Below are positions 1-64,000 of a stretch of DNA of 64,000 bases, piece after piece; within the stretch, counting starts at the first letter, position 1; each line of letters opens with the position of its first letter. The DNA is from Isurus oxyrinchus. Lineage: Eukaryota. The stretch covers positions 930,001 through 994,000 of the forward strand of contig JANJGN010000071.1 in the NCBI GenBank assembly GCA_026770705.1, written 5' to 3'. Below the pieces are notes generated by a model. That model saw only the letters and a list, made by a program, of their open reading frames with translations. It ran no database searches and was not told the DNA's origin. A program made the translations under genes and the position numbers.

Positions 1-248
1 GCGTGTGGATGTAAGCTGCACCTTCAACACAACGTGCAATGGAACAGCAGCACCTGTCTTAACCTGGGACACTCCCACTGACGTACCTGTATCAGTCTCA
101 AACACTGTAACTCAGCATGGTGTCACTCTGACCTATACTTCTGTTCTGACCCTGATCCCATCACTCAAACACCACGGACACACTCTCAGCTGCAGAGTGA
201 GATATCCATCTGTTTCATCGGAGCGGACCCTCGTACTAACTGTACAAG
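1..248 (+). CDS. Siglec-like gene A: C2-set Ig domain 2 exon (5' truncated by the window edge)
   Basis: Encodes VDVSCTFNTTCNGTAAPVLTW...TLSCRVRYP...LTVQ with a donor CAAG|gtaagt at 248/249. Near-identical to exons 17055-17342 and 28060-28356. Confidence 0.9.
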
Positions 249-586
249 GTAAGTTGAGATATCCTTCATTCTACATCAGCACTCCCTCAGCGCTGACCCT
301 CTGACAGTGCAGCCCGTTCTCAGTGTCCACATTCTCAGACCTCTCAAAGTGCTTCACAGTCCATAGAAGTTAATTGATCTTTATTTGATTGTTGCTGAAT
401 GAAGAGACAAGCTGTTTAAACTTTAAATCTCACACACATTATTTTCCATGGCAACACATCCACATATCAGAGACCACTTGCCAACCAATCAGCACTCTCT
501 TCCCTTTAAATATAAATTGTTGTTCACTCTCTGTTGGTAAACATGCGATCTGTCTTGTTGAGTCCTGCCCTGATATCTGAATATCA

Positions 587-724
587 CAATGAACAGAACA
601 AGTTCCAACAATGAGCTGTGGTTGGTGATTCCTCACGTTAAATCCAGGGACACTGGAGACTATCAGTGTTTGGCAGAGAATGAACATGGAGCAGTGGAGG
701 GATTCATAACCATCACTGTGGAAT
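587..724 (+). pseudogene. Gene A: 3' half of Ig3 exon; acceptor and 5' half replaced by unrelated sequence (~387-586)
   Basis: MNRTSSNNELWLVIPHVKSRDTGDYQCLAENEHGAVEGFITITVE with an intact donor GAAT|gtgagt. Upstream intron homology to 20170-20232 stops at ~386. Confidence 0.85.
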
Positions 725-2407
725 GTGAGTGTACACAGATTTCATCATCTGTCTCAGATTGAAACATGACACAAACACACACAAATATACAGACCTAAAT
801 AGACACCTGCAGATACACAATCCCTCGTATATGAGCACACACAAAGACACAAACAAACACACTAGCACAATACTCCCCAGTGGGTTACCTGACCTCCCTC
901 AGTGCTGCACTGGAGAGTTGACCTGGATTCTGAGATTTCTGTTCCCTTTCATGTTTATGGAAGAATATGGAAATTGCAAAGTCTATTACAGACACTCAGA
1001 TGCATAGAGACACTCACAGATACTCTCTGTCTCTCCAACTCTCTATCCTCCTTTAAGAAGCTTCCTGAAACCTAACCCTTTGACCAGTCAATTGTCCCAA
1101 CTCTTCCTTACCTGAATCTGTGTGAAATTTTGTTTGAGTATCTGAGAGTAAGAGAGAGGTGGAGAGGTTTAGGAAGGGAATTCCTATTGGTGAAAAGCTT
1201 ACATCATGTTCTCACTTTTCCAGTGCCCGTATTTCACCTGATGTCCAATGTCCTTGTTTATAATAGGGATTGCCTATGTAAACGTCACGCTGTAGTTACA
1301 CTGTACCACCAGTGGTGCACAGTAGAACTTAACCCTTGCATCTCTCAGCTTTTCAAGCAAATCCACTTCCCAGTTTGCCTCACAAGCTGTGAGTTCATCG
1401 GAATTAAATTATTTCTCAAATGGTAGATTTGATGTCATTTTATTGAAAACTTCCTCAGTGCCTCCCTGAAGGGTTTACACTCTCTGGGAAGCAGGAATAG
1501 GCTGGATGTTGGGGAGTTCATCTTTTCCCAGAGAGCAGTGATCCTCGGGAATGTGCTGTCTGTGGGTGTGGTGGTTGCTGTTGCTCTGTTGCCTTCAAGA
1601 GGGATCTGGAGTGGTTACTGACTGGGGGAGAGATCATGGAAGCAGAGAATGATACAGCACAGGAGGAAGTCATTCAGCCCATTGTGCCTGTGCCAGGTCT
1701 TTCAATGTTCTATCCCATCAGATCCACTAACCACCACTCCACTTTGCCCCCATCTTCCTCCTTCAAGTGTTTATCCAATTTCCCTTTTGAAAGTTCCTAT
1801 TGAATCTGCTTCCACCGCCCTTTCAGGCAGCACCTTCCAGATCACAACAACTCGCTCTGTCAAAACAAATTCTCCTCATCTCCCCCTCCAGTTCGTCAAT
1901 CTGTGTCCCTCTGGTTACCGACCCTCCTGCCCCGTAAATACATCGATACTGTTCACCTCGACCACTCCCTGTGGGAGCGAGTTCCACATTCTCCCCTCTC
2001 TCTGGGTAAAGATTGGAACTGTTTATTAAGCGGGGGGTGTAAGTCCATGGGGGAGTCCATCTCGATCCTGCCCGATTCGCACACGCGTCCGAGATGGATT
2101 TCCACCCTGCACTAAATGTTTCCAGAATTTTCTACAGCACAATCCTGTACACAGCGATGGAGAGAAACATTGGACAGGGAGTCCAACAGCACAATGTTCC
2201 ATTCTCACCAATGTTCCACGCTAAGGGGAAAGTTCCGACTGTCCACTCTTAGAGAGTTTACAATGAAAACATTCATTCCACATTGAATCCCAGTGGATGG
2301 GTCAATATTACAGCAAATGTTGCAGTGATATGAAGCTTGATTGTTCAGCCAGAGTGAGAGATTGAAAGCGGAGAGTCAGTGATGATTTCTTTCTGTGTGT
2401 TCTCTAG

Positions 2408-2547
2408 ACAGTGGAGGAGAGATTCTGCACGTGATCCTGATCCTGGGAATACGAGCTGTGATATTCCTTGTGGCTGTGGTTATCACTATCGCTGGAGACT
2501 GTGTCTGGGAGGAACAAACAGTGAAAGGAAGTCGACAGACTGTTTGA
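2408..2547 (+). CDS. Gene A: TM + short tail exon (Arg in TM, activating type)
   Basis: Acceptor ttctctag|; phase-1 reading SGGEILHVILILGIRAVIFLVAVVITIAGDCVWEEQTVKGSRQTV-TGA. AATAAA at 3514-3519. Confidence 0.85.
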
Positions 2548-2569
2548 AGCATTGTACAGCAACAATCTC

Positions 2570-3160
2570 ATCATGGAACTGAAGAACGGCATTTGGCCCA
2601 TCGACTCCATGCTGTCTCTCTGTAGAGCAATCCAGTCAGTTCCATTCCCCCACTCTATCCCTGTATCTCTTCAAGTTTATTTCCCCTCAAGTGTCCATCC
2701 AATTTCCTTTTGAAATCGTTCATCGTCTCCGCTTCCACCATCCTCGTAGGCAGCGAGTTCCAACTCATTACCACTTGCTCCTCACATCCCCCCTCTGCCC
2801 AAAACCTTCAATCTGTGTCCCCCAGTCCTTGTACCATCAGCTAATGGCAACAGCTTCTCTTTGTCTACCGTTATCTAAACCCATCATCATCTTGTACACC
2901 TCGATCAGATCCCCCCTCAATCTCCTTTGCTCCATGGAGAACAACCCCAGCTTCTCCAACCCAACCTTGTAGCTAAAATCCCTCATCCCTGGACCCATTC
3001 TGCTCAATCTCCTCCCCACCCTCTCAAGGACCCTCACTTCCTTCCCAAAGTGAGGAGACCAGAACTGGACACAATACTCTAGTTGTCACCTAAACAGAGC
3101 TTTATAAATGTTCAGCATACCTCCCTGTGTTTGTACTCAATCCCTCGATTTATGAAAAGC
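2570..3160 (-). mobile_element. CR1 LINE 3' fragment in the putative 3' UTR of gene A (copy at ~22390-22990 in gene B)
   Basis: Minus-strand VLERVGRRLSRMGPG...LGLFSMEQRRLRGDLIEVYKMM, the CR1 RT C-terminus. Confidence 0.8.
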
Positions 3161-3876
3161 TTATTCTTTCCATCAGCACAAACAGCAATTTCCAAGCGGA
3201 CTCCCATCAGCAGACAGAGTGCAATGAAACATCGGCATGCCTGCTTCTTAATGTACGGAGAGAAACCTGGAACGAGAGATTCTCCTTCTTCTCCTCAGCA
3301 AGCTGAAACTTTTCCTTATACCTCGTGCTCCCCAGTCCTGCTGTGTGGACACATCATAACCACGGCATTATCTGGCTGTGTGCAGCCAACATGGTCGAAT
3401 AGGAATGAACAGAACTGTGACGTTGCTAAACTCTGTTCTCTGATTGGAATGTGCTTTCTGAATACTGCACCTTTTTCATGCTGCGATAGATTGTAGGAGG
3501 CATTTGGGTTATGAATAAAATTACATTGATTAACTCAAGTGATTAAAATGCTCAGCCTGTTCTGTAGATATTTATAGATTAAAATTCTTATTTTGCAGCC
3601 AAATTCTTGGCTCAAAGACATTACTTCATGTTGTCACATTTTCTCCATGATATGAATTCCATTGCCCATCTTTATAATAGAAATTTCCAATGTAAACATG
3701 TCACATTGTCGTTGCACACTCCTGCCAGTGGTGGTGCCATTCCAAAGCTGTCTTGCTGCACTGACACAGTGAGAATTATTCTTGACTTGTACATGATGTT
3801 GTTGTTACACAGACATCAGGCGGAATCTTGGGCTGTGCCTAGAATGCACTTAGGACATTGCGGACCACAATCAGAA

Positions 3877-4860
3877 CTGACAGTGCAGCGTTTCCTCAGT
3901 GCTGACCCTCCGTCAGTGCAGCGCTCCCTCATTACTGTCCCTCTGACAGTGCTGCACAACCTCATTATTGACCCTTTTCAAGTGCAGCACCCCGTCAGCA
4001 CTAACCTTCTGACAGTGCAGCATTCCCTCATGGCTGACAATCTGACAGTGCAGCACTCCCTCAGTACTCACCCACCCACAGTACAGCACTCCCTCAGTAC
4101 TGATTCTCTGACACTGTATCCCTCCCTCACTACTGACCTTCCGACAGTTCAGCACTCCCGTGGTACAGACTCTCTGACAGTGCAGCACTCCCTCAGTACT
4201 CAACCTCCCACAGTGCAGCACTCTATCAGTACTCCCACTGTGCTGCGCAAGTTGTTTCAATCAAGATTGGTGCCCAAAGAGGGAGGTTTCATTGCTACAT
4301 CATTGAAATCAGTGAAAATTATTTTTAGGCTTACGGGAACAAGACTTAGTTCCTCAAATCCTTTCTTTTGCAATAACACACAGTACAAGAATCTCTGTTT
4401 AAATAAATTCCAGTTAAACTTTGCCATGAAAGGATATCTGCTCTTACTCCGCTCTACCTCAGTATTAACCATCCCACAGTCCGGCACCCCCTCAATACTG
4501 AGCCTCCGACTGTGTGGAACTCACTCAGTACAGACACGCTGACTGTTCAGCACTCCCACATTACTGACCATCTGATAGTGCAGCACTCCCTCATTACTGA
4601 CCCTCTGACAGTGCAGCACTCCCACATTACTGACCCTCTGACAGTGCAGCACTCCCTCACTACTGTCCCTCCTACATTGCAGCACTCCCTCATTACTGAA
4701 CCTCTGACAATGCAGCACTCCCACATTGCTCACCCTCTGATATTGCAGCACCCCCACATTACTGACCCTCTGCTAGTGCAGCACTCCCTCAGTACTGACT
4801 CTCCCACAGTGCAGCACTCCCACAGTACTGTCCCACTGACAGTGCAGCACTCCCTCCGTA
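3877..4860. repeat. 33-bp minisatellite arrays (acagtgcagcactccctcagtactgaccctctg), interrupted at ~4250-4460
   Basis: Visible tandem units; they produce spurious TVQHSLSTDPL-repeat ORFs. Confidence 0.9.
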
Positions 4861-5083
4861 ATGATAACAGGGATCGTTGAAATGAATCATAAGGCCAGAG
4901 ACCTGTATTGGGAACTCTTATCGCCTGAGTTTCAGCCTCCGAGGTGAGGGGGAGGAGTCTAATCCCACGGAGCCAATGGAGAAGCTTCATGACTAAAGAT
5001 GCCCATATATGAGCTGACAGATCATCAGTTGGTAAACGTTTTGCTGAGAGCACAAAACATCCTCGACCTTCTCACTGGTTACC

Positions 5084-5224
5084 CACTTCCTCATTTTGTC
5101 TCACAGTGACACATCCACCCTTTCTAATTAAACACACAGAGGGAGCAGCACAGGAAGAGGTCATTCAGCTCAAGCAGAGCGGGTGGGCAGTTCCTCTCCA
5201 GACGAGCAGTCGGACGGGTCCTGG
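5084..5224 (+). promoter_or_regulatory. Gene B putative promoter and non-coding exon 1, with PU.1/ETS motifs
   Basis: CACTTCCTCATTT (5084-5096; reverse AAATGAGGAAGTG), a CAGGAAG at ~5150, and donor CTGG|gtaagt at 5224/5225. Paralogous copy at 25350-25490. Confidence 0.6.
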
Positions 5225-5674
5225 GTAAGTAACGGAACGATTGGAATTCACTTCCATGACCAACACCGTCCTTTGTTGATGTTGTGACTTTATAAAGACA
5301 GATTCCAATGATTGATGCATTTGAAAGATTTCTACTGATTATTGAGATCAGGGTGTGAGGCTCAAGTCTGTTGTACAGAACATCTTTCTAGCTCAAGGGA
5401 TGAGGGAATTGCAGAGACATGAGCTTTGGGACGTCTTGAGGTGGTGAAAGGTGCAATAGAAATGCAAATCCTTCAATGTTTTTCTTTCTTAAAGCCTTGT
5501 AACTCTCTGCAGAGTACCTATCATCCCACAGAGAATTAAATTAGTCTGTCAAGACATTGTCCAAAAGCAGTTCTGATCTCTTGAGAGCTGTCGGACAAGA
5601 GGTGAGGTCTATTTAACTCCTTTCTCTTTCAGAGTTTGAGAGTCAGAAGCTAATGAAATATCTGGGAGTGGACA

Positions 5675-5714
5675 ATGATCGGGAAATCTTACTTCCTCCT
5701 GTCACTTCTCCAAG
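5675..5714 (+). CDS. Gene B: signal-peptide exon (exon starts at 5633)
   Basis: Acceptor tttctctttcag|; ATG gives MIGKSYFLLSLLQ; phase-1 donor CAAG|gtaata. Identical coding sequence at 25941-25980. Confidence 0.85.
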
Positions 5715-7109
5715 GTAATAACATCATCAGCTTGGACAGATTTATGGTTAATAGTCTTTGTAAAAGATCATTCTTATTGAGCTGTGATTGGGAAACGATT
5801 CAGCAGTGAGCCAGTGTACAAACACACACCAAGTCCCATTCACCCATCACCCCTGTGCTCACTGATATACACTGACTCCATGTCTGACAGCAGAATTGGA
5901 GGAGAGCAGACATCTCAGAGGGTTTTAGGGTTGGAGGAGGTTACACAGATAGAGAGTGTAGAGGGGTGATGGTGTGGTAAGAAATCGATGATGAGAATTT
6001 GAAATTTGAGTCATTGATGTACTGGGAGTCAGTGTAGGTCAGTGAGTGACAGGGAAGCGATCGGCTGAATAGAGAATCAGGGATAAAAACTGGGGGATGA
6101 AGTCTATCCTGATGCTAGGACACGGATAACAATGCCCTGAAATTTTGTGTCTTTTGCTGATCTAAGTCAGGACTTCCCATGAAGACAACACATCAGCTCC
6201 TAGAATAGACAGGCTGTTCAGTGTCACACTTCCTGTCCATTCTCACCATGCTAGATACTTCAATAAGGGAGCAAGATAACTGAAAGAGACAAGGGAGGCA
6301 AAGCTGTCTATATGTAGAACTGTCAAATATTCTGAGTTATCATGATTGTCTCTGATCTGCTGCAGAGTTTAAATTTCACAGAATCTGAGCACTTTGCAGC
6401 TCAGAGAGAGACCATTGACTCACTGCCTGAAAGGGCGGTGGAAGCAGATTCAACAGGAACTTTCAGAAGGGGAACTGGATAAATACTTGAAGGGGACATT
6501 TTGCAGGGCTGTGGAGGAGAGAGCAGAGGTGAGAGTGGGACTAATTGGACAGATCTTTCAAAGGCCCAGCGCAGGCTCGATGGACCAAATGGCTTCCTTC
6601 TGTTCCAGATCATTCTACAATCTGACAAATTAAGCCCCACATCAATAACTCTTCAGGCTCCCGCTGCAGGGATGGATCTTTGAGAAGGACAGGGAACAAG
6701 AGGTTTCTGGTAACATTTTCATAATTCTTGACAATTACATAAATGTATAGATCTGTTGAATATTTAAGTCTCTAAAGCATAGAGGTAATCTGCTGTTACG
6801 CCCAGGTCTTGTGGTGGGAACCTTGTCTGGAGGTGTCTTTAATTGCTCACATTGATCTGTGGGATTGTCATTCATCGATGTTGCCCCTTGTTTCAATTGG
6901 CATTTTACCCTTGATGCAACTGGGGAGGCTTTAAACTAACATGGCAGGGGATGGGATCCCAAGAAGAGGTTGACCAAAGGGAGATGCACAGCCAAAATTA
7001 GAAGAGAGAGCAAATGAACGTGGAAGGCAGAGAAATTATTGGCAGAAGATAGAATGGCAAAGTTGGATTGCAATTATTTTAATGCAAGGAGTCTGACAGA
7101 CTTGCATTC

Positions 7110-10100
7110 TCCTGCAGGTGTGATGTTCCAGCTCCCTTGAAATTGCCAATATTGTTGAAACTTTCTGCATATTTCAATGTTATGTCATGAACTGAGGTGA
7201 TGGAGTAGTTTCTGAGACTGGGACACACATAAATCCTTTGGCTTTCGGCTGGTCCGGACAATCCTGGCAGTGGGTGGGGCCAGCAAATCCCACCCCTTGG
7301 GACATTTTCAGTTTATTTGATGTGCCCAGAGAGATCAATAAAGACCTCAATCCACAATTTATTGGCAAGCCACGTCAGGATATGTGTGAGAGGTGGAGTA
7401 TCGATCACCGCTCCTCGTCTCACCGTGCACATCATCGCCATTTCCTGGTTTGTCAGTCACCACATGTCTATGTTCCTGATGGGATAGGGGATGGTCATTC
7501 TTATTGCTTGAAGGTTCCCCGTTGTGCAGGGTTAGTTTGGATCAGCGCACAGCTCTTTGTAGCGGCATCAGCCTTTGCTCTAGTGCCCTGCCGCTGTCAA
7601 TGGCCCTTTCTGCCACAAGCCTTGCAGGATTGGTGGAAAGCTGGGCATTTCCTTGGTGCTTGCAGAAGGCCACACCTTCCACACGTCTCACTAGGTCTGG
7701 ATGTTCTAGTGAGTGTGTCAACAATTGATGTTGTACTGAGGACCTGTAAGCTTCGTTGACCTGCGAGGATCACTTCGTATTTATGTCCATCCTTGAGTAG
7801 CTCTTCAATGCTGTAGGTTTTGGTCTTATCTAGCAGATCTTTCTGGAAGGCTTCCATGGGAGTGGATGCGATCACCAACTCAACAACTGTGTCTGCAGGC
7901 TCTGTGTTTGAAATCACAGTGCGTACCCTTTTCTCTACATCGGCTGATGAAGTGGTCTATGGATTGTGTAGGCTGATGAAATGACATAAACTCTAGTTGA
8001 TGAATATGAAGTTTAACCTGATTCTGAACCTGTCTTCCAATGTCGTCCATATCTATTGGGGATCCTTTCGCTCTTCTGCTGTTAATCCTGACGTGTTCAG
8101 CCTGTGTAGACCTTCATTCCCAATCGCGAGGTGAATTTTTATGGCTTGCTCGTCTGGTTCAGTCACACCTGAATCAGGAAACCAGAGCTCTGTACGCTGT
8201 TTAAACATTCTGAATTCAGATAGTCGGTCAGCTACATCCCAGTTCAAACTGGGGAATTTCGTGGACATTCTGACAATATTCCTTTGACATTCCTTCTCCT
8301 ACAGGACCTGGGATGAGTGTCGCTTTAGCCCCTTTCGTGTGCTTTTCCGAAGCTCCGCCCACGGAGACGGGTTGTGGCAGGAACACACCACGGAGTAATG
8401 GAGTCTTTGTTTTTTATTCAATTTGCTGTTCAGCAATCTCGAAGCCACCCGTTATAATCACTAACTTCTCTGGCCTGATTTTTATAATGGTTTTTGTGTG
8501 TTTGACTCTCCCTCGCTCACTATCGATCCAGCCCACACTCTGGTCACTCGCCTTCCCTGACTGAGCTAACCCGCTGCTGGTCCTGGCGATACACACTGTC
8601 CCACTCACTGACCTACAGGCCGTGTGCTGTAATCTCACCACGAGGGATCCGTCTGCTCCCCAGCTCTTTACTTGTGCTCTGTCCCGTCACTGTGTCTTCA
8701 AAGGTTTCCTGAGCAGTCAGTACACTGCGATTTCAACCCTCTCTGATGCTGTGTCTCTGTTCTGGTCTGACCAAAGCGTCGAGGGTCGTCTCATGTCATG
8801 TAGCTCGATCTAAGGCTGTTCACCACATCATACCTGTACTGAATCTTGCTGCCAGAATGTTTGGCCACCGCTGATCACCATGTTGTGTTTTTATAATGAT
8901 ATAAAGGCACCAGCCACTGATACGGAATTGGGTAAATGCATTGTGGGTTCATTTATTTAGAACAGGGACATGAGAACAAGGATAGAAAGCTGGGAGACAC
9001 CTGCGGCCAAACTGTGTGAGCTGTGTTCTGCTCACAGGCCAAAGTGAAACTTGGACTGGATGGTGTTATCATCCCAGCTGATGTTACTACTGGGCAAGTC
9101 AGATCCCAGGGTGGAGCTCAGCTTGATAGGTCCTAACTTTTATTTTTTATTTAGGAATGTGGAGTGCTGCTACTGAACAGAGTCACAGGAATCATCTGAT
9201 GACCTTCTAACAAAAGAATAAAACATTTATTAAATTAGGAAAGACTGATTATATTACATTACTCCTTCACCCAGACCTATACATTTACAGATTCATAAGT
9301 AGAATACAAGTTACAATAACTATCTTATACTCTCATGTTCACACTAAGTACACAGTTCATGCAAACCAATAGACGACCTGGTGTCAGGGACACCACATTC
9401 TGTAACCAAGTGATAGACCCCAATTGGAACAAATGCTATGGGTTTCAGCTCAACTGACTCCAGACACTTGTTACACCATGAGGCAACTGGTCTTACAAAA
9501 CTGTATCTTTCACATGAGAGTTTCCAATCTCTACTCGTCAAGTGCTCTCTTTGGAATCTTCTCCAACATGACACTTTCACTCAGAGACCTTCCACAAGGG
9601 TCCACTTCCACGATTTCAAACTCTCCTTCCCATGTTCCTGCCCCCTGGATCGCCACATGCATTCAGCCTTCCTTCTACGCGTTGTCTCTCCAATGCTCAG
9701 TCATGCCAATGGAACACCATGGCTTCACATTGTCATAGTAAGAAGACATCAACATTTGGCTGTCTCCTATGATCTTCTGGCTTCTAATAAGCCTTTTTTG
9801 CTTTAGGTCTGTGTCCTTTTGCTTTTTCTCTTTTAGCTTGGATCCCTCCTCTGCTCCTCAATCTTAACTTGACTTAACAGGACCTTTTTCAGATTCCTGA
9901 TCTTCTTTGGAGTAGAAGGTCTTCTTGGCTCTTTCTCCTGTTCCACTCGATAGTTTTGGCTTCTTCTTTACTTTGGGACTGACTATCTGTCCCGCTCCTT
10001 TGCTGCTTCTCCTGGCAACTCCTTTCAACCAAACTGAAAGCACATTTCTGTTTTTCTCTGTCTCTATGAGTCCGTCCCTATGGATCACTGTTGCTTAGCA

Positions 10101-10383
10101 ACAGCACAGTTTCTTACACCTTGTGTTTGTTTTGACTTTCCTTCAAGAGACATCAAACCCCATTAGATTGCTAAATGAAAATGAAACCAAAACTGAAGTT
10201 TCCCCCTTTCTTAACACACAAATACAGAAATCAAACTAAACTTGAACTTAAAGATAGACCTTAAACCCTAACACACACAAATACACATAGAACTTACTTA
10301 AGCTATCCCCAGTTCTAAAATCACATGACACACTTCCCCTCGAGTGATGTCATGCTGCTGTCCCTGAAAGGCATATTACAACA
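7110..10383 (-). mobile_element. Decayed Ty3/Gypsy-like LTR retrotransposon (gag, PBS, 5' LTR) with a nested insertion in its LTR
   Basis: Minus-strand gag-like ORFs 8053-8268 and 7597-7917 with a CCHC-like knuckle (CKACGRKGH). PBS-like TGGTGATCAGCGGTGG abuts the LTR at 8880/8881. LTR termini tgttgt (8881) ... acaaca (10383), with unrelated sequence at ~9065-10320. Confidence 0.7.
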
Positions 10384-10384
10384 G

Positions 10385-11309
10385 TGTTATCACTTGACAG
10401 GTGATGTGTGCCAGGCAGACCAAGTCCATGAGAGAAAGGTGGTCACACTATCATAATGATTTTGCAATTTGTATTTATTATGAGATGTGTGCACTGAATT
10501 CAGAAGCAATAATTACACCAAGACCTTTAGAGATTTGAAAATTAAATTAAAATTCTTGCTCTCAAAATAAAAGATTTCAAGCACATACATAACTCTACAA
10601 TTACCACTATAATAATTCTTAAAATTCCAAATTAACCTGACTCCCAGTTACACTCCCTTTAAGGCAACAGACTAAAAATAGATGTTAGATTTAAAACAAC
10701 TCAGCAAGTTAACACAATACAATAGCAATACCCTGCACAGAGGAATTCCAAGTGGCTTTTCCCCAACTTCAGTTCTGTTGGATAGCAGGCTTGTGCACAA
10801 ATGCTAGAGGTTTCATTAAGACTATATCACACACTCGTGTTAGATCTTACATGGCATTCTGACACATAGCCTTTCATTCTCCCTGATAGATATATATTTC
10901 TCTCTTTGTAACATGAAAATTCTATTGTTCCAAATGTTTTTGAAACTGTCTCTTCCTCATAACAATTTCTTTCGTGGTGCCCATATTGCCAGGAGCCTTT
11001 GAGAAAAATAAGCACATTCATTAGTCTTGCTTATCTGGCTAGTTGTAAACAAGCTAAGATTCCTTTGAAATCCAACAACCCCTTCATTGAAATAAAAATG
11101 CAAATTCTCTTCATACCTTCCATGCTAAGCAGCATCCATGTTTCCTCAATAGCATGTCAAGCACCTAGCTCCTTTTGATCATTTTAAACTTCCAATCTAA
11201 TTAACTCCAAATGTACTTAAATCACATGCAGACCCATCATGCGTACCCCCATAAACCTACTTCACAATATACTATAAAATATTATGAAAATTATTATACT
11301 TACATCACA
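10385..11309. mobile_element. Solo LTR-like element
   Basis: TG...CA termini; homologous in reverse orientation to 45150-46101. Confidence 0.65.
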
Positions 11310-11712
11310 ATAGGAACCACTGCCTTAGACACTGAGGATCTAGGACAGCTAGGCCAATTCATGATTCATGATGGTGATAATGGGGGAATTCTGAAGGCTC
11401 TAAATCCATTGTCCTACATTGTAAATCAGCAGTGAACTCACTTCAATCAGTGCGTCTTGTAAACACTGTGTTGGGTGGCAGACTGACTTCACTAAATAGG
11501 TTCCTGAGGGCCATGAGCCAATGTAGAATGAACTTGTCCACTCCTGTGTCCAGAATTCTCTTCGATCTGTGGTAAAACCTTGGGGCATTCATTGTGTGAC
11601 CTGTGGATTATCCAGACTGCAGCCACTGTGCCCCAGTGATGGAGGGGGTGGATATTGAGTATAGTGGATTGAGAAAACATTCAGAGTTAAATATTGATAT
11701 TTCTCTCCGTAG

Positions 11713-12087
11713 TTGGACTATCACAAGTGTGGAAAGTCAACACTCCACGAGAGGTGACAGCGCAGGAAGGTTCGTGTGTACAGATTCCATGTAATTACAG
11801 TTATCCATCATATTTAGTAGCGAGATCACCAGTCGGAATCTGGTATATGAGAAGGAATTGGGAAACATGGAATGAACGGTCTATAGCCTTTCACTCCAAG
11901 GATCATAATCGCGAGTTACCACAGTTCCACCATCGGACCCGGCTGTCTGGAGACCTGAAAGATGGTGACTGTTCCCTGATTATAAACAATGTCAGATGGG
12001 AAGATGCAGGATATTATTTATTCAGAACAGATTTTGACAGCAGGAATAGATACAACGACCGTCCTGAAACCCAGCTTCATGTTTCTG
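11713..12087 (+). CDS. Gene B: V-set sialic-acid-binding domain exon V1
   Basis: Acceptor ctccgtag|, donor TCTG|gtaagt. Siglec hallmarks: GSCVQIPC, GDLKDGDCSL, no F-strand Cys, and the essential-Arg motif YLFR. Confidence 0.9.
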
Positions 12088-12229
12088 GTAAGTGCTGTGT
12101 TATAATTACTCAACAATTCACATCCAACACTCAATGGGAAATAATAGTGTTTGATTTGCTTGTTTTTTGGCCGTGTTAACCAGCGTCACTATTTTTAATG
12201 ATTTGTCTATTTCTGCTCCCAGATCCATG

Positions 12230-13740
12230 AGCTTATTGTGTGTGATTGGATCCACATCATAGCTGTAACGTAAACCGAGCTGAGGGGTGATGACACCTCC
12301 CCCCTGAGTGAAGTGTCTCCTCCCCACTACACCTTCCACCCCTCACACTGTCCGTGTAAACCCCCGTCCCATCTCCAGCCTCTCTTTCCCCTCCAAAGTC
12401 CTTGAACGTGTTTCCATCTCCCGAATCCGTTCCCATCTTTCCCGGATCTCCATGTTTGAATCCCTCCAATCAGGTTCCCACCCCAGCCACTGTGCTGAAA
12501 CAGCTCTTATCAAGGTCACAAATGGCATCCTGTGTGACTGTGACAAAGGTCAACTTTCCCTCCTCGTCCTTCTCGATCTGTCTGCAGCCTTTGACATGCT
12601 CGACCACACCATCCTCCTCCAACACCTCTCCACTGTCGTCCAGCTGGGTGGGACTGCTCTCCCCTGGCTCCATTCTTATCCATCTCATCGTAGTCAGAGA
12701 ATCACTTGCAATGGCTTTGCAGCATCATCTGAACAGTGTTAGTTTTCACCTGTCCACTGAGGATCCCCAGCTCTACCTCACCACCACCTCTCTCGACTCC
12801 TCCACTGCTGCTAAATTATCAGGCTGCTTATCCGACGTCCAGTACTGGATGGGCAGAAATTCCCTCCAATTAAATATTGGAAAGACTGAAGCCATTGCCT
12901 TCATTCCCCGCTCCAAACTCTGTTCCCTCGCTACCAACTCCATTCCTCTCCCTGACAGCTCTCTGAGATTGAAGCCAATCTGTTCACAGCTTTGTTGTCC
13001 CATTTGATCCTGAGATGAGCTTCCGGCCTCATATCTGCGCCCTCACTAACACTGTCTATTTCCACCTCCGTAACATCGCACGACATCACCCTGTCTCAGC
13101 TCATCTGCTGCTGAAACCCTCATCCACGCCTTCATTACCTCCAGACTCGACTGTTCCAACACACGCTCTACACTCCATAAAGTTGAGGCCATCCAAAACT
13201 GCTGACCATGTCCTTACTCACACCAAGTCCCATTCCCTTATCACCAGCTCTGCTCGATGACCGAGACTGGCTCTTGGTCAAGCAAAGTCTCAATGTCACA
13301 ATTTTCATCTTTGTTTCCTCACTATCTCTGTAATCTCCTCGTCCTCCTCCAGTACCTACAACCATCCCATTCTCTGTAACCTCTTCAAGCCTCTGCTGCT
13401 TCCCTATATCTGTAAATTCATCCTGCACAAAAAACCTACCAAACTCTGCAACCTCCTCCAGCCACTACAACCCTCCCTAGCTCTGCGAACTCCTCCATAC
13501 CCTACACTCTCCCAATCTCTCTTAAATTTTCCAGCCTCTACAACCCTCCCTATCTCTGTAACTCCTCCAATCACTACAACCCTCCCTATCTCTGTAACCT
13601 CCTCCAGCCCCTCCAACCCTCTGAGGTCTCTGTGCTCATCCAATTCCAGCCTCTTTACCATCCCCCGATCCCATCACTGCAATATCGGCGGCCATGCCTT
13701 CAGGTGCCTGGGGCCCGAGCTCTGTAATACCCGGCCTCAA
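12230..13740 (+). mobile_element. L2-clade LINE RT fragments and 3' tail
   Basis: RPISSLSFPSKVLER...AETALIKV...LDLSAAFD and LQLNIGKTE; frameshifted. Confidence 0.8.
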
Positions 13741-14529
13741 CCCCTCTCCATCACTCTCTCTCACTCTCTCTATCTCTCTCTCTCTCTATCTCTATCTCTC
13801 TCTCTCTCACTATCCATTTCATCCCCCTTTTAAGATTCTCCATAACACCGAACTCTTCTGGTCAGCTGTCGCTAATATCTCCACACGTGTCTGGGTGACA
13901 TTCTTTGTTTTATGACGCTCCTGTGTAGCACCTTGGGGTGATTTGTCATGTTAAAGTTGTTGTGTAAACAAAGTTGTTGTCCTTTGACCCTCGACCCCAG
14001 ATCGAGTCTTATTTTAGAGGGAATGTACAACCTCCTTAGATTTCTGACCAAAATGTCATTTGATTATTTTTACTGAGCGAATGCCAAGCCCCGATACCGA
14101 GCGAGAGCCTCCTCATTTGCCGAGTTTAGGGTGATGAGTCAGCCCCTTAGACCGTAGAGGGGATTCTCCTCGGTAATGTGCAGCCTTGTTTGTGTCTCAC
14201 CACAAGCGCATGAGGGGTTTGTACAGAGGCTGCAGCGCTGGAGGGAGTCTGCACAGGGGTCCTGGCCTGTCCTGAGCCGGTTTTAGCAAGGACCACTCTG
14301 GTCTTGGCAGCTGAAAGCCAGCCATTGGACAGACGGGGCCTGTCACAAGGAGCCTGTTAGTCACTCCCCCCAGTGTCTCCTGTGCTCGGATCCAGACCAT
14401 GTTGGCTGGTGGATCTGGCTCAGGAAGGGTCCTCCCCATGGGACCCCCAGATGGAAGGTGGGTCGAGCGGGTCAGTCACTTGCATGTTTATTCTGCAGCT
14501 TTAATATTTTAAGAAGGTAAGAATGTAGG

Positions 14530-15318
14530 AACATAAGAAATAGGGACAGGAGCAGGCCATTCAGCCCCTCGAGCCTGCTCTTGCTGATCTGGTTGTGGCC
14601 TTAACTCCATTTTCCTGCCTGTCCCCCAAACCCTTGACCCCCTTGTCGATCAAAAACCTGCCTCACTCAGCCTTGAGTCTATTCAATGGCCCAGCCTCCA
14701 CTGCTCTCTGGGGAAGAGAATTCCACAGGCTAGCGCCCCTCTGAGAGAGGAAATTCCTCCTCATCTCAGTCTTAAATGGGGGAGCCCTCATTCCGAAACT
14801 GTGCTCCCTGGTTCTAGATTCCCCCACGACGGGGAAACATCCTCCCAGCATCCACCCTGTCAAGCCCCCTCGGAATCGGATATGTTTCAATAAGGTCACC
14901 CCTCATTCTTCTAAACTCCAATGGATACAGGCCCAACCTGCTCAACATTTCCTCACAGGACAAACCCTTTAATCCCAGGAATCAGCCCAGTGAAGCTTCT
15001 CTGAACTGCCTGTACACAATGATCCTGTTACAATCTCACTAACACCCTGTGCAGCTGTTGCAAGACTTCCCTCCTTTTATACTCCATCCCTTTGCAAAAA
15101 AGGCCAACATTCCACTTGCCTTCCTCATTCCGTGGTGTTCCTGAATGCTGACTTTCTGTGATTCATGTACAAGGACACCCAGATCCCTCTGTACTGCATT
15201 CTGCAGCCTGTCTCCATTTAAATAATATTCTGTTTTTCTATTCTTCCTGCCAAAATAATTTGTTGCCATTCTCCTCAGTATTGACCATCCCCCCAATTCA
15301 GCCTCATCTGTAAATTTT
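14530..15318 (-). mobile_element. CR1 LINE 3' fragment
   Basis: Minus-strand EMRRNFLSQR..LWNSLPQRAVEA and QRDLGVLVHESQKVS. Confidence 0.8.
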
Positions 15319-15374
15319 GAGTCTAGTGGATCCACAAACCATCCAGAGATAAATATTGAGATTTCTCTCCCCAG

Positions 15375-15743
15375 TTGCACTGTCACATGAATGGAAAAGT
15401 GACACTCCACGAGAGGTGACAGCGCAGGAAGGTTCGTGTGTACAGATTCCATGTCATTACAGTTATCCATCGTGTCTGGAAAACCAACCGCGAGGTGGAG
15501 TCTGGTTTAATGACGAGAAACAGATTCCCTGGGCTCCCATTGCCTTTCACTCCAAGGATCACAGTCATGAGTTACCACGGTTCCACCATCGGACCCGGCT
15601 GTCTGGAGACCTGAAAGATGGCGACTGTTCCCTGATTATAAACAACATCAGACGGGAAGATGCAGGACCTTATTTTTTCAGAATAGAATTTGACAATGGT
15701 CCGAGCCATAACTATTACCCTGTAACCCAGCTTCACGTTTCTG
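15375..15743 (+). CDS. Gene B: second V-set exon V2
   Basis: Acceptor ctccccag|, donor TCTG|gtaagt. Contains SCVQIPC, DCSL and YFFRIE (essential Arg); open frame. Confidence 0.9.
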
Positions 15744-17054
15744 GTAAGTGCTGTGTTATAATTACTCAACAATTCACACTCAACACTCAATGGGAAATAA
15801 CACAAACTGTGATGTTTACATATTAACACAAAACACAGCTTATTATAACACACTGTCTGATTCTCAATAACCGGGTGATAACTTCCAGTTCAGTCCTAAA
15901 GCAACCTCTAATACTCACTTTAATATCAATGATTAAATGTATTGCCTGTGTCCATCAATGTTATCAGGTTATCCACTCCCATCAGTCTACCTCATGCTTT
16001 TTAAATGTCTAACAATTTGACAAAAGAAGGATGTGCATTCCTATAGCGCCTTACACCACCTCAGCAAACTTCAAATCATTTCACAGACAATGAAGAAATT
16101 CTTGAAGTATAGTCACTAACGTGGCAGTGAGTTTGTACACAGGAAGCTCCCACAGAGAGCAATGGGATCAGTGACCCAGATCTCTGAGAGAATGATGAGC
16201 CAGGGTTCCATGAGCTGTGGGCTGCTCCATCACCCACACCCCAGTGTTGGCAATTCAAGGGTCTGGGAGTGAAAGTGTATTCAGCTCAGTGACACATTCC
16301 TCACCAAGTTTGGAAATAGGAAAGTTGCTGCTGATTGTTGTAACCTCTCAGTTCCCATCTCATCCTTGGAAACCTGATTTCAAAATACAAAAGCAATTCT
16401 CGCATTTCCATAGCGCCTTTCACCACCTCAGGACGATACTAAATCGATTCACAGTCAATGAAGTGATTCTTGAAGCACACATTCTCCCCACTCTCTGGGT
16501 AAAGAAGTTCCTCCTGAATTCCCCATTGGATTTATTAGTGAGGATCTTATATTGTCAGCCTCTGGTTTTGTTCATTGTGAGGAGTGGAAACACTCTCTCC
16601 ATGTCTACTCGATCAAAACCTTTCATTACTTCAAAGGTCAAATGAGGTCACCCCTCAACCTTCTCTGTTCAAGAGAACAGAGACCCAGCCTGTACATCCT
16701 CTCCTGATAGGTAAAGCCTCACATTGCTGAAATCATCCTTGTGAAGCTTTTTACCACCCTCTCCAGTGTCTCTATATCCTTTTCCAAATGCTGAGTCTGT
16801 TCTCCCCGAGCTGTGAGCTGTTCCTCCACCCTCACCCAGTCTGGTCAAATCAAGGGTCACTGAGTGAGAGTGTATTAATCTGAGTGACAGAGATTCAACA
16901 AGTGTAAAAAGAGACAATTCTTTAATGATCATTGTAACCTCTCAGTTCTGATATCATCCTTGTAAAAGTGCTTTCTCTTGTGGGACTGTGACTTCTATTT
17001 GAACTGATGCTTCACGTTATATTTCTCTAAAAGGATCCATTCTCTGTCTGTTAG

Positions 17055-17342
17055 ATTTCACAGATAAACCCACGATATTCCCTGCTGAAATTATTGCAGG
17101 AAAGCATGTGGATGTAAGCTGCACCTTCAACACAACGTGCAATGGAACAGTCTTAACCTGGGACACTCCCACTGACGTACCTGGATCAGTCTCAAACACT
17201 GTAACTCAGCATGGTGTCACTCTGACCTATACTTCTGTTCTGACCCTGATCCCATCACTCAAACACCACGGACACACTCTCAGCTGCAGAGTGAGATATC
17301 CATCTGTTTCATCGGAGCGGACCCTCGTACTAACTGTGCTAC
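17055..17342 (+). CDS. Gene B: C2-set Ig domain 2 exon (9-nt in-frame deletion of AAP)
   Basis: DFTDKPTIFPAEIIAGKHVDVSCTFNTTCNGT-VLTW...LTVL; donor CTAC|gtaagt. Confidence 0.9.
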
Positions 17343-17519
17343 GTAAGTACAAACACCCTTCATTCTACATTAGCTGGAATAGTATCAAATGTGCACAGCA
17401 AGCTCCCACATCCTGCACTTTGTTTATAAACAAACCATTGGTGTTTAACTGGGAAAAAGTGACCCCTGACAGGCAGTACATCCTTACTACTGACTCTCCG
17501 ACAGTGCATCTTGGACTCA

Positions 17520-19250
17520 TAGACTCATAGACACTTACAGGACAGAAGGAGGCCATTTAGCCCATCATGTCCATTCTGGTCAGCAACTCCCTCCCTAAGT
17601 GCATCACCTCACACTTTTCCAGGTTGAAGTCCATTTGCGTCGTGATCATCCCCCCTATATTTACGACCAATTCATTTATATACACCACAAACAGCAAGTG
17701 CCCCAGCACTGAGCCCTGTGGAACCCCACTGGAAACAGACATCCAGTCACAGAAACATCCCTCCACCATCACCCTCTGCTTCCTGCCTCAGCCAATATTG
17801 GATCCAACGTGCCACTTTGCCTTGGATCCCATGGGCTCTTACTTTCTTGGCCTCTCTGCCAAGAGGCACCTTATCAAAAGCCTTCCTCAGCCCATGTCGA
17901 CCACATCAAAGGCATTACTCTCATCAACACTCCTGGTTACCTCCTCAAAAGATTTGATCAGGTTTGTCAAACATGACCTTCCCTTAACAAATCCAGCTGA
18001 ATATCCCAGATTAATCCTTGTCTCTCCCAGTGCAGATTCATTCTGTCCTTCAGAAGTCTTCCTAGTAACTTCCCCACCACCGAGGTTAGACTGACTGGCC
18101 TGTAATTTCCTGATCTATCCCTTCCTCCCTTTTTTAATAATGGGACAACATTAGCCATCCTCCAGTCCTCTGGCACGTCACCTGTGGCCAGAGAGGATTT
18201 GAAAATTACTGCCAGGGCCCCTGATATCTCTTCCCTTTCCGCCCTCAACAGCTTTGGATTCATCTCATTCGGACTTGTGGATTTATCCACTTTTCAGGCC
18301 GCTAAACCCACTAGTACCTCCTCTCTCTGTGTTAATTTCCTCTCATATTTCACTGTCCTCCACCCTGATGTTATACCTGCATCATCCTTTTCCATAGTGA
18401 AGACTGATGCAAAGTATTCATTGAGGACTGTACCCACGTCTTCCAGGTCCACACACACATTACCTCGATGGTCCCTAATCAGCCCCACTCTTTCCCGAGT
18501 TATTCTGCTGCTCTTTACATATTTAAAAAATCCCTCTGGGTTTTGCTTTATTCTACACACCAGTGCTTTCTCATGCACTCTCTTATCTTTCCTAATGTCC
18601 TTTTTCAGTTCCCCTCTGCACTATTTATACTCCTCTAGGGACTCTGCTGTATTGAGCCCTCAGTATCTGCCATAAGCTTCTCTTTTTTCTCAATCCTAAC
18701 CTTTATGTTCCTTGTCTTCCAGGGTTCTCCAGACTTGGTCTCCCTCTTTGTCTTTACAGGAAGATATCTGCTCTGTACTCTCGCTATTCCCTCCTTGAAT
18801 GCCTCCCACTGCTCTGACACAGTTTTATCTGCAAAGAGCTTCTCCCAGTCCACTTGGGCCCAATCATATCTCATCTTAGTAAAATTAGCCTTTCCCCAGT
18901 TTAGAATTTTTATTCCCAGCACAAACTTATCCTTCTCCATAACTATCCTAAATCCAATTGAGTTACAGTCACCATCTCCCCTACTGATACGCTTTCCAAC
19001 TTCCCCGGCGCTTTTCCATATATTAGGTCCAGAACTGTCCCCTCCCTTGTTGAGCTTTCTATGCACAGACTAAAAATCTTCTCCTGGATGCAACTTCAGA
19101 ATTTTTCTCCCTCCCTACCTTGCTCACTAAAGCTGTCCCAGTTAATATTTGGGTAGTTAAAATCCCTGAGTATTACTGCTTTATTATTCTTACACATCTC
19201 TGAAATGTGATCACATGTTGGATTGTCCATCTCTCCCTGACTGTTTGTTG
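17520..19250 (-). mobile_element. CR1 LINE ORF2 fragment
   Basis: GVPQGSVLG, NYRPVSLTSVVGKLL, LNEYFASVFT and LNWGKANF motifs; frameshifted. Confidence 0.85.
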
Positions 19251-19324
19251 GTTTTATATCTTGAGTCTATGAGTTCACTGGTTGAGTAAACTCGAATTGC
19301 ATTCCTTCATATACACTTGTTAGT

Positions 19325-19530
19325 TGATAAAAACAAAAAAACTGTGGATGCTGGAAATCCAAAACAAAAACAGAATTACCTGGAAAAACTCAGCAGGTCT
19401 GGCAGCATCGGCGGAGAAGAAAAGTGTTGACGGTTCGAGTCCTCATGACCTCAGTTCTGTCGAAGGGTCATGAGGACTCGAAACATCAACTCTTTTCTTC
19501 TCCCCCGATGCTGCCAGACCTGTTGAGTTA
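19325..19530. mobile_element. Penelope-terminus-like short element forming a ~60-bp-arm inverted repeat
   Basis: Arms 19389-19450 and 19466-19527 are near-perfect reverse complements. Related sequence occurs at ~27670-27810, ~58460-58555 and at the edge of the GIY-YIG element (~34685-34750). Confidence 0.6.
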
Positions 19531-19799
19531 TTCTTAGCTGATGCTCGCTATCAATAACCAAGAGAGACCGACATTAGAACAAGCTGCTTATTTATTGTAA
19601 CAGAGGGCAGAGCACTAAATCCTTGCCTGCTCCCACAACCACCTCCAGCTCCAGACTTACAGTTAACCAGTGGCCCACACTGTCCAGTGATTGGTCAGTA
19701 CTGTCACATGGTTTATCCACTTGTATTCTCTTAAAGGTACCTGGCACTCCACATTATCACAGGAGGCCTATAGTACACACATAACAGCATGTTTGCCTC

Positions 19800-20105
19800 C
19801 TCAGCACTGACCCTTCTACAGTGCAGCACTCCCTCATTACTGTCTCTCTAATAGTGTAATGATCCCTCAGTAGTGCTCCTCCAACATTGCACTGGTCAAT
19901 CAGAACTGACGCTCTGACTGTGCAGTTTTATCTCAGCAGTAACCCTCCTACAGTGCAGCGCTCCCACAGTACTGTCCCTCCTACAGTGCAGCACTCCCTC
20001 AGGACTGACCCTCTGACAGTGCAGCACTCCCTCAGTACTGAACCTCTGGCAGTGCAGCACTCCCTCAGTACTGACCCTCTGACAGTGCAGCACGCCCTCA
20101 ATACT
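19800..20105. repeat. 33-bp minisatellite
   Basis: Tandem cagtgcagcactccctcagtactgaccctctga units. Confidence 0.85.
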
Positions 20106-20239
20106 GAACTGAAGTGTCTGCCTGGATTACGGGCTATGTGGTGAAAGAACCTACATTGACATCACACCTTTCACGTTCTCAGTGTCTTTCAAAGTGCTTC
20201 ACAGTCAGTGTAAGTTAACTGATCTGTATTTGTTTTTAG

Positions 20240-20521
20240 ACGCACCACGGAATCTCTCAATTACTTCTCCAGATATGATTAACGCTTCATCGATCAATAT
20301 AATTGAGGGGAATTCTGCAGAGATAATCTGCTCTGTCGAGAGCTTCCCAGCTTCTAACCTGATGTGGCGACATCTTAATGTCCCAATGAACAGAACAAGT
20401 TCCAACAATGAGCTGTGGTTGGTGATTCCTCACGTTACATCCAGGGATACTGGAGAATATCAGTGTGTGGCAGAGAATGAACATGGAGCAGTGGAGGGGT
20501 TCATAACCATTACTGTGGAAT
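20240..20521 (+). CDS. Gene B: Ig3 (C2/I-set) exon
   Basis: Acceptor tttttag|; APRNLSITS...IICSVESFPASNLMW...DTGEYQCVAENEHG...ITVE; donor GAAT|gtgagt. Confidence 0.9.
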
Positions 20522-22226
20522 GTGAGTTACACAGACTTTAATATTTCTCTCATCTCCGAACACATATACTCAGATGCACTCCCACACACACACACACAAG
20601 CACTCACAAATGTACAGACCCAAAGTGCATGCACACACACAATCCCACACTCATGAGCACACAGAAAGACACACTCACACACTAACACAGTAGTACACAC
20701 TTCCCTGTGAGTTACCTGACCTCCCCCAGTACTGCACTGGAGAGTTCTCCTGGATTCTGGGATATGTGTTCCCATTCATATTTATCGAAGAATATCCAAA
20801 TTACGAAGTCTATTCCAGAAACTCACATGCACAAAGATTCCAACTGATACTCCCCACCTCTCCATGTATCTCTCTCCTCCTTTAAGAAGCTTCCTATTCC
20901 CTAACTCTTGCCTGTCCTAACTCCTCCTTATAATGCCCTGTGTCAAATTTTTTGTGTATCTGAGAGAAAGGGAGAAATAAGGAAGTTTAGGAAGGGATTT
21001 CCTGTTAGTGAAGAGCTTACTTCATTTTCTCACCTTTCCAGTGTTCAGTTTTGCCATCATGTCCAATGACCCTGTTTATAATGGGGGCATCCTATGTAAA
21101 CGTCACACTGTCTTTACGTCCTCCCACCAGTGGTGGCACTGTGGTGCTTAAGCTTGCACCTCCCTGCTTTTCAGCCAACTTCACTTCACAATTTGCTAGA
21201 CATGCTGTAAGTTCATCGAAATTAACTTATATATCAAACAGTAGATTTGATAATACAGTTTATTGAAAGGTTCATCCACGCTCTGGGAAGGGTTTACACT
21301 CTCCAGGAAGCAGGAATAGGCTGGATGTTGGGGAGTTCATCTTTTCCCAGAGAGTAGGGATCCTCGGGAATGTGCTGTCAGTGGGTGTGGTGGTTGCTGT
21401 CTCTCTGTTGCCTTCAAGAGGGATCTGGAGTGGTTACTAACTGGGGGAGAGATCATGGAAGTGGAGAATGATACAGCACAGGAGGAGGCCATTCAGCCCA
21501 TTGTGCCTGTGCCAGATCTTTCAATGTTCTATCCAATCAGATCCACTAACCACCACTCCACTTTGCCGCCATCTTCTTCCTTCAAGTGTTTATCCAATTT
21601 CCCTTTTGAAAGTTCCTGTTGAATCTGCTTCCACCGCCCTTTCAGGCAGAATCTTCCAGATCACAACAACTCGCTCTGTCAAAACAAATTCTCCTCATCT
21701 CCCCCTCCGGTTCGTCAATCTGTGTCCCTCTGGTTACCGAGCCTCCTGCCCCTTAAATACATCGATACTGTTCACCTCAGCCACTCCCAGTGGGAGCGAG
21801 TTCCACATTCTCCCCTCTCTCTGGGTAAAGATTGGAACTGTTTATTAAGCGGGGGGTGTAAGTCCGTGAGGAAGTCCATCTCGATCCTGTCCGATTCGCA
21901 GATGCGTCCGAGATGGATTTCCACCCTGCACTAAACGTTTCCAGAATTTTCTACAGCACAATCCTGTACACAGCGATGGAGAGAAACATTGGACAGGGAG
22001 TCCAACAGCACAATGATCCATTCTCACCAATGTTCCACGCTAAGGGGAAAGTTCCGATTGTCCACTCTTAGAGTGTTTACAATGAAAACATTCATTCCAC
22101 ATTGAATCCCAGTGGATGGGTCAATATTACAGCAAATGTTGCAGTGATATGAAGCTTGATTGTTCAGCCAGAGTGAGAGATTGAAAGCGGAGAGTCAGTG
22201 ATGATTTCTTTCTGTGTGTTCTCTAG

Positions 22227-22366
22227 ACAGTGGAGGAGAGATTCTGCACGTGATCCTGATCCTGGGAATACGAGCTGTGATATTCCTTGTGGCTGTGGTT
22301 ATCACTATCGCTGGAGTCTGTGTCTGGGAGAGACAAACAGTGAAAGGAAGTCGACAGACTGTTTAA
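22227..22366 (+). CDS. Gene B: TM + short tail exon (Arg in TM, no Tyr motifs)
   Basis: YSGGEILHVILILGIRAVIFLVAVVITIAGVCVWERQTVKGSRQTV-TAA, in frame with Ig3. AATAAA at 23347-23352. The spliced ORF is 497 aa with both V exons. Confidence 0.88.
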
Positions 22367-23709
22367 AGATTTGGACAGCAACAATCTCATCATGGAACAG
22401 AAGAACGGCATTTGGCCCATCTACTCCATGCTGTCTCTCTGTAAAGCAATCCAGTCAGTCCCATTCCCCCGTTCTATCCCCGTATCCCTTCAAGTTTATT
22501 TCTCCTCAAGTGTCCATCCAATTTCCTTTTGAAATCGTTCATTGTCTCCGCTTCCACCATCCTCGTAGGCAGCGAGTTCCAGCTCATTACCACTCGCTGT
22601 GTAAAAAAGTTCCTCCTCACATCCCCCTCTGCCCAAAACCTTCAATCTGTGTCCCCCAGTCCTTGTACCATCAGCTAATGGCAACAGCTTCTCTTTGTCT
22701 ACCTGATCTAAACCCATCATCATCTTGTACACCTCGATCAGATCCCCCTCAATCTCCTTTGCTCCAAGGAGAACAACCCCAGCTTCTCCAACCCAACCTT
22801 GTCGCTAAAATCCCTCATCCCTGGACCCATTCTGCTCAATCTCCTCCCCACCCTCTCAAGGACCCTCACTTCCTTCCCAAAGTGAGGAGACCAGAACTGG
22901 ACACAATACTCTAGTTGTGACCTAACCAGAGCTTTATAAATGTTCAGCATAACCTCCCTGTGTTTGTACTCAATCCCTCGATTTATGAAAAGCTTATTCT
23001 TTCCATCAGCACAAACAGCAATTTCCAAGCGGACTCCCATCAGCAGACAGAGTGCAATGAAACATCGGCATGCCTGCTTCTTAATGTACGGAGAGAAACC
23101 TGGAACGAGAGATTGTCCTTCTTCTCCTCAGCAAGCTGAAACTTTTCCTTATACCTGGTGCTCCCCAGTCCTGCTGTGTGGACACATCATAACCACGGCA
23201 TTGTCTGGCTGTGTGCAGCCAACATGGTCGAATAGGAATGAACAGAAATGTGACGTTGCTAAACTCTGTTCTCTGATTGGAATGTGCTTTCTGAATGCTG
23301 CACCTTTTTCATGCTGCGATAGATTGTAAGAAGCATTTGGGTTATGAATAAAATTACATTGATTAACACAAGTGATTAAAATGCTCAGCCTGTTCTGTAA
23401 ATATTTATAGATTAAAATTCTTATTTTGCTGCCAAATTCTTGCCTCAAAGAAAAGCTTCTTGTTGTCACATTTTCTCTATTATATAAATTCCTGTGCCCA
23501 TCCTTATTATAGAAACTTCCAATGTAAACATGTCACATTGTAGTTGCACACTCCTGCCAGTGGTGGTGCCATTCCAAAGCTGTCTTGCTGCACAGACACA
23601 GTGAGAAATATTCTCGACGTGTACATGATGTTGTTGTTACACGGACATCAGGCGGAATCTTGGGCAGTGCCTAGAATGCACTTAGGGCAGTGCAGACCAC
23701 ACTCAGAAC

Positions 23710-25130
23710 TGACAGTGCAGCGTTTCCTCAGTGCTGACCCTCCGTCAGTTCAGCGCTCCCTCATTACTGTCCCTCTGACAGTGCTGCACTACCTCATTAT
23801 TGACCCTTTTCAAGTGCTTCACCCCGTCATCATTGACCTTCTGACCGTGCAGGATTCCCTCATGGCTGACAATCTGACAGTGCAACACTCCCTGAATACT
23901 GACCCTCTGATACTGTATCCCTCCATCACTAATGACTTTCCGACAGTTCAGCACTCCCTAGGTACAGACACTCTGACAGGGCAGCATTCCCTCAGTATTC
24001 AAACTCCCACTATGCAGCTGTCCCTCAGTATTCTCACCCCCACAGTGCAGCACTCCCTCAGTACTCTCACTCCCACAGTGCAGCACTCCCTCAGTACTCA
24101 CCCTCCCACAGTGCAGCACTCCCTCAGTACTCACCCTCCCACAGTGCAGCACATCCTCAGTACTCACCCTCCCACAGTGCTGTGCGAGTTGTTTAAATCA
24201 AGACTGATGCCCAAAGAGGGAGGTTTCAATGCTAAATCATTGAAATCGGAGAACATTATTTTTAGGCTGAGGGGAACTAGACTTAGTTCCTCATATCCTT
24301 TCTTTAGCAATAACACACAGTACTAGAATCTCTGTTTAAATAAATTCCAGTTAAACTTTGCCATGAAAGGATATCTTCTCACACTCCTCTCTACCTCAGT
24401 ACTAACCCTCCCACAGTCTGGCACCCCCTCAATACTGACCCTCCGACCGTGCAAATCTCACTCAGTACAGACCCGCTGACAGTTCAGCACTCCCTCATTA
24501 CTGATCCTCTGACAGTGCATCACTCGCTCATTAAGGACCCTCTTCCAGTGCAACACTCCCACATTACTGTCCCTCTGACAGTGCAGCACTCCCACATTAC
24601 TGACCCTCTGACAGTGCAGCACTCCTACATTACTGTCCCTCTGACAGTGCAGCACTCCCTCAGTACTGACCCTCCGACATTGCAGCATTCCTTCACTACT
24701 GGCCCTCTGACAGTGCAGCACTCCCACATTACTGACCCTCTGATAGTGCAGCAGACCCTCAGTACTGACCCCACTAACAGTGCAGCACTCGCTCAGTACT
24801 GACCCTCCCACAGTGCAGCACTCCCTCAGTACTATACTCCTGACAGTGAAGCACTCCCTTATTAATGACCCTCTTCCAGTGCAGAACTCCCACATTACTG
24901 ACCCTCTGACAGTGCAGCACTCCCACATTACTGTCCCTCTGACAGTGCAGCACTCCCTCAGTACTGACCCTCCGACATTGCAGCAATCCTTCACTACTGG
25001 CCCTCTGACAGTGCAGCAATCCCACATTACTGACCTTCTGATAGTGCAGCACTCACTCAGTACTGACCCTCACACAGTGCAGCACTCCCTCAGTACTATA
25101 CCCCTGACAGTGCAGCACTCCTTCAGTAAT
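23710..25130. repeat. 33-bp minisatellite arrays (paralogous to 3877-4860)
   Basis: Tandem units with the same internal spacer as the first copy. Confidence 0.9.
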
Positions 25131-25349
25131 GATATCGGGGATTGTCAACATGTATCATACGGCCAGAGACCTGTATTGGGAACTCTATCGCCTGCGCTTC
25201 AGCCTCTGAGATGAGGGGGAGGGGTCTAATCCCACGGAGCCAATTGAGAAGCTTCATGACTACAGCTGCCCAAATATGAGCTGACAGATCACACATGGTA
25301 AACGTTTTGCTGAGAGCACAAAACATCCTCGAACTTCTCACTGGTTACC

Positions 25350-25490
25350 CACTTCTTCATTTTGTCTCACAGTGACACATCCACCCTTTCTAATTAAACA
25401 CACAGAGGGGGCAGCACAGGAAGAGGTCATTCAGCCCAAGCAGAGCGTGTGGGCACTTCCTCCCCAGGCGAGCAGTCGGACAGGTCCTGG
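25350..25490 (+). promoter_or_regulatory. Gene C putative promoter and non-coding exon 1
   Basis: Paralog of 5084-5224; CACTTCCTCCCC ETS motif at ~25454; donor CTGG|gtaagt at 25490/25491. Confidence 0.6.
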
Positions 25491-25940
25491 GTAAGTAACG
25501 GAACGATTGGAATTCACTTCCACCACCAACACCGTCCTTTGTTGATGTTGTGACTTTATAAAGACAGATTCCAATGATTGATGCCTTTGAAAGATTTCTA
25601 CTGATTATTGAGATCTGGGTGTGAGGCTCAAGTCTGTTGTACAGAACATCTTTCTAGCTCAAGGGATGAGGGAAGTGCAGAGACATGAGCTTTGGGACAT
25701 CCTGAGGTGGTGAAAGGTGCTATAGAAATGCAAATCCTTCATTGTTTGTCTTTCTTAAAGCCTTGTAACTCTCTGCAGAACACCTATCATCCCACAGAGA
25801 ATCAAATTAATCTGTGAAGACATTGTCTAAAAGCAGTTCTGATCTCTCGAGAGCATTCAGACAAGAGGTGAGGTCTCATTAACTCCTTTCTCTTTCAGAA
25901 CTTCAGAGTTAGAAGCTGAGGAAATATCTGGGAGTGGACA

Positions 25941-25980
25941 ATGATCGGGAAATCTTACTTCCTCCTGTCACTTCTCCAAG
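25941..25980 (+). CDS. Gene C: signal-peptide exon (exon starts at 25899)
   Basis: MIGKSYFLLSLLQ; donor CAAG|gtaata. Confidence 0.85.
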
Positions 25981-26842
25981 GTAATATCATTGTCAGCTCG
26001 GACAGATTTATGGTGAATAGTCTTTGTAAAAGAACATTCTTATGGAGCTGTGATTGGGAACCGATTCAGCAGTGAGCCAGTGTACAAACTCACACCAAGT
26101 CCCATTCACCCATCATCCCTAAACTATCTGACTCCTGGTCCTACAACATCTCAAACTTGAAATACACATCTCTTTGTTCAAATGCATCCATTGCCTCACA
26201 CTGCGTCCTTATCTCTGTAACCTCCTGCAACTCTCCCAACCAACGTCCCAGATCTCTGTGTTACTCCAATTCCGGCCTCTTGACCATCCCTCGATTCCCA
26301 TCACTCCAATACTGGCGGCCGGGCCTTCAGCTGCCTGGGGCCTGAGCTCTGGAATTCACTCCCTAAACCTCGGGGATGGAGGAGCTCAGAGGGTTTCATT
26401 TTACTGAGAATCACCACGGCCACATCACAGCTGCAGTGAGAATAGACAGAGAGTCCAGCCCTCGCACTTCCTGCACAGTTTCACCATAGCAACCACAATA
26501 AGGAAGTAAAATAACTGAAAGTTAAACCGAAGCCAAACCAGTCAGTTTAGAGAGATGAGATATTTACACAGTTTCCCTGTGTATCTTGTAGACACTGTGT
26601 TGGGTGGAAGACTGGCTTCACTAAACAGGGTCCTGAGGACCATGAGCCAATGTAGAATGAAGTTGTCCACTCCTGTGTCCAGGATTCTCTTCCCTCCATT
26701 GTGAAACCTTGGGGAGTTCCTTGTGTGTCCTGTAGATGGTCCACACTGCAGCCACTGTGCTCCAGAGATGGAGGGGGTGGATATCGAGTCTAGTGGATCT
26801 ACAAACCATCCAGAATTAAATATTTGATATTTCTCTCCTCAG

Positions 26843-27211
26843 TTGGACTGTCACAAGAGTGGAAAGGTGACACTCCACGAGAGGTGACAGCGCAGGAAGG
26901 TTCGTGTGTACAGATTCCATGTCATTACAGTTATCCAGCACATTTGGAAAACCAACCGCGAGGTGGAGTCTGGTTTAATAATGAGAAACAGATTCCCTGG
27001 GCTCCCATTGCCTTTCACTCCAAAGATCACAGTCACGAGTTACCACGGTTCCACAATCGGACCCGGCTGTCTGGAGACCTGAAAGATGGCGACTGTTCCC
27101 TGATTATAAACAACATCAGACGGGAAGATGCAGGACCTTATTTTTTCAGAATAGAATTTGACAATGGTCCGCGCTATAACTATTACCCTGTAACCCAGCT
27201 TCATGTTTCTG
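26843..27211 (+). CDS. Gene C: V-set sialic-acid-binding exon
   Basis: Acceptor ctcctcag|; SCVQIPC, DCSL, YFFRIE; donor TCTG|gtaagt. Confidence 0.92.
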
Positions 27212-28059
27212 GTAAGTGCTGTGTTATAATTACTCAACAATTCACATTCAACACTCAATGGGAAATAACACAAACTGTGACGTTTACATATTAACACAAA
27301 ACACAGCTTATTATAACACACTGTCTGATTCTCAATAGCTTCCAGTTCAGTCCTAAAGCAACGTCTAATACTCACTTTAATATCAATGATGAAAAGCATT
27401 AACTGTATTATCAGGTTATCCACTCCCATCAATCTCTCCTGTCCTGTTTAAAAGTCTGACGTATCGATAAAAGAAAGATGTACATTTCTGCAGCGCAATT
27501 TACCACCTCAGGAGGATCCAAATCCCTTCACAGCCAATGAAATTATTCCTGAATTGTAGTCACAGATGTTAAACACAGCAGGCAGTTTGTGCACAGCAAG
27601 ATCCAACAAACCACAATGTAATAAATCACCCAGATCACTGAGGAAATGAGAAGCCAGTGAACTCAAACCTCTGGTCTGATGAAGAGTCATACGGACTCGA
27701 AACGTTAACCCTGTCTTCCTCTCCACTGATACTGTCAGACCTGCTGAGTCTTTCCAGCAATTTTTGTTTTTGTTTCAGATTTCCAGCATCCGCAGTATTC
27801 TGCTTTTAACTCCAATCTCTGGTCTGAGCCTCTTCTCTCATCCAGTGTTCTCAATTCACATGTCTCGGAGTGAACATGTATTAAGCTGAGAGACAGAAAC
27901 ACTACTGCCAAAGAGCAAGAAAATCTTTCCTGATCATTGTAACCTCTCAGTTCTGATATCATCCTTGTAAAAGTGCTTTCTCTTGTTGGACTGTGATTTC
28001 TATTTGAACTGATGCTTCACATTATATTTCTCTAAAAGGATCCATTCTCTGTCTGTTAG

Positions 28060-28356
28060 ATTTCACAGATAAACCCATGATATTCCCTGCTGAAATTATT
28101 GCAGGAAAGCGTGTGGATGTAAGCTGCACCTTCAACACAACGTGCAATGGAACAGCAGCACCTGTCTTAACCTGGGACACTCCCACTGACGTACGTGGAT
28201 CAGTCTCAAACACTGTAACTCAGCATGGTGTCACTCTGACCTATACTTCTGTTCTGACCCTGATCCCATCACTCAAACACCACGGACACACACTCTGCTG
28301 CAGAGTGAGATATCCATCTGTTTCATCGGAGCGGACCCTTGTACTAACTGTACAAG
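28060..28356 (+). CDS. Gene C: C2-set Ig domain 2 exon
   Basis: DFTDKPMIFP...VSCTFNTTCNGTAAPVLTW...TLCCRV...LTVQ; donor CAAG|gtaagt. Confidence 0.9.
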
Positions 28357-28719
28357 GTAAGTACTGACACCCTTGATTCTATATTAGCTGTAATAGGATA
28401 CAATGTGCAGAGCAAGATCCCACAAACATCACTGGGTTGAAGACAAAACAGGTCCTTTTTTATTAGTGATATTGACCAGGGAGAGCTCTTCCTGTATTGA
28501 GCCTTGGGATTGTTTATGCCTACCTGATAAGGCAGAGGGGGCCAAGGTTGAACTTAAAAGACAATATAGGATAATATAAATATTGTCTTCATTGATGTCA
28601 AAGATTTTGGGGGAGATGTAGTATAAAAGTTTAATATTAACAATGTAAATAGATAGTATTTATCATCAGTTACTCAAGGTCACATGAGAATAGAACACGG
28701 AGAGAGATAGTTCTATAGA

Positions 28720-30780
28720 TACCTAGGTACATAGAAACTAGGAGCAGGATTAGGACATTCAGCCCTTCAAGCCTTCTCCGCCATTCAATATGATCAAGGC
28801 TGACCCTCTATCTCAAAGCCTTATTCCCGCTTTCTCTCCGTACCCTTTGATGCCCCTAATATCAAAATATTTATCAGTTTCTTTCTTGAATACACTCAGT
28901 GACCCGGCCTCCACAGCCTCTGTGATGGAGAATTCCACAGATTGACCACCCTCTCAGTGAAGAAATGTTTCCCTATCTCAGTCCAAAATGGCCTGCCCTG
29001 TATCCTGAGATTGTCGCCCTTGGTTTTAGACTCCCCAACCAAGGGATGCATCCTCCCTCCATCCAGTCTGTCTATCTCTGTTAGAATTTCTTACGTTTAT
29101 TCAGGTCTCCTCTCATTCTTCTAAACTCTAGTGAATACAGACCCAGTCGTACCAATTCTCCTCATACGACAGTCCTGCCGCCCCTGGTATCAGCCTAGAG
29201 AACCTTCTCTGCACTCTCTCGACGGCAAGTCTATCCTTTTTTAGGGAGGGAGACCAAAACGGCACGTAGTACCCCATGTGCAGTCTCACCAAGACCTTGT
29301 ATAACTGCAGTGAGACATCCCTACTCCTGAACACAAATCCTCTTGCAATGAAGGCCAACATACCATTTGCCTTCCGAATTACTTGCTGCACCTGCCTGTT
29401 TACTTTCATTGGCTAGTGCACAAGGACACCCAGATCCCTTTGTACATCCACATTTCCCATTATATCACCATTTAAATAATACTCTGCCTTTCTGTTTTTC
29501 ACACCAAAGCCTACAATGTCACATTCATCCACATCATCTGCCATGTGTTTGCCCACACACACAACTTGTCTAAATCGCCTTGAAGCCTCTTTGCATCCTC
29601 CTCACAGCTCACACCCTTACCCAGCGTTGTGTCATCAGAAAACCTGGAAATATTGCACTTGGCTCCCTCACCCAAGTCATTTAAATATATCGTGAATAGT
29701 TAGGTCCCAAGCACGGATCGCTGTGGTACACCACTAGTCACCGCCTGCCACTCAGATAAAGACTAATTTATTCTGACCCTCTGTTTCCTGTCTGTCGACC
29801 AATTCTCAATCCATGCCAGTAAATTACCCCCAATCCCATGGGCTTTAATGTTGCCCACTAGCCTCTTATGTGGGACCTTATCAAAAGCCTTCCTGAAATC
29901 TAAAAACACCACATCCACTGGTTATCCCTTATCTATTCCACAAGTTACATCCTCAAAATCTCCAGTAGATTAGTTAAGCATGATTTTCCTTTCATTAACC
30001 CATGCTGACTTTGTCTAATCCCATTAATGCTTTCCAAGCGTTCCGTTAGCACACCTTATATAATAGGCTCTAGCGTTTTCCCCATGTTAGACTAACTGGT
30101 CTGTAATTCTCTGATTTTTCTCTCCCTTCTATTTTAAATAGTGGAGTTACAATTGCCACCCTCCAATCTATAGGAACTGCTCCAGAGCCTATAGAATTTT
30201 GGAGAATGACCACCAGTGCTTCCAATATTTCCAGGGTCACTTCCGTTAGTCTCTGGGATGTAGATTTTCAGGCCCTGGGGACTGTTCAACCTTTAACCCA
30301 TTAATCTCTCCAGATTCATTTTTTAAAACTAATCCTGATTATCTTCAATTCCTCCCTCTCACTAGACACTTGGTTCCCTAACATTCCTGGGAAATTATTT
30401 GTGTCCTCTTTTGTGAAGACAGAACCAAAATATATGTTCAGTTCTTCTGCCATTTCTTTGTTTCTCATTAGAATTTCCCCCATTTCTGACTGCAAGGAAC
30501 CTACATCGGTCACTGCTAATCTTTCTCTCTTCACATATTTATAGAAGCTTTTACAGTCGGTTTTTACGTTCCCTGCAAGTTTACTCCCATGTTCCATTTT
30601 CCCCTTCTTGATCAATCTTTTTGTCCACTTTTGCTGAATTCTAAACTGCTCCCAATCCTCAGCATTGCCGCTTCCCCTGGCAATTTTATGTCTCCTCTCT
30701 GGATCTAATACTATCCCTAATTTCTTTTGTAATCCCTGGTTGAGCACCATTTCCTGACTTATTTTTACGCCAGACAGAAA
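28720..30780 (-). mobile_element. CR1 LINE ORF2 fragment
   Basis: KANGMLAFIARG...LYKVLVRLH...VERVQRRFSRLIPG and KSFYKYVKRER motifs. Confidence 0.85.
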
Positions 30781-30899
30781 TGGATAATTGTTGTAGCAAA
30801 TGCTTCAGCCTTATCTTTTGCCCTGATGTGCTGGGCTCCCCCTTCATTGAGGATGGGGATATTTGTGGATTCCCCTCCTCCAGTGAGCTAATTGTCCGT

Positions 30900-31880
30900 T
30901 ACCATTGGATACGAGCATTAGTGAACTGTGTTAGACCATTATCGAAAATGAAAGCCGGACTCCAGTATAGCCTCACTATGATGGATATGACAAATCGATT
31001 TCCAGAGACCATCCCTTTAGGAACAATTACAGCTAAAGTAGTAATAGGGAAGTTAACCCAATTTTTTACCCATTATGGATTACTGCTGGAGATCCAGTCA
31101 GATCAAGGTTCCATCTCTATGTCTTAAAATTTTCCGAACATAATGAGTAATTTGGGTATAAAACAGTTAAAGTCCACAGCATATCATCCATAGACACGGG
31201 GATCTTTAGAGAGGGACCAACAAACCCTCAAAACAATGATTGAAGCTATTGTCATGAACTCCCCATGACTGGGACAAAGGACTGGATTTTCTTGTATTTC
31301 CCACACGAGATTCACCAACTGAATCGGCAGGTTTTAGTCTTTTTGGAATAACTTATGGACACGAGATAAGAGGCTGTCTGAAATACATCAAAGAAAGATA
31401 TTCTGGACAGAGGGATGAATCCTCTATTTCAGATGATGTGTCCATGTTTCAGGAACGGCTCATAGGAGCCTCCAAAGTGGCACAAGAACATCTTATAGTT
31501 TCTCAAACAGAAATGAAGGAATGGGGCAGACAGGCAAGCTGTGACCCGAACATCACAACCAGGGGGATGACGTGTTAGTATCATTGCCTTGGCAGGGGGA
31601 GCCTCTGAAAGCGCGGTTCAGTGGTCCCCACAAGGTAATTAGGAGGGTTGGTCAAGTAAATTATTTGATAGACACCCCAGATTGTAGAATAAAGAATCAG
31701 CTGTGACACATCAATATGTTAAAACGATACCATCGTAGGGAGGGAGGTAAAAAGGAGCAGGTATTTCATTTCCAACCAGATTCTGCATACATTACAGAAA
31801 GGTTAATGCAGCAATAAAACCAGATTCCTACCCAATCCCCCGTTTAGAAGATGGTATTGACGGGGTTGGCAGTGCCATGT
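30900..31880 (+). mobile_element. Gypsy-type integrase fragment
   Basis: LTMMDMTNRFPETIPL...YGLLLEIQSDQGS, STAYHP and a GPY/F-like PLKARFSGPHKV; contains stops and frameshifts. Confidence 0.8.
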
Positions 31881-31902
31881 TCCTTACTGAGATAAATTTG
31901 TT

Positions 31903-31938
31903 GGCAGTGGGGGGTGTTCGTGACCATCAGTGTGGAAG
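31903..31938 (+). pseudogene. Remnant 3' end of an additional Ig3 exon copy
   Basis: gcagtggggggtgttcgtgaccatcagtgtggaa resembles gcagtggaggggttcataaccatcactgtggaa. It is followed by the same CA-repeat and intron block (32481-32600 ~ 33300-33420) that follows Ig3a. Confidence 0.6.
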
Positions 31939-32890
31939 GGTTAGGTTTACAGGTTACACAGACCACACACGCACCAACAGACACACACACACATGNNNNN
32001 NNNNNNNNNNNNNNNNNNNNNNNNNNNNNNNNNNNNNNNNNNNNNNNNNNNNNNNNNNNNNNNNNNNNNNNNNNNNNNNNNNNNNNNNNNNNNNNNNNNN
32101 NNNNNNNNNNNNNNNNNNNNNNNNNNNNNNNNNNNNNNNNNNNNNNNNNNNNNNNNNNNCACACGCANNNNNNNNNNNNNNNNNNNNNNNNNNNNNNNNN
32201 NNNNNNNNNNNNNNNNNNNNNNNNNNNNNNNNNNNNNNNNNNNNNNNNNNNNNNNNNNNNNNNNNNNNNNNNNNNNNNNNNNNNNNNNNNNNNNNNNNNN
32301 NNNNNNNNNNNNNNNNNNNNNNNNNNNNNNNNNNNNNNNNNNNNNNNNNNNNNNNNNNNNNNNNNNNNNNNNNNNNNNNNNNNNNNNNNNNNNNNNNNNN
32401 NNNNNNNNNNNNNNNNNNNNNNNNNNNNNNNNNNNNNNNNNNNNNNNNNNNNNNNNNNNNNNNNNNNNNNNNNNNNNNNTCAGTGCTGCACTGGAGTCTC
32501 GGTGTCAGCTCCGATTCTGTGCTGAAGGAAGGTAAACTCCAGATCAACAAGACCCTGAATTGGATGAGCAACCTCCTTAACAGAGAATTGTAGATTTACC
32601 CCTCAGTGCTCCATCGATCAAATACAATTCATTGCCTGTCCAGCCCTTGGGGACATTCTGAGGATGTGAAAGGGAGTTTCTTTAAATCTGGATGGGCAGG
32701 GTCTCTGGTGGGAGAATGCTCCTGCAGTGTGACAGTTTACATAGGCAGTGCCCATTGTAAATGTGACATAGGAACTTATCTTGAGGGAAGGTGCCTAGAA
32801 ATGCATACAGACATCAGATACAGAGACATGATGCATGGAGTCTTCCTGTGCACTATGTTTGCTCACGTTAAAATCTTTATATGTTTTTAG

Positions 32891-33172
32891 ATGCACCACG
32901 GAATCTCTCAATCAATTCTCTTGATATGATTAACGCTTCATGGATCAATATAATTGAGGGGAATTCTGCAGTGATAATCTGCTCTGTCGAGAGCTTCCCA
33001 GCTTCTAACCTGACGTGGCGACATCTTAATGTCCCAATGAACAGAACAAGTTCCAACAATGAGCTGTGGTTGGTGATTCCTCACGTTACATCCAAGGACA
33101 CTGGAGACTATCAGTGTGTGGCAGAGAATGAACATGGAGCAGTGGAGGGATTCATAACCATCACTGTGGAAT
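32891..33172 (+). CDS. Gene C: Ig3a exon
   Basis: APRNLSINSLDMINASW...DTGDYQCVAENEHG...ITVE; canonical phase-1 splice sites. Confidence 0.9.
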
Positions 33173-33194
33173 GTGAGTTAATGCAAACTTCAAC

Positions 33195-33250
<56 letters not shown>

Positions 33251-34076
33251 CACACACAAACACACATGCACACACACGTGTCAGCTCCCTCTCCTCTCTC
33301 AGTGCTGCACTCGAGTCTCGGTAGCAGCTCTGATTCTGTGTTGAAGGAAGGTAAACTCCAGATCATCAAGACACTGAATTGGATGGAGCAACCTCCTGAA
33401 CAGTGAATTGTAGGTTTATCACCCAATACCCCATTATTCCAAAGCAATTCCTCCATGGTGAAATCTCCGTGAACATCCTGATCATGTGAAAGACACTTTC
33501 TTTTCTTCTAGCCCGACAGTGTCTCCTCTGGTGGAAGGCTGTAATTACAGCGTGACAGTTTACATATCCACACGCAGCAAGAGCTGAGCAACACTCAGCT
33601 TGGGCTGAGAAATGACAAGTAATGTTCACACCACACAAGCACCAGGCAGTGATCATCTCCAACAAGAGAGAATCTAACCATCTCCCCTTGATATTCAATC
33701 ACTTCACCATCGCTGAATCCCCCACGATCAACATCCTGGGGGATGTTAACCAAACACCGAACTGGACCGGCCATAAATACTGTGGCTACAGGAGCCGGTC
33801 AGAGGCTGGGAATTCTGTGGGGGTGCAAAACTCACCACCACCTCCTCAAGGGCAATTAGGGATGGGTAATAAATGCTGGTCTAGATAGATACATCCACTT
33901 CCCATGAATATGCAAAAAGGAACACACTGGCAGTGTCTGTTACAAATGGTGACATAGAAAATCATAATGGGGAAAGAAGCCTTGACATGCACATAGACAC
34001 CAGATGGAGAGAGATGATACCTGGAGTCTTGCTGTGCACTGTGTTTGCTCACAATGAAACTTTTATTTGTATTTAG

Positions 34077-34358
34077 ATGCACCACGGAACCCATCAATTA
34101 CTTCTCTTGATATGATTAACGCTTCATCGATCAATATAATTGAGGGGAATTCTGCAGTGATAATCTGCTCTGTCGAGAGTTTCCCAGCTTCTAACCTGAC
34201 GTGGCGACATCTTAATGTCCCAATGAACAGAACAAGTTCCAACAATGAGCTGTGGTTGGTGATTCCTCACGTTACATCCAGGGACACTGGAGACTATCAG
34301 TGTGTGGCAGAGAATGAACATGGAGCAGTGGAGGGGTTCATAACCATCACTGTGGAAT
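34077..34358 (+). CDS. Gene C: Ig3b exon (tandem duplicate of Ig3a)
   Basis: APRNPSITSLDMINASS...ITVE; canonical splice sites. Confidence 0.9.
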
Positions 34359-34369
34359 GTGAGTGTGGA

Positions 34370-34685
34370 GATACATTTGTTTGTTTGTTGTCTCCGTGGT
34401 CTCCATGGAGCCATTGGGATCGTGTTGTTTTTAATCCAGTTTTCTTCAATCCTCGCTCAGTCCACGTTATCCACACACCCAATTTTTCCTCTCCCTTTCT
34501 GTTTTTGCTCTCAGTTTCTCCTTCAATGGTTGTCAGGACAAGGCTGTCAGGTCTTCGTTTCCAATCTCCGTACTTGACGACCTTTCTCTCTCTAACTGTC
34601 CTGAACAACCCTTTTAATTGCTGAACGTCTCCTCTTGATCTAAGCCACTCATTGGTCTTTCTGTCCATCCAGCTGATTCTGAGCA
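34370..34685 (-). mobile_element. RTE-like LINE 3' fragment
   Basis: LRISWMDRKTNEW...LVLTTIEG motif. Confidence 0.55.
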
Positions 34686-35900
34686 TCTGGCAGCATCTGT
34701 GGAGAGAAAGACAGGGTTAGCGTTTGGAGTCCGTAAGACTCCTCTTCAGAGCTAAAGGGAAGTAGACATGTGGTGAAATATATCCTGTCTAAGGCGGGGC
34801 GATGGGACAGGTGGAGCTGGATAGAAAACCAGCGATAGGTGGAGGCAATGGAGAGATTGTGGAAGATGTCATAAACAAAAGGTCAATGGGTTGTTAATAG
34901 TGGTGGTATTGGATAAAGGAGGTGCTAATGGTGACATTAAGCAGAGTGTGATAATGGGCGGACCAGGGTAAGCACTCTGGAAAGAGACAGATGGCCCTCG
35001 TGGGGGTGTGGAAGGGGGAGGGGACAGTGGAGGGAATAAAGATCGAAAATAGACTAAAATCTGCGGTTTAACACAATCAATAAAATGGAAATGAATTTCA
35101 AATAATAATAATAAAAATAAGTGGAAAACAGTCAACAAATAAAACAATTAAAATGAATATATAAAAAAGGGTTCAAAAAGCAGTGAAGATCGAGGAGAGA
35201 GTTCATGATCTGAAATTGTTGAACTCAATATTCAGTCGGGAAGGCTGTAAAGTGCCAGGTCGGAAGATGAGGTGCTGTTCCTCCAGTTTGTGTTGGGCTT
35301 CACTGGAACAATGCAGCAGGCCAAGGACGGACATGTGGGCATGAGAGCAGGGTGGGGTGTTAAAATGGCAAGTGACAGGGAGGTCTGGGTCATGCTTGTG
35401 GACAGACCGAAGGTGTTCATCAGAGCGATCACCCAGTCTGTGTTTGGTCTGTCCCATGTAGAGGAGACCACATTGGGAGCAGTGAATGCAGTAGATTAAA
35501 TTGAAGGAAGTCTGCATGAAGCGCTGCTTCACCTGGAAGGAGTGTTTGGGTCATTGGACAGTGAGGGGGGAGGAAGTAAAGGGGCAGGTGTTGCACCTTC
35601 TGTAAATACATGGGAAGATGTCATCGGAGAGGGTTGAGGTGCTAGGGGTGATGGAGGAGTGGACCAGGGTGTCCTCGAGGGAATGATCCCTGTGGAATGC
35701 CAACGGGGTGGGGGTGGGGGGGGGCGGATGTGGTGAAGGGAAGATGTGTTTGGTGGTGGCATCATGCTGGAGTTGGCGGAAATGGCGGAGAATGATCCTT
35801 TGAATGAGGAGGCTGGTGGGGTGAAAAGTGAAGACAGGAGGGACCCTTACATTGCTCTGGGAGGGAGAGGAATTTGCAAGGGGGGATGCGCGGGAGATAC
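34685..35900 (-). mobile_element. Penelope-like element fragment (GIY-YIG endonuclease)
   Basis: NLIYCIHCSQCGLLYMGQTKHRLGDR..EHLRSV...KLEEQHLIF. Confidence 0.85.
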
Positions 35901-36226
35901 ACAATCTCCAACTCTTTCTCAACCATTAAGATGCTCCTTAAAACCATTAAGACACACCGTTAAAACCTCCTGCTTTCAGCGAGCTTTTGCTCACCTTTCC
36001 TAATATCTCCTAATGTGACTCAGGGTCAGATTTTGTCCGAAGGAGGTGAGAAATGATGGAGGGAATTCCAGAGGTTAGGGTCCAGGCAGCTTAAGGCACG
36101 GCCGCCAATGGTGGAGAGATGGGAATGGGAGAATGTCCAAGAGTTCAGAATTGGAGGAGCGCAGAGATTTCGGAGAGCTGTGGGGTGTGGGGATTACCTG
36201 CTGATTGTTCTCTGTCTTTGTTCCAG

Positions 36227-36502
36227 ATCCCCCACAGGAGACGATGGTGTCCATCAGCAGATCCTCAGGTGGGATAAGAGAGGGAAGCAATATCACATTA
36301 ACCTGCTCCAGTGAAAGTGTCCCACCGATATCTCATTACACCTGGTTCAGGATCGAGGGGAATACCAGCACCCAGTTAAACACAAGTAGCCGCACTCTCT
36401 CCTTCACTCCTGTAACACGGGAGAATGATGCAGGTTTCTACTGCACAGCGAGGAACCCAGTGGGTAACAGCACCTCCAACATCACCCACCTGAACGTACA
36501 AT
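36227..36502 (+). CDS. Gene C: Ig4 exon (CD22/sialoadhesin-like C2 repeat)
   Basis: YPPQETMVSIS...IREGSNITLTCSSESVPPISHYTWF...DAGFYCTARNPVG...LNVQ; splice sites ttccag| and CAAT|gtaagc. Confidence 0.9.
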
Positions 36503-36854
36503 GTAAGCATTTTACTCCCCCTGTCTCTGCTTAAAACTCAAACACTTTCTGTCTGAGGGCAGCTTCCTTGCTGTGGTTTAGCATAACTAGCATCACCTCC
36601 CTGCTTTTTTCACCCTGCGCCTCTCCGAGATACATAAGGAGATATTAGAACAGGGACTGAAAGCTCAGAGAAAGAGGCCAGATTTTAAGGAGTGTCTGAA
36701 ACGAGGAGAGAGATAGAAATGGAGAGGTTTACGGAGGGAATTCCAGAGCTCGGGGCCCAGGCAGCTGAAGGCACGGCCGCCAATGGTGGAGCGATAGGAA
36801 TCGGGGGATGGTCAAGAGGCCGGAATTGGAGGAACGCAGAGACCTCGGAGGGAT

Positions 36855-37740
36855 GTAGATGCTGGAGGAGGTTACAGAGATAGGGAGTGTTGTGGGGTCT
36901 GGAGGAGGTTACAGAGATAGGGAGGGTTGTGGGGTCTGGAGGAGGTTACAGAGATAGGGAGGGTTGTGATGGCTGGAGGAGGTAACAGAGATAGGGAGGG
37001 TTATAGGGGCTGGAGGAGGTAACAGAGATAGGGAGGGTTGTAGATGCTGGAGGAGGTAACAGAGATAGGGAGGGTTGTGGGGTCTGGAGGAGGTTACAGA
37101 GATAGGGAGGGTTGTAGGGGCTGGAGGAGGTTACAGAGATAGGGAGGGTTATAGGGGCAGGAGGAGGTAACAGAGATAGGGAGGGTTATAGGGGCTGGAG
37201 GAGGTAACAGAGATAGGGAGGGTTGTGGGGTCTGGAGGAGGTAACAGAGATAGGGAGGGTTGTGGGGTCTGGAGGAGGTTACAGAGATAGGGAGGGTTGT
37301 GATGGCTGGAGGAGGTAACAGAGATAGGGAGGGTTATAGGGGCTGGAGGAGGTAACAGAGATAGGGAGGGTTGTAGATGCTGGAGGAGGTAACAGAGATA
37401 GGGAGGGTTGTGGGGTCTGGAGGAGGTTACAGAGATAGGGAGGGTTGTGATGGCTGGAGGAGGTTACAGAGATAGGGAGGGGTGTAGGGGCTGGAGGAGG
37501 TTACAGAGATAGGGAGGGTTGTAGGGGCTGGAGGAGGTTACAGAGATAGGGAGGGTTGTAGGGGCTGGAGGAGGTTACAGAGATAGGGAGGGTTGTGATG
37601 GCTGGAGGAGGTTACAGAGATAGGGAGGGTTGTGGGGTCTGGAGGAGGTTACAGAGATAGGGAGGGTTGTGATGGCTGGAGGAGGTTACAGAGATAGGGA
37701 GGGTTGTAGGGGCTGGAGGAGGTAACAGAGATAGGGAGGG
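36855..37740. repeat. 37-bp minisatellite (ggaggaggttacagagatagggagggttgtggggtct) within an L2-type 3' end
   Basis: About 24 tandem units; related arrays at ~13330-13630 (reverse) and ~62620-62900. Confidence 0.9.
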
Positions 37741-38050
37741 GGTAAGGAGGGATTTGAAACGATGTTAATTTTAAAATTGTGGCATTGTCGGACCGGGAGC
37801 CAGTGTAGCTCAGTGACCAACAAGGAGTGATGTGTGAACGGGACTCGGTGTGAGTTAGGACATGGGGACAGCAGAGTTTGGGATGAGCTGATGTTTACGG
37901 AGAATGGAAGATGGGAGGTCGGGCAGGAGAGTGTTGGGATAGTCGAGTGCGGAGGTAACAAAGGCAGGAATGAGTGTTTCAGTGTTAAGATTCTATCTTA
38001 CGCTCTAACTTTGCTATGACGTTGTCTCATTGTTGTCCGTCCTTCCTCAG

Positions 38051-38344
38051 ATAAGCCGGAGATTTCCCAGCAGTCGGAGTGCACTCGAAGGTCAGAGGGG
38101 GTCACCTGTGTCTGTGTGGCCACCTCCAACCCACCCGGAGACCTCACCTGGCACCTGCCCAGTGCCAACATCAGTGGTAACCAAACACACGGAGGTTTTG
38201 TGTCGTGGCAGGTCAGAGATGGGCATCTGGTGACTGGTTCCCTCACCCTGATGAGACCCCAGGATGAGGGGGGAGTGATTGCATCCTGCTCGGTTCAAAA
38301 CCCACATGGGGAAGCCATGTTCAAGGTGAATCTGTGGGTCAAAG
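38051..38344 (+). CDS. Gene C: membrane-proximal Ig5 exon (MAG-domain-5/CD33-related type)
   Basis: YKPEISQQSECTRRSEGVTCVCVATSNPPGDLTW...IASCSVQNPHG...LWVK. The C-x8-CxC...SNP pattern is typical of the last Siglec domain. Confidence 0.88.
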
Positions 38345-39228
38345 GTGAGAGACTCGCTCAGGATCGATCTCCACTCAGCTGGATTGATCCCTAAACTCGA
38401 GAATTCCCTCCCTCAACCTCTCCACCTCTCTCTCTACCTCCTCTAAGATGCTCTTTACAACTGACCCCTTTGACCAAGCTTTGAATCACCTGACCTCATG
38501 TGACAATGGCAACACTTGGTCAAATTGGAGCCAGGCCGTTCAGGGGGTGATGTCAGGAAGCACTTCTTCACACAAAGGGGAGTGGAAATCTGGAACCCTC
38601 TCCCCCAGATAAGCTGCTTCATTGGGTGCAAGACAGAAAGCTTTGACAAAATGTCCTTTCTCAGCAATACTCAGGTTCTCCTCCCAAACGACGAAATATT
38701 ATAAATAAACATTACATAGATTACATCGAGAAACATTTTATATAAATGTTACATAGATTACATTGATAAATATTATATATAAATGTTACATAGATTACGT
38801 TGAGAAACGCAACAGCTGATTTGTGCAGAGCAAGATCCCACAAACAACAGCGTGAAAATGAGGTGATAATTGATTATTTTAGTGAGGTTAGTTGATACAT
38901 ATATATAGAAATTAAAGATATAATTACACATTTAGTGAGGGAAACCTGTCCATTTTAACAGGTCTGGGTGTGTATGTGACTCCAGTCTCAGACACCAACA
39001 TGGTTAACTCTTACCTGCCCTCTGAACTGGTCTCCCAGTTTGGGACAAACCAGTGGTTCAGGAGGAAGACCCCCCACCACCTTCTCAAGGGGAAACTAGG
39101 GATGGACAATAAATGTCAGCATTGCCCGAGAATGAGTATTTAAACACTGAGTGAGTGTATCGCTTCTCGAGATACATCGGAGCATCATTGTAAACCTGTA
39201 GTGCAGTAATTAATGGCTGTTTTTACAG

Positions 39229-39325
39229 GTAGAGACTCCAGTAAATGGACAGTAGGATTGTTCACGGCTGGGATCATGTTGAGTGTTTTCCTGGCTGGAA
39301 TCTTCATCTTCATCTGTGTGAGAAA
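39229..39325 (+). CDS. Gene C: neutral transmembrane exon
   Basis: Acceptor ttttacag|; GRDSSKWTVGLFTAGIMLSVFLAGIFIFICVRK; donor AGAAA|gtaagt. Confidence 0.88.
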
Positions 39326-40047
39326 GTAAGTCTGAAGATTTAACTTGATTTTAATCTAAACATTTGCTTAGGACTAATTGGACAGTTTTTACAAAGGGCC
39401 AGCACAGGCACGATGGGCTGAGTGGCTTCCTCCTGAGCTGTGAGATTTTAAATTCTTTCATCGAATGTGACTGTCATTGGCATGGCCAATACTAATTGCC
39501 CATTCCCAATTGCCCCTTGAGAAAGAGGTGGTGAGCTGCCTTCTTGACCCGCTGCAGTCCATGTGGTGTAGGTACACCCACAGTGCTGTTAGAGAGGGAG
39601 TTCCAGGATTTTGACCCAGCGACAGTGAAGGAACGGTGATATATTTCCAAGTCAGGATGGTGAGTGACTTGGAGGGGAACTTCCAGGTGGTGGTGTTCCC
39701 ATGTGTCTGCTGCCCTTGTCCTTCTAGATGGTAGAGGTCGTGGGTTTGGAAGGTGCTGTTGAAGGAGCCTTGCTGAGTTGCTGCAGTGCATCTTGTAGAT
39801 GGTACACACACTGCTGCCACTGTGTGTTCGTGGTGGAGGGAGTGAATGTTTAATGTGGTGGATGGGGTGTGGATCAATCGGGCTGCTTTGTCCTGGATGG
39901 TGTCAAGCTTCTTGATTCTGTGCTTTGTGCAGAAGTGATTTAAAGAGACAGTCCAGTCATTGGTGTAAGGTTACAGTGGGGTCTGTGTCTGTGCTGCACT
40001 GACTCTCTGCTATATGATAACCACAGTTTGATATTGTGTTATTGCAG

Positions 40048-40129
40048 GAGAAAGACAGCGATGGAGGAGAGAGTTTCAGGGACCAGTGACATTGCATTGA
40101 CCCCCAGTCCACTCTCTGTGAAGCACCAG
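40048..40129 (+). CDS. Gene C: cytoplasmic exon 1, module A
   Basis: Acceptor attgcag|; RKTAMEERVSGTSDIALTPSPLSVKHQ; donor CAG|gtacag; in phase with the TM exon. Confidence 0.8.
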
Positions 40130-40264
40130 GTACAGGAGCTGTTTACACTCACTCCAAAGCTTCAATCTCAGTGTGTAGACAACACGTGTCCCAGATTCCC
40201 AGCCCAGTTACCCACTGATTTGTACCTGTGGAGTCAGCAATGTTTCAGTATCATGCTGTCTCTC

Positions 40265-41018
40265 TGTTATGACACAGCAACTGGTAAAGACTGTTGTTTA
40301 AAATCCCAGAGGGAAACTTTAAACAACTGTCATAACCTATATTTCCCAGTGGAATGTTTGAGATGCAGCTCTAAATTCAGGAATAAGACCACCAGTTCTC
40401 GAGATGGTTTTATATCAAACTACATGAGCCATTTATTAATTAACACAAGTTAAACATATGCACATGGCTACAAACTAGTATTATCATAACTTTTTAACAA
40501 ATTCCCAAACTAATCTCCTCTAAGATAACCCATAGAATTTAAGCAGACACCCAGGCAAAGCATTTTCACCTCACAAATTCCAAATGAGGTTCCTTTCACT
40601 TTGGATCCTTTGCAGACAGGTGTAGGATTACAGCTGCTTTGATGTTACAAGCGTCTGCTCTGCACACACAAAACTGCTCAAGTTATACCCAGCTCTTCTC
40701 TTTGAATGTAAATTCTAATTGTATCATCAGGACCTTTGAACTCCATCCCTTCAAACAATAAATCCTCTGTCATAGTATCAATTTTATCAATAAAATAAAT
40801 GTTGATTGGTTTAAGATTTCACTCTCAGGTTTTGAATGCTCTGTTTAAAAATACAAATTTTTATGCCTCAGTTTACATCTCAAAACTACTATACATCAAA
40901 TACCCAGACTGGCTGGCTTTAATCCAATTAAAACACACACAGACACACCCACAGACTAAACCCCGATGTGAATAAAAATAATTTCCAATAACATGATATT
41001 TATTAATCGCATCATGAC
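40265..41018. mobile_element. Solo LTR-like element (paralog at ~43186-44117)
   Basis: tgttatgaca...catgaca TG/CA termini; shared by both duplicated modules. Confidence 0.55.
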
Positions 41019-41529
41019 AGTCTCTCTCTCTATCCCAACCTCCCTTTCTTTCTCTCTCTCTCTCTTTCTCTCTCTCTCATCCTCTCTCTGATTACAAGGT
41101 GCATGTTAATGAGCTTCACACCAGACACTTGAGTGCAGAATCCAACTGTCACTCACCAGAACCATTACCGAGGGAGTGCAAGACTGACAGAGGGTCAGTA
41201 CTGAGGGAGTGTTGCACTGTCGGAGGGTCAGTACTGAGGGCGAGCTGCACTGTCGGAGTGTCAGTACTGAGGGAGCGCTGCACTGTCGGAGGGTCAGTAA
41301 TGAGGGAGCGCTGCACTGTCGGAGGGTCAGTACTGAGGGAGTGCTGCACTGTCGGAGGGTCAGTCCTGAGGGAGCGTTGCACTGCCATAGGTGGTATCTT
41401 TCATATGACATGAGAGAGAGGGTTAAACCAACTGAGACACGACTGACATTAACAAGGCTGCACAATAATTTAACCCTATCAGTGCCAGTAAATGATGTGA
41501 GGATAACTTCTGTTTCGATTTCTCTGTAG

Positions 41530-41778
41530 GGTAAACAGAACGTGCTGATTACTGAGCCCCAGAACACAAAGAGAGACGCAACTGGCGAGGGGGAGACCCC
41601 AGCTCCCTGGGGTCTCTCTGAAGATGCAGTGGGAGGCGATGTTGGACATGGGAACCCTGACAAACCTGAAGAGTTTCTCTACGCCAATCCCCAAGTCTTG
41701 AGGATGTCCAGTGGTGATGGGTCTGTCCACAGGGAAGTGGAGACGGAATACGCACAGATCAGGTTCGAGCATAACTGA
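41530..41778 (+). CDS. Gene C: terminal cytoplasmic exon A (degenerate ITIM FLYANP + ITSM TEYAQI)
   Basis: Acceptor ctctgtag|; GKQNVLITEP...EEFLYANPQV...ETEYAQIRFEHN-TGA. AATAAA at 42345-42350. Confidence 0.82.
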   Translation, partial: GKQNVLITEPQNTKRDATGEGETPAPWGLSEDAVGGDVGHGNPDKPEEFLYANPQVLRMSSGDGSVHREVETEYAQIRFEHN

Positions 41779-42967
41779 ATGAGAAATGGGGAGAGTGAGT
41801 GAGGAGGTATGGGGGTGGGGGTAGTGATTGAGATTCCTGGGAACAGGAAACACCCACTGGGGGAGAGGGGGAAAGAGGGAGGAAGGGATGGAATTGGGCT
41901 GCGGTTGGTGTGGTTTGGAATGAAATGCTTCTCCAGAGAGGACTGGATGCTGAGCCATTGGGGATAGAGATTCACTGTCTTTCTCTCTCTCTCTCTCTCT
42001 CTCCCTCTCTCTCTCGCTCTCTCCCTCTCTCTCTCTCTCTCTCTCCCTGTCTCTGTCTTTCTTTCTGTGTCTGTCTCTCATTCCCTATCTCCAGCTCCTC
42101 CTTTAAGATGCCCGTTAATAACTGACTTTGTTGACTCAGCTGTTGGTCTCCTGTCCCTAATATCTCCTCATGTGCCTCAGAGTCAGGTGAAGATGTCACT
42201 AACAATCCCCAGATGAGCCTTAGGACATTTTGCTACATTGAAGGTGCTATATAAATGCAAGTGGTTGTAGTAACTCTGATCTGCTTCGATTAACAATAGA
42301 ACCACAAAGGCTCCTTCGACAGGGAGTGTGTGCAGCAGGGTCACAATAAATACATTGAGCTGTGAGATTTTTAATTCTTTCATCGAATGTGTCTGTCACT
42401 GGTGATGTCAGCATTAATGCCCATCCCTAATTGCCCTTGAGAAGGTGGTGGTGAGCTGCCTTCTTGACCCGCTGCGGTCCATGTGGTGTAGGTACACCCA
42501 CAGTGCTGTTAGAGAGGGAGTTCCAGGATTTTGACCCAGCGACAATGAAGGAACGGTGATATATTTCCAAGTCAGGATGGTGAGTGACTTGGAGGGGAAC
42601 TTCCAGGTGGTGGTGTTCCCATGTGTCTGCTGCCCTTGTCCTTCTAGATGGTAGAGTTCGTGGGTTTGGAAGGTGCTGTTGAAGGAGCCTTGCTGAGTTG
42701 CTGCAGTGCATCTTGTAGATGGTACACACACTGCTGCCACTGTGTGTTCATGGTGGAGGGAGTGAATGTTTAATGTGGGGGATGGGTTGTAGATCAATCG
42801 GGCTGCTTTGTCCTGGATGGTGTCAAGATTCTAGATTCTGTGCTTTGTGCAGAAGTGATTTAAAGAGACAGTCCAGTCATTGGTGTAAGGTTACAGTGTG
42901 CTCTATGTCTGTGCTGCACTGACTCTCTGCTATATGATAACCACAGTGTCATATTGTGTTATTGCAG

Positions 42968-43049
42968 GAGAAAGACAGCGATGGAGGAGAGAGTTTCAGG
43001 GACCAGAGACATTGCATTGACCCCCAGTTCACTCTGTGTGAAGCACCAG
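42968..43049 (+). CDS. Gene C: cytoplasmic exon 1, module B
   Basis: RKTAMEERVSGTRDIALTPSSLCVKHQ; splice sites intact. Confidence 0.75.
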
Positions 43050-44609
43050 GTACAGGAGCTGTTTACACTCACTCCAAAGCTTCAATCTCAGTGTGTAGAC
43101 AACACATGTCCCAGATTCCCAGCCCAGTTACCCACTGATTTGTATCTGTGGAGTCAGCAATGGTTCAGTATCATGCTGTCTCTCTATTATGACACAGAAA
43201 CTGGTAAAGGCTGTTGTTTAAAATCCCAGAGGGAAACTTTAAACAACTGTCATAACCTATATTTCCCAGTGGAATGTTTGAGATGCAGCTCTAAATTCAG
43301 GAATAAGACCACCAGTTCTTGAGATGGTTTTATATCAAACTACTTGAGACATATATTAATTTACACAAGTTAAACATATGCACATGGCTACAAACTAGTA
43401 TCATCATAAATTTTTAACAAATTCTCAAACTAATCTCCTCTAAGACAACCCATTATCTTTAAGCAGACACCCAGGCAAAGCATTTTCACCTCACAAATTC
43501 CAAATGAGGTTCCTTTCACTTTGGTTCCTTTGCAGACAGGTGTAGGCTTACAGCTGCTTTGATGTTACAAGCCTCTGTTCTGCACACACAAAACTGCTCA
43601 AGTTATACCCAGCTCTTGAGTGTAAGGAAGACGGAGATTGATGGGCTCTTGATTGGTCAGGGGATCAAAGGTTAGGAGAGAAGGTGGGAGAATGGGGTTT
43701 GTGAAACATATCAGCCATGTATGAATGGTGGAGCAGACTCGATGGACCGAATGGTCTAATTTCTCCTCCTATATCTGATGGTCTTATGGCTTCTGTTTGA
43801 AGGTAAATTCGCAATGTATCATCAGGACCTTTGAACTCCATCTCTTCCAATAATAAATCCCCTTTTATCGTATCAATTTTATTAGTAATATAAACGTTGA
43901 TTGGTTTAAGATTTCACTCTCAGGCATTTAATGTTTTATTTAAAAATGCAAATTACCACTTTACCTCTTTGTTTACATCTGAAAACTACTATACATCAAA
44001 GCACCCAGACTGGCTGGCTTTAATCCAATTAAAATACACACAGACACACACACAGACTAAACCTCTGTTTAAAAAGACAGTTTGCATTTATAATACAAAC
44101 ATTAATAGATTAATAACACTCTGTCTCTGTCCCTCCTCTCTCCCTCTCTCTCATCCTCTCTCTGATTACAAGGTTCATGTTATTGAGCCTCACACCAGGC
44201 ACCTGTGTGCAGATTCCAAGCCATCACTCACCAGAGCCATTACCGAGGGAGTGCTGCACTGTTGGAGGGTCAGTACTGAGGGAGTGCTGCACTGTTGGAG
44301 GGTCAGTACTGAGGGAGTGCTGCACTGACAGAGGGTCAGTACTGAGGGAGCGCTGTATTGTCGGAGGGTCAGCACTGAGGGAGTGCTGCACTGTCAGAGG
44401 GTCAGTATTGAGGGAGTGCTGCACTGTTGGAGTGTGATAGAGATTAAATTATAAAGAGAGAGAGAAAGCGAGAGAGACAGAGAAAGAGAGTGAAAAAAAG
44501 GGTTAAACCCACTGAGATACGACTGACACTAATGAGGCTGCACAATAATTTAACCCTATCAGTACCAGTAATTGATGTGAGGATATCTTCTGTTTCCATT
44601 TCTCTGTAG

Positions 44610-44858
44610 GGTAAACAGAACGTGCTGATTACTGAGCCCCGGAACACAACCAGAGACACAACTAGTGAGGGGGAGACCCCAGCTCCCCGGGATCTCTCTG
44701 AAGGTCCAGTGGGAGGCGATGTTGGACATGGGAACCCCGACAATCCCGCCAAGCTTCTCTACGCCAACATCAACTTTTCAAAGCTGCCCGGCGGTGACAG
44801 GACTGTGCACAGGAGCGAGGACACGGAATACGCACAGATCAGGTTCCAGAAAAACTGA
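44610..44858 (+). CDS. Gene C: terminal cytoplasmic exon B (ITIM LLYANI + ITSM TEYAQI)
   Basis: GKQNVLITEP...KLLYANINF...DTEYAQIRFQKN-TGA; classic Siglec proximal ITIM and distal ITSM spacing. Confidence 0.82.
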   Translation, partial: GKQNVLITEPRNTTRDTTSEGETPAPRDLSEGPVGGDVGHGNPDNPAKLLYANINFSKLPGGDRTVHRSEDTEYAQIRFQKN

Positions 44859-45049
44859 GTGTGAAACAGGGAGCGGGGCTGTGGGGTGTGTGCAGCCAAC
44901 ATGGCCAAATAGTAATGAACAGAAATATGATGTTGCTCAACTTTTTTTTATTGGTTCTGAGTGAGCTTTCTGAATGCTGCACCTTTTTCCATGCTGTAAA
45001 AGATTGTGAGAAGCTTATGAATTATGTATAATTTAACATCTGTTAATAC

Positions 45050-47155
45050 AAGGTGAGGTGAGAGTGACTGCCTTTGACATCAAGGCTGCATTTGACCGAG
45101 TGTGGCATCTAGGATCCCGAGTAAAACTGGAGTCAATGGGAATCAGGGGTGGTACGAAAGTATAATAATTTGCTTAATATTTTCCTGGTTTGTTGTAAAC
45201 TAGGTTTATGGGTGTGAGTGTAGATGGGTCTGTCTGTGTGGTTTAATTACACCTGGAGTCAGGTAGACTGCAAGTTTGAGATTATCAAAAGAAGCTAGGT
45301 GTAGAAATGTACTTGAAATGCTAATGAGTGAACATGGAGGCTTTCTTTGCATGTGAGGTGAGAAAGAGAATTTTAATTTTTAGGTAAGTGAAGGGATTGT
45401 TTGGATTTCAAAGGGCTGTTGGTCTGTTTACAACGAGGCCGATATGCAAGGCAAAGGAGTGTGTTTATTTTTCCCAAAGGTTATTGACAACATTGGCAAC
45501 ATGAAAGTTTTTATATTATGGGAAATGTATCATTCCAAAGACATATGGAACAATGAAATTTACATATCAAAGAGAGAGAAACATCAACAAAGGAGAATGA
45601 AAGGCTATGTTGGGGATCATGTAAAATCTAACAAGAGTGTGTGAATCAGCCTTGAAGAAGCCTCCAGGCATTTGTCCATAGGTCTGTTATGTTCAGCGAC
45701 TGTCGTTCGAGAAAGCCATTTGGAAATCCACTCTCAAGTGTGTTCTGTGTTAACTTGCTGGTTCTGTTTTTAAATCTAAAATCTATTTTGGTTTATTGCC
45801 TAAAAGGAGTTTTACTGCTCACTTCCAGACTTCCCAATGCCTGTCCACCATCTTCAAGGTTAATTAGGAAGTTTAGGATTTGTTATAGTAGTAACCGTAT
45901 CCTTATGTGTGTGCTTTAAATCTTAAATAAATATTAAAATTTAATTTTTAAGATCTCTAAATGTCTTGGTTGACACATTACTCCTGAATTCAGTGCACAC
46001 ATCTCATAATAAATACAAATCGCAAAACTGTTGTGATAGTGTGACCAAGTTTCCCTTGTGGATTTGGTCCCCCGGCACACATCATCTACCACATCATAAC
46101 AGAGGGAAAACTCTCCACTGGTTGGAGCCATACCCAGCACAAAGGAAGATAGTTGTGGTTGTTGGAGGTCAATCATCTCAGTTCCAGGACATCACTGCAG
46201 GAGTTACTCAGGGTAGTGTCCAAGACCCAACCACCTTCAGCTGCTTCATCAATGACCTTCCTTCCATCATAAGGACAGAAGTGTGGATGTTCACTGATGA
46301 TTGCACAATGTTCAGCACCATTCACGTCTCCTCAGATACTGAAGCAGTCCTTGTCCAAATGCAGCAAGACCTGGACAATATCCAGGCTTGGGCTGACAAG
46401 TGTCAGGCAATGACCATCTCCAATAAGAGAGAATCTAACCATCGCTCCTTGATGTTCAATGACATTACCACTGCTGAATGCCCCACTATCAACATCCTGG
46501 TGGTTACCATTGACCAGAAATTGTACTGGACTAGCCATAAAAATACTGTGGCTACAAGAGCAGGTCAGAGGCTGGGAATCATGCAGTGAGTAACTCACTC
46601 CAGACTCCCCAAAACCTGTCCACCGTCTTCAAGGCACAGGTCAGGAGTGTGATGGAAGACTCTCCACTTGCCTGGATGAGTGCAGCTCCAACAAGATTCA
46701 ATAAACTCAACACCACTCAGGACAAAGCAGCCCCACTAGTTCGGCTCCCCATCCACAAACATTCACTCTCTGCACAACCGACACACAGTAGCAGCAGTGT
46801 GTACCAGCTACAAGGTGCACTGCAGGAACTCACCAAAACTCCTTAGGCAGCACCTTCAAACACACGACCACTACCATCTCGAATTACAGGGCAGCAGATA
46901 CATGGTAACACCACCACCTGGAAGTTACCCTCCAAGTCACTCACTATCCTGACTTGGAAATATATCGGCCGTTCCTTCACAGTCACTGGGTCCTAATCCT
47001 GGAACACCCTCCCTAACAGCATTGTGGGTGTACCTACACCACATAGACTGCAACAGTTCAAGAAGGCAGCTCATTACCATATTCTCAAGGGCTATTAGGG
47101 ATGGGCAATAATTCTGGCCTCGCCAGTTCCGTCCATATCCCATAAATGAATATAA
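45050..47155 (+). mobile_element. CR1-clade LINE RT fragment with a nested solo LTR (45150-46101)
   Basis: FDIKAAFDRVWH, QGSV..PTTFSCFINDLPS and FTDD motifs. It interrupts the 3' flank shared with genes A/B. Confidence 0.8.
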
Positions 47156-48189
47156 AAAACAAGCAATTAAAATGCTCAGACATTTCTCTATATTGTTTTT
47201 CAAATGAAATACCATACTCTGGTGAATAACTGCATTCTCCAAGGCACCATTTCCTGTTATCACATGCCCTTTTCATTATTTACAATCATGTACCTTCATT
47301 TGTAATGTAACATTCCCATGTAAACATGTCACATTGTAGTTACACCCTCCTGCCAGTGGTGGTGCTCTAGTGTCATAGTTTTACCTCTCAGAAGATGGAG
47401 GAAATATATCCACTGTATTTACAATATTAGAAACACTCAGGGGTGACCAGGGGATTCTTTAGGTCATGTTTACGATGTTGTTAAGATACAAGGGGCCAGT
47501 GGGATTTTTCCACTGCGTTTACAATGTTGTTAAGACAGGATTCGGGTGAAAGATGACCTTCAACCCATCATCCCTCTCATGCCGCGCGGGATCAATAGCC
47601 TTAAGTCAGGGCCTGGCAGTTTGTGGGAACAGTCCCTGTGCCTGATTGGATAGGCTCAAAGTGAACCCAGTGTTGGGTCTTGAGCCTCAAGATCCTGGAA
47701 CAGGCACAGAGTGGACACCTCGGATGGATGTCAAAAACCCCATGGACACTTTTTGGGTGAAGTGTAGGGGGTGGGTATGGAGTCGGGTGGGGCAGTTATC
47801 CCCAGTGTCCTGGGACCAATATTTATCCCTAAACCAACATCATTAAAAAAAAACAGATGTTCTGGGTCTGTATCTCACTGCTGTTTGTGGGATCCTGCTG
47901 TGCAGAAATTGTCTGCCATGTTTCCTACTGTTCCACAGCATCCACTGTTCAAAAACATTTCTCAGGGAATGAAGGACTATCTTTGAAGTGCAGATCCCCG
48001 TTGTAATGTAGGAAACACCACAGTCAATTTGCGCACAGCAAGCTCCCACAAACAGCAATGTGAGAATGAGCCAGACCATCTGTTTTTAGGGTGTTAGTTG
48101 GGGGTAAATATTGGCCCCAGTATTCTAAGGCACTCGATACAGGGTTGTGTTTAAGAAGTTTTTGAAGTGTCTGGCACAGTTTTCTAAAG

Positions 48190-49360
48190 CCCCTCTCAGA
48201 CCCCACCTGTAGTCACTGGGGTCAGTCCTGGACCCCACACCTCAGGGAGGGGATATTGTCCTCGGAGGGGCTGCAGCCCAGAGTCACCAGAACGATCCCG
48301 GGGCTGAAAGGGTTAAATCCCGAGGACAGGTTGCACAGACCAGGCTTGTGTTCCCTCGAGTCTCGAAGATTAAGGGGTGATCTAATCGAGGGGTTTAAGA
48401 TGAATAAAGGATTCGATGGGGTCGATAGAGAGAAACTATTTCCCCGGATGGTGGNNNNNNNNNNNNNNNNNNNNNNNNNNNNNNNNNNNNNNNNNNNNNN
48501 NNNNNNNNNNNNNNNNNNNNNNNNNNNNNNNNNNNNNNNNNNNNNNNNNNNNNNNNNNNNNNNNNNNNNNNNNNNNNNNNNNNNNNNNNNNNNNNNNNNN
48601 NNNNNNNNNNNNNNNNNNNNNNNNNNNNNNNNNNNNNNNNNNNNNNNNNNNNNNNNNNNNNNNNNNNNNNNNNNNNNNNNNNNNNNNNNNNNNNNNNNNN
48701 NNNNNNNNNNNNNNNNNNNNNNNNNNNNNNNNNNNNNNNNNNNNNNNNNNNNNNNNNNNNNNNNNNNNNNNNNNNNNNNNNNNNNNNNNNNNNNNNNNNN
48801 NNNNNNNNNNNNNNNNNNNNNNNNNNNNNNNNNNNNNNNNNNNNNNNNNNNNNNNNNNNNNNNNNNNNNNNNNNNNNNNNNNNNNNNNNNNNNAGTGTGG
48901 GGGTGGGGGTGNNNNNNNNNNNNNNNNNNNNNNNNNNNNNNNNNNNNNNNNNNNNNNNNNNNNNNNNNNNNNNNNNNNNNNNNNNNNNNNNNNNNNNNNN
49001 NNNNNNNNNNNNNNNNNNNNNNNNNNNNNNNNNNNNNNNNNNNNTGAGGTGAGGAGGGTTCAGAACAAGGGGGCAGAACATTAACATTGGAGCCAGGCCG
49101 TTCAGGGGGTGATGTCAGGAAGCACTTCTTCACACAAAGCGGGGGTGGAAATCTGGAACTCTCTCCCCCAGAAAAAGCTGTCGAGACTGGGAGGGGTCAA
49201 TTGTAAATTTCAAAACTGAGATTGGGAGATTGTTGTTGGGTCGGGGGTTAAGGGTCACGGAACCGAGGCGGGTGGATGGGGTTAAGATACAGATCAGCTG
49301 TGATGTAGTCAAATAGAGAAGGAGGCTAGAGGGGCTGAATGGCCTCTTCCTGTTCCTGTG
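48190..49360 (+). mobile_element. CR1 LINE 3' fragment spanning N-runs
   Basis: RLRGDLIEGFKMNKGFDGVDREKLFP plus a CR1 3' UTR. Confidence 0.7.
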
Positions 49361-51691
49361 CATCAGACTCGACAGGAGGAGGAGGGGAGGAGGAGAAAGA
49401 TGAGGATGAGGTGGAGGGAGGTGGGGGGTTGAGGAGGGGGAGGCGTGGGAGTATGAGGAGAGAGACGAGGAGGGACGCAGAGGAGCAGGAGGATGAAGAG
49501 TGGAGGAGGGACTAGTTACTCTCTGAGCTGCATCTTCCAAATCCTTATTTGATGCCGTGCATGTGGGGTTGGAAGATTTTTTTTAAAACCACAGGCAGTT
49601 CACAGAAACCCACAGGAAACCCACAGAGAGACAGTCACTGGAATACACACTCACTCCTTGTGGTTTCACCTTTTAACCACATCCTGTCTGTGTGGCTTAA
49701 ATGTTAAACACACCGGCCACACTCAGGGAAGTTNNNNNNNNNNNNNNNNNNNNNNNNNNNNNNNNNNNNNNNNNNNNNNNNNNNNNNNNNNNNNNNNNNN
49801 NNNNNNNNNNNNNNNNNNNNNNNNNNNNNNNNNNNNNNNNNNNNNNNNNNNNNNNNNNNNNNNNNNNNNNNNNNNNNNNNNNNNNNNNNNNNNNNNNNNN
49901 NNNNNNNNNNNNNNNNNNNNNNNNNNNNNNNNNNNNNNNNNNNNNNNNNNNNNNNNNNNNNNNNNNNNNNNNNNNNNNNNNNNNNNNNNNNNNNNNNNNN
50001 NNNNNNNNNNNNNNNNNNNNNNNNNNNNNNNNNNNNNNNNNNNNNNNNNNNNNNNNNNNACACTCACATACACACATAGACACACACACACACATACACA
50101 AACACACATACACACGCTCACACGCTTACAGACAGACACAAACACACTTACATTCTCATATTCACACATTCACACACACATTCACTCACACACGTGCACA
50201 AATACAAACACAAAGACAATATCCCAATGACAGCAAACTGCGATTAAGAGCTTCCTACAACTGAACTAACAGACCAAAGACATATTGTACTGTCTAAAAG
50301 TGACCTGTTTTTCAAAGAAATACAAGATTGTACACAGATCAAAAATGGCTGACACAAGTCATCTGATTGCTGATACTGTGAAGTTGATCACTTCTCTGGA
50401 AAGGTTCAAATGAATTGCACTGCAGACCAGTTGCATGGAAGGTCACGCCTGGGGTGTGTCAGGGTGCACTTCAAACAGGGACACTCTTAAAAGGAAGGCA
50501 TTAAAATGCAAAGTGCTGGACTTTGATCAGCTGTGGTTCTATCAAAACAGTGGGAACTGCTCACCAAGCGGATAATCATCAGCCATTCAAAACCCCCTCT
50601 GGAGGATACAATACCCCCATCTCCTGTTGATTTATATCTTGAAATGCATCAAATGTTTTGGAGATGCAAAGATAAAAAATGGGAGTACTTGGCCTTTAAC
50701 AATATCTGAAGCTAACAGAGTGTCTTCAACAACGTGAAAATCTGAGCCAGATGAAATACAGGATTCTACAGCAAACCAACTAATTTAAAACAGCTTCAAA
50801 CTTCACAGCCTACGCTGCAGTATAAGCTAACAACTCTTTTAATTTTTTATTGGACTCCATAATNNNNNNNNNNNNNNNNNNNNNNNNNNNNNNNNNNNNN
50901 NNNNNNNNNNNNNNNNNNNNNNNNNNNNNNNNNNNNNNNNNNNNNNNNNNNNNNNNNNNNNNNNNNNNNNNNNNNNNNNNNNNNNNNNNNNNNNNNNNNN
51001 NNNNNNNNNNNNNNNNNNNNNNNNNNNNNNNNNNNNNNNNNNNNNNNNNNNNNNNNNNNNNNNNNNNNNNNNNNNNNNNNNNNNNNNNNNNNNNNNNNNN
51101 NNNNNNNNNNNNNNNNNNNNNNNNNNNNNNNNNNNNNNNNNNNNNNNNNNNNNNNNNNNNNNNNNNNNNNNNNNNNNNNNNNNNNNNTTTCTCCAGTTAG
51201 GTAACGAGTAAAATAACTCTTTCTTTGACTCAACCGAACGTGGTTTAATTGTTTTGGAAATTGCATTTGGGGGAAAATATATTTTAAAACCCTTTTTTGT
51301 GACCAACCATGGGGTTTGAATAGAAAGGGAGCCAGTTCACTCCCCGTCAACCANNNNNNNNNNNNNNNNNNNNNNNNNNNNNNNNNNNNNNNNNNNNNNN
51401 NNNNNNNNNNNNNNNNNNNNNNNNNNNNNNNNNNNNNNNNNNNNNNNNNNNNNNNNNNNNNNNNNNNNNNNNNNNNNNNNNNNNNNNNNNNNNNNNNNNN
51501 NNNNNNNNNNNNNNNNNNNNNNNNNNNNNNNNNNNNNNNNNNNNNNNNNNNNNNNNNNNNNNNNNNNNNNNNNNNNNNNNNNNNNNNNNNNNNNNNNNNN
51601 NNNNNNNNNNNNNNNNNNNNNNNNNNNNNNNNNNNNNNNNNNNNNNNNNNNNNNNNNNNNNNTGACAGGAAACTGCGACTGAGTGATAGCA

Positions 51692-52865
51692 TGTCAGGAA
51701 TATATAATAATCTCCATAATGTTATTGGAATTTATTGTAAAATAGAGTCCATGTCTATGTGTCCACATGTGTCTGTGATGTGTTTGTGTGAGACTTATTG
51801 GAATTAGAGGAAGCTGGTCTGGGTGTTTTGATGGAAGAAGAGAAGTTAGGTTTGAACTGTTAGATAAACATGGGGAAGTTTTAGAATGTGAAGTGTAAAG
51901 GGGGCAATTTGCATTTTAAATTAAACCAAACTAGATTGTTTTCAAAGAAGGAGAGAAATGTGTCACCCAGCCAGGTGAAGATAAGAAACAGTGTGTTTAT
52001 TTTTGCCAAAGATTACTGGTAAAAGTTAGGACTATGAGAGATTTGTATTATTACAAAAATAAAGTCCAAAGACAAAACAAAAACAATGGGAATTTGCATT
52101 CAAAGGGGAAAATATGTATCAAGGAGTGAAGGCTGTGTGTAAGGGTTGGTCTTTTTAAGAGCTTACAATGGTGAAAAGCCATCAGCCTGCATGTCCCAAG
52201 CTGCTGCCTCCAGGGACTGAAGTTAAGATAACTCATTTTGATCTCAGCTGTCCAGAGTATCGTTTATTTTTCCTGGGACTTTTAAAGTCTCAGTGTTTTA
52301 CTGTTGCCTGAACAAAAGTGTAAATGGAAGTTAAATTAATTAAGAGATTTAGAAGTTATTATAGTAGCAATTTATAGATATATGTGTGTGCTTAAAAATA
52401 ATTTTTCTTGTTAATCAATGTTTAATTTAGTTTTATAAAAAACCTCTTACACTTTGAAAAAAGGGTGAACTCAAATTGTAAAGTGCTTTGGGACATCCAA
52501 ATATCATGCTATACAGAAGAGAGTTGATTGGAGCAGCAAGTGTTTTACTTACAGGAGAATGAGTCCCCAGGGTTGTAGAGTCAATCCTGTCAGATGAATG
52601 ACTAACTGGAGACACTGATCCAATTCTGGAAATGTTTAGTTTACCAGGTTTGGAGGAGAGATGATCTTCCTCTCCTGACTGCATCAGACAAGTGGTGAAC
52701 CTGTTGAGGTGAACAGAATTACCTCTTAAACCTCTTAACCTCATTACTACTGAATTTAAAGCTCACACCTCAAAACATACAAGTTGGAAATTAGTTGTGA
52801 CAGTTGTTTCAAGTTTCCCTCCAGGATTTGAACAGCTCAGCATTTACCATCTGTTATGTCATAAC
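51692..52865. mobile_element. Solo LTR-like element containing a foreign inverted insert
   Basis: tgtcagg...cataaca termini; resembles the 45150-46101 family. Confidence 0.5.
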
Positions 52866-53651
52866 AGAGCTTCCTTTAACTTCATCAACGAGCCAAAAAT
52901 GTATTGAACTGTTTAAAGGAGACCTGTTTTTTCAAAAGTACAAGATTAGGCACTGATCAATAATGGCTGTCACGAGTCACCTGATTGCTGATACTGCAAA
53001 CTTGATCACTTCTCTGGAAAGCTTCAAATGAATTGCACTTCAGACATGTTGCATGAAAGTTCTCACTGAGGTGTGTCAGTGTCCACTTGAAACAGGGTCT
53101 CCCTTAAAAATGCAAAGCGCTGGACTCTGATCACTGTAGGTCTATCAAAGTAATGGGATCTGCTCACCGTGCAGATATTCATCAAACATTCAACACCCCT
53201 TGTGGAGGATGAAATGTCTCCATCTCCTGTTGATCTATATCTTGAAATGCATCAAATGTTTCAGAGATGCAAACATCAAAAAAAAGGGATTACTTGGTCT
53301 GTAAAAATGAATGCAAGACATGCTGATCGAATTCCCTTTGGGAATATACAGACAGGAGTTTAACAACAGGTTCTGTCAAGCAGATATAAGAGAAAGTAGG
53401 AGGAAAAAGAAAGATGGCAGTCACCCAAAAACATTGCTGGAAAAGAGCAGAAATTCTCTCTCTCTCTTTCTGAAGCTAACAGAGCATCTTCAACAAAGTG
53501 CAAATCTGAATCAAATCACCACCAGAATGCCACAGGAAACCAATTAACCTTGAACAGCTGCAAACGTCAGCAATCTATTTCTCAAAGACAAGCAAATGTA
53601 TTAATCATATATTCTTTTACATTTTTTATTGGACTCTAACTTTTTTAATTC

Positions 53652-53683
<32 letters not shown>

Positions 53684-53751
53684 CTGTCTGTCTGCCTTTC
53701 TGTGTATGTGTGTGTGTCTGCCTGTGCGAGCTTGTGTCAGTGTGAACGTCT

Positions 53752-53783
<32 letters not shown>

Positions 53784-53989
53784 ATCTGTGTGCGTGTGCA
53801 TTGTTGCATCTTTATTATTAACGTTATTTAAAAATAGTGATCACACAAGCCTGGTTTCTAAGGAAATGAAACTGCCAACAATTTACAGTAAAGTGAAACG
53901 TACAGGAATACTCTATTTATTTTGAGCTAATGATATATAATTATACATGAGGCATGTTGCTAATTTCAAATGTCATCTGAAATATGGCA

Positions 53990-54720
53990 GGTCTGACAGA
54001 GCAGCATTCCCTCAGTGCCCACCCTCTGACAGTGCAGCACTCCCTCAGTACTGACCCTCTGACAGTGCAGCACTCCCTCACTACTGACCTTCGGACAGTG
54101 CAGCACTCCCTCAGTACTGACCCTCTGGTAGTGCAGCACTCCCTCAGTACTGACCCTCCGACAGTGCAGCTCTCCCTCAGTACTGACCCTCTGGGAGTTC
54201 AGCACACCTTCAGTACTGACCCTCTGACAGTGCAGCTCTCCCTCAGTACTGACCCTCAGGGAGTGCAGCACTCCCTCAGTACTGACCCTCCGACAGTGCA
54301 GCACTCCCTCAGCACTGACCCTCCGGCAGTGCAGCACTTCCTCAGTACTGACCCTCCGACAGTGCAGCTCTCCCACAGTACTGACCCTCTGGGAGTTCAG
54401 CACACCCTCAGTACTGACCCTCTGACAGTGCAGCACTCCCTCAGTACTGACCCTCTGGGAGTGCAGCACTCCCTCAGTACCGACCCTCTGACAGTGCAGC
54501 ACTCCCTCAACACTGACCGTCCAACAGTTCAGCACTGATTCACTACTGACATTTTGATAGTGCCGCGCTCCCTCAGTATTGACCCTGTGACAGTGCAGCA
54601 CTCCCTCAGTACTGACCCTCTGGGAGTGCAGCAGTTCCTCAGTGCTGACCCTCCAACAATGCAGCACTCCCTCAGCACTGACCCTCCAACAGTGCAGCAC
54701 GCCCTCAGCACTCCCTCACT
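53990..54720. repeat. 33-bp minisatellite array
   Basis: Tandem units; flanks duplicated at 56440-57330. Confidence 0.9.
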
Positions 54721-55264
54721 GGGGAGAGTCTGTCTGCGTTTTGAGCTGTAACCTTGAGACGGTCTCAAACCCCAACATTCCGTCTCAGAGACAGAAAGAG
54801 TGTGTGAGTGTGTGGGAGAGAAAGACAATGTGTGGGAGAGAGTGAGAGTGTGTTTGTGTGAGAGAGAGAAGGAGAGAGAGAAAGAGAAAATGTGCATGTA
54901 TGTGTGTGTGTGAGTTTGTGTGTGAGCGTGTGTTTGTATGCGTGTGCATANNNNNNNNNNNNNNNNNNNNNNNNNNNNNNNNNNNNNNNNNNNNNNNNNN
55001 NNNNNNNNNNNNNNNNNNNNNNNNNNNNNNNNNNNNNNNNNNNNNNNNNNNNNNNNNNNNNNNNNNNNNNNNNNNNNNNNNNNNNNNNNNNNNNNNNNNN
55101 NNNGTTCACAGTTATACAGGTTGCTAGGGACCACTTTTCCGCCTCTCTGTCAGACTGTGTGTATCTGACAGCAGGTCAGGCAGAAATAGTCCAGAATGCA
55201 CTGTGGTTTTGTAGCATTGAAACAACGACATGAACTAAATGAGTGCTGCACCAAATAAAGACAT

Positions 55265-55519
55265 GGAGTGACCACACCAAAAAACCACGTGACTTCCCCA
55301 GTTTCACATCTCCCTCAAACACAGAAAAACTGGGTTAACACTGACCCTCCTCCCAGAGCCAGTTCACCTCGTGTCCGATGCAGTCAGGAGAGGAAGATCA
55401 TCTCTACTCCGATCCTGCTAAACTGAACATTTCCAGAATTAGATCAGCTCCATGAAGTGTCTCCAGTTAGTCATTCATCTGACAGGATTGACTCTACAAC
55501 CCTGGGGACTCATTCTCCT
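55265..55519 (+). promoter_or_regulatory. Possible promoter and non-coding exon 1 of gene D
   Basis: Clustered ACCACA/AACCAC (RUNX), CACGTG (E-box) and ACTTCC (ETS) at ~55270-55300; donor CCT|gtaagt at 55519/55520, upstream of the gene D leader acceptor at 58261. Confidence 0.4.
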
Positions 55520-56607
55520 GTAAGTAAAACACTTGCTGCTCCTGTCAAATCTCTTCTGTACAGCATGGTCTCTGGATGTCCCAGAACACTTTACAGTTGA
55601 GTTCACCCTTTTTTCGAAGTGTGGTTACTGTTGTAATGTAGGAAACGCAGCAGCCAATTAGCGCACAGCAAGCTCCCACAAACAGCAATGTGATCATCTG
55701 TTTTTGGTGATGTTGGTTGAGGGATAAATATTGGTCCCAGGACACCGGGGAGATCTCCCCCCTGCTCTTCCTCCAAATAGTGGCTGTGGGATCTTTCACA
55801 CCCGCCCGAGAGGGCAGACGGGGGACTCGGTTTAGTGTCTAATATTGGACTAATCTCCAGGCGAGGTTGGCTGGATGGATTATTGACAAGGTCCATTCAC
55901 CCTGTAAAGAGTATCTCTGGTTTGAAATACCCAATCAAACATCGAGTTCTGTGTCTAAACTTTGTGTTGAAAAGACACCTTTCCAGCTCTTCACCTGCCA
56001 TTAGCTTGTTGAGTCTTCACACGCTCTGTCTGTCCGTGACCAACCCCTCTGAGCTCATCCTTTCCTTGTCGTACATCGAGCTGTTCATCCTGACGGGTTC
56101 CCTCCTTCCCAGTAACACTCCATCTCCGACATCAAACTAACTCCCAACACGTTGATGAATTGTATGGATTCCAGCGTCAGATGGTTCTGTCTGAGGCTGT
56201 TTCTCTGATCGGGGACCGAGCTGTTCTGAACGGACATTGTGTTCAGCAGTTCTTATTGCAGATCAGGCTGTTCAACCAATGCTGCTGTTCACTGAGGTGA
56301 CTCCGATTCTACATTCACACATTAATGATCTCATGTCCAGCAGCAAACATCTGAATGAAGCCAGGTTCAAGAAAAATCCCAGCTGCTTGATCCGACAGTT
56401 ATCTGTTCAGGCATGGCCCCTTGTTCCAAATAACAAACATTATTTAAAAATAGTCATCACATGAGCCTGGTTAACAAGGAAATGAAACCATGAACAATTT
56501 GCAGTAAAGTGAAACATACAGGACTAATCTATTTATATTGAGCTGATGATATAGAATGTTACACGAGGCATGTTGCTAATTTCAAACATCATCTGAATTA
56601 CGGTAGT

Positions 56608-57270
56608 TCTGACAGTGCAGCACTCCCTCAGTACTGACCCTTTGACAGTGCAGCACTCCCTCAGTACTGACCCTCTGACAGTGCAGCACTCCCTCAGTAC
56701 TGACCCTCCGACAGTGCAGCACTCCCTCAGTACTGACCCTCTGACAGTGCAGCACTCCCTCAGTACTGACACTCTGACAGTGCAGCACTCCCTCAGTACT
56801 GACCCTCTGACAGTGCAGCACTCCCTCAGCACTGACCCTCCGACAGTGCAGCACTCCCTCAGTACTGATCCTCTGACCGTGCAGCACTCCCTCAGTACTG
56901 ACACTCTGACAGTGCAGCACTCCCTTAGTACTGACCCATTGACAGTACAGCACTCCCTCAGTACTGACCCTCTGACTGTACAGCACTCCCTCAGTACTGA
57001 CCCTCCGACAGTGCAGCACTCCCTCAGTACTGACCCTCTGACTGTACAGCACTCCCTCAGTACTGACCCTCTGACAGTGCAGCACTCCCTCAGCACTGAC
57101 CCTCTGACAGTGCAGCACTCCCTCAGCACTGACCCTCTGACAGTGCAGCACTCCCTCAGTACTGACACTCTGACAGTGCAGCACTCCCTCAGCACTGACC
57201 CTCTGACAGTGCAGCACTCCCTCAGCACTGACCCTCTGACAGTGCAGCACCCCCTGAGCACTCCCTCACT
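56608..57270. repeat. Highly homogeneous 33-bp minisatellite (~20 units)
   Basis: Near-perfect tandem acagtgcagcactccctcagtactgaccctctg. Confidence 0.95.
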
Positions 57271-57329
57271 GGGGAGAATCTGCCTGGGTTTTGAGCTGAA
57301 ATCATGAGCAGGTCTTAAATCCTTCCGTA

Positions 57330-58010
57330 TCAGAGAGAAGAGGGAGAGAGTGTGAGAGAGAGAGAGAAAGAGAGGGAGAGAGAGACAGTGTGAGAGAGAA
57401 AAAGAGATAGAGAGAGTGTGTGCATGTGTGAGGGAGAGTGTGTGTGTATGAGGGAGAGAGTGTGCATGTGAGAGAGAGTGTGTTTGAGAGAGAGTGTGTG
57501 TGTGAGAGAGTGTGTGTGAGGGAGAGAATGTGCGTGTGAGAGAGAGTGTGTGTGAGAGAGAGTGTGTGTGAGAGAGAATGTGCGAGAGAGAGAGAGGGTA
57601 CTTGTGTGTGAGAGAGAGTGTGCGAGAGAGAGAGAGGGTACTTGTGTGTGAGAGAGAGAAAGAGGGAGACAGCAGAAGAGCGAGATAGAGAGAAAAGGTG
57701 AAAGTTTGAGAGAGAGAGAATGTGTGTGTCAGAGAGAGAATGAGTGTGTTTGAGAGAGAGAGATAGAGCAGAAGAGTGCGATAGAGAGAGATTGTGTTTG
57801 TGAGAGAGAGAATGTGTGTGTGTGAGAGAGAGAGAGAGCAGAGGAGTGTGATAGAGAGAGATTGTGAGTGTTAGAGAGAGAATGTGTGTGTGAGAGAGAG
57901 AGATAGAGCAGAAGAGTGTGATAGAGACAGATTGTGAGTGTTAGAGAGAGAATGTGTGTGTGAGAGAGAGAGATAGAGCAGAAGAGTGCGATAGATAGAG
58001 ATTGTGAGGA
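57330..58010. repeat. GA/GT compound microsatellite
   Basis: Direct inspection. Confidence 0.9.
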
Positions 58011-58275
58011 CTAAACTCACTGAGAGAAAAAGCTGGACACCCAGCACAGGGAGTGAGGGAACAATGAATTTTTGCCGTCTTTGGTGAATCAGTTTGCGAT
58101 GTCCCTTCTCAATCTCTCCTTCCTTGTCTTGACATTAGATAATTCCCTGGGGCTGTTTAACTCACTGAAAGGTGCCATTTAAACACAAGTTGTTGTTGTT
58201 TGAGGAAGAAACGCTGGGGACAATTTATGAAAAAGTCTCTGTCTTTATCATTTCCATTTAGATGAGGAACTGAAG

Positions 58276-58321
58276 ATGGGAGAGGTCGGTCTGATATTGA
58301 TCTTCATCAGCTTGCTGCAAG
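58276..58321 (+). CDS. Gene D: signal-peptide exon
   Basis: Acceptor ttccatttag| at 58261; MGEVGLILIFISLLQ; phase-1 donor CAAG|gtacaa. Confidence 0.8.
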
Positions 58322-59141
58322 GTACAAATTCATTACTGATCGGAACTCAGGGAATTGGATTCTTTCCTGGAGTGAGGAAGTGAACATTTAATTTTAGAGA
58401 ACAGGGTTAGTGATCACACAGAGAGTGAGTGAATAGCGAGTCAGAGAATATAGCAAAAGAAAAAGCCTCATACGGACTCGAAACACCAACTCTGTTTCTC
58501 TCTCCACAGATGCTGTCAGACCTGCTGAGTTTTTCCAGCATTTTCTGTTTGTGCATCAGAGAGCTTGTTTCAATAGGAATGACAGTGCATTTATATAGCA
58601 CCTTTAATGCAGTAAAACATCCTTATTGCTTCACAGGATTCCCCCACAAGGGGTAACATCCCATCAGCATCCACCCTGTCAAACCCCCCACCACCTCAGA
58701 ATCTTATATGTTTCAATAAGATCACCTCTCATTCTTCTAAACTCCAATGGATACAGGGCCCAACCTGCTCAACATTTCCTCATAAGACAAACCCCCTTCA
58801 TCCCAGGAATCAGCCCAGTGATCCTCCTCTGAGCTGCCTCCAATGCAGAGTCTATCCCTCCCTAAGTAAGGAGACCAGAACAGTACACACTGCTCCTGAT
58901 ACAATCTCACCAACGCCCTGTACAGTTGTAGCAAGACTTCCCTCCTTTTATACTCCATCCCTTTGCAATAAAGGCCAACATTCCACTTGCCTTCCTCATT
59001 CCGTGCTGTTCCTGAATGCTGACTTTCTGTGATTCATGTACAAGGACACCCAGATCCCTCTGTACCGCATTCTGCTGCCTCTCTCCATTGAAGTAATATT
59101 CTGCTTTTTGATGTCCTGTCTCTTCCCTTGTTGCCTTTCAG

Positions 59142-59431
59142 GAGTGACGTCAGAGGGATGGTCTATGAAGGCGCTACCTCGGAGGGCCATCAGCAGCTCT
59201 TGTGTGGTTATTCTGTGTAGCTTTGACTTTCCTTCCCACTCTTACACAGCACTGCACGGAGCTTGGTATAAATATTGGTATAGATGGAAATATACCATCA
59301 CATACACCAAAGATCCCAATTATGGGATGGCCACATTCGTGGGACGTGCTAAAATAATCGGTGACTTGGAAGGGAAGAATTGTTCGGTGAGGATTGACAG
59401 TCTCAGAGCTGAAGACAGTGACGTGTATTAC
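59142..59431 (+). pseudogene. Gene D: divergent Siglec V-set exon truncated by a Gypsy fragment
   Basis: GVTSEGWSM...SSCVVILCSFDFP...HGAWY...GRAKIIGDLEGKNCSVRIDSLRAEDSDVYY runs directly into gag sequence and a stop at 59443. No donor or G strand is seen. Confidence 0.8.
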
Positions 59432-59830
59432 ACCCAATTCTAAATCTTTTCACCAATTAGTCGTCCTCATGAAGATGTATTTTCAGCTGAAGCCGTGGGT
59501 AATAATGCAGAGGTTTAAGTTTAACTCCAGAGTAAGGGCCCAGGGAGAGTCCATCGCAACCTATACAGTGAAGTGGAAGCAGGTGACTGAGCACTGGGAC
59601 CTCGGAGACACACTCAATGACATGTTACGGGGCCGATTGGTTTGTGTCGTTCAGCCCAACGCCATTCAGAGCCGTTTACTCGCAGAAGCCGACATCGATT
59701 TGAAGCGCACCATGGAAATAGCGCCAGGCATGGAAAGTGCTGGGAGAGACTGGCGGGATTTACAGGATGTACAACATGGCACCAGTCCTCAGCTGGGACA
59801 GGAACCAACCACCGGGCGTGAGGCTCAAAC

Positions 59831-59863
<33 letters not shown>

Positions 59864-60560
59864 CCGCCAAGCGAGAGACAGTCTCTGCCGCTCCAGAAAC
59901 TAAAAGGCTTCGTGGGAGTATTTCAGCAGCAACTCCGAAGTTGGCCTGTTCTCGATGTGGGGGGGAGTGATCTCGTACCGGACACCTGCAGGTTCAAGGG
60001 GGCAGAATGCCATCACTGCCACAAGAAAGGGGCGGGTAATAAAGCAATGCAGGGTGAAATCGAGACAGCCCATCAGGCAGTGCACCAACATGATGGAAGT
60101 GAATAATATCACAGAGCCTGAAGCTGCTGATAACGATGTCTATTCCCTGTCCAATGTCACAGTGGTAAAAACTGAACCTATAACCATCACAACCCAAGTG
60201 AATGGGCAGCCACTAGTAATGGGGCAGATACGGGAGCCTCAGACACAGTGGTGGAAGAGCCCACATTTAAACAGCTAAATGAAGGAACCCAGACGCTGAA
60301 TTTAGAGCCAACAATGGATCAGCTGAAGACACACACTGGAGAATCCATACAGGGAAAGGACCTCATCCCAGTACCTGTGTCCTACAGGCAGCAGACAGCC
60401 CAGCTTCCAGTGATCATAGCGACAGGTGAGGGCCCTAGTCTTCTGGGCCGAGACTGGTTCCAGAAAACCAAGCTCAGCTGCTCGGAAATGTTTCACTGGA
60501 GGAGTTGCTGAGTTGCTGGGGGAATATGAGAGTGTATCTCGGAATGAGTTTGAAGAATTG
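59432..60560 (+). mobile_element. Ty3/Gypsy gag-protease fragment
   Basis: PNSKSFHQLV..KPWVIMQRFKFNSR...GESIATY...LRGRLVC, a zinc knuckle (CHHCHKKG), frameshifted DTGAS protease motif (~60227) and GPSLLGRDW. Confidence 0.85.
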
Positions 60561-60806
60561 AAGCATCCTCACAGGCTGCAAGTGTCCCTCAGGTCAGAGT
60601 TGGTTCCACTGGAAAATCCTGAAGAGAAAGAAAGCGAATTCTGTGCCGCTCTGAGCAAACTGAAGAAACAGTTGGCAGGGAAGACCCAACCATGTCCAAT
60701 GTTCCAGGAGGAAGGCAAGAGATACAAGGAAGAGACTGAAGAGCTGAAGATTCAGCTGAATGAAACCAAAGAGGCAGTTACAGTATCACAACAAGTTTAC
60801 AGAGCA

Positions 60807-61390
60807 GAAGGAGGCCATTCAGCCCCTTGAGCCTGTTACACAGGAACAGGAGGAGGCCATTCAGCCCCCTCAAGCCTGTTACACAGGAACAGGAGGAGGC
60901 CATTCAGCCCGTCGAGCCTGTTACACAGGAACAGGAAGAGGCCCATTCAGCCCCCTCGAGACTGTTACACAGGAACAGAAGGGGGCCATTCAGCCCATTG
61001 AGCCTGTTACACAGATACAGGAAGAGGCCATTCAGCCCCCTCAAGACTGTTACACAGGAACAGGAGCAAGCCCATTCAGCCACTGATGTCTGTTACACAG
61101 GAACGGAAGGAGGCCCATTTAGCTCCTCAAGCCTGTTACACAGGAACTGGAGGAGGCCCATTCAGCCCCCTCGAGCCTGTTACACAAGAACAGGAGGAGG
61201 CCCATTCAGCCCCCTCGAGCCTGTTACACAGGAACTGGAGGAGGCCCATTCAGCCCCCTCGAGCCTGTTAGACAAGAACAGGAGGAGGCCCATTCAGCCC
61301 CATTGAGCCTGTTACACAGAAAAAGGACGAGGCCCATTCAGCCACTGATGCCCGTTACACAGGAACAGGTGGAGGCCATTCAGCCCCTTG
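60807..61390. repeat. ~43-bp minisatellite (aggaggccattcagcccctcgagcctgttacacaggaacagg)
   Basis: Tandem units built on the ggccattcagcccctcgagcctg motif of CR1 3' ends. Confidence 0.85.
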
Positions 61391-61391
61391 T

Positions 61392-62610
61392 AGGGTGTGG
61401 TGGTGTGTGTCAGCTTCACCTGCGACTTCTGAGCCGTCTGAATCGCTCCCACTCCCTGGGTTCTAGACCTTGGACTTATTCGGGGCTTGTCACAAAGTGC
61501 AGCAGACAACTGGTTTTGGTGCAAGACAAAAACTGAGTTTACTGAAGTCACAAATGAACTTATAACATTAGGATGACACTGAGATTATACAGACTTACAA
61601 AGTACACTGAGTTAAGAATAGGGAACACATGGCATAACGAGGGAGAATCACGCTACTAATGCCCTTACCCTTGTCCCACCCCCCATCCCTAACTAAATTG
61701 CACTAGGAGAGGTCAGGGGTCACGCTCACCAACCCAGGGTTCCTTGACAGGTGGAAATCCAGCCAGGTAAGCCGGTTGCAGTTTTGGGGGACGCTCTTAG
61801 TGTCCTCTGGGGCCTGTCATCCCCACGTGGTCCTGGTCTGTGGAATCTGTGAAGGGTCTTCAGTTGGGTGGAGGGCGCGGTTGTGGGTGGTCGATCTTCA
61901 TGGAGGGCAGCGGTTGTGGCCTTGTTGTCTTCGGTTGAGCCTGCCACCCCGTGCCCCTCACCGTGATGTTGCCTGTGGGCCTGCAAACCTCCAGATCTCC
62001 TTGCTTAAACTCTGTTTCAACCGCTCCCAACTGCTCACTGCCCTGTGTCAGCTTTCAACACTGCAACCCTTCTGCTGGCTGGTTTCTCTCCCAACTGACT
62101 GCCCAGTTATACTGCCTTTCGAGTTTCTTATCGCAATCCAAATCAAGGTTCGTTCTTTGTTTGTCTTTGGTGGGCTTCCCCAGGTGATTGATGTCTCGTT
62201 GTTGTTAATGGGCTCGCATGATGTTTATCATTGTCTTCCTGCCCAGTAACTAGTTTTGAACTGAAAGCCATTGTATGTGTGGAGTATTGATGGGTTCGCA
62301 TAATTAAATTGCCGGCCTCAGAAGTTAGGAGCGATTATTGATGCAAGATTTAGATGGGCTTCAGTTGCGTGTGAAGTGAAGTCTTTCTCTGGGTTGATTG
62401 TATTAAAGGGAAGAATGCGTATTCTGTCTCCTCTCGTTGTCTGGTTTCAGGCCAAACATTCCACACTGCTCTCAATAAGCCCGGACATGTGCAGCCCCAG
62501 GCCTTCATGGGCCCAGCCTCCTGTCTGCAGGGTTTTCCACTTAACTCAGCAGTTTAAAGGTGCAAAAGTGATATCCTTGTTGATGATATGGAAAATGTGG
62601 GAATTTTGAG
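61392..62610 (-). mobile_element. Probable LTR-type element or solo LTR
   Basis: Non-repetitive block bounded by repeats with LTR-like composition; no diagnostic ORF. Confidence 0.35.
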
Positions 62611-64000
62611 AACCCTTAAAGAGATAGGGAGGGTTACAGGGGCTGGAGGAGGTTACAGGTATAGGGAGGGGTGTAGGGGTTGAAGGTGGTTACAGAGATG
62701 GGGAGGGTTGTGGGGGTTGAAGGTGGTTACAGAGATGGGGAGGGTTGTGGGGGTTGGAGGTGGTTACAGATATAGGGAGGGGTGTAGGGGTTGAAGGTGG
62801 TTACAGAGATGGGGAGGATTGTAGAGGCAGGTGGAGGCTGCCTTAGGGAGGGTTGTAGGGGCTGGAGGAAAGGGAGAGAGAGAGGAGGTTACAGATATAG
62901 GGAGGGAGACAGTCAGAGAGAGAGCCTCCAGGAGATAGAGAGCGATAGAGAGATTGAGAGACAGACAGAGACTGAGAGAGGGAGAAGAGAGAAGGAGAGT
63001 GAGAAGACTGAGAGAGGGAGAAGAGAGAAGGAGAGTGAGAGAGAGACAGAACAAGTGTGAAAGATGGTGGAAGGGAAGAGTGGGGAGGTGTTGGCCTGAT
63101 GGTATTTTCACTGGACCAGTAATCCAGAGACCCAGCGTAATGCTCCTGGGACCCTGGTTAGAATCCCACCACAGCAGTTGGTGGAATTTGAACTCAATAA
63201 AAACCTGGAATTAAAAGTCCGATGATGACCAGGAAACCATTGCCGATTCTTGTATTTGGGTCACAAATGCCCTTTAGGGAGGGAAATCTGCTGTCCTTAC
63301 CTGGTCTGGCCTACATGTGACTCCAGACCCACAGCAATGTGGTTGACTTTTAAAAAGTGGCCTTTGAACAAGGGCAATTAGGGTTGGGCAATAAATGCTG
63401 GCCTAGGCAGTGATGTCCACATCACATGAAAGAATGAAATAAAAGGACAGAGAGGGACAGACAGAGTCGAGAGACACCCAGAATGAAAAAAACACAGTAA
63501 ACACTGGAAAATAAACATTCTGGTCTGATCTGGTCTTGTATACCTTCAAATGGAACACCAGTAAAACAGGGAAATAAGAGTACTGGGCCAAACTGTTAGA
63601 GAGGGGCACATTTAGAGAGAGAGAGAGAGAGAGAAAGAGGGAGACACTGAAAGAGATAAGGACAAGGAAAGAAAGAGTGAGAGAGAGAGACAGACAGAGA
63701 CACACAAAGAAGTAGAAAGAAAGTGATAGAGATGAAGCAGGAGAGAATGAGGAGAAAGATAGATAGATAGAGAGAGAGGATGGTAGAGAAAGAGAACGAG
63801 AGGAAAAGAGACAAAGGCAGAATGTGATGGAACACTGAATCCTTGTCTATGCGTTTTGAAATCCAGCCCAGAACTATCATTGGAAGATTCAGCGAGTGTC
63901 CAGTACAGGGGACCCAGCCCAACCTTCTCATCCTGACCTTCCCAGTGGGGCTGAAGAGGGCAGAGAGGAAACCTTCCTCTGTTATTCTGTTGTCGAATAA

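What the first reader, a model, noticed from the sequence alone, without database searches (positions are those of the whole stretch)
5675..44858. Paired activating/inhibitory Siglec-like receptor system in a probable shark genome
Seen in sequence: gene B (leader-V-V-C2-Ig3-TM) ends in a TM segment with an embedded Arg (LILGIRAVIFLVAVVITIAG) and a ~13-aa tail without Tyr. Adjacent gene C (leader-V-C2-Ig3a-Ig3b-Ig4-Ig5-TM-tail) has a neutral TM segment plus ITIM/ITSM motifs. Gene B's V2 and gene C's V differ at only 9 of 123 aa, both keep the essential Arg (YFFR), and the leaders are identical. Established knowledge: this is the layout of primate Siglec-5/14 and Siglec-11/16, where a basic TM residue recruits DAP12 and gene conversion homogenises the ligand domain against sialic-acid-mimicking pathogens. 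Inference: an independently assembled paired Siglec system in a cartilaginous fish. I cannot confirm it is undescribed.
Basis: partly seen in the sequence, partly recalled or inferred. Interest (0 to 1): 0.92.

Follow-up and report, generated by a model that had tools for sequence, protein, structure and literature searches.

The report
Shark activating/inhibitory Siglec gene neighbours
This stretch of a lamniform shark genome holds neighbouring Siglec-type immune receptor genes that share nearly the same outer domains; one ends in an arginine-bearing membrane anchor ("on" type) and the next in tyrosine-based braking motifs ("off" type), a design known from primates, already auto-annotated in many sharks, but found in no paper I searched.

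Summary
Gene B is leader-V1-V2-C2-Ig3-TM. Its membrane span carries an Arg, and a 12-residue Tyr-free tail follows. Gene C is leader-V-C2-Ig3a-Ig3b-Ig4-Ig5-TM-cytoplasmic exons. All exons have canonical splice sites and compatible phases. The leaders are identical and V2(B) differs from V(C) at 9 of 122 residues.

The V exons are Siglec-type: the best solved-structure hits are Siglec-5/8/7, CD33, MAG and sialoadhesin, and the binding Arg is kept.

The N gap lies in intron 3 of gene C, most simply inside a CA microsatellite. No reading frame crosses it.

Gene C matches a zebra-shark RefSeq protein exon by exon. The Arg-TM exon is 78-83% conserved in catshark and bamboo shark, where it is joined to Ig3, to C2, and to other ectodomain types.

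RNA contigs show the predicted TM acceptor (22227) in use, but spliced from a paralog-type C2 exon. Gene B's own Ig3-to-TM junction was not seen.

Two corrections:
- Gene conversion is not supported. Introns are also 85-90% alike, dS is about 0.08, and the V tree gives no within-genome clade.
- Gene B's N-terminal domain is V1, only 65-67% identical to gene C's V.

This scan has flagged the same theme at eight or more other places in this genome. Adaptor binding and ligand are untested.

The parts
1..248 (+). Gene A (cut by the window start): C2-set exon, donor AAG|GTAAGT
   Evidence: tblastn at 95-96% to the C2 exons of B and C; sequence of the exon end.
574..723 (+). Gene A: 3' half only of an Ig3 exon. 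The 5' half and its acceptor are deleted.
   Evidence: tblastn covers residues 44-93 only. DNA homology to gene B starts at B 20369, in mid-exon.
2408..2547 (+). Gene A: Arg-TM exon with stop (…VILILGIRAVIFLVAVVITIAGDCVWEEQTVKGSRQTV*)
   Evidence: Identical to gene B's TM exon over the first 90 bases of the exon, from the acceptor on.
5675..5714 (+). Gene B leader exon (MIGKSYFLLSLLQ, phase-1 donor G|GTAAT)
   Evidence: Identical to gene C's leader and to the leaders of shark RefSeq Siglecs.
11713..12087 (+). Gene B V1 exon (Siglec V-set; Arg kept in YLFRTD)
   Evidence: Pfam V-set 1.7e-13 and Ig_CD22 39.3 bits, above the 27-bit cut-off. PDB sialoadhesin 3.4e-15, Siglec-5 1.6e-14. Splice sites.
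15375..15743 (+). Gene B V2 exon (Siglec V-set; Arg kept in YFFRIE; extra Cys in PSCL)
   Evidence: Pfam. PDB Siglec-5 7e-16. Splice sites. 113 of 122 residues identical to gene C's V.
17055..17342 (+). Gene B C2-set exon. It has an in-frame 9-base deletion compared with A and C; donor TAC|GTAAGT.
20240..20521 (+). Gene B Ig3 exon (I-set/Ig_3)
22227..22366 (+). Gene B Arg-TM exon with a 12-aa Tyr-free tail and stop
   Evidence: 78-83% identical to the TM exons of catshark and bamboo shark proteins. Use of the acceptor is seen in RNA contigs of 3 runs.
23207..23372 (+). 3' flank of gene B with AATAAA at 23347, homologous to the flank just after tail2 (44884-45052)
   Evidence: 79% over 169 bases. 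Gene A has the same segment at 3374-3539.
25941..25980 (+). Gene C leader exon
26843..27211 (+). Gene C V exon (Siglec V-set, YFFRIE)
28060..28356 (+). Gene C C2-set exon
31996..32479 (.). Assembly gap (two N runs) inside intron 3 of gene C, flanked by a CA microsatellite and by a 34-base stump of a decayed Ig3 exon (31904-31938)
32891..33172 (+). Gene C Ig3a exon
34077..34358 (+). Gene C Ig3b exon, a tandem copy of Ig3a (96.8% DNA identity)
36227..36502 (+). Gene C Ig4 exon
38051..38344 (+). Gene C Ig5 exon (membrane-proximal; weak Ig_3 and C2-set_2 matches)
   Evidence: 70% identical to residues 516-611 of P0016.
39229..39325 (+). Gene C neutral TM exon (…WTVGLFTAGIMLSVFLAGIFIFICVR; phase-2 donor)
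40048..40129 (+). Gene C cytoplasmic exon cyt1a
41530..41778 (+). Tail exon 1: FLYANP (not a canonical ITIM) plus TEYAQI (ITSM), then stop. AATAAA at 42345.
   Evidence: This tail type is conserved in Carcharodon P0157 (77%).
42968..43049 (+). Duplicated cytoplasmic exon cyt1b
44610..44858 (+). Tail exon 2: LLYANI (canonical ITIM) plus TEYAQI (ITSM), then stop
   Evidence: 89% identical to the tail of Cetorhinus P0003.

Best explanation
The window holds part of a tandem cluster of Siglec-family receptor genes in a lamniform shark. The cluster was built by segmental duplication and by re-use of alternative 3' signalling modules.

Genes A and B end in a conserved exon that encodes a membrane span with one Arg in its outer third and a 12-residue tail without Tyr. 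By analogy with Siglec-14/-15/-16, activating KIR/LILR and fish NITR/LITR, I infer that such a receptor signals only through an ITAM adaptor with an Asp in its membrane span (DAP12 or FcR-gamma type) and so activates the cell.

Gene C shares the leader, a V2-type V-set, C2 and Ig3 exons with gene B. It continues into Ig4, Ig5, a neutral membrane span and tails with ITIM/ITSM tyrosines. These would recruit SHP-type phosphatases and inhibit the cell.

Shown here: the exon structures, Siglec family membership by sequence, conservation of both module types across shark orders, and use of the Arg-TM acceptor in spliced RNA of this gene family.

Inferred only: sialic-acid binding, adaptor coupling, opposite signalling, and any shared ligand.
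For: - Intact exons with canonical, phase-compatible splice sites.
- V exons pass the Pfam Ig_CD22 cut-off.
- The best PDB matches are all Siglecs, with the binding Arg and the C-x4-C Cys pair aligned.
- Gene C is colinear, exon by exon with one split codon between exons, with Stegostoma XP_059497404.1.
- The junction codons predicted for B and C reproduce the residues seen in RefSeq shark proteins.
- The Arg-TM exon is 78-83% identical in Scyliorhinus torazame and Chiloscyllium punctatum. Over the same pairs the V domains are 57-72% identical. The exon is joined there to Ig3 (P0006, P0023) or to C2 (P0080).
- The same exon also ends proteins that RefSeq names CD22-like, CEACAM5-like and sialoadhesin-like in bamboo and epaulette sharks.
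- dN/dS between B and C exons is 0.24-0.58.
- RNA contigs join a C2 exon end to position 22227 in 3 runs from 2 studies, and exon depth exceeds intron depth by 10 to 1000 times.
- The 3' flank of genes A and B is homologous to the flank of inhibitory tail2. This fits descent of the activating genes from an inhibitory-type ancestor.
Against: - No RNA contig could be assigned to gene B itself. Contigs over its C2 exon carry the paralog variants (G at 17106 and the 9-base insertion).
- The loose ends shown at the Ig3 end (20520, 20521) run on into another Ig3 exon.
- The Ig3-to-TM joint was not among the joints shown, and 42 more were not listed.
- A contig with no mismatches runs unspliced across the TM acceptor.
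- The Arg sits in the outer third of the span, so DAP12 specifically is uncertain.
- No shark adaptor sequence was available, so no complex test was run.
- B's outermost domain is V1, not the domain shared with C.
- The first tail of gene C lacks a canonical ITIM.
Confidence: 0.72

Rival explanations
1. The two are neighbours but not a true pair. B and C are ordinary recent tandem duplicates with different 3' modules. They need not share a ligand or a cell type, and nothing homogenises them.
For: - Introns next to the shared exons are 85-91% identical, and the 1.2 kb upstream of the leaders is 89.6% identical.
- Summed dS is 0.077, only modestly below the intron mismatch of 0.10-0.15.
- V, C2 and Ig3 are equally similar, so the ligand domain is not singled out.
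- The V tree gives (B_V2,(C_V,Carcharodon V)).
- B carries an extra N-terminal V1, 65-67% identical to C's V. V1 groups with Cetorhinus V1 at 92/96 support, so it is older than the species split.
Against: - Within the genome, V2(B) and V(C) are still each other's closest match by identity (92.6% against 88-90% to Carcharodon).
- Tree support is weak (80-83).
- dS is somewhat lower than intron divergence, so occasional conversion is not excluded.
Confidence: 0.45
2. Gene B is a silent or decaying copy. The expressed activating forms come from paralogs such as gene A, which reads V…C2-TM(Arg).
For: - RNA contigs over C2 carry the paralog-type letters, and the only TM joint shown comes from a C2 exon ending in AAG, as in genes A and C but not B.
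- Gene A has lost the 5' half of its Ig3 exon, which predicts exactly a C2-to-TM splice.
- B's C2 exon has a private 9-base deletion and an unusual TAC donor.
Against: - All six B exons are open with good splice sites.
- dN/dS is below 1.
- Its Ig3-to-TM layout matches catshark P0006 and bamboo-shark P0023.
- Contigs show presence, not absence, and most joints were not listed.
Confidence: 0.2
3. The Arg-TM, short-tail forms do not activate. They act as decoys, as co-receptor partners or as shed forms, and the Arg serves assembly with some other membrane protein.
For: No adaptor was tested. The Arg is near the outer leaflet. The short tail ERQTVKGSRQTV is itself conserved, which hints at a role beyond a stop-transfer signal.
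Against: Established knowledge holds that a lone basic residue in the span plus a short tail is the general signature of ITAM-adaptor-coupled receptors in vertebrates (see PMC6288428 for Siglecs). The exon is more conserved than the ectodomains and is re-used on several ectodomain types.
Confidence: 0.12

Closest known systems
Primate paired Siglecs: Siglec-5/Siglec-14 and Siglec-11/Siglec-16
   Same: Neighbouring Siglec genes with very similar outer domains. One has ITIM-type tyrosines; the other has a basic residue in the membrane span and a short tail (PMC4042635, PMC5701461, PMC6288428).
   Different: - In primates the 5' exons are kept nearly identical by gene conversion. Here identity is 92-95% in protein, the introns are comparably similar and no conversion tract is seen.
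- The shark activating gene has two V-sets in tandem, and the shared V is the inner one.
- The Arg-TM exon is an old, shark-wide module re-used on several ectodomain types. It is not a recent derivative of the partner's TM exon.
- Adaptor coupling is untested.
CD33-related Siglecs of mammals (Siglec-5, -7, -8, -9, CD33)
   Same: - V-set with the F-strand Arg and the Siglec Cys pattern, followed by C2-type domains.
- Tail with a membrane-proximal ITIM (LLYANINF) and a distal TEYAQI motif.
- Clustered, fast-duplicating genes.
- Best PDB hits are Siglec-5/8/7.
   Different: - Orthology is not shown. MAG and sialoadhesin score almost as well.
- Both motifs lie in one exon.
- Multi-V heads and repeated Ig3 stalk exons.
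- The literature places only Siglec-1, -2, -4 and -15 at the vertebrate root (Bornhofft 2018, as cited in PMC9630641).
RefSeq automatic models of shark and ray Siglecs (for example Stegostoma XP_059497404.1, Scyliorhinus torazame XP_072326180.1, Chiloscyllium punctatum XP_072409577.1, Cetorhinus XP_078389734.1, Carcharodon XP_041037177.1)
   Same: Same exon modules in the same order. Gene C is colinear with XP_059497404.1. Gene B's Ig3-to-Arg-TM end equals the ends of XP_072326180.1 and XP_072409577.1.
   Different: These are unreviewed predictions, named after whichever mammalian Siglec scored best. No publication in the searched library discusses them.
Other paired Ig-superfamily receptor families (KIR, LILR, PILR, SIRP; fish NITR and LITR; skate MDIR)
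   Same: Multigene clusters that mix ITIM-tailed members with charged-TM members of similar ectodomain (my own knowledge; MDIR is mentioned in PMC3031540).
   Different: Those families have non-Siglec ectodomains. Here the heads are Siglec V-sets.

Membership tests
Siglec family (I-type lectins) | N-terminal V-set Ig domain of the Siglec type | tested here: met
   Pfam V-set plus Ig_CD22 (PF24518) at 37-39 bits against a 27-bit cut-off for all three V exons. The top 17 PDB sequences are all Siglecs, E 7e-16 to 4e-12.
Siglec family (I-type lectins) | Conserved F-strand Arg that binds the sialic-acid carboxylate | tested here: met
   YFFRIE (V2 and C's V) aligns with YFFRVE of Siglec-5. YLFRTD (V1) aligns with YNFRFE of sialoadhesin.
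Siglec family (I-type lectins) | Unusual Cys pattern: a B-E intrasheet disulfide plus an extra Cys for a V-C2 interdomain disulfide | tested here: met
   SCVQIPC…DCSL in each V aligns with LCVLVPC…NCSL of Siglec-5. The C2 exons carry SCTFNTTC. This is a sequence pattern only; no structure was made.
Siglec family (I-type lectins) | Binding of sialylated glycans | not testable with these tools
   Needs a glycan array or cell binding with V-Fc fusions.
CD33-related Siglec subfamily | Cytoplasmic ITIM plus a distal ITIM-like/ITSM motif | tested here: met
   tail2 has LLYANI and TEYAQI. tail1 has only TEYAQI, with FLYANP in place of the ITIM.
CD33-related Siglec subfamily | Orthology or closest relationship to mammalian CD33-related genes rather than to MAG, Sn, CD22 or Siglec-15 | tested here: inconclusive
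   PDB E-values for V2: Siglec-5 7e-16, MAG 1e-13, Sn 4e-12, Siglec-15 9e-8, CD22 3e-4. For V1, Sn scores best. No reference-rooted tree was possible with the sequences at hand.
Paired activating/inhibitory receptors | Two adjacent genes with highly similar ectodomains | tested here: met
   V2/V 92.6%, C2 92.8%, Ig3 92-95% protein identity, and identical leaders. However, B adds V1 and lacks Ig4 and Ig5.
Paired activating/inhibitory receptors | Opposite signalling modules: basic residue in the TM with a short tail, against an ITIM tail | tested here: met
   The result rests on sequence only.
Paired activating/inhibitory receptors | Association of the charged-TM member with an ITAM adaptor | not testable with these tools
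Paired activating/inhibitory receptors | Ectodomain homogenised by gene conversion (as in SIGLEC5/14 and SIGLEC11/16) | tested here: not met
   Exon DNA identity is 95-97% against 85-91% for introns. Summed dS is 0.077. There is no sharp tract. The tree does not pair B_V2 with C_V. The sample is small, so occasional conversion is not excluded.
Paired activating/inhibitory receptors | Both members expressed | tested here: inconclusive
   Spliced family transcripts are present (C2-to-TM(Arg), C2-to-Ig3, Ig3-to-Ig3), but the contigs cannot be assigned to B or C against their paralogs.

The most novel reading that the evidence does not exclude
Cartilaginous fish have a large CD33-related-like Siglec family. 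In it, one ancient Arg-bearing TM exon is shared by several ectodomain lineages across at least three shark orders and serves as the activating counterpart to ITIM/ITSM tails. On this reading, paired Siglec signalling arose independently of the primate pairs and long before them, and genes B and C are a working on/off pair for sialylated ligands.
Probability: 0.4. Interest if true: 0.75.

Novelty: new variant of a known kind. Interest (0 to 1): 0.58.

Why it matters
Reviews place only Siglec-1, -2, -4 and -15 at the root of vertebrates and treat paired activating/inhibitory Siglecs as a mammalian, mostly primate, answer to pathogens that mimic sialic acids. A shark family with the same logic, built from different parts, would show convergent evolution of on/off glycan sensing. 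Those parts are a tandem V head, repeated stalk exons and a conserved Arg-TM module that is re-used on several ectodomains. The family would also offer an old, independent system for asking what selects for such pairs.

The practical value is limited for three reasons. The proteins are already in RefSeq as automatic predictions. This scan has met the same theme at eight or more other places in this genome. Nothing functional is known.

Tried and rejected
- **RNA test of junction 20521/22227.** Only Logan contigs were available. They show the 22227 acceptor joined to a paralog-type C2 end (17339+A to 22225; X1, X2, X5) and C2-to-Ig3. The loose ends shown at the Ig3 end (20520, 20521) run on into another Ig3 exon. 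Gene B's own junction was neither shown nor excluded.
- **Search for the Arg-TM exon alone.** Only 12 candidates and 2 hits came back; the region is too short for the word index. A wider region worked.
- **One gene with alternative 3' ends.** Rejected. B and C each have their own leader exon and 1.2 kb of homologous upstream DNA.
- **A further Ig3 exon hidden by the gap.** Only a 34-base stump without a donor lies left of the gap. A hidden exon cannot be fully excluded if the gap is much longer than estimated. Any such exon would be phase 1-1 and would stay in frame.
- **tail1 as a decaying pseudo-exon.** The dN/dS of about 1 between tail1 and tail2 suggested this. I rejected it because the YANPQV tail type is conserved in Carcharodon and Cetorhinus models.
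- **A donor at 22372, suggested by a loose end.** Rejected. The extra letters match gene A's sequence after its stop.
- **Not run.** No structure prediction, because the sequence matches to solved Siglecs were already clear.
Full report
**What the window is.** It is vertebrate DNA: GC 46%, CpG observed/expected 0.30, eight N runs. Its exon-sized open frames encode Ig domains. The three V-type exons at 11713-12087, 15375-15743 and 26843-27211 match Pfam V-set. They also pass the curated cut-off of PF24518 (CD22-like first Ig domain).

Against all solved structures, the best 17 sequences are Siglecs: Siglec-5 at 7e-16, then Siglec-8, Siglec-7, CD33, MAG, Siglec-10 and sialoadhesin. The alignment places YFFRIE on YFFRVE of Siglec-5, and SCVQIPC…DCSL on LCVLVPC…NCSL. 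V1 aligns best with sialoadhesin, YLFRTD on YNFRFE. So the Siglec reading is right, and all three V domains keep the binding Arg.

**Exon models.** Leaders with the identical DNA and peptide (MIGKSYFLLSLLQ) start at 5675 and 25941 and end in a phase-1 donor.

- Gene B continues with V1, V2, C2 (17055-17342), Ig3 (20240-20521) and a last exon from 22227. That exon reads SGGEILHVILILGIRAVIFLVAVVITIAGVCVWERQTVKGSRQTV and then stops at 22364-22366.
- Gene C continues with V, C2 (28060-28356), Ig3a, Ig3b, Ig4, Ig5 (38051-38344), a neutral membrane exon (39229-39325, phase-2 donor), cyt1a (40048-40129) and tail1 (41530-41778). A second copy of the last two exons follows (42968-43049 and 44610-44858).

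All junctions are AG/GT with matching phases. The split codons give the residues that RefSeq shark proteins have at the same places, for example …ITVE-Y-SGGEILHV against …ITVQYSRGEILHV in P0023.

One correction applies to the motifs. tail1 reads FLYANP, which is not a canonical ITIM, plus TEYAQI. Only tail2 has LLYANI plus TEYAQI.

**The gap.** The N runs (31996-32159, 32168-32479) lie in the intron between C2 and Ig3a of gene C. The left flank (31904-31993) aligns with the end of Ig3a plus the CA repeat behind it (33139-33228). The right flank (32480-32743) aligns with the DNA just past that CA repeat (33299-33566).

The gap therefore sits where the neighbouring repeat unit has a CA microsatellite. 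Left of it is only a 34-base stump of an old Ig3 exon without a donor. No frame crosses the gap. The zebra-shark protein P0016 goes straight from C2 (137-233) to Ig3 (236-327).

**Relatives.** A full HMMER scan with the V2 exon found 274 representative proteins at E ≤ 1e-10. The best are RefSeq automatic models from Scyliorhinus, Cetorhinus, Mustelus, Stegostoma, Chiloscyllium, Carcharodon, Hypanus, Pristis and others. They are named "sialic acid-binding Ig-like lectin 8/10/12/13/14", "CD33-like" or "MAG-like".

Per-exon identity is highest to Carcharodon (90-94%) and Cetorhinus (76-92%), so the source is a lamniform shark. Gene C is colinear, exon by exon, with Stegostoma XP_059497404.1.

The Arg-TM exon is 78-83% identical in catshark P0006, P0080 and P0164 and in bamboo-shark P0023. 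It is joined there to Ig3 or directly to C2. In bamboo and epaulette sharks the same exon also ends proteins with CD22-like, CEACAM-like and sialoadhesin-like outer parts. It is thus an old, shared module, and it is better conserved than the V domains (57-72% over the same pairs).

Both tail types are also old. The YANPQV type occurs in Carcharodon and Cetorhinus models, and the LLYxNINF type in Cetorhinus.

**RNA.** Four runs, all kept as contigs, were laid on 17000-22900. Depth over the C2, Ig3 and TM exons is 10 to 1000 times that of most intron bins.

- A joint from 17339 (plus one A) to 22225 appears in X1, X2 and X5. Read with the sequence, this is a C2 exon ending …GTACAAG spliced exactly to 22227.
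- Genes A and C have that C2 end; gene B has …GTGCTAC.
- Gene A has lost the 5' half of its Ig3 exon, and its TM exon is identical to B's over the first 90 bases. Gene A or a similar paralog is therefore the likely source.
- Contigs over B's C2 exon read G at 17106 and carry the 9-base insertion, so they too are of paralog type.
- The loose ends shown at the end of B's Ig3 exon run on with ATGCACCA…, the start of another Ig3 exon, as in gene C.
- One contig with no mismatches (21926-22235) runs unspliced across the acceptor.

So the predicted acceptor is used in this gene family, but gene B's own Ig3-to-TM splice is neither shown nor excluded.

**Pair or duplicates?** The units are duplicated as whole segments. 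The 1.2 kb upstream of the leaders is 89.6% identical, and the introns next to the V, C2 and Ig3 exons are 85-91% identical. The exons themselves are 95-97% identical.

Synonymous divergence is 0.093 (V), 0.041 (C2) and 0.083-0.099 (Ig3), or 0.077 summed. dN/dS is 0.24-0.58. This is what a fairly recent duplication under purifying selection gives. It is only mildly below intron divergence, and the V exon is not singled out.

In a tree of shark V domains, B's V1 groups with Cetorhinus V1 (92/96). B's V2 falls outside a weak (C's V, Carcharodon V) pair. Gene conversion is therefore not supported.

B's outermost domain is V1, only 65-67% identical to C's V. Its V2 carries the extra Cys (PSCL) that, in the shark proteins sampled, occurs only in non-first V domains. 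The activating genes' 3' flank, including AATAAA at 23347, is homologous to the flank behind tail2. This suggests they descend from an inhibitory-type gene.

**Literature.** Searches for Siglec together with shark, cartilaginous fish, elasmobranch, Scyliorhinus, elephant shark and related terms found no paper on shark Siglec pairs. Reviews describe paired Siglecs only in mammals (PMC6288428, PMC4042635, PMC5701461). They place only Siglec-1, -2, -4 and -15 at the vertebrate root (PMC9630641, citing Bornhofft 2018).

Earlier notes of this scan report the same theme at eight or more other places in this genome, and they note that automatic annotation already predicts such proteins.

**Verdict.** It overreaches on gene conversion, shared ligand and DAP12.

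Noticed in passing
window 5138-5224 and 25413-25490 (+): About 450-540 bases upstream of each leader lies an open, splice-flanked exon (…CACAG|AG…TGG|GTAAGT). It encodes (R)GSSTGRGHSAQAERVGSSSPDEQSDGSW. This is 72-77% identical to the first cytoplasmic exon of a third tail type seen in Carcharodon P0014 and Chiloscyllium P0007, whose tails end in YxN-type tyrosines. No matching TM or later tail exons are in the window, so it looks like a relic of a third signalling module.
   Followed up: partly
window 1-2547 (+), gene A: Gene A has an Arg-TM end like gene B's but has lost the 5' half of its Ig3 exon and most of the preceding intron. It should therefore splice C2 directly to the TM exon. That is exactly the joint seen in RNA contigs, and catshark P0080 has the same V-C2-TM(Arg) layout.
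   Followed up: partly
window 39434-44873: The 3' end of gene C is duplicated with mosaic divergence. 39434-40697 against 42356-43617 is 95.5% identical. 40695-41793 against 43790-44873 is only 80% identical. tail1 has AATAAA at 42345, just before the second unit starts. No canonical signal lies within 540 bases after tail2. A Cetorhinus model (P0182) shows the same doubled cytoplasmic module.
   Followed up: partly
window 59036-59443 (+): A divergent Siglec-like V-set exon (SCVVILCSFDFP…NCSVRIDSLRAEDSDVYY) has sialoadhesin, MAG and Siglec-5 as best PDB hits. Its frame stops just before the expected F-strand Arg. An unclassified open frame (59394-59903, no Pfam match) overlaps its end; I took this for a mobile-element insertion but did not check. 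Probably a broken exon of a further Siglec gene.
   Followed up: partly
window 15375-15743 and shark proteins P0001-P0006: The Cys in YSYPSCL occurs only in non-first V domains of multi-V shark Siglecs (0 of 10 first V domains, 6 of 13 later ones) and in none of the single-V proteins listed. Gene C's single V has His there. This may be a disulfide that ties tandem V domains together.
   Followed up: partly
window 3877-4864, 19790-20110, 23700-25130, 53990-54720, 56600-57270; also 36847-37740: Long minisatellite arrays lie in the intergenic and intronic DNA of the cluster. The first group has a period of about 33 bases and gives spurious open frames such as STDPLTVQHSL. The array in the Ig4-Ig5 intron has a period of about 37 bases.
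   Followed up: no
window 21889-22257 and 2151-2438 (+): The intron just upstream of the Arg-TM exon, translated in a frame other than the TM frame, matches residues 599-698 of catshark P0164 at about 50%. Either that RefSeq model reads through a homologous intron, or this intron is unusually conserved between shark orders.
   Followed up: no

Follow-up and report, generated by a model that had tools for sequence, protein, structure and literature searches.

The window analysed here is a 64,000-nucleotide stretch of Isurus oxyrinchus DNA (GCA_026770705.1 JANJGN010000071.1:930001-994000), and positions are counted from its first letter. Gene B has one leader exon (L) and two V-set exons (V1 and V2), followed by C-type immunoglobulin exons and a transmembrane (TM) exon; it adjoins gene C. 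B+6 and B+7 denote residues six and seven past the B-strand cysteine.

5675..5714, plus strand: leader exon of gene B, 40 nt (13 codons plus 1 nt), GT donor; the sole leader 5' of V1 and V2
11713..12087, plus strand: V1 exon, first-type V-set domain, 375 nt, AG/GT; codons for A' Cys at 11775, B Cys at 11790, E Cys at 11970 and Arg at 12024, with Tyr at B+7
12088..15374, plus strand: V1-V2 intron, 3,287 nt, without a leader; contains repeat-derived sequence
15375..15743, plus strand: V2 exon, downstream-type V-set domain, 369 nt, AG/GT; codons for A' Cys at 15437, B Cys at 15452, E Cys at 15626 and Arg at 15680
15473..15475, plus strand: extra BC-loop Cys codon (TGT) of V2, 7 residues past the B-strand Cys
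17055..17342, plus strand: C2a exon, with a Cys at 17138 (B+6)
20240..20521, plus strand: C2b Ig exon; family contigs either join C2a to C2b or skip C2b
22227..22366, plus strand: transmembrane and short-tail exon, with an intramembrane Arg at 22271, a stop codon and no tyrosine motif
25941..44857, plus strand: gene C, with one V exon (26843-27211), further Ig exons, an uncharged TM segment and tails with Tyr motifs

All exons of gene B have canonical splice sites. A sequence-only reading of the window had described a single leader followed by two intact V exons of phase 1, each encoding the Siglec arginine; coordinates, splice sites and Arg codons agree with this description, and V1 and V2 start with VGLSQ and VALSH as claimed. 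The joined frames are open and encode 374 aa (L-V1), 372 aa (L-V2) and 497 aa (L-V1-V2), which are the three possible isoforms listed in that reading. Of 122 aligned residues, V1 and V2 share 81. Pfam V-set and Ig_CD22 match both domains and C2-set_2 matches C2a; the best PDB sequences for V1 are sialoadhesin, Siglec-5, MAG, Siglec-10 and CD33. In the alignment, the V1 Arg stands opposite Arg97 of the sialoadhesin chain, and the V2 Arg falls in the same column. The Siglec identity proposed earlier is supported by Pfam, PDB relatives and the Arg column alike. Gene B is also a Siglec by layout (N-terminal V-set, then C-type Ig domains, TM and tail), and its sequence contains the Siglec cysteine set: a B-E pair, an A' Cys and a domain-2 partner Cys. 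It encodes a Siglec-type receptor, for which Arg-dependent sialic-acid binding is predicted.

The tail is of the activating type, as had been suggested: the TM segment carries an Arg, the tail has no Tyr, and a charged TM residue with no ITIM is the sequence signature of an activating Siglec. Judged by these features, gene B resembles a paired, adaptor-coupled Siglec; coupling to an ITAM adaptor of the DAP12 or FcRgamma type would run through the TM Arg. Gene B is unusual among activating-type genes in having an intact C2b. Most such genes, as in gene A (572-724) and its paralogues, have a 5'-truncated C2b, and C2a is joined directly to TM in contigs. Read-through of either V donor meets its first stop after about 27-30 codons (12088-12180; 15744-15826), so intron retention would yield a secreted V form.

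Gene C is likely an inhibitory member of the family. Its last exons are duplicated (41539-41775 and 44608-44857), with two Tyr motifs each (LYANP/EYAQI; LYANI/EYAQI), and are possibly alternative tails. A divergent V-set-like frame is found at 59129-59440; its Pfam V-set match (E 3.6e-5) is below the curated cut-off, it has no Arg at the usual place and it stops early. It may be the damaged exon of a different Siglec-like subfamily.

A leader profile that detects 47 leaders on a 1.064 Mb control finds no second leader in 16 of 16 V-V introns, gene B's included (antisense noise only, E 2.6-6). The absence of a second leader between V1 and V2, stated in the sequence-only reading, is borne out by this search, and a hidden leader driving V2 is rejected.

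The Siglec-like expansion in this genome is very large (contigs C52, C71, C121, C150, C189 and others). Activating-type and inhibitory-type tails are mixed, and each gene has 0 to about 14 further Ig exons. Genome-wide pattern counts give 461 leaders (at most one mismatch), 821 V donors and 538 C2a acceptors (at most two mismatches each), with 0 control hits; these counts may include both haplotypes. Some of the counted copies may be allelic; one copy of the B-C gene pair, for instance, matches it at 99.6% identity over 23.6 kb. In 1.064 Mb of the window's contig there are 39 V-bearing units with 55 full V exons; 26 units have one V exon, 10 have two and 3 have three. The two-V layout is thus not unique to gene B among paralogues of the cluster (13/39 units are multi-V), and about a third of the locally mapped V-bearing units have two or three V exons, against a single-V norm for Siglecs. 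Longer arrays, with downstream copies about 2.3 kb apart, are found at chosen loci:

C52:1871385-1887042 (L109-L111): seven intact V exons behind one leader, downstream copies near-identical
C52:3108914-3122281 (L106-L108): six intact V exons behind one leader, downstream copies near-identical

Such arrays likely vary in length from allele to allele.

Two or more V domains are also carried by 31 of 74 database relatives, which span lamniform, carcharhiniform, orectolobiform and saw sharks as well as rays; the closest named relatives are from white shark and basking shark. The multi-V layout is already implicit in automatic annotations. It was considered as a speciality of activating genes and this was rejected: it occurs in 8/16 activating-type and also in 4/17 inhibitory-type genes (P 0.16). 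Literature searches, covering mostly open-access text, listed no paper on shark multi-V Siglecs, and the papers searched describe neither the layout nor the cysteine; a whale-shark genome paper mentions Siglecs once in the accessible part of its text.

Downstream V exons are marked by a cysteine at B+7. In the first sample it is present in 16/16 V exons that follow a V, 0/13 first V exons and 4/26 single V exons. A second sample of 600 kb from two other contigs, fetched independently as a fresh test, gives 13/14 after a V and 0/23 elsewhere, one frameshifted exon being unreadable. Pooled, the counts are 29/30 after a V and 4/62 for others; because V copies are related by descent, they are not independent cases, and Fisher values overstate their independence. 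Among database models from sharks and rays, the cysteine occurs in 38/49 domains after a V and 1/114 others (12 domains unreadable), the sole exception among the 114 being a 5'-truncated model. Ten other residues are found at this position in first and single V domains, while downstream V domains have Cys across shark orders, including the middle V domains of arrays of three to seven. The single V of gene C has His. Genome-wide, 268 Cys-type V motifs compare with 283 surplus V exons (821 V donors minus 538 C2a acceptors), a rough comparison in which mismatch limits differ between counts.

There are a number of exceptions. Downstream V exons at C52:669979 and C121:697703 are without the B+7 Cys, and two ray models lack it in two of three downstream V domains each. 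In these models (P0010, P0116) only V3 of the four V domains has it; V2 and V4 have a different extra Cys, five residues past the C-strand Trp. Conversely, two of 19 intact single-V genes carry the B+7 Cys with no upstream V. An origin of these genes by deletion of V1 finds no support: the similarity of their leader-V introns to V-V introns extends over about 60 nt at most, as in other singles, and gene conversion is therefore the likelier source of their Cys.

First and downstream V domains also differ in divergence. Identity is 93% for downstream and 78% for first V domains, with pN/pS of 0.42 and 0.78, respectively; several downstream domains are identical within the six- and seven-V arrays. 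Pairwise counts give no signal of positive selection (loop pN/pS at most 0.82). In the first sample, each of the 15 intact downstream V exons keeps the Arg; 5/13 first V exons have lost it in each of the two samples. An EPS start in place of GLS is found in 18/30 downstream V exons and 0/63 others, with 164 EPS starts genome-wide. Signal-peptide cleavage context is governed by the -3/-1 rule; by this rule, an EPS start would harm cleavage behind a leader and suits an internal position. The V2 of gene B is not of the EPS type, and its VALSH start retains a usable cleavage context.

In Siglecs, the A' Cys of each V domain pairs with a Cys in the BC loop of the domain behind it. An inter-domain disulfide of this kind, C37 (domain 1) to C165 (domain 2), is described for MAG in a section of PMC5150538. 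The C2a B+6 Cys of gene B aligns with the second Cys of MAG Ig2. The extra Cys of V2 sits in the same BC loop as the Siglec domain-2 Cys, but at B+7 rather than B+6. The ectodomain has 12 cysteines in the V1+V2 form, 9 in the V2-only form and 8 in the V1-only form (L-V1-C2a); the even number in this last form counts against an argument from cysteine parity. All 12 cysteines of the 497-aa form could pair, as 35-172, 40-100, 160-290, 165-223, 284-339 and 388-433. The extra Cys at 15473..15475 would then be the partner of the V1 A' Cys (C35-C172), and the C2a Cys at 17138 probably that of the V2 A' Cys (C160-C290).

A structure model was made for a basking-shark relative (P0012, XP_078389734.1) from a 68-row alignment, with a mean pLDDT of 74, mostly 80-96 in the V domains. 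Superposed on domains 1-2 of Siglec-10, the predicted V1-V2 pair fits at 3.8 A across 208-210 residues; the same pair gives about 5 A for CD33 and Siglec-5 and 6-7 A for MAG, compared with 11-19 A for two-domain antibody and PD-L1 rows. The model may lean on solved Siglecs. As annotated, P0012 has no C2 domain, and its V1-V2 runs straight into the TM exon. For a V-V-C2 relative, a fold predicted from its sequence alone had a pLDDT of 30.7 and was set aside.

Contigs mapped on 5500-22600, from four runs of one sample in one study and of guessed RNA status, contain the V-to-C2a joint 15742-17054 (GT..AG) in 4/4 runs, the C2a-to-C2b joint in 2/4 and C2a-to-TM in 4/4; paralogues map to the region too and repeats crowd the table. 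Neither a V1-V2 joint nor any joint at the leader or V1 is among the 15 of 662 joints listed. Database models are automatic, and one seven-V model resembles merged genes. White-shark XP_041037141.1 is modelled as L-V1-V2-C2a-TM(Arg); its Arg-bearing tail is that of gene B, and the two V1 domains are 85% identical. Another white-shark locus has L-V1-V2 isoforms (XP_041037226-8) and an L-V2 isoform 123 aa shorter (XP_041037230.1). Among 50 models listed, none joins a first-type V directly to C2a, and none of the white-shark models listed skips V2.

The best explanation, with a probability of about 0.74, is that V1 and V2 are spliced in series into one 497-aa chain in which V2 is disulfide-stapled to V1. 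It is favoured because the B+7 Cys marks V exons that follow a V and lies at the Siglec domain-2 staple position, and because downstream V domains are nearly uniform and white-shark models join V1 to V2. V1 would form a variable outer head. V2 would be a conserved, stackable second unit which, with its Arg kept, may add reach or a second sialic-acid site; its acceptor Cys would staple V1 to V2 (C35-C172) just as V2 would be stapled to C2a (C160-C290). Skipping of V1 is plausible as a minor isoform, which would leave one free thiol. The 497-aa form was merely one listed option in the sequence-only reading and is now the likeliest main product. The Siglec identity, tail type, likeness to Siglec-12 and isoform options of that reading stand, while its two proposed explanations, cassette choice and recent fusion, do not fare well.

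It is unlikely that V1 and V2 are joined while the extra Cys does something else, for example linking two chains, with the V1 A' Cys free or paired elsewhere. In favour of this reading, the Cys is offset by one residue from that of C2a, it can occur in an intact single-V gene (2/19), and a disulfide-linked Siglec-E dimer is known from a passage in PMC6829431. However, the Cys is almost restricted to V exons after a V, including the middle V of three- to seven-V arrays, and the modelled V1-V2 packing resembles Siglec domains 1-2.

The sequence-only reading had proposed a cassette arrangement, in which a transcript uses either V1 or V2 and so chooses its ligand specificity. Mutually exclusive cassettes of the Dscam type have one alternative exon per transcript, a frame or steric barrier, diverse alternatives, and RNA pairing between docking sites and a selector. 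Here, both exons have phase 1/1 boundaries, canonical splice sites and starts of the leader type, and V1 is skipped in one white-shark model. V1 is bracketed by inverted repeat pairs 32-39 nt long (5893-5959 with 13579-13646; 6568-6606 with 14543-14581); they are among 19 inverted pairs of 20-39 nt, counted without a shuffle control, the longest of which lie in repeat-derived sequence. Against cassettes, downstream V exons are nearly identical and therefore offer little choice. Each exon is a multiple of 3, which keeps double inclusion in frame, and 3.3 kb of intron lies between them; no obstacle of frame or of steric hindrance is therefore visible. The models listed contain no first-type V-C2a join, a V2-only form leaves a free Cys whose partner exists only with V1 upstream, and EPS starts with their lost cleavage context fit an internal position. 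Cassette choice is consequently disfavoured and appears quite improbable.

The other proposal of that reading was a fusion of two tandem genes by deletion; a recent fusion of this kind, with V1 as a skipped or neutral remnant, is very improbable. The cluster is rich in deletions and truncated copies, one two-V gene type (1.2 kb spacing, Cys-less second V) resembles a hybrid, and Arg is lost in 5/13 first V domains per sample. Yet first V exons are intact in 13/13 and 13/13 cases in the two unbiased samples (26/26), compared with 19/26 and 4/9 singles (23/35); one stop-bearing first V was found, in a chosen locus. The 16 V-V introns show no leader remnant, and the multi-V layout extends across sharks and rays. 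In a quick tree of 152 rows, with database single-V domains subsampled, V1 falls in a clade of 20 members (17 of them first V domains; SH-aLRT 100). A recent fusion is unlikely because this first-V lineage is common to white and basking sharks. The layout may have originated by ancient exon duplication or by ancient fusion.

The serial, stapled reading of gene B can be extended, tentatively, to the whole family. The acceptor Cys could define an elasmobranch stackable Siglec V module that chains V domains into rigid stapled rods of 2-7 units, each keeping its Arg. The chain would be multivalent and variable in length, with a fast-changing head that often drops Arg to read other ligands, and would be used across hundreds of paired receptors, activating as well as inhibitory. 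This is possible rather than probable. If the staple is true, it shows how a terminal ligand-binding domain became internal and repeatable; it also makes testable the binding of sialic acid by internal V domains, and any benefit of a longer chain for reaching past ligands on the receptor's own cell.

The white-shark models have the same leader, V1-V2-C2a order and V2 Cys as gene B; XP_041037141.1 also has the same Arg-bearing TM and tail. They differ in being automatic models with names assigned by similarity.

Among mammalian receptors, Siglec-5/14 and Siglec-11/16 have near-identical ectodomains on ITIM-bearing and charged-TM receptors, according to part of one review (PMC13358205); similarly, gene B adjoins the inhibitory-type gene C. 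Mammals have two such pairs; the shark genome yields 461 matches for leaders, 821 for V donors and 538 for C2a acceptors, which may include both haplotypes. MAG, CD33, Siglec-5 and Siglec-10 share with gene B the V-set fold, A' Cys, B-E disulfide, F-strand Arg and BC-loop Cys of domain 2. In these receptors the partner Cys is in the C-type domain 2; in shark gene B, a V domain carries one too.

Siglecs have one V-set domain with Siglec-12 as the sole exception, according to sections of three reviews (PMC7876704, PMC6829431, PMC13358205), the first two of which agree with the earlier reading on Siglec-12 as the two-V case. No mammalian Siglec-12 sequence is among the matches listed in database searches. 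Of the known receptors, Siglec-12 comes nearest in layout: like gene B, it has two N-terminal V-set domains before C2 (PMC7876704, PMC6829431 and PMC6288428, in the portions available), and an alternatively spliced shorter form is mentioned in this material. Siglec-12 is a single gene which recruits SHP-2, and its human form is without both Arg. Gene B has no inhibitory SHP-recruiting tail (its TM is charged and there is no Tyr motif). The shark family differs from Siglec-12 in having 2-7 V exons family-wide, activating- and inhibitory-type tails, downstream V domains that keep their Arg, and a V2 with an acceptor Cys.

Follow-up and report, generated by a model that had tools for sequence, protein, structure and literature searches.

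Splicing is well known to change the tails of inhibitory receptors, including MAG, CEACAM1 and PECAM-1. CD22, SIRP-alpha and PECAM-1 carry multi-motif tails, CEACAM1 occurs as L and S tail isoforms (CEACAM1-L/S), and splicing alters the number or type of motifs in such tails. Mammalian CD33-related Siglecs carry a membrane-proximal ITIM and a distal ITIM-like or ITSM-type motif and have, to our knowledge, one tail module per gene. In MAG a short stop-bearing cassette exon is included or skipped, and in the secreted/membrane switch of immunoglobulin mu splicing of a composite internal/terminal exon competes with cleavage and polyadenylation. A published passage on MAG (Siglec-4) describes the L-MAG and S-MAG tails as the outcome of alternative splicing at a small exon close to the 3' end (PMC3683929).

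Here, we describe a putative Siglec gene on the forward strand of a 64,000-nucleotide stretch of DNA from Isurus oxyrinchus (the window), in which a two-exon cytoplasmic tail module stands twice behind one transmembrane (TM) exon. Like CD33-related Siglecs, it combines a V-set domain in an FFR arginine context with C2 domains, a single TM and an ITIM followed by TxYxx(V/I); unlike those of mammals, it has two copies of the module, the first with Pro at Y+3, and the likeness is one of layout. As in L-MAG and S-MAG, a Siglec cytoplasmic tail would be changed by alternative splicing, which for the shark gene is a prediction, whereas MAG has neither a duplicated module nor serial stacking. With immunoglobulin mu it shares an exon in which a weak 5' splice site precedes the stop and a putative poly(A) site, but the downstream exons are here a paralogous copy of the module, and the repetition would lengthen the tail rather than swap secreted for membrane forms. 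Several ITIM/ITSM tyrosines per tail, as in the shark A+B model, are also found in CD22, SIRP-alpha, PECAM-1 and CEACAM1, none of which we know to be a recent tandem copy of a whole two-exon tail with a phase-matched donor. It is the tandem two-exon unit, together with a donor in its first copy that matches the phase of the TM donor, that is unusual here.

One TM exon and two tail modules

The V-set exon (Table 1) encodes a peptide (26833-27183) that matches Pfam V-set (E = 2.8e-11; 44 bits, cut-off 26) and Ig_CD22 (E = 1.3e-09; 38.9 bits, cut-off 27), and the shark proteins P0136, P0046 and P0142 map onto the exon by tblastn. Its open reading frame contains ...DAGPYFFRIEF... and reads ...DAGPYFFRIEFDNG..., presenting the FFR.E arginine context of NCBI-named shark Siglecs; we take this arginine to be the conserved F-strand Arg of the sialic-acid site, with a presumed role in the binding of sialylated glycans. 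Five C2 exons follow (about 28047-28361, 32884-33171, 34070-34357, 36205-36501 and 38053-38349) in the order of great white shark P0136, and Pfam C2-set_2, Ig_3 or I-set matches were obtained for four of the five C2 exon peptides given, the 38116-38337 piece of the last exon having no Pfam match. Together, the V-set domain, the arginine context and the annotated relatives point to a gene of Siglec type.

The TM exon begins in phase 1 and leaves 2 nt of a codon at its 3' end. A repeat search of the TM region (38900-39433) gave five short matches, none over the exon itself, and the TM part of P0136 matched 39228-39326 alone within 25000-46000 by tblastn. Behind this exon lies a tail-coding 2.4-kb block in two tandem copies, each holding both cytoplasmic exons. 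Self-BLASTN of the window aligned 39434-40697 with 42356-43617 (95.5% over 1264 columns, E = 0) and 40695-41793 with 43790-44873 (80.3% over 1113 columns, E = 0), and the repeat families D4, D5, D6, D9, D10 and D11 returned the same pairs of units. Matches of this kind lie far outside what chance would give, and the duplication is genuine. At the insert found only in B, identity between the copies falls from about 96% to about 83-88%, and homology ends ~13-15 nt past the stop codons (41793 and 44873). The interspersed repeat that unit A carries at its 5' end recurs in unit B at 42368-42839 and a third time, in inverted orientation, at 46694-47158 (81%).

Both copies have kept open frames and splice sites. 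Exons cyt1A and cyt1B are identical at 79 of 82 nt and share the acceptor ttattgcag/G and the donor CACCAG/gtacagg; cyt2A and cyt2B share the acceptor tctctgtag/GG. An earlier sequence-only reading had described a ~2.4-kb block that doubles only the cytoplasmic exons, no second TM exon, intact splice sites and terminal exons of equal length, and all of this agrees with our comparisons. So does the AATAAA it placed after tail A, which is followed by a U/GU-rich stretch and is the one canonical hexamer in the interval from the A stop to module B. The flank behind B recurs in two Siglec genes lying upstream, each ending in a TM that bears an Arg; we take it for the ancestral 3' region of the family, and it adjoins B, not A. 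The AATAAA that paralogues have in this flank is altered behind B, where the next canonical hexamer comes at 45926; with its own stop and signal, A would thus fit as the usual end.

Table 1. Features of the tail-owning gene in the window (slashes mark splice junctions)
Feature	Position	Strand	Basis	Remarks
V-set exon of tail-owning Siglec gene	26821..27190	+	ORF, Pfam, tblastn	3' boundary approximate
C2-type Ig exons	28047..38349	+	Pfam; tblastn	
TM exon, single	39229..39325	+	sequence	97 nt; ends AA/gtaagt; start 39229 (first read as 39230)
Tail module A (duplication unit copy 1)	39434..41793	+	self-comparison	
Interspersed repeat, 5' end of unit A	39446..39919	.	self-BLASTN	
Exon cyt1A	40048..40129	+	frame, splice sites	82 nt (1 + 81 nt; ends phase 0)
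Exon cyt2A	41530..41778	+	frame, splice sites, motifs	249 nt; stop 41776-41778
Internal 5' splice site CAG/GTTCGA	41760..41768	+	phase arithmetic, context	GT at 41763-41764
AATAAA	42345..42350	+		putative signal; 567 nt past A stop, at unit B junction, then TGTGAGATTTTT
Tail module B (duplication unit copy 2)	42356..44873	+	self-comparison	
Exon cyt1B	42968..43049	+	frame, splice sites	82 nt
172-bp insert, B only	43618..43789	.	A/B alignment	
Exon cyt2B	44610..44858	+	frame, splice sites, motifs	249 nt; stop 44856-44858
Shared 3' flank behind B	44884..45052	+		matches 23207-23372 (79%), 3374-3539 (76%)

Motifs and descent of the two modules

The ITIM consensus is (I/V/L/S)xYxx(I/V/L) and that of the ITSM is TxYxx(V/I). 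Translation of cyt2A gives FLYANP and TEYAQI, and of cyt2B LLYANI and TEYAQI, the motifs previously read there. LLYANI fits the ITIM consensus, FLYANP fails it through Phe at -2 and Pro at +3, and TEYAQI fits the ITSM consensus in A and B alike, codons 72-79 being identical to the nucleotide. Overall, 44 of 251 aligned nt and 27 of 82 residues differ between the two exons; despite these nucleotide differences, cyt2A has neither an indel nor a stop within its 249 nt. The dN/dS ratio of the pair is 0.96 (NG86), which alone is compatible with neutral drift of one copy. Against module 1 of the great white shark, however, to which cyt2A is identical at 68 of 78 residues, differences fall at 9 of 46 residues in the N-terminal part and 1 of 32 in the motif-bearing part (Fisher, 0.041). 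The motif-bearing part of A is thus probably under constraint, which we count in favor of the composite-exon reading below.

A tree was built from 27 cyt2 modules, including both from the window. Sixteen YxxP modules form one clade (100/98), with Pro at +3 in all 16 A-type members; cyt2A groups with great white module 1 (100/99), and cyt2B is nearest to great white module 2 (71-74 of 82 residues identical; 74 of 82, or 90%, for module 2 of P0133). A and B fall into two separate tail clades, both of them present in great white and basking shark Siglecs. FLYANP is indeed not an ITIM, as had been noted, but neither is it a one-off degenerate form of one, being a conserved tail type found in 16 of the 27 modules.

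A donor inside exon cyt2A and the use of the modules

The closest annotated gene is a great white shark 'myelin-associated glycoprotein-like' gene with isoforms X1-X6 (XP_041037215 to XP_041037221), in which an A signature (...EEFLYANPQVLRMSSGDGSVHRE...) precedes a B signature as in the window, and with which the window is collinear exon by exon in tblastn. The great white models and basking shark XP_078389619 have the same exon order and the same tail signatures, and are automatic annotations of other assemblies, not of the window. The A/B layout is therefore already visible in the automatic annotation of two other sharks, and the window is a further example. Our protein database searches returned no window-encoded protein among their matches, a literature search found no paper describing the great white or basking shark models, and a word search found no short protein fragment with such a tail. 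Ten of the 12 tail-profile matches were looked up, and all were shark Ig-superfamily proteins; most relatives have Siglec, CD33-like or MAG-like names, two go by other names (hemicentin-1-like, uncharacterized), and one bears only a gene-model identifier (g13655.t1). NCBI names several shark members of the tail family 'CD33-like'.

We identified within cyt2A, 16 nt before its stop, a GT that the sequence-only reading had overlooked. Cut at 41762/41763, the exon is 233 nt long with AG as its last two letters, those of the TM exon being AA, and each cyt1 exon begins with G. Because the internal donor has the phase of the TM donor, cyt2A would join cyt1B in frame, and the donor lies upstream of the stop in a frame-keeping phase, as expected of a composite exon. 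In tblastn, the alignment of P0136, a tandem model from the great white shark, breaks off at 41763, and the resulting junction, ...TEYAQIR/RKTA..., occurs in P0136, P0024, P0134, P0135 and P0133. The site is weak, fitting the 5' splice-site consensus MAG/GTRAGT at 6 of 9 positions. The same AG/GT is present in cyt2B (CAG/GTTCCA), as the sequence encodes I-R-F in both exons; as a by-product of coding, it could equally be exploited by a gene predictor.

In three of the six great white RefSeq models (X1, X2 and X6) this donor joins A and B in series. X4 and X5 carry B only, through TM-cyt1B-cyt2B and TM-cyt1A-cyt2B respectively, and X3 carries A only, with a stop reached by an out-of-frame join to cyt2B. 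Serial models also occur at further loci, namely P0135, P0133, P0063 and P0140 of the great white shark and, in a second genus, P0001 of the basking shark, and 7 of the 19 proteins compared carry two serial modules.

We favor, with a probability of about 0.6, a reading in which cyt2A is a composite exon. A two-exon tail module of a plus-strand Siglec gene, with a V-set exon, C2 exons and one TM exon, would have been duplicated in tandem long ago. Module B would be the family's ancestral inhibitory tail, with the ITIM LLYANI, the ITSM-type TEYAQI and the shared 3' flank behind it; module A would be derived, of the conserved YxxP type, keeping its Tyr and TEYAQI and, with Pro at +3, therefore lacking an ITIM. 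Exon cyt2A would either end the mRNA with its own stop and AATAAA or be cut at the internal donor and joined in frame to cyt1B-cyt2B. One ectodomain would thereby acquire three classes of tail: A and B in series (four tyrosine motifs), B only with A skipped, and A only. We infer that the great white models rest on RNA evidence and that the same splicing takes place in Isurus oxyrinchus; the ITIM and ITSM motifs, if phosphorylated on Tyr, would presumably recruit SHP-1, SHP-2 or SAP.

The sequence-only reading had instead proposed an alternative last-exon switch in which A and B are mutually exclusive and never joined. This is partly borne out by the annotation of a relative, where one ectodomain and TM appear with different tails (X3, X4 and X5). 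An in-frame stop, a sole canonical AATAAA before B with its U/GU-rich stretch, the B-only isoforms X4 and X5, and paralogues in which an A-type exon is truly last (...IRFKRN; P0003, P0046, P0139, P0142 and P0146) all speak for such a switch. However, none of the six counterpart isoforms ends at the cyt2A stop, three read through A into B, the A-only X3 borrows its stop from cyt2B out of frame, and the window has the phase-matched donor. The serial models in relatives are at odds with exclusive use and make cyt2A more than a plain last exon, and we regard this model as improbable, if the best of the alternatives.

Somewhat less probable still is that B alone is used, with A skipped and slowly decaying as a leftover of the duplication. 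The dN/dS of 0.96, the missing ITIM consensus in A and the ancestral flank behind B would agree with this, but the frame, stop position and all four splice sites of A are intact, its motif-bearing part is identical to the great white module at 31 of 32 residues, and YxxP is the sole tail of many annotated paralogues, so that the type is not a product of decay. The converse, that only the proximal and complete A is used, with its own stop and poly(A) signal, and B is a vestige of the former gene end, now stranded, gains from the altered AATAAA behind B; we consider it slightly more doubtful again, as the 249-nt exon of B is still open, encodes a canonical ITIM and ITSM and shares 90% of its residues with the P0133 counterpart, and five of the six great white isoforms have an in-frame B tail while X3 takes its stop from cyt2B. 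Misassembly, in which alleles or haplotypes of a single tail would have been set in tandem, is very improbable: the 95.5% identity over the first 1.26 kb could fit diverged haplotypes, but the terminal exons differ by the 44 nt and 27 residues counted above, B has its 172-bp insert, the two modules belong to different clades with members in two other genera, and the A-then-B order is repeated in independently assembled great white loci.

A possible stackable tail in shark Siglecs

Under the composite-exon reading, the tail resembles a module that can be stacked more than a plain switch between two states, as a shared donor phase allows the copies to be strung together, skipped or used alone. 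The relevant passages of a teleost study, which are silent on sharks, state that CD33-related inhibitory Siglecs are absent from fish genomes (PMC7226832). Shark genomes contain large Siglec clusters with ITIM+ITSM tails adjoining Arg-TM partners, and given that statement, as far as those passages go, the clusters bear on the history of Siglecs.

More tentatively, and with less confidence than we place in the composite exon, the Siglec tail of lamniform sharks may be a cassette system, in which many genes carry, behind a single TM exon, two to four copies of modules of two types that are kept apart (YxxP+ITSM and ITIM+ITSM). With a phase-matched donor in each module, splicing could set how many phosphotyrosine motifs one ectodomain bears and of which type; the motif-bearing third of each type would be kept constant by selection, the remainder being scrambled by gene conversion. 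If the composite-exon reading is true, one lectin head could signal through a single module or through two, a canonical ITIM being present or absent, which would provide a simple genetic route to graded inhibition.

One transmembrane exon followed by two cytoplasmic units

On its forward strand the window carries several shark Siglec genes in a cluster. In the gene of interest, a V-set exon whose open reading frame carries the FFR arginine context is followed by C2-type exons, one transmembrane (TM) exon, and two tandem copies, A and B, of a unit containing two cytoplasmic exons, cyt1 and cyt2. The sequence-only reading had described this duplicated two-exon tail block behind a single TM exon, with intact splice sites, last exons of 249 nt, the tyrosine motifs of both tails and an AATAAA after A, and all of these are confirmed; its exon coordinates were reproduced as well, apart from a TM exon start that lay one base off. 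Acceptors and donors of the A and B cytoplasmic exons are near-identical and intact, and 55 of 82 residues are the same in the two cyt2 peptides. Tail A reads ...FLYANP...TEYAQIRFEHN, with proline at Y+3 (A-type), and tail B reads ...LLYANI...TEYAQIRFQKN, with an ITIM and the same ITSM-type motif (B-type). Neither tail exon matched Pfam, as expected of a disordered tail. Comparing the TM region with the window, and searching 25000-46000 with a great white TM peptide by tblastn, revealed no second TM exon.

Features of the window discussed in the text
Feature	Position	Strand	Evidence or remark
Upstream gene, Arg-bearing TM exon and very short tail	2407-2544	+	
Shared 3' flank, upstream gene	3374-3539		contains AATAAA
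Middle gene, consecutive V-set exons	11694-12179; 15356-15826	+	
Upstream gene, Arg-bearing TM exon and very short tail	22226-22363	+	
Shared 3' flank, upstream gene	23207-23372		contains AATAAA
V-set exon	about 26821-27190	+	Pfam V-set 2.8e-11, Ig_CD22 1.3e-09
C2-type exons, same gene (starts)	about 28047, 32884, 34070, 36205, 38053	+	Pfam, tblastn of relatives
N runs	31996-32479		
Near-identical C2-type exons	32884-33171; 34070-34357	+	both match residues 270-364 of great white P0136
37-nt tandem array	36736-37886		intron preceding last C2-like exon
Single TM exon	39229-39325	+	
cyt1A	40048-40129	+	
33-nt tandem repeat, A	41083-41459		cyt1-cyt2 intron
cyt2A	41530-41778	+	249 nt including stop
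AATAAA after A	42345		sole canonical hexamer after A
cyt1B	42968-43049	+	
33-nt tandem repeat, B	44158-44501		cyt1-cyt2 intron
cyt2B	44610-44858	+	249 nt including stop
Shared 3' flank behind B	44884-45052		altered letters for AATAAA
First canonical poly(A) hexamer downstream of B	45926		
Large arrays of the 33-nt repeat	54000-57400 (~54.0-57.4 kb)		also elsewhere in window

The V-set exon (26821-27231 in this comparison) is 90-92% identical to the great white proteins P0046 and P0142 and only 77% to P0136, the great white serial (A+B) model; the TM exon is 97% identical to P0046, and the tails are nearest P0136. The gene is a mosaic, which suggests that exons were shuffled, or that gene conversion took place, inside the cluster. 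The near-identical pair of C2-type exons, the first with N runs just upstream, may reflect duplication of an exon or a problem of the assembly. The 37-nt array is long. The ends of the two upstream genes, with their Arg-bearing TM exons, match the end of great white 'Siglec-14' (P0141) at 93-96% identity.

History of the duplicated unit

The two units align in two tandem pairs, 39434-40697 with 42356-43617 (95.5% over 1264 columns) and 40695-41793 with 43790-44873 (80.3% over 1113 columns), and a 172-bp insert (43618-43789) is present in copy B only. Identity is ~96% as far as this insert and 83-88% across the remaining intron, rising to 90-93% in the stretch made up of the intron's final 90 nt and the opening 130 nt of cyt2; around the first tyrosine motif it is 71%, and across TEYAQIR 100%. 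Most simply, this reads as a unit duplicated long ago, in which gene conversion halting at the insert would later have homogenised the 5' part. The 3' flank of B is common to both upstream genes (79% and 76%), whereas the 560 nt after A are unrelated, which makes A the added copy and leaves B in the 3' setting ancestral to the family. We considered unequal crossing-over between flanking repeat copies as the route of duplication: the same repeat opens each unit, but the sole third copy is inverted and lies 1.8 kb beyond B. The suggestion that B is the tail of another gene whose TM exon was lost was rejected, as the two units share one intronic starting point, 110 nt past the TM exon, and no ectodomain remnant lies between them.

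A tree of 27 cyt2 modules, pattern-picked from 26 chosen proteins (of 146) and the window, with non-fitting tails given no row, united all 16 modules with proline at Y+3 in one clade (100/98). Window A2, the cyt2 module of A, grouped with great white module 1 (100/99); B2 took a place with the ITIM modules, great white module 2 being the nearest. Because great white and basking shark each have both module types, the split between A and B predates these lineages and A and B are not alleles. In a second tree, with three non-lamniform rows removed and P0147 added, the type label formed one clade (100/99) in the motif-bearing columns 47-78; columns 1-46 require three changes of label, and over them an A-type module matches window B2 at 96% identity. 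This mosaic pattern fits conversion of all but the type-defining segment. P0148, a basking shark XP entry named 'Siglec-13' with an A-type tail, has no row in this tree, as Phe stands for its ITSM tyrosine (TEFTQI), a change indicating that the motif was lost in some family members.

At the protein level, the first part of A2 shows 9 differences in 46 residues relative to its great white module, and the motif part shows 1 in 32 (Fisher 0.041); for B2 the counts are 5-6 of 46 and 3-5 of 32. We argue from such comparisons that the non-ITIM FLYANP segment is probably constrained. The dN/dS between A2 and B2, 0.96 overall (thirds 0.90, 0.79 and undefined), weighs against this argument and does not discriminate between readings; A2-B2 substitutions cluster in codons 47-71 (pS 0.41 vs 0.10 in codons 1-46).

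An internal donor and the tails of related sharks

A GT missed by the sequence-only reading lies inside cyt2A (CAG/GTTCGA, 41762/41763), 16 nt before the stop, and the serial join in relatives' models runs through it. Up to 41762 cyt2A measures 233 nt and ends in AG; the TM exon ends in AA, each supplying two codon bases, and both cyt1 exons begin with G. The two donors therefore share a phase, and a 41762-42968 join is in frame by arithmetic, by the flanking letters and by the relatives' models; when the great white serial model is aligned by tblastn, its match ends at 41763. The donor is weak and has an equivalent in cyt2B (CAG/GTTCCA). Since its letters encode I-R-F, we regard it as a coding by-product made usable by the duplication.

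A profile of the two cyt2 peptides, each taken as a single exon, gave 12 matches against 1.84 billion representatives, and the ten identified are all shark (great white, basking, zebra, epaulette, whale, catshark, smooth-hound). Word searches with retrieved shark proteins as queries returned 164 and 30 matches; no window-encoded protein was present among the 120 listed of the 164 or among the 30, indicating that the species lacks annotation in that protein collection. Window queries were run exon by exon rather than as a joined spliced protein, and a word search with the cyt2A peptide alone (82 aa), covering proteins of 0.55-1.75 times that length, came back empty, longer proteins falling outside this range.

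The key relative is a great white 'myelin-associated glycoprotein-like' gene with isoforms X1-X6 (XP_041037215-221), collinear with the window exons by tblastn. It carries the A signature ...EEFLYANPQVLRMSSGDGSVHRE-ETEYAQIR and then the B signature ...LLYANISFSKLPSGDRTVHRSEDTEY..., both as in the window. These RefSeq models differ exactly in tail make-up: X1, X2 and X6 run TM-cyt1A-cyt2A and, directly after ...TEYAQIR, cyt1B-cyt2B; X3 has A only, stopping seven residues past TEYAQI after joining cyt2B out of frame; X4 reads TM-cyt1B-cyt2B and X5 TM-cyt1A-cyt2B. From the out-of-frame join of X3, and from the difference between X4 and X5 in near-identical exons, we infer that the isoforms rest on RNA-seq introns. 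Serial models also occur at the great white loci P0135, P0133, P0063 and P0140 and in basking shark (P0001). The tandem-tail layout is already visible in the automatic annotation of two other sharks. The 19 proteins examined comprised seven with two serial modules, eight with a single A-type tail, two with a single B-type tail and two with neither.

A proposed modular tail and its place among Siglecs

We favor, at a probability of about 0.6, a modular tail in which a composite cyt2A, terminal or internal, would combine with skipping to give A+B, B-only and A-only forms on one ectodomain. As a terminal exon, cyt2A would use its own stop and the downstream AATAAA; as an internal exon, it would be cut at the 41762 donor and joined onward to B. 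The earlier proposal of mutually exclusive last exons is partly supported: great white models include A-only and B-only tails, but also A+B serial ones, and a strict switch is unlikely. That module B is the only one ever used is more doubtful, and that module A is the only one slightly more so again. Misassembly of alleles or haplotypes was rejected on A/B divergence, the insert in B and the module tree, leaving an assembly artefact only a very slim chance.

Tail B would presumably recruit SHP-type phosphatases through its ITIM and ITSM. Tail A lacks the hydrophobic +3 residue that we take to be required for an ITIM and keeps the ITSM, together with a YxN context of a kind that SH2 domains of the Grb2 type would presumably recognise. 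Four tyrosines would be displayed on the serial form, in the manner of the multi-motif tails of CD22 and SIRP-alpha.

Literature searches covering non-subscription papers turned up nothing on the tails of shark Siglecs or on tail exons present in duplicate. A teleost study reports, in passages that leave sharks unmentioned, the absence of CD33-related inhibitory Siglecs from fish (PMC7226832). Shark annotations nevertheless contain many Siglecs whose tail combines ITIM and ITSM; several bear the NCBI name CD33-like and are candidate CD33-related orthologues. Tail isoforms produced by splicing are documented for MAG (PMC3683929). The predicted tail forms place the gene among inhibitory receptors of the Ig superfamily that have alternative tails. 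The Arg-TM upstream genes beside an ITIM-tailed gene indicate that the cluster pairs activating-type with inhibitory-type receptors.
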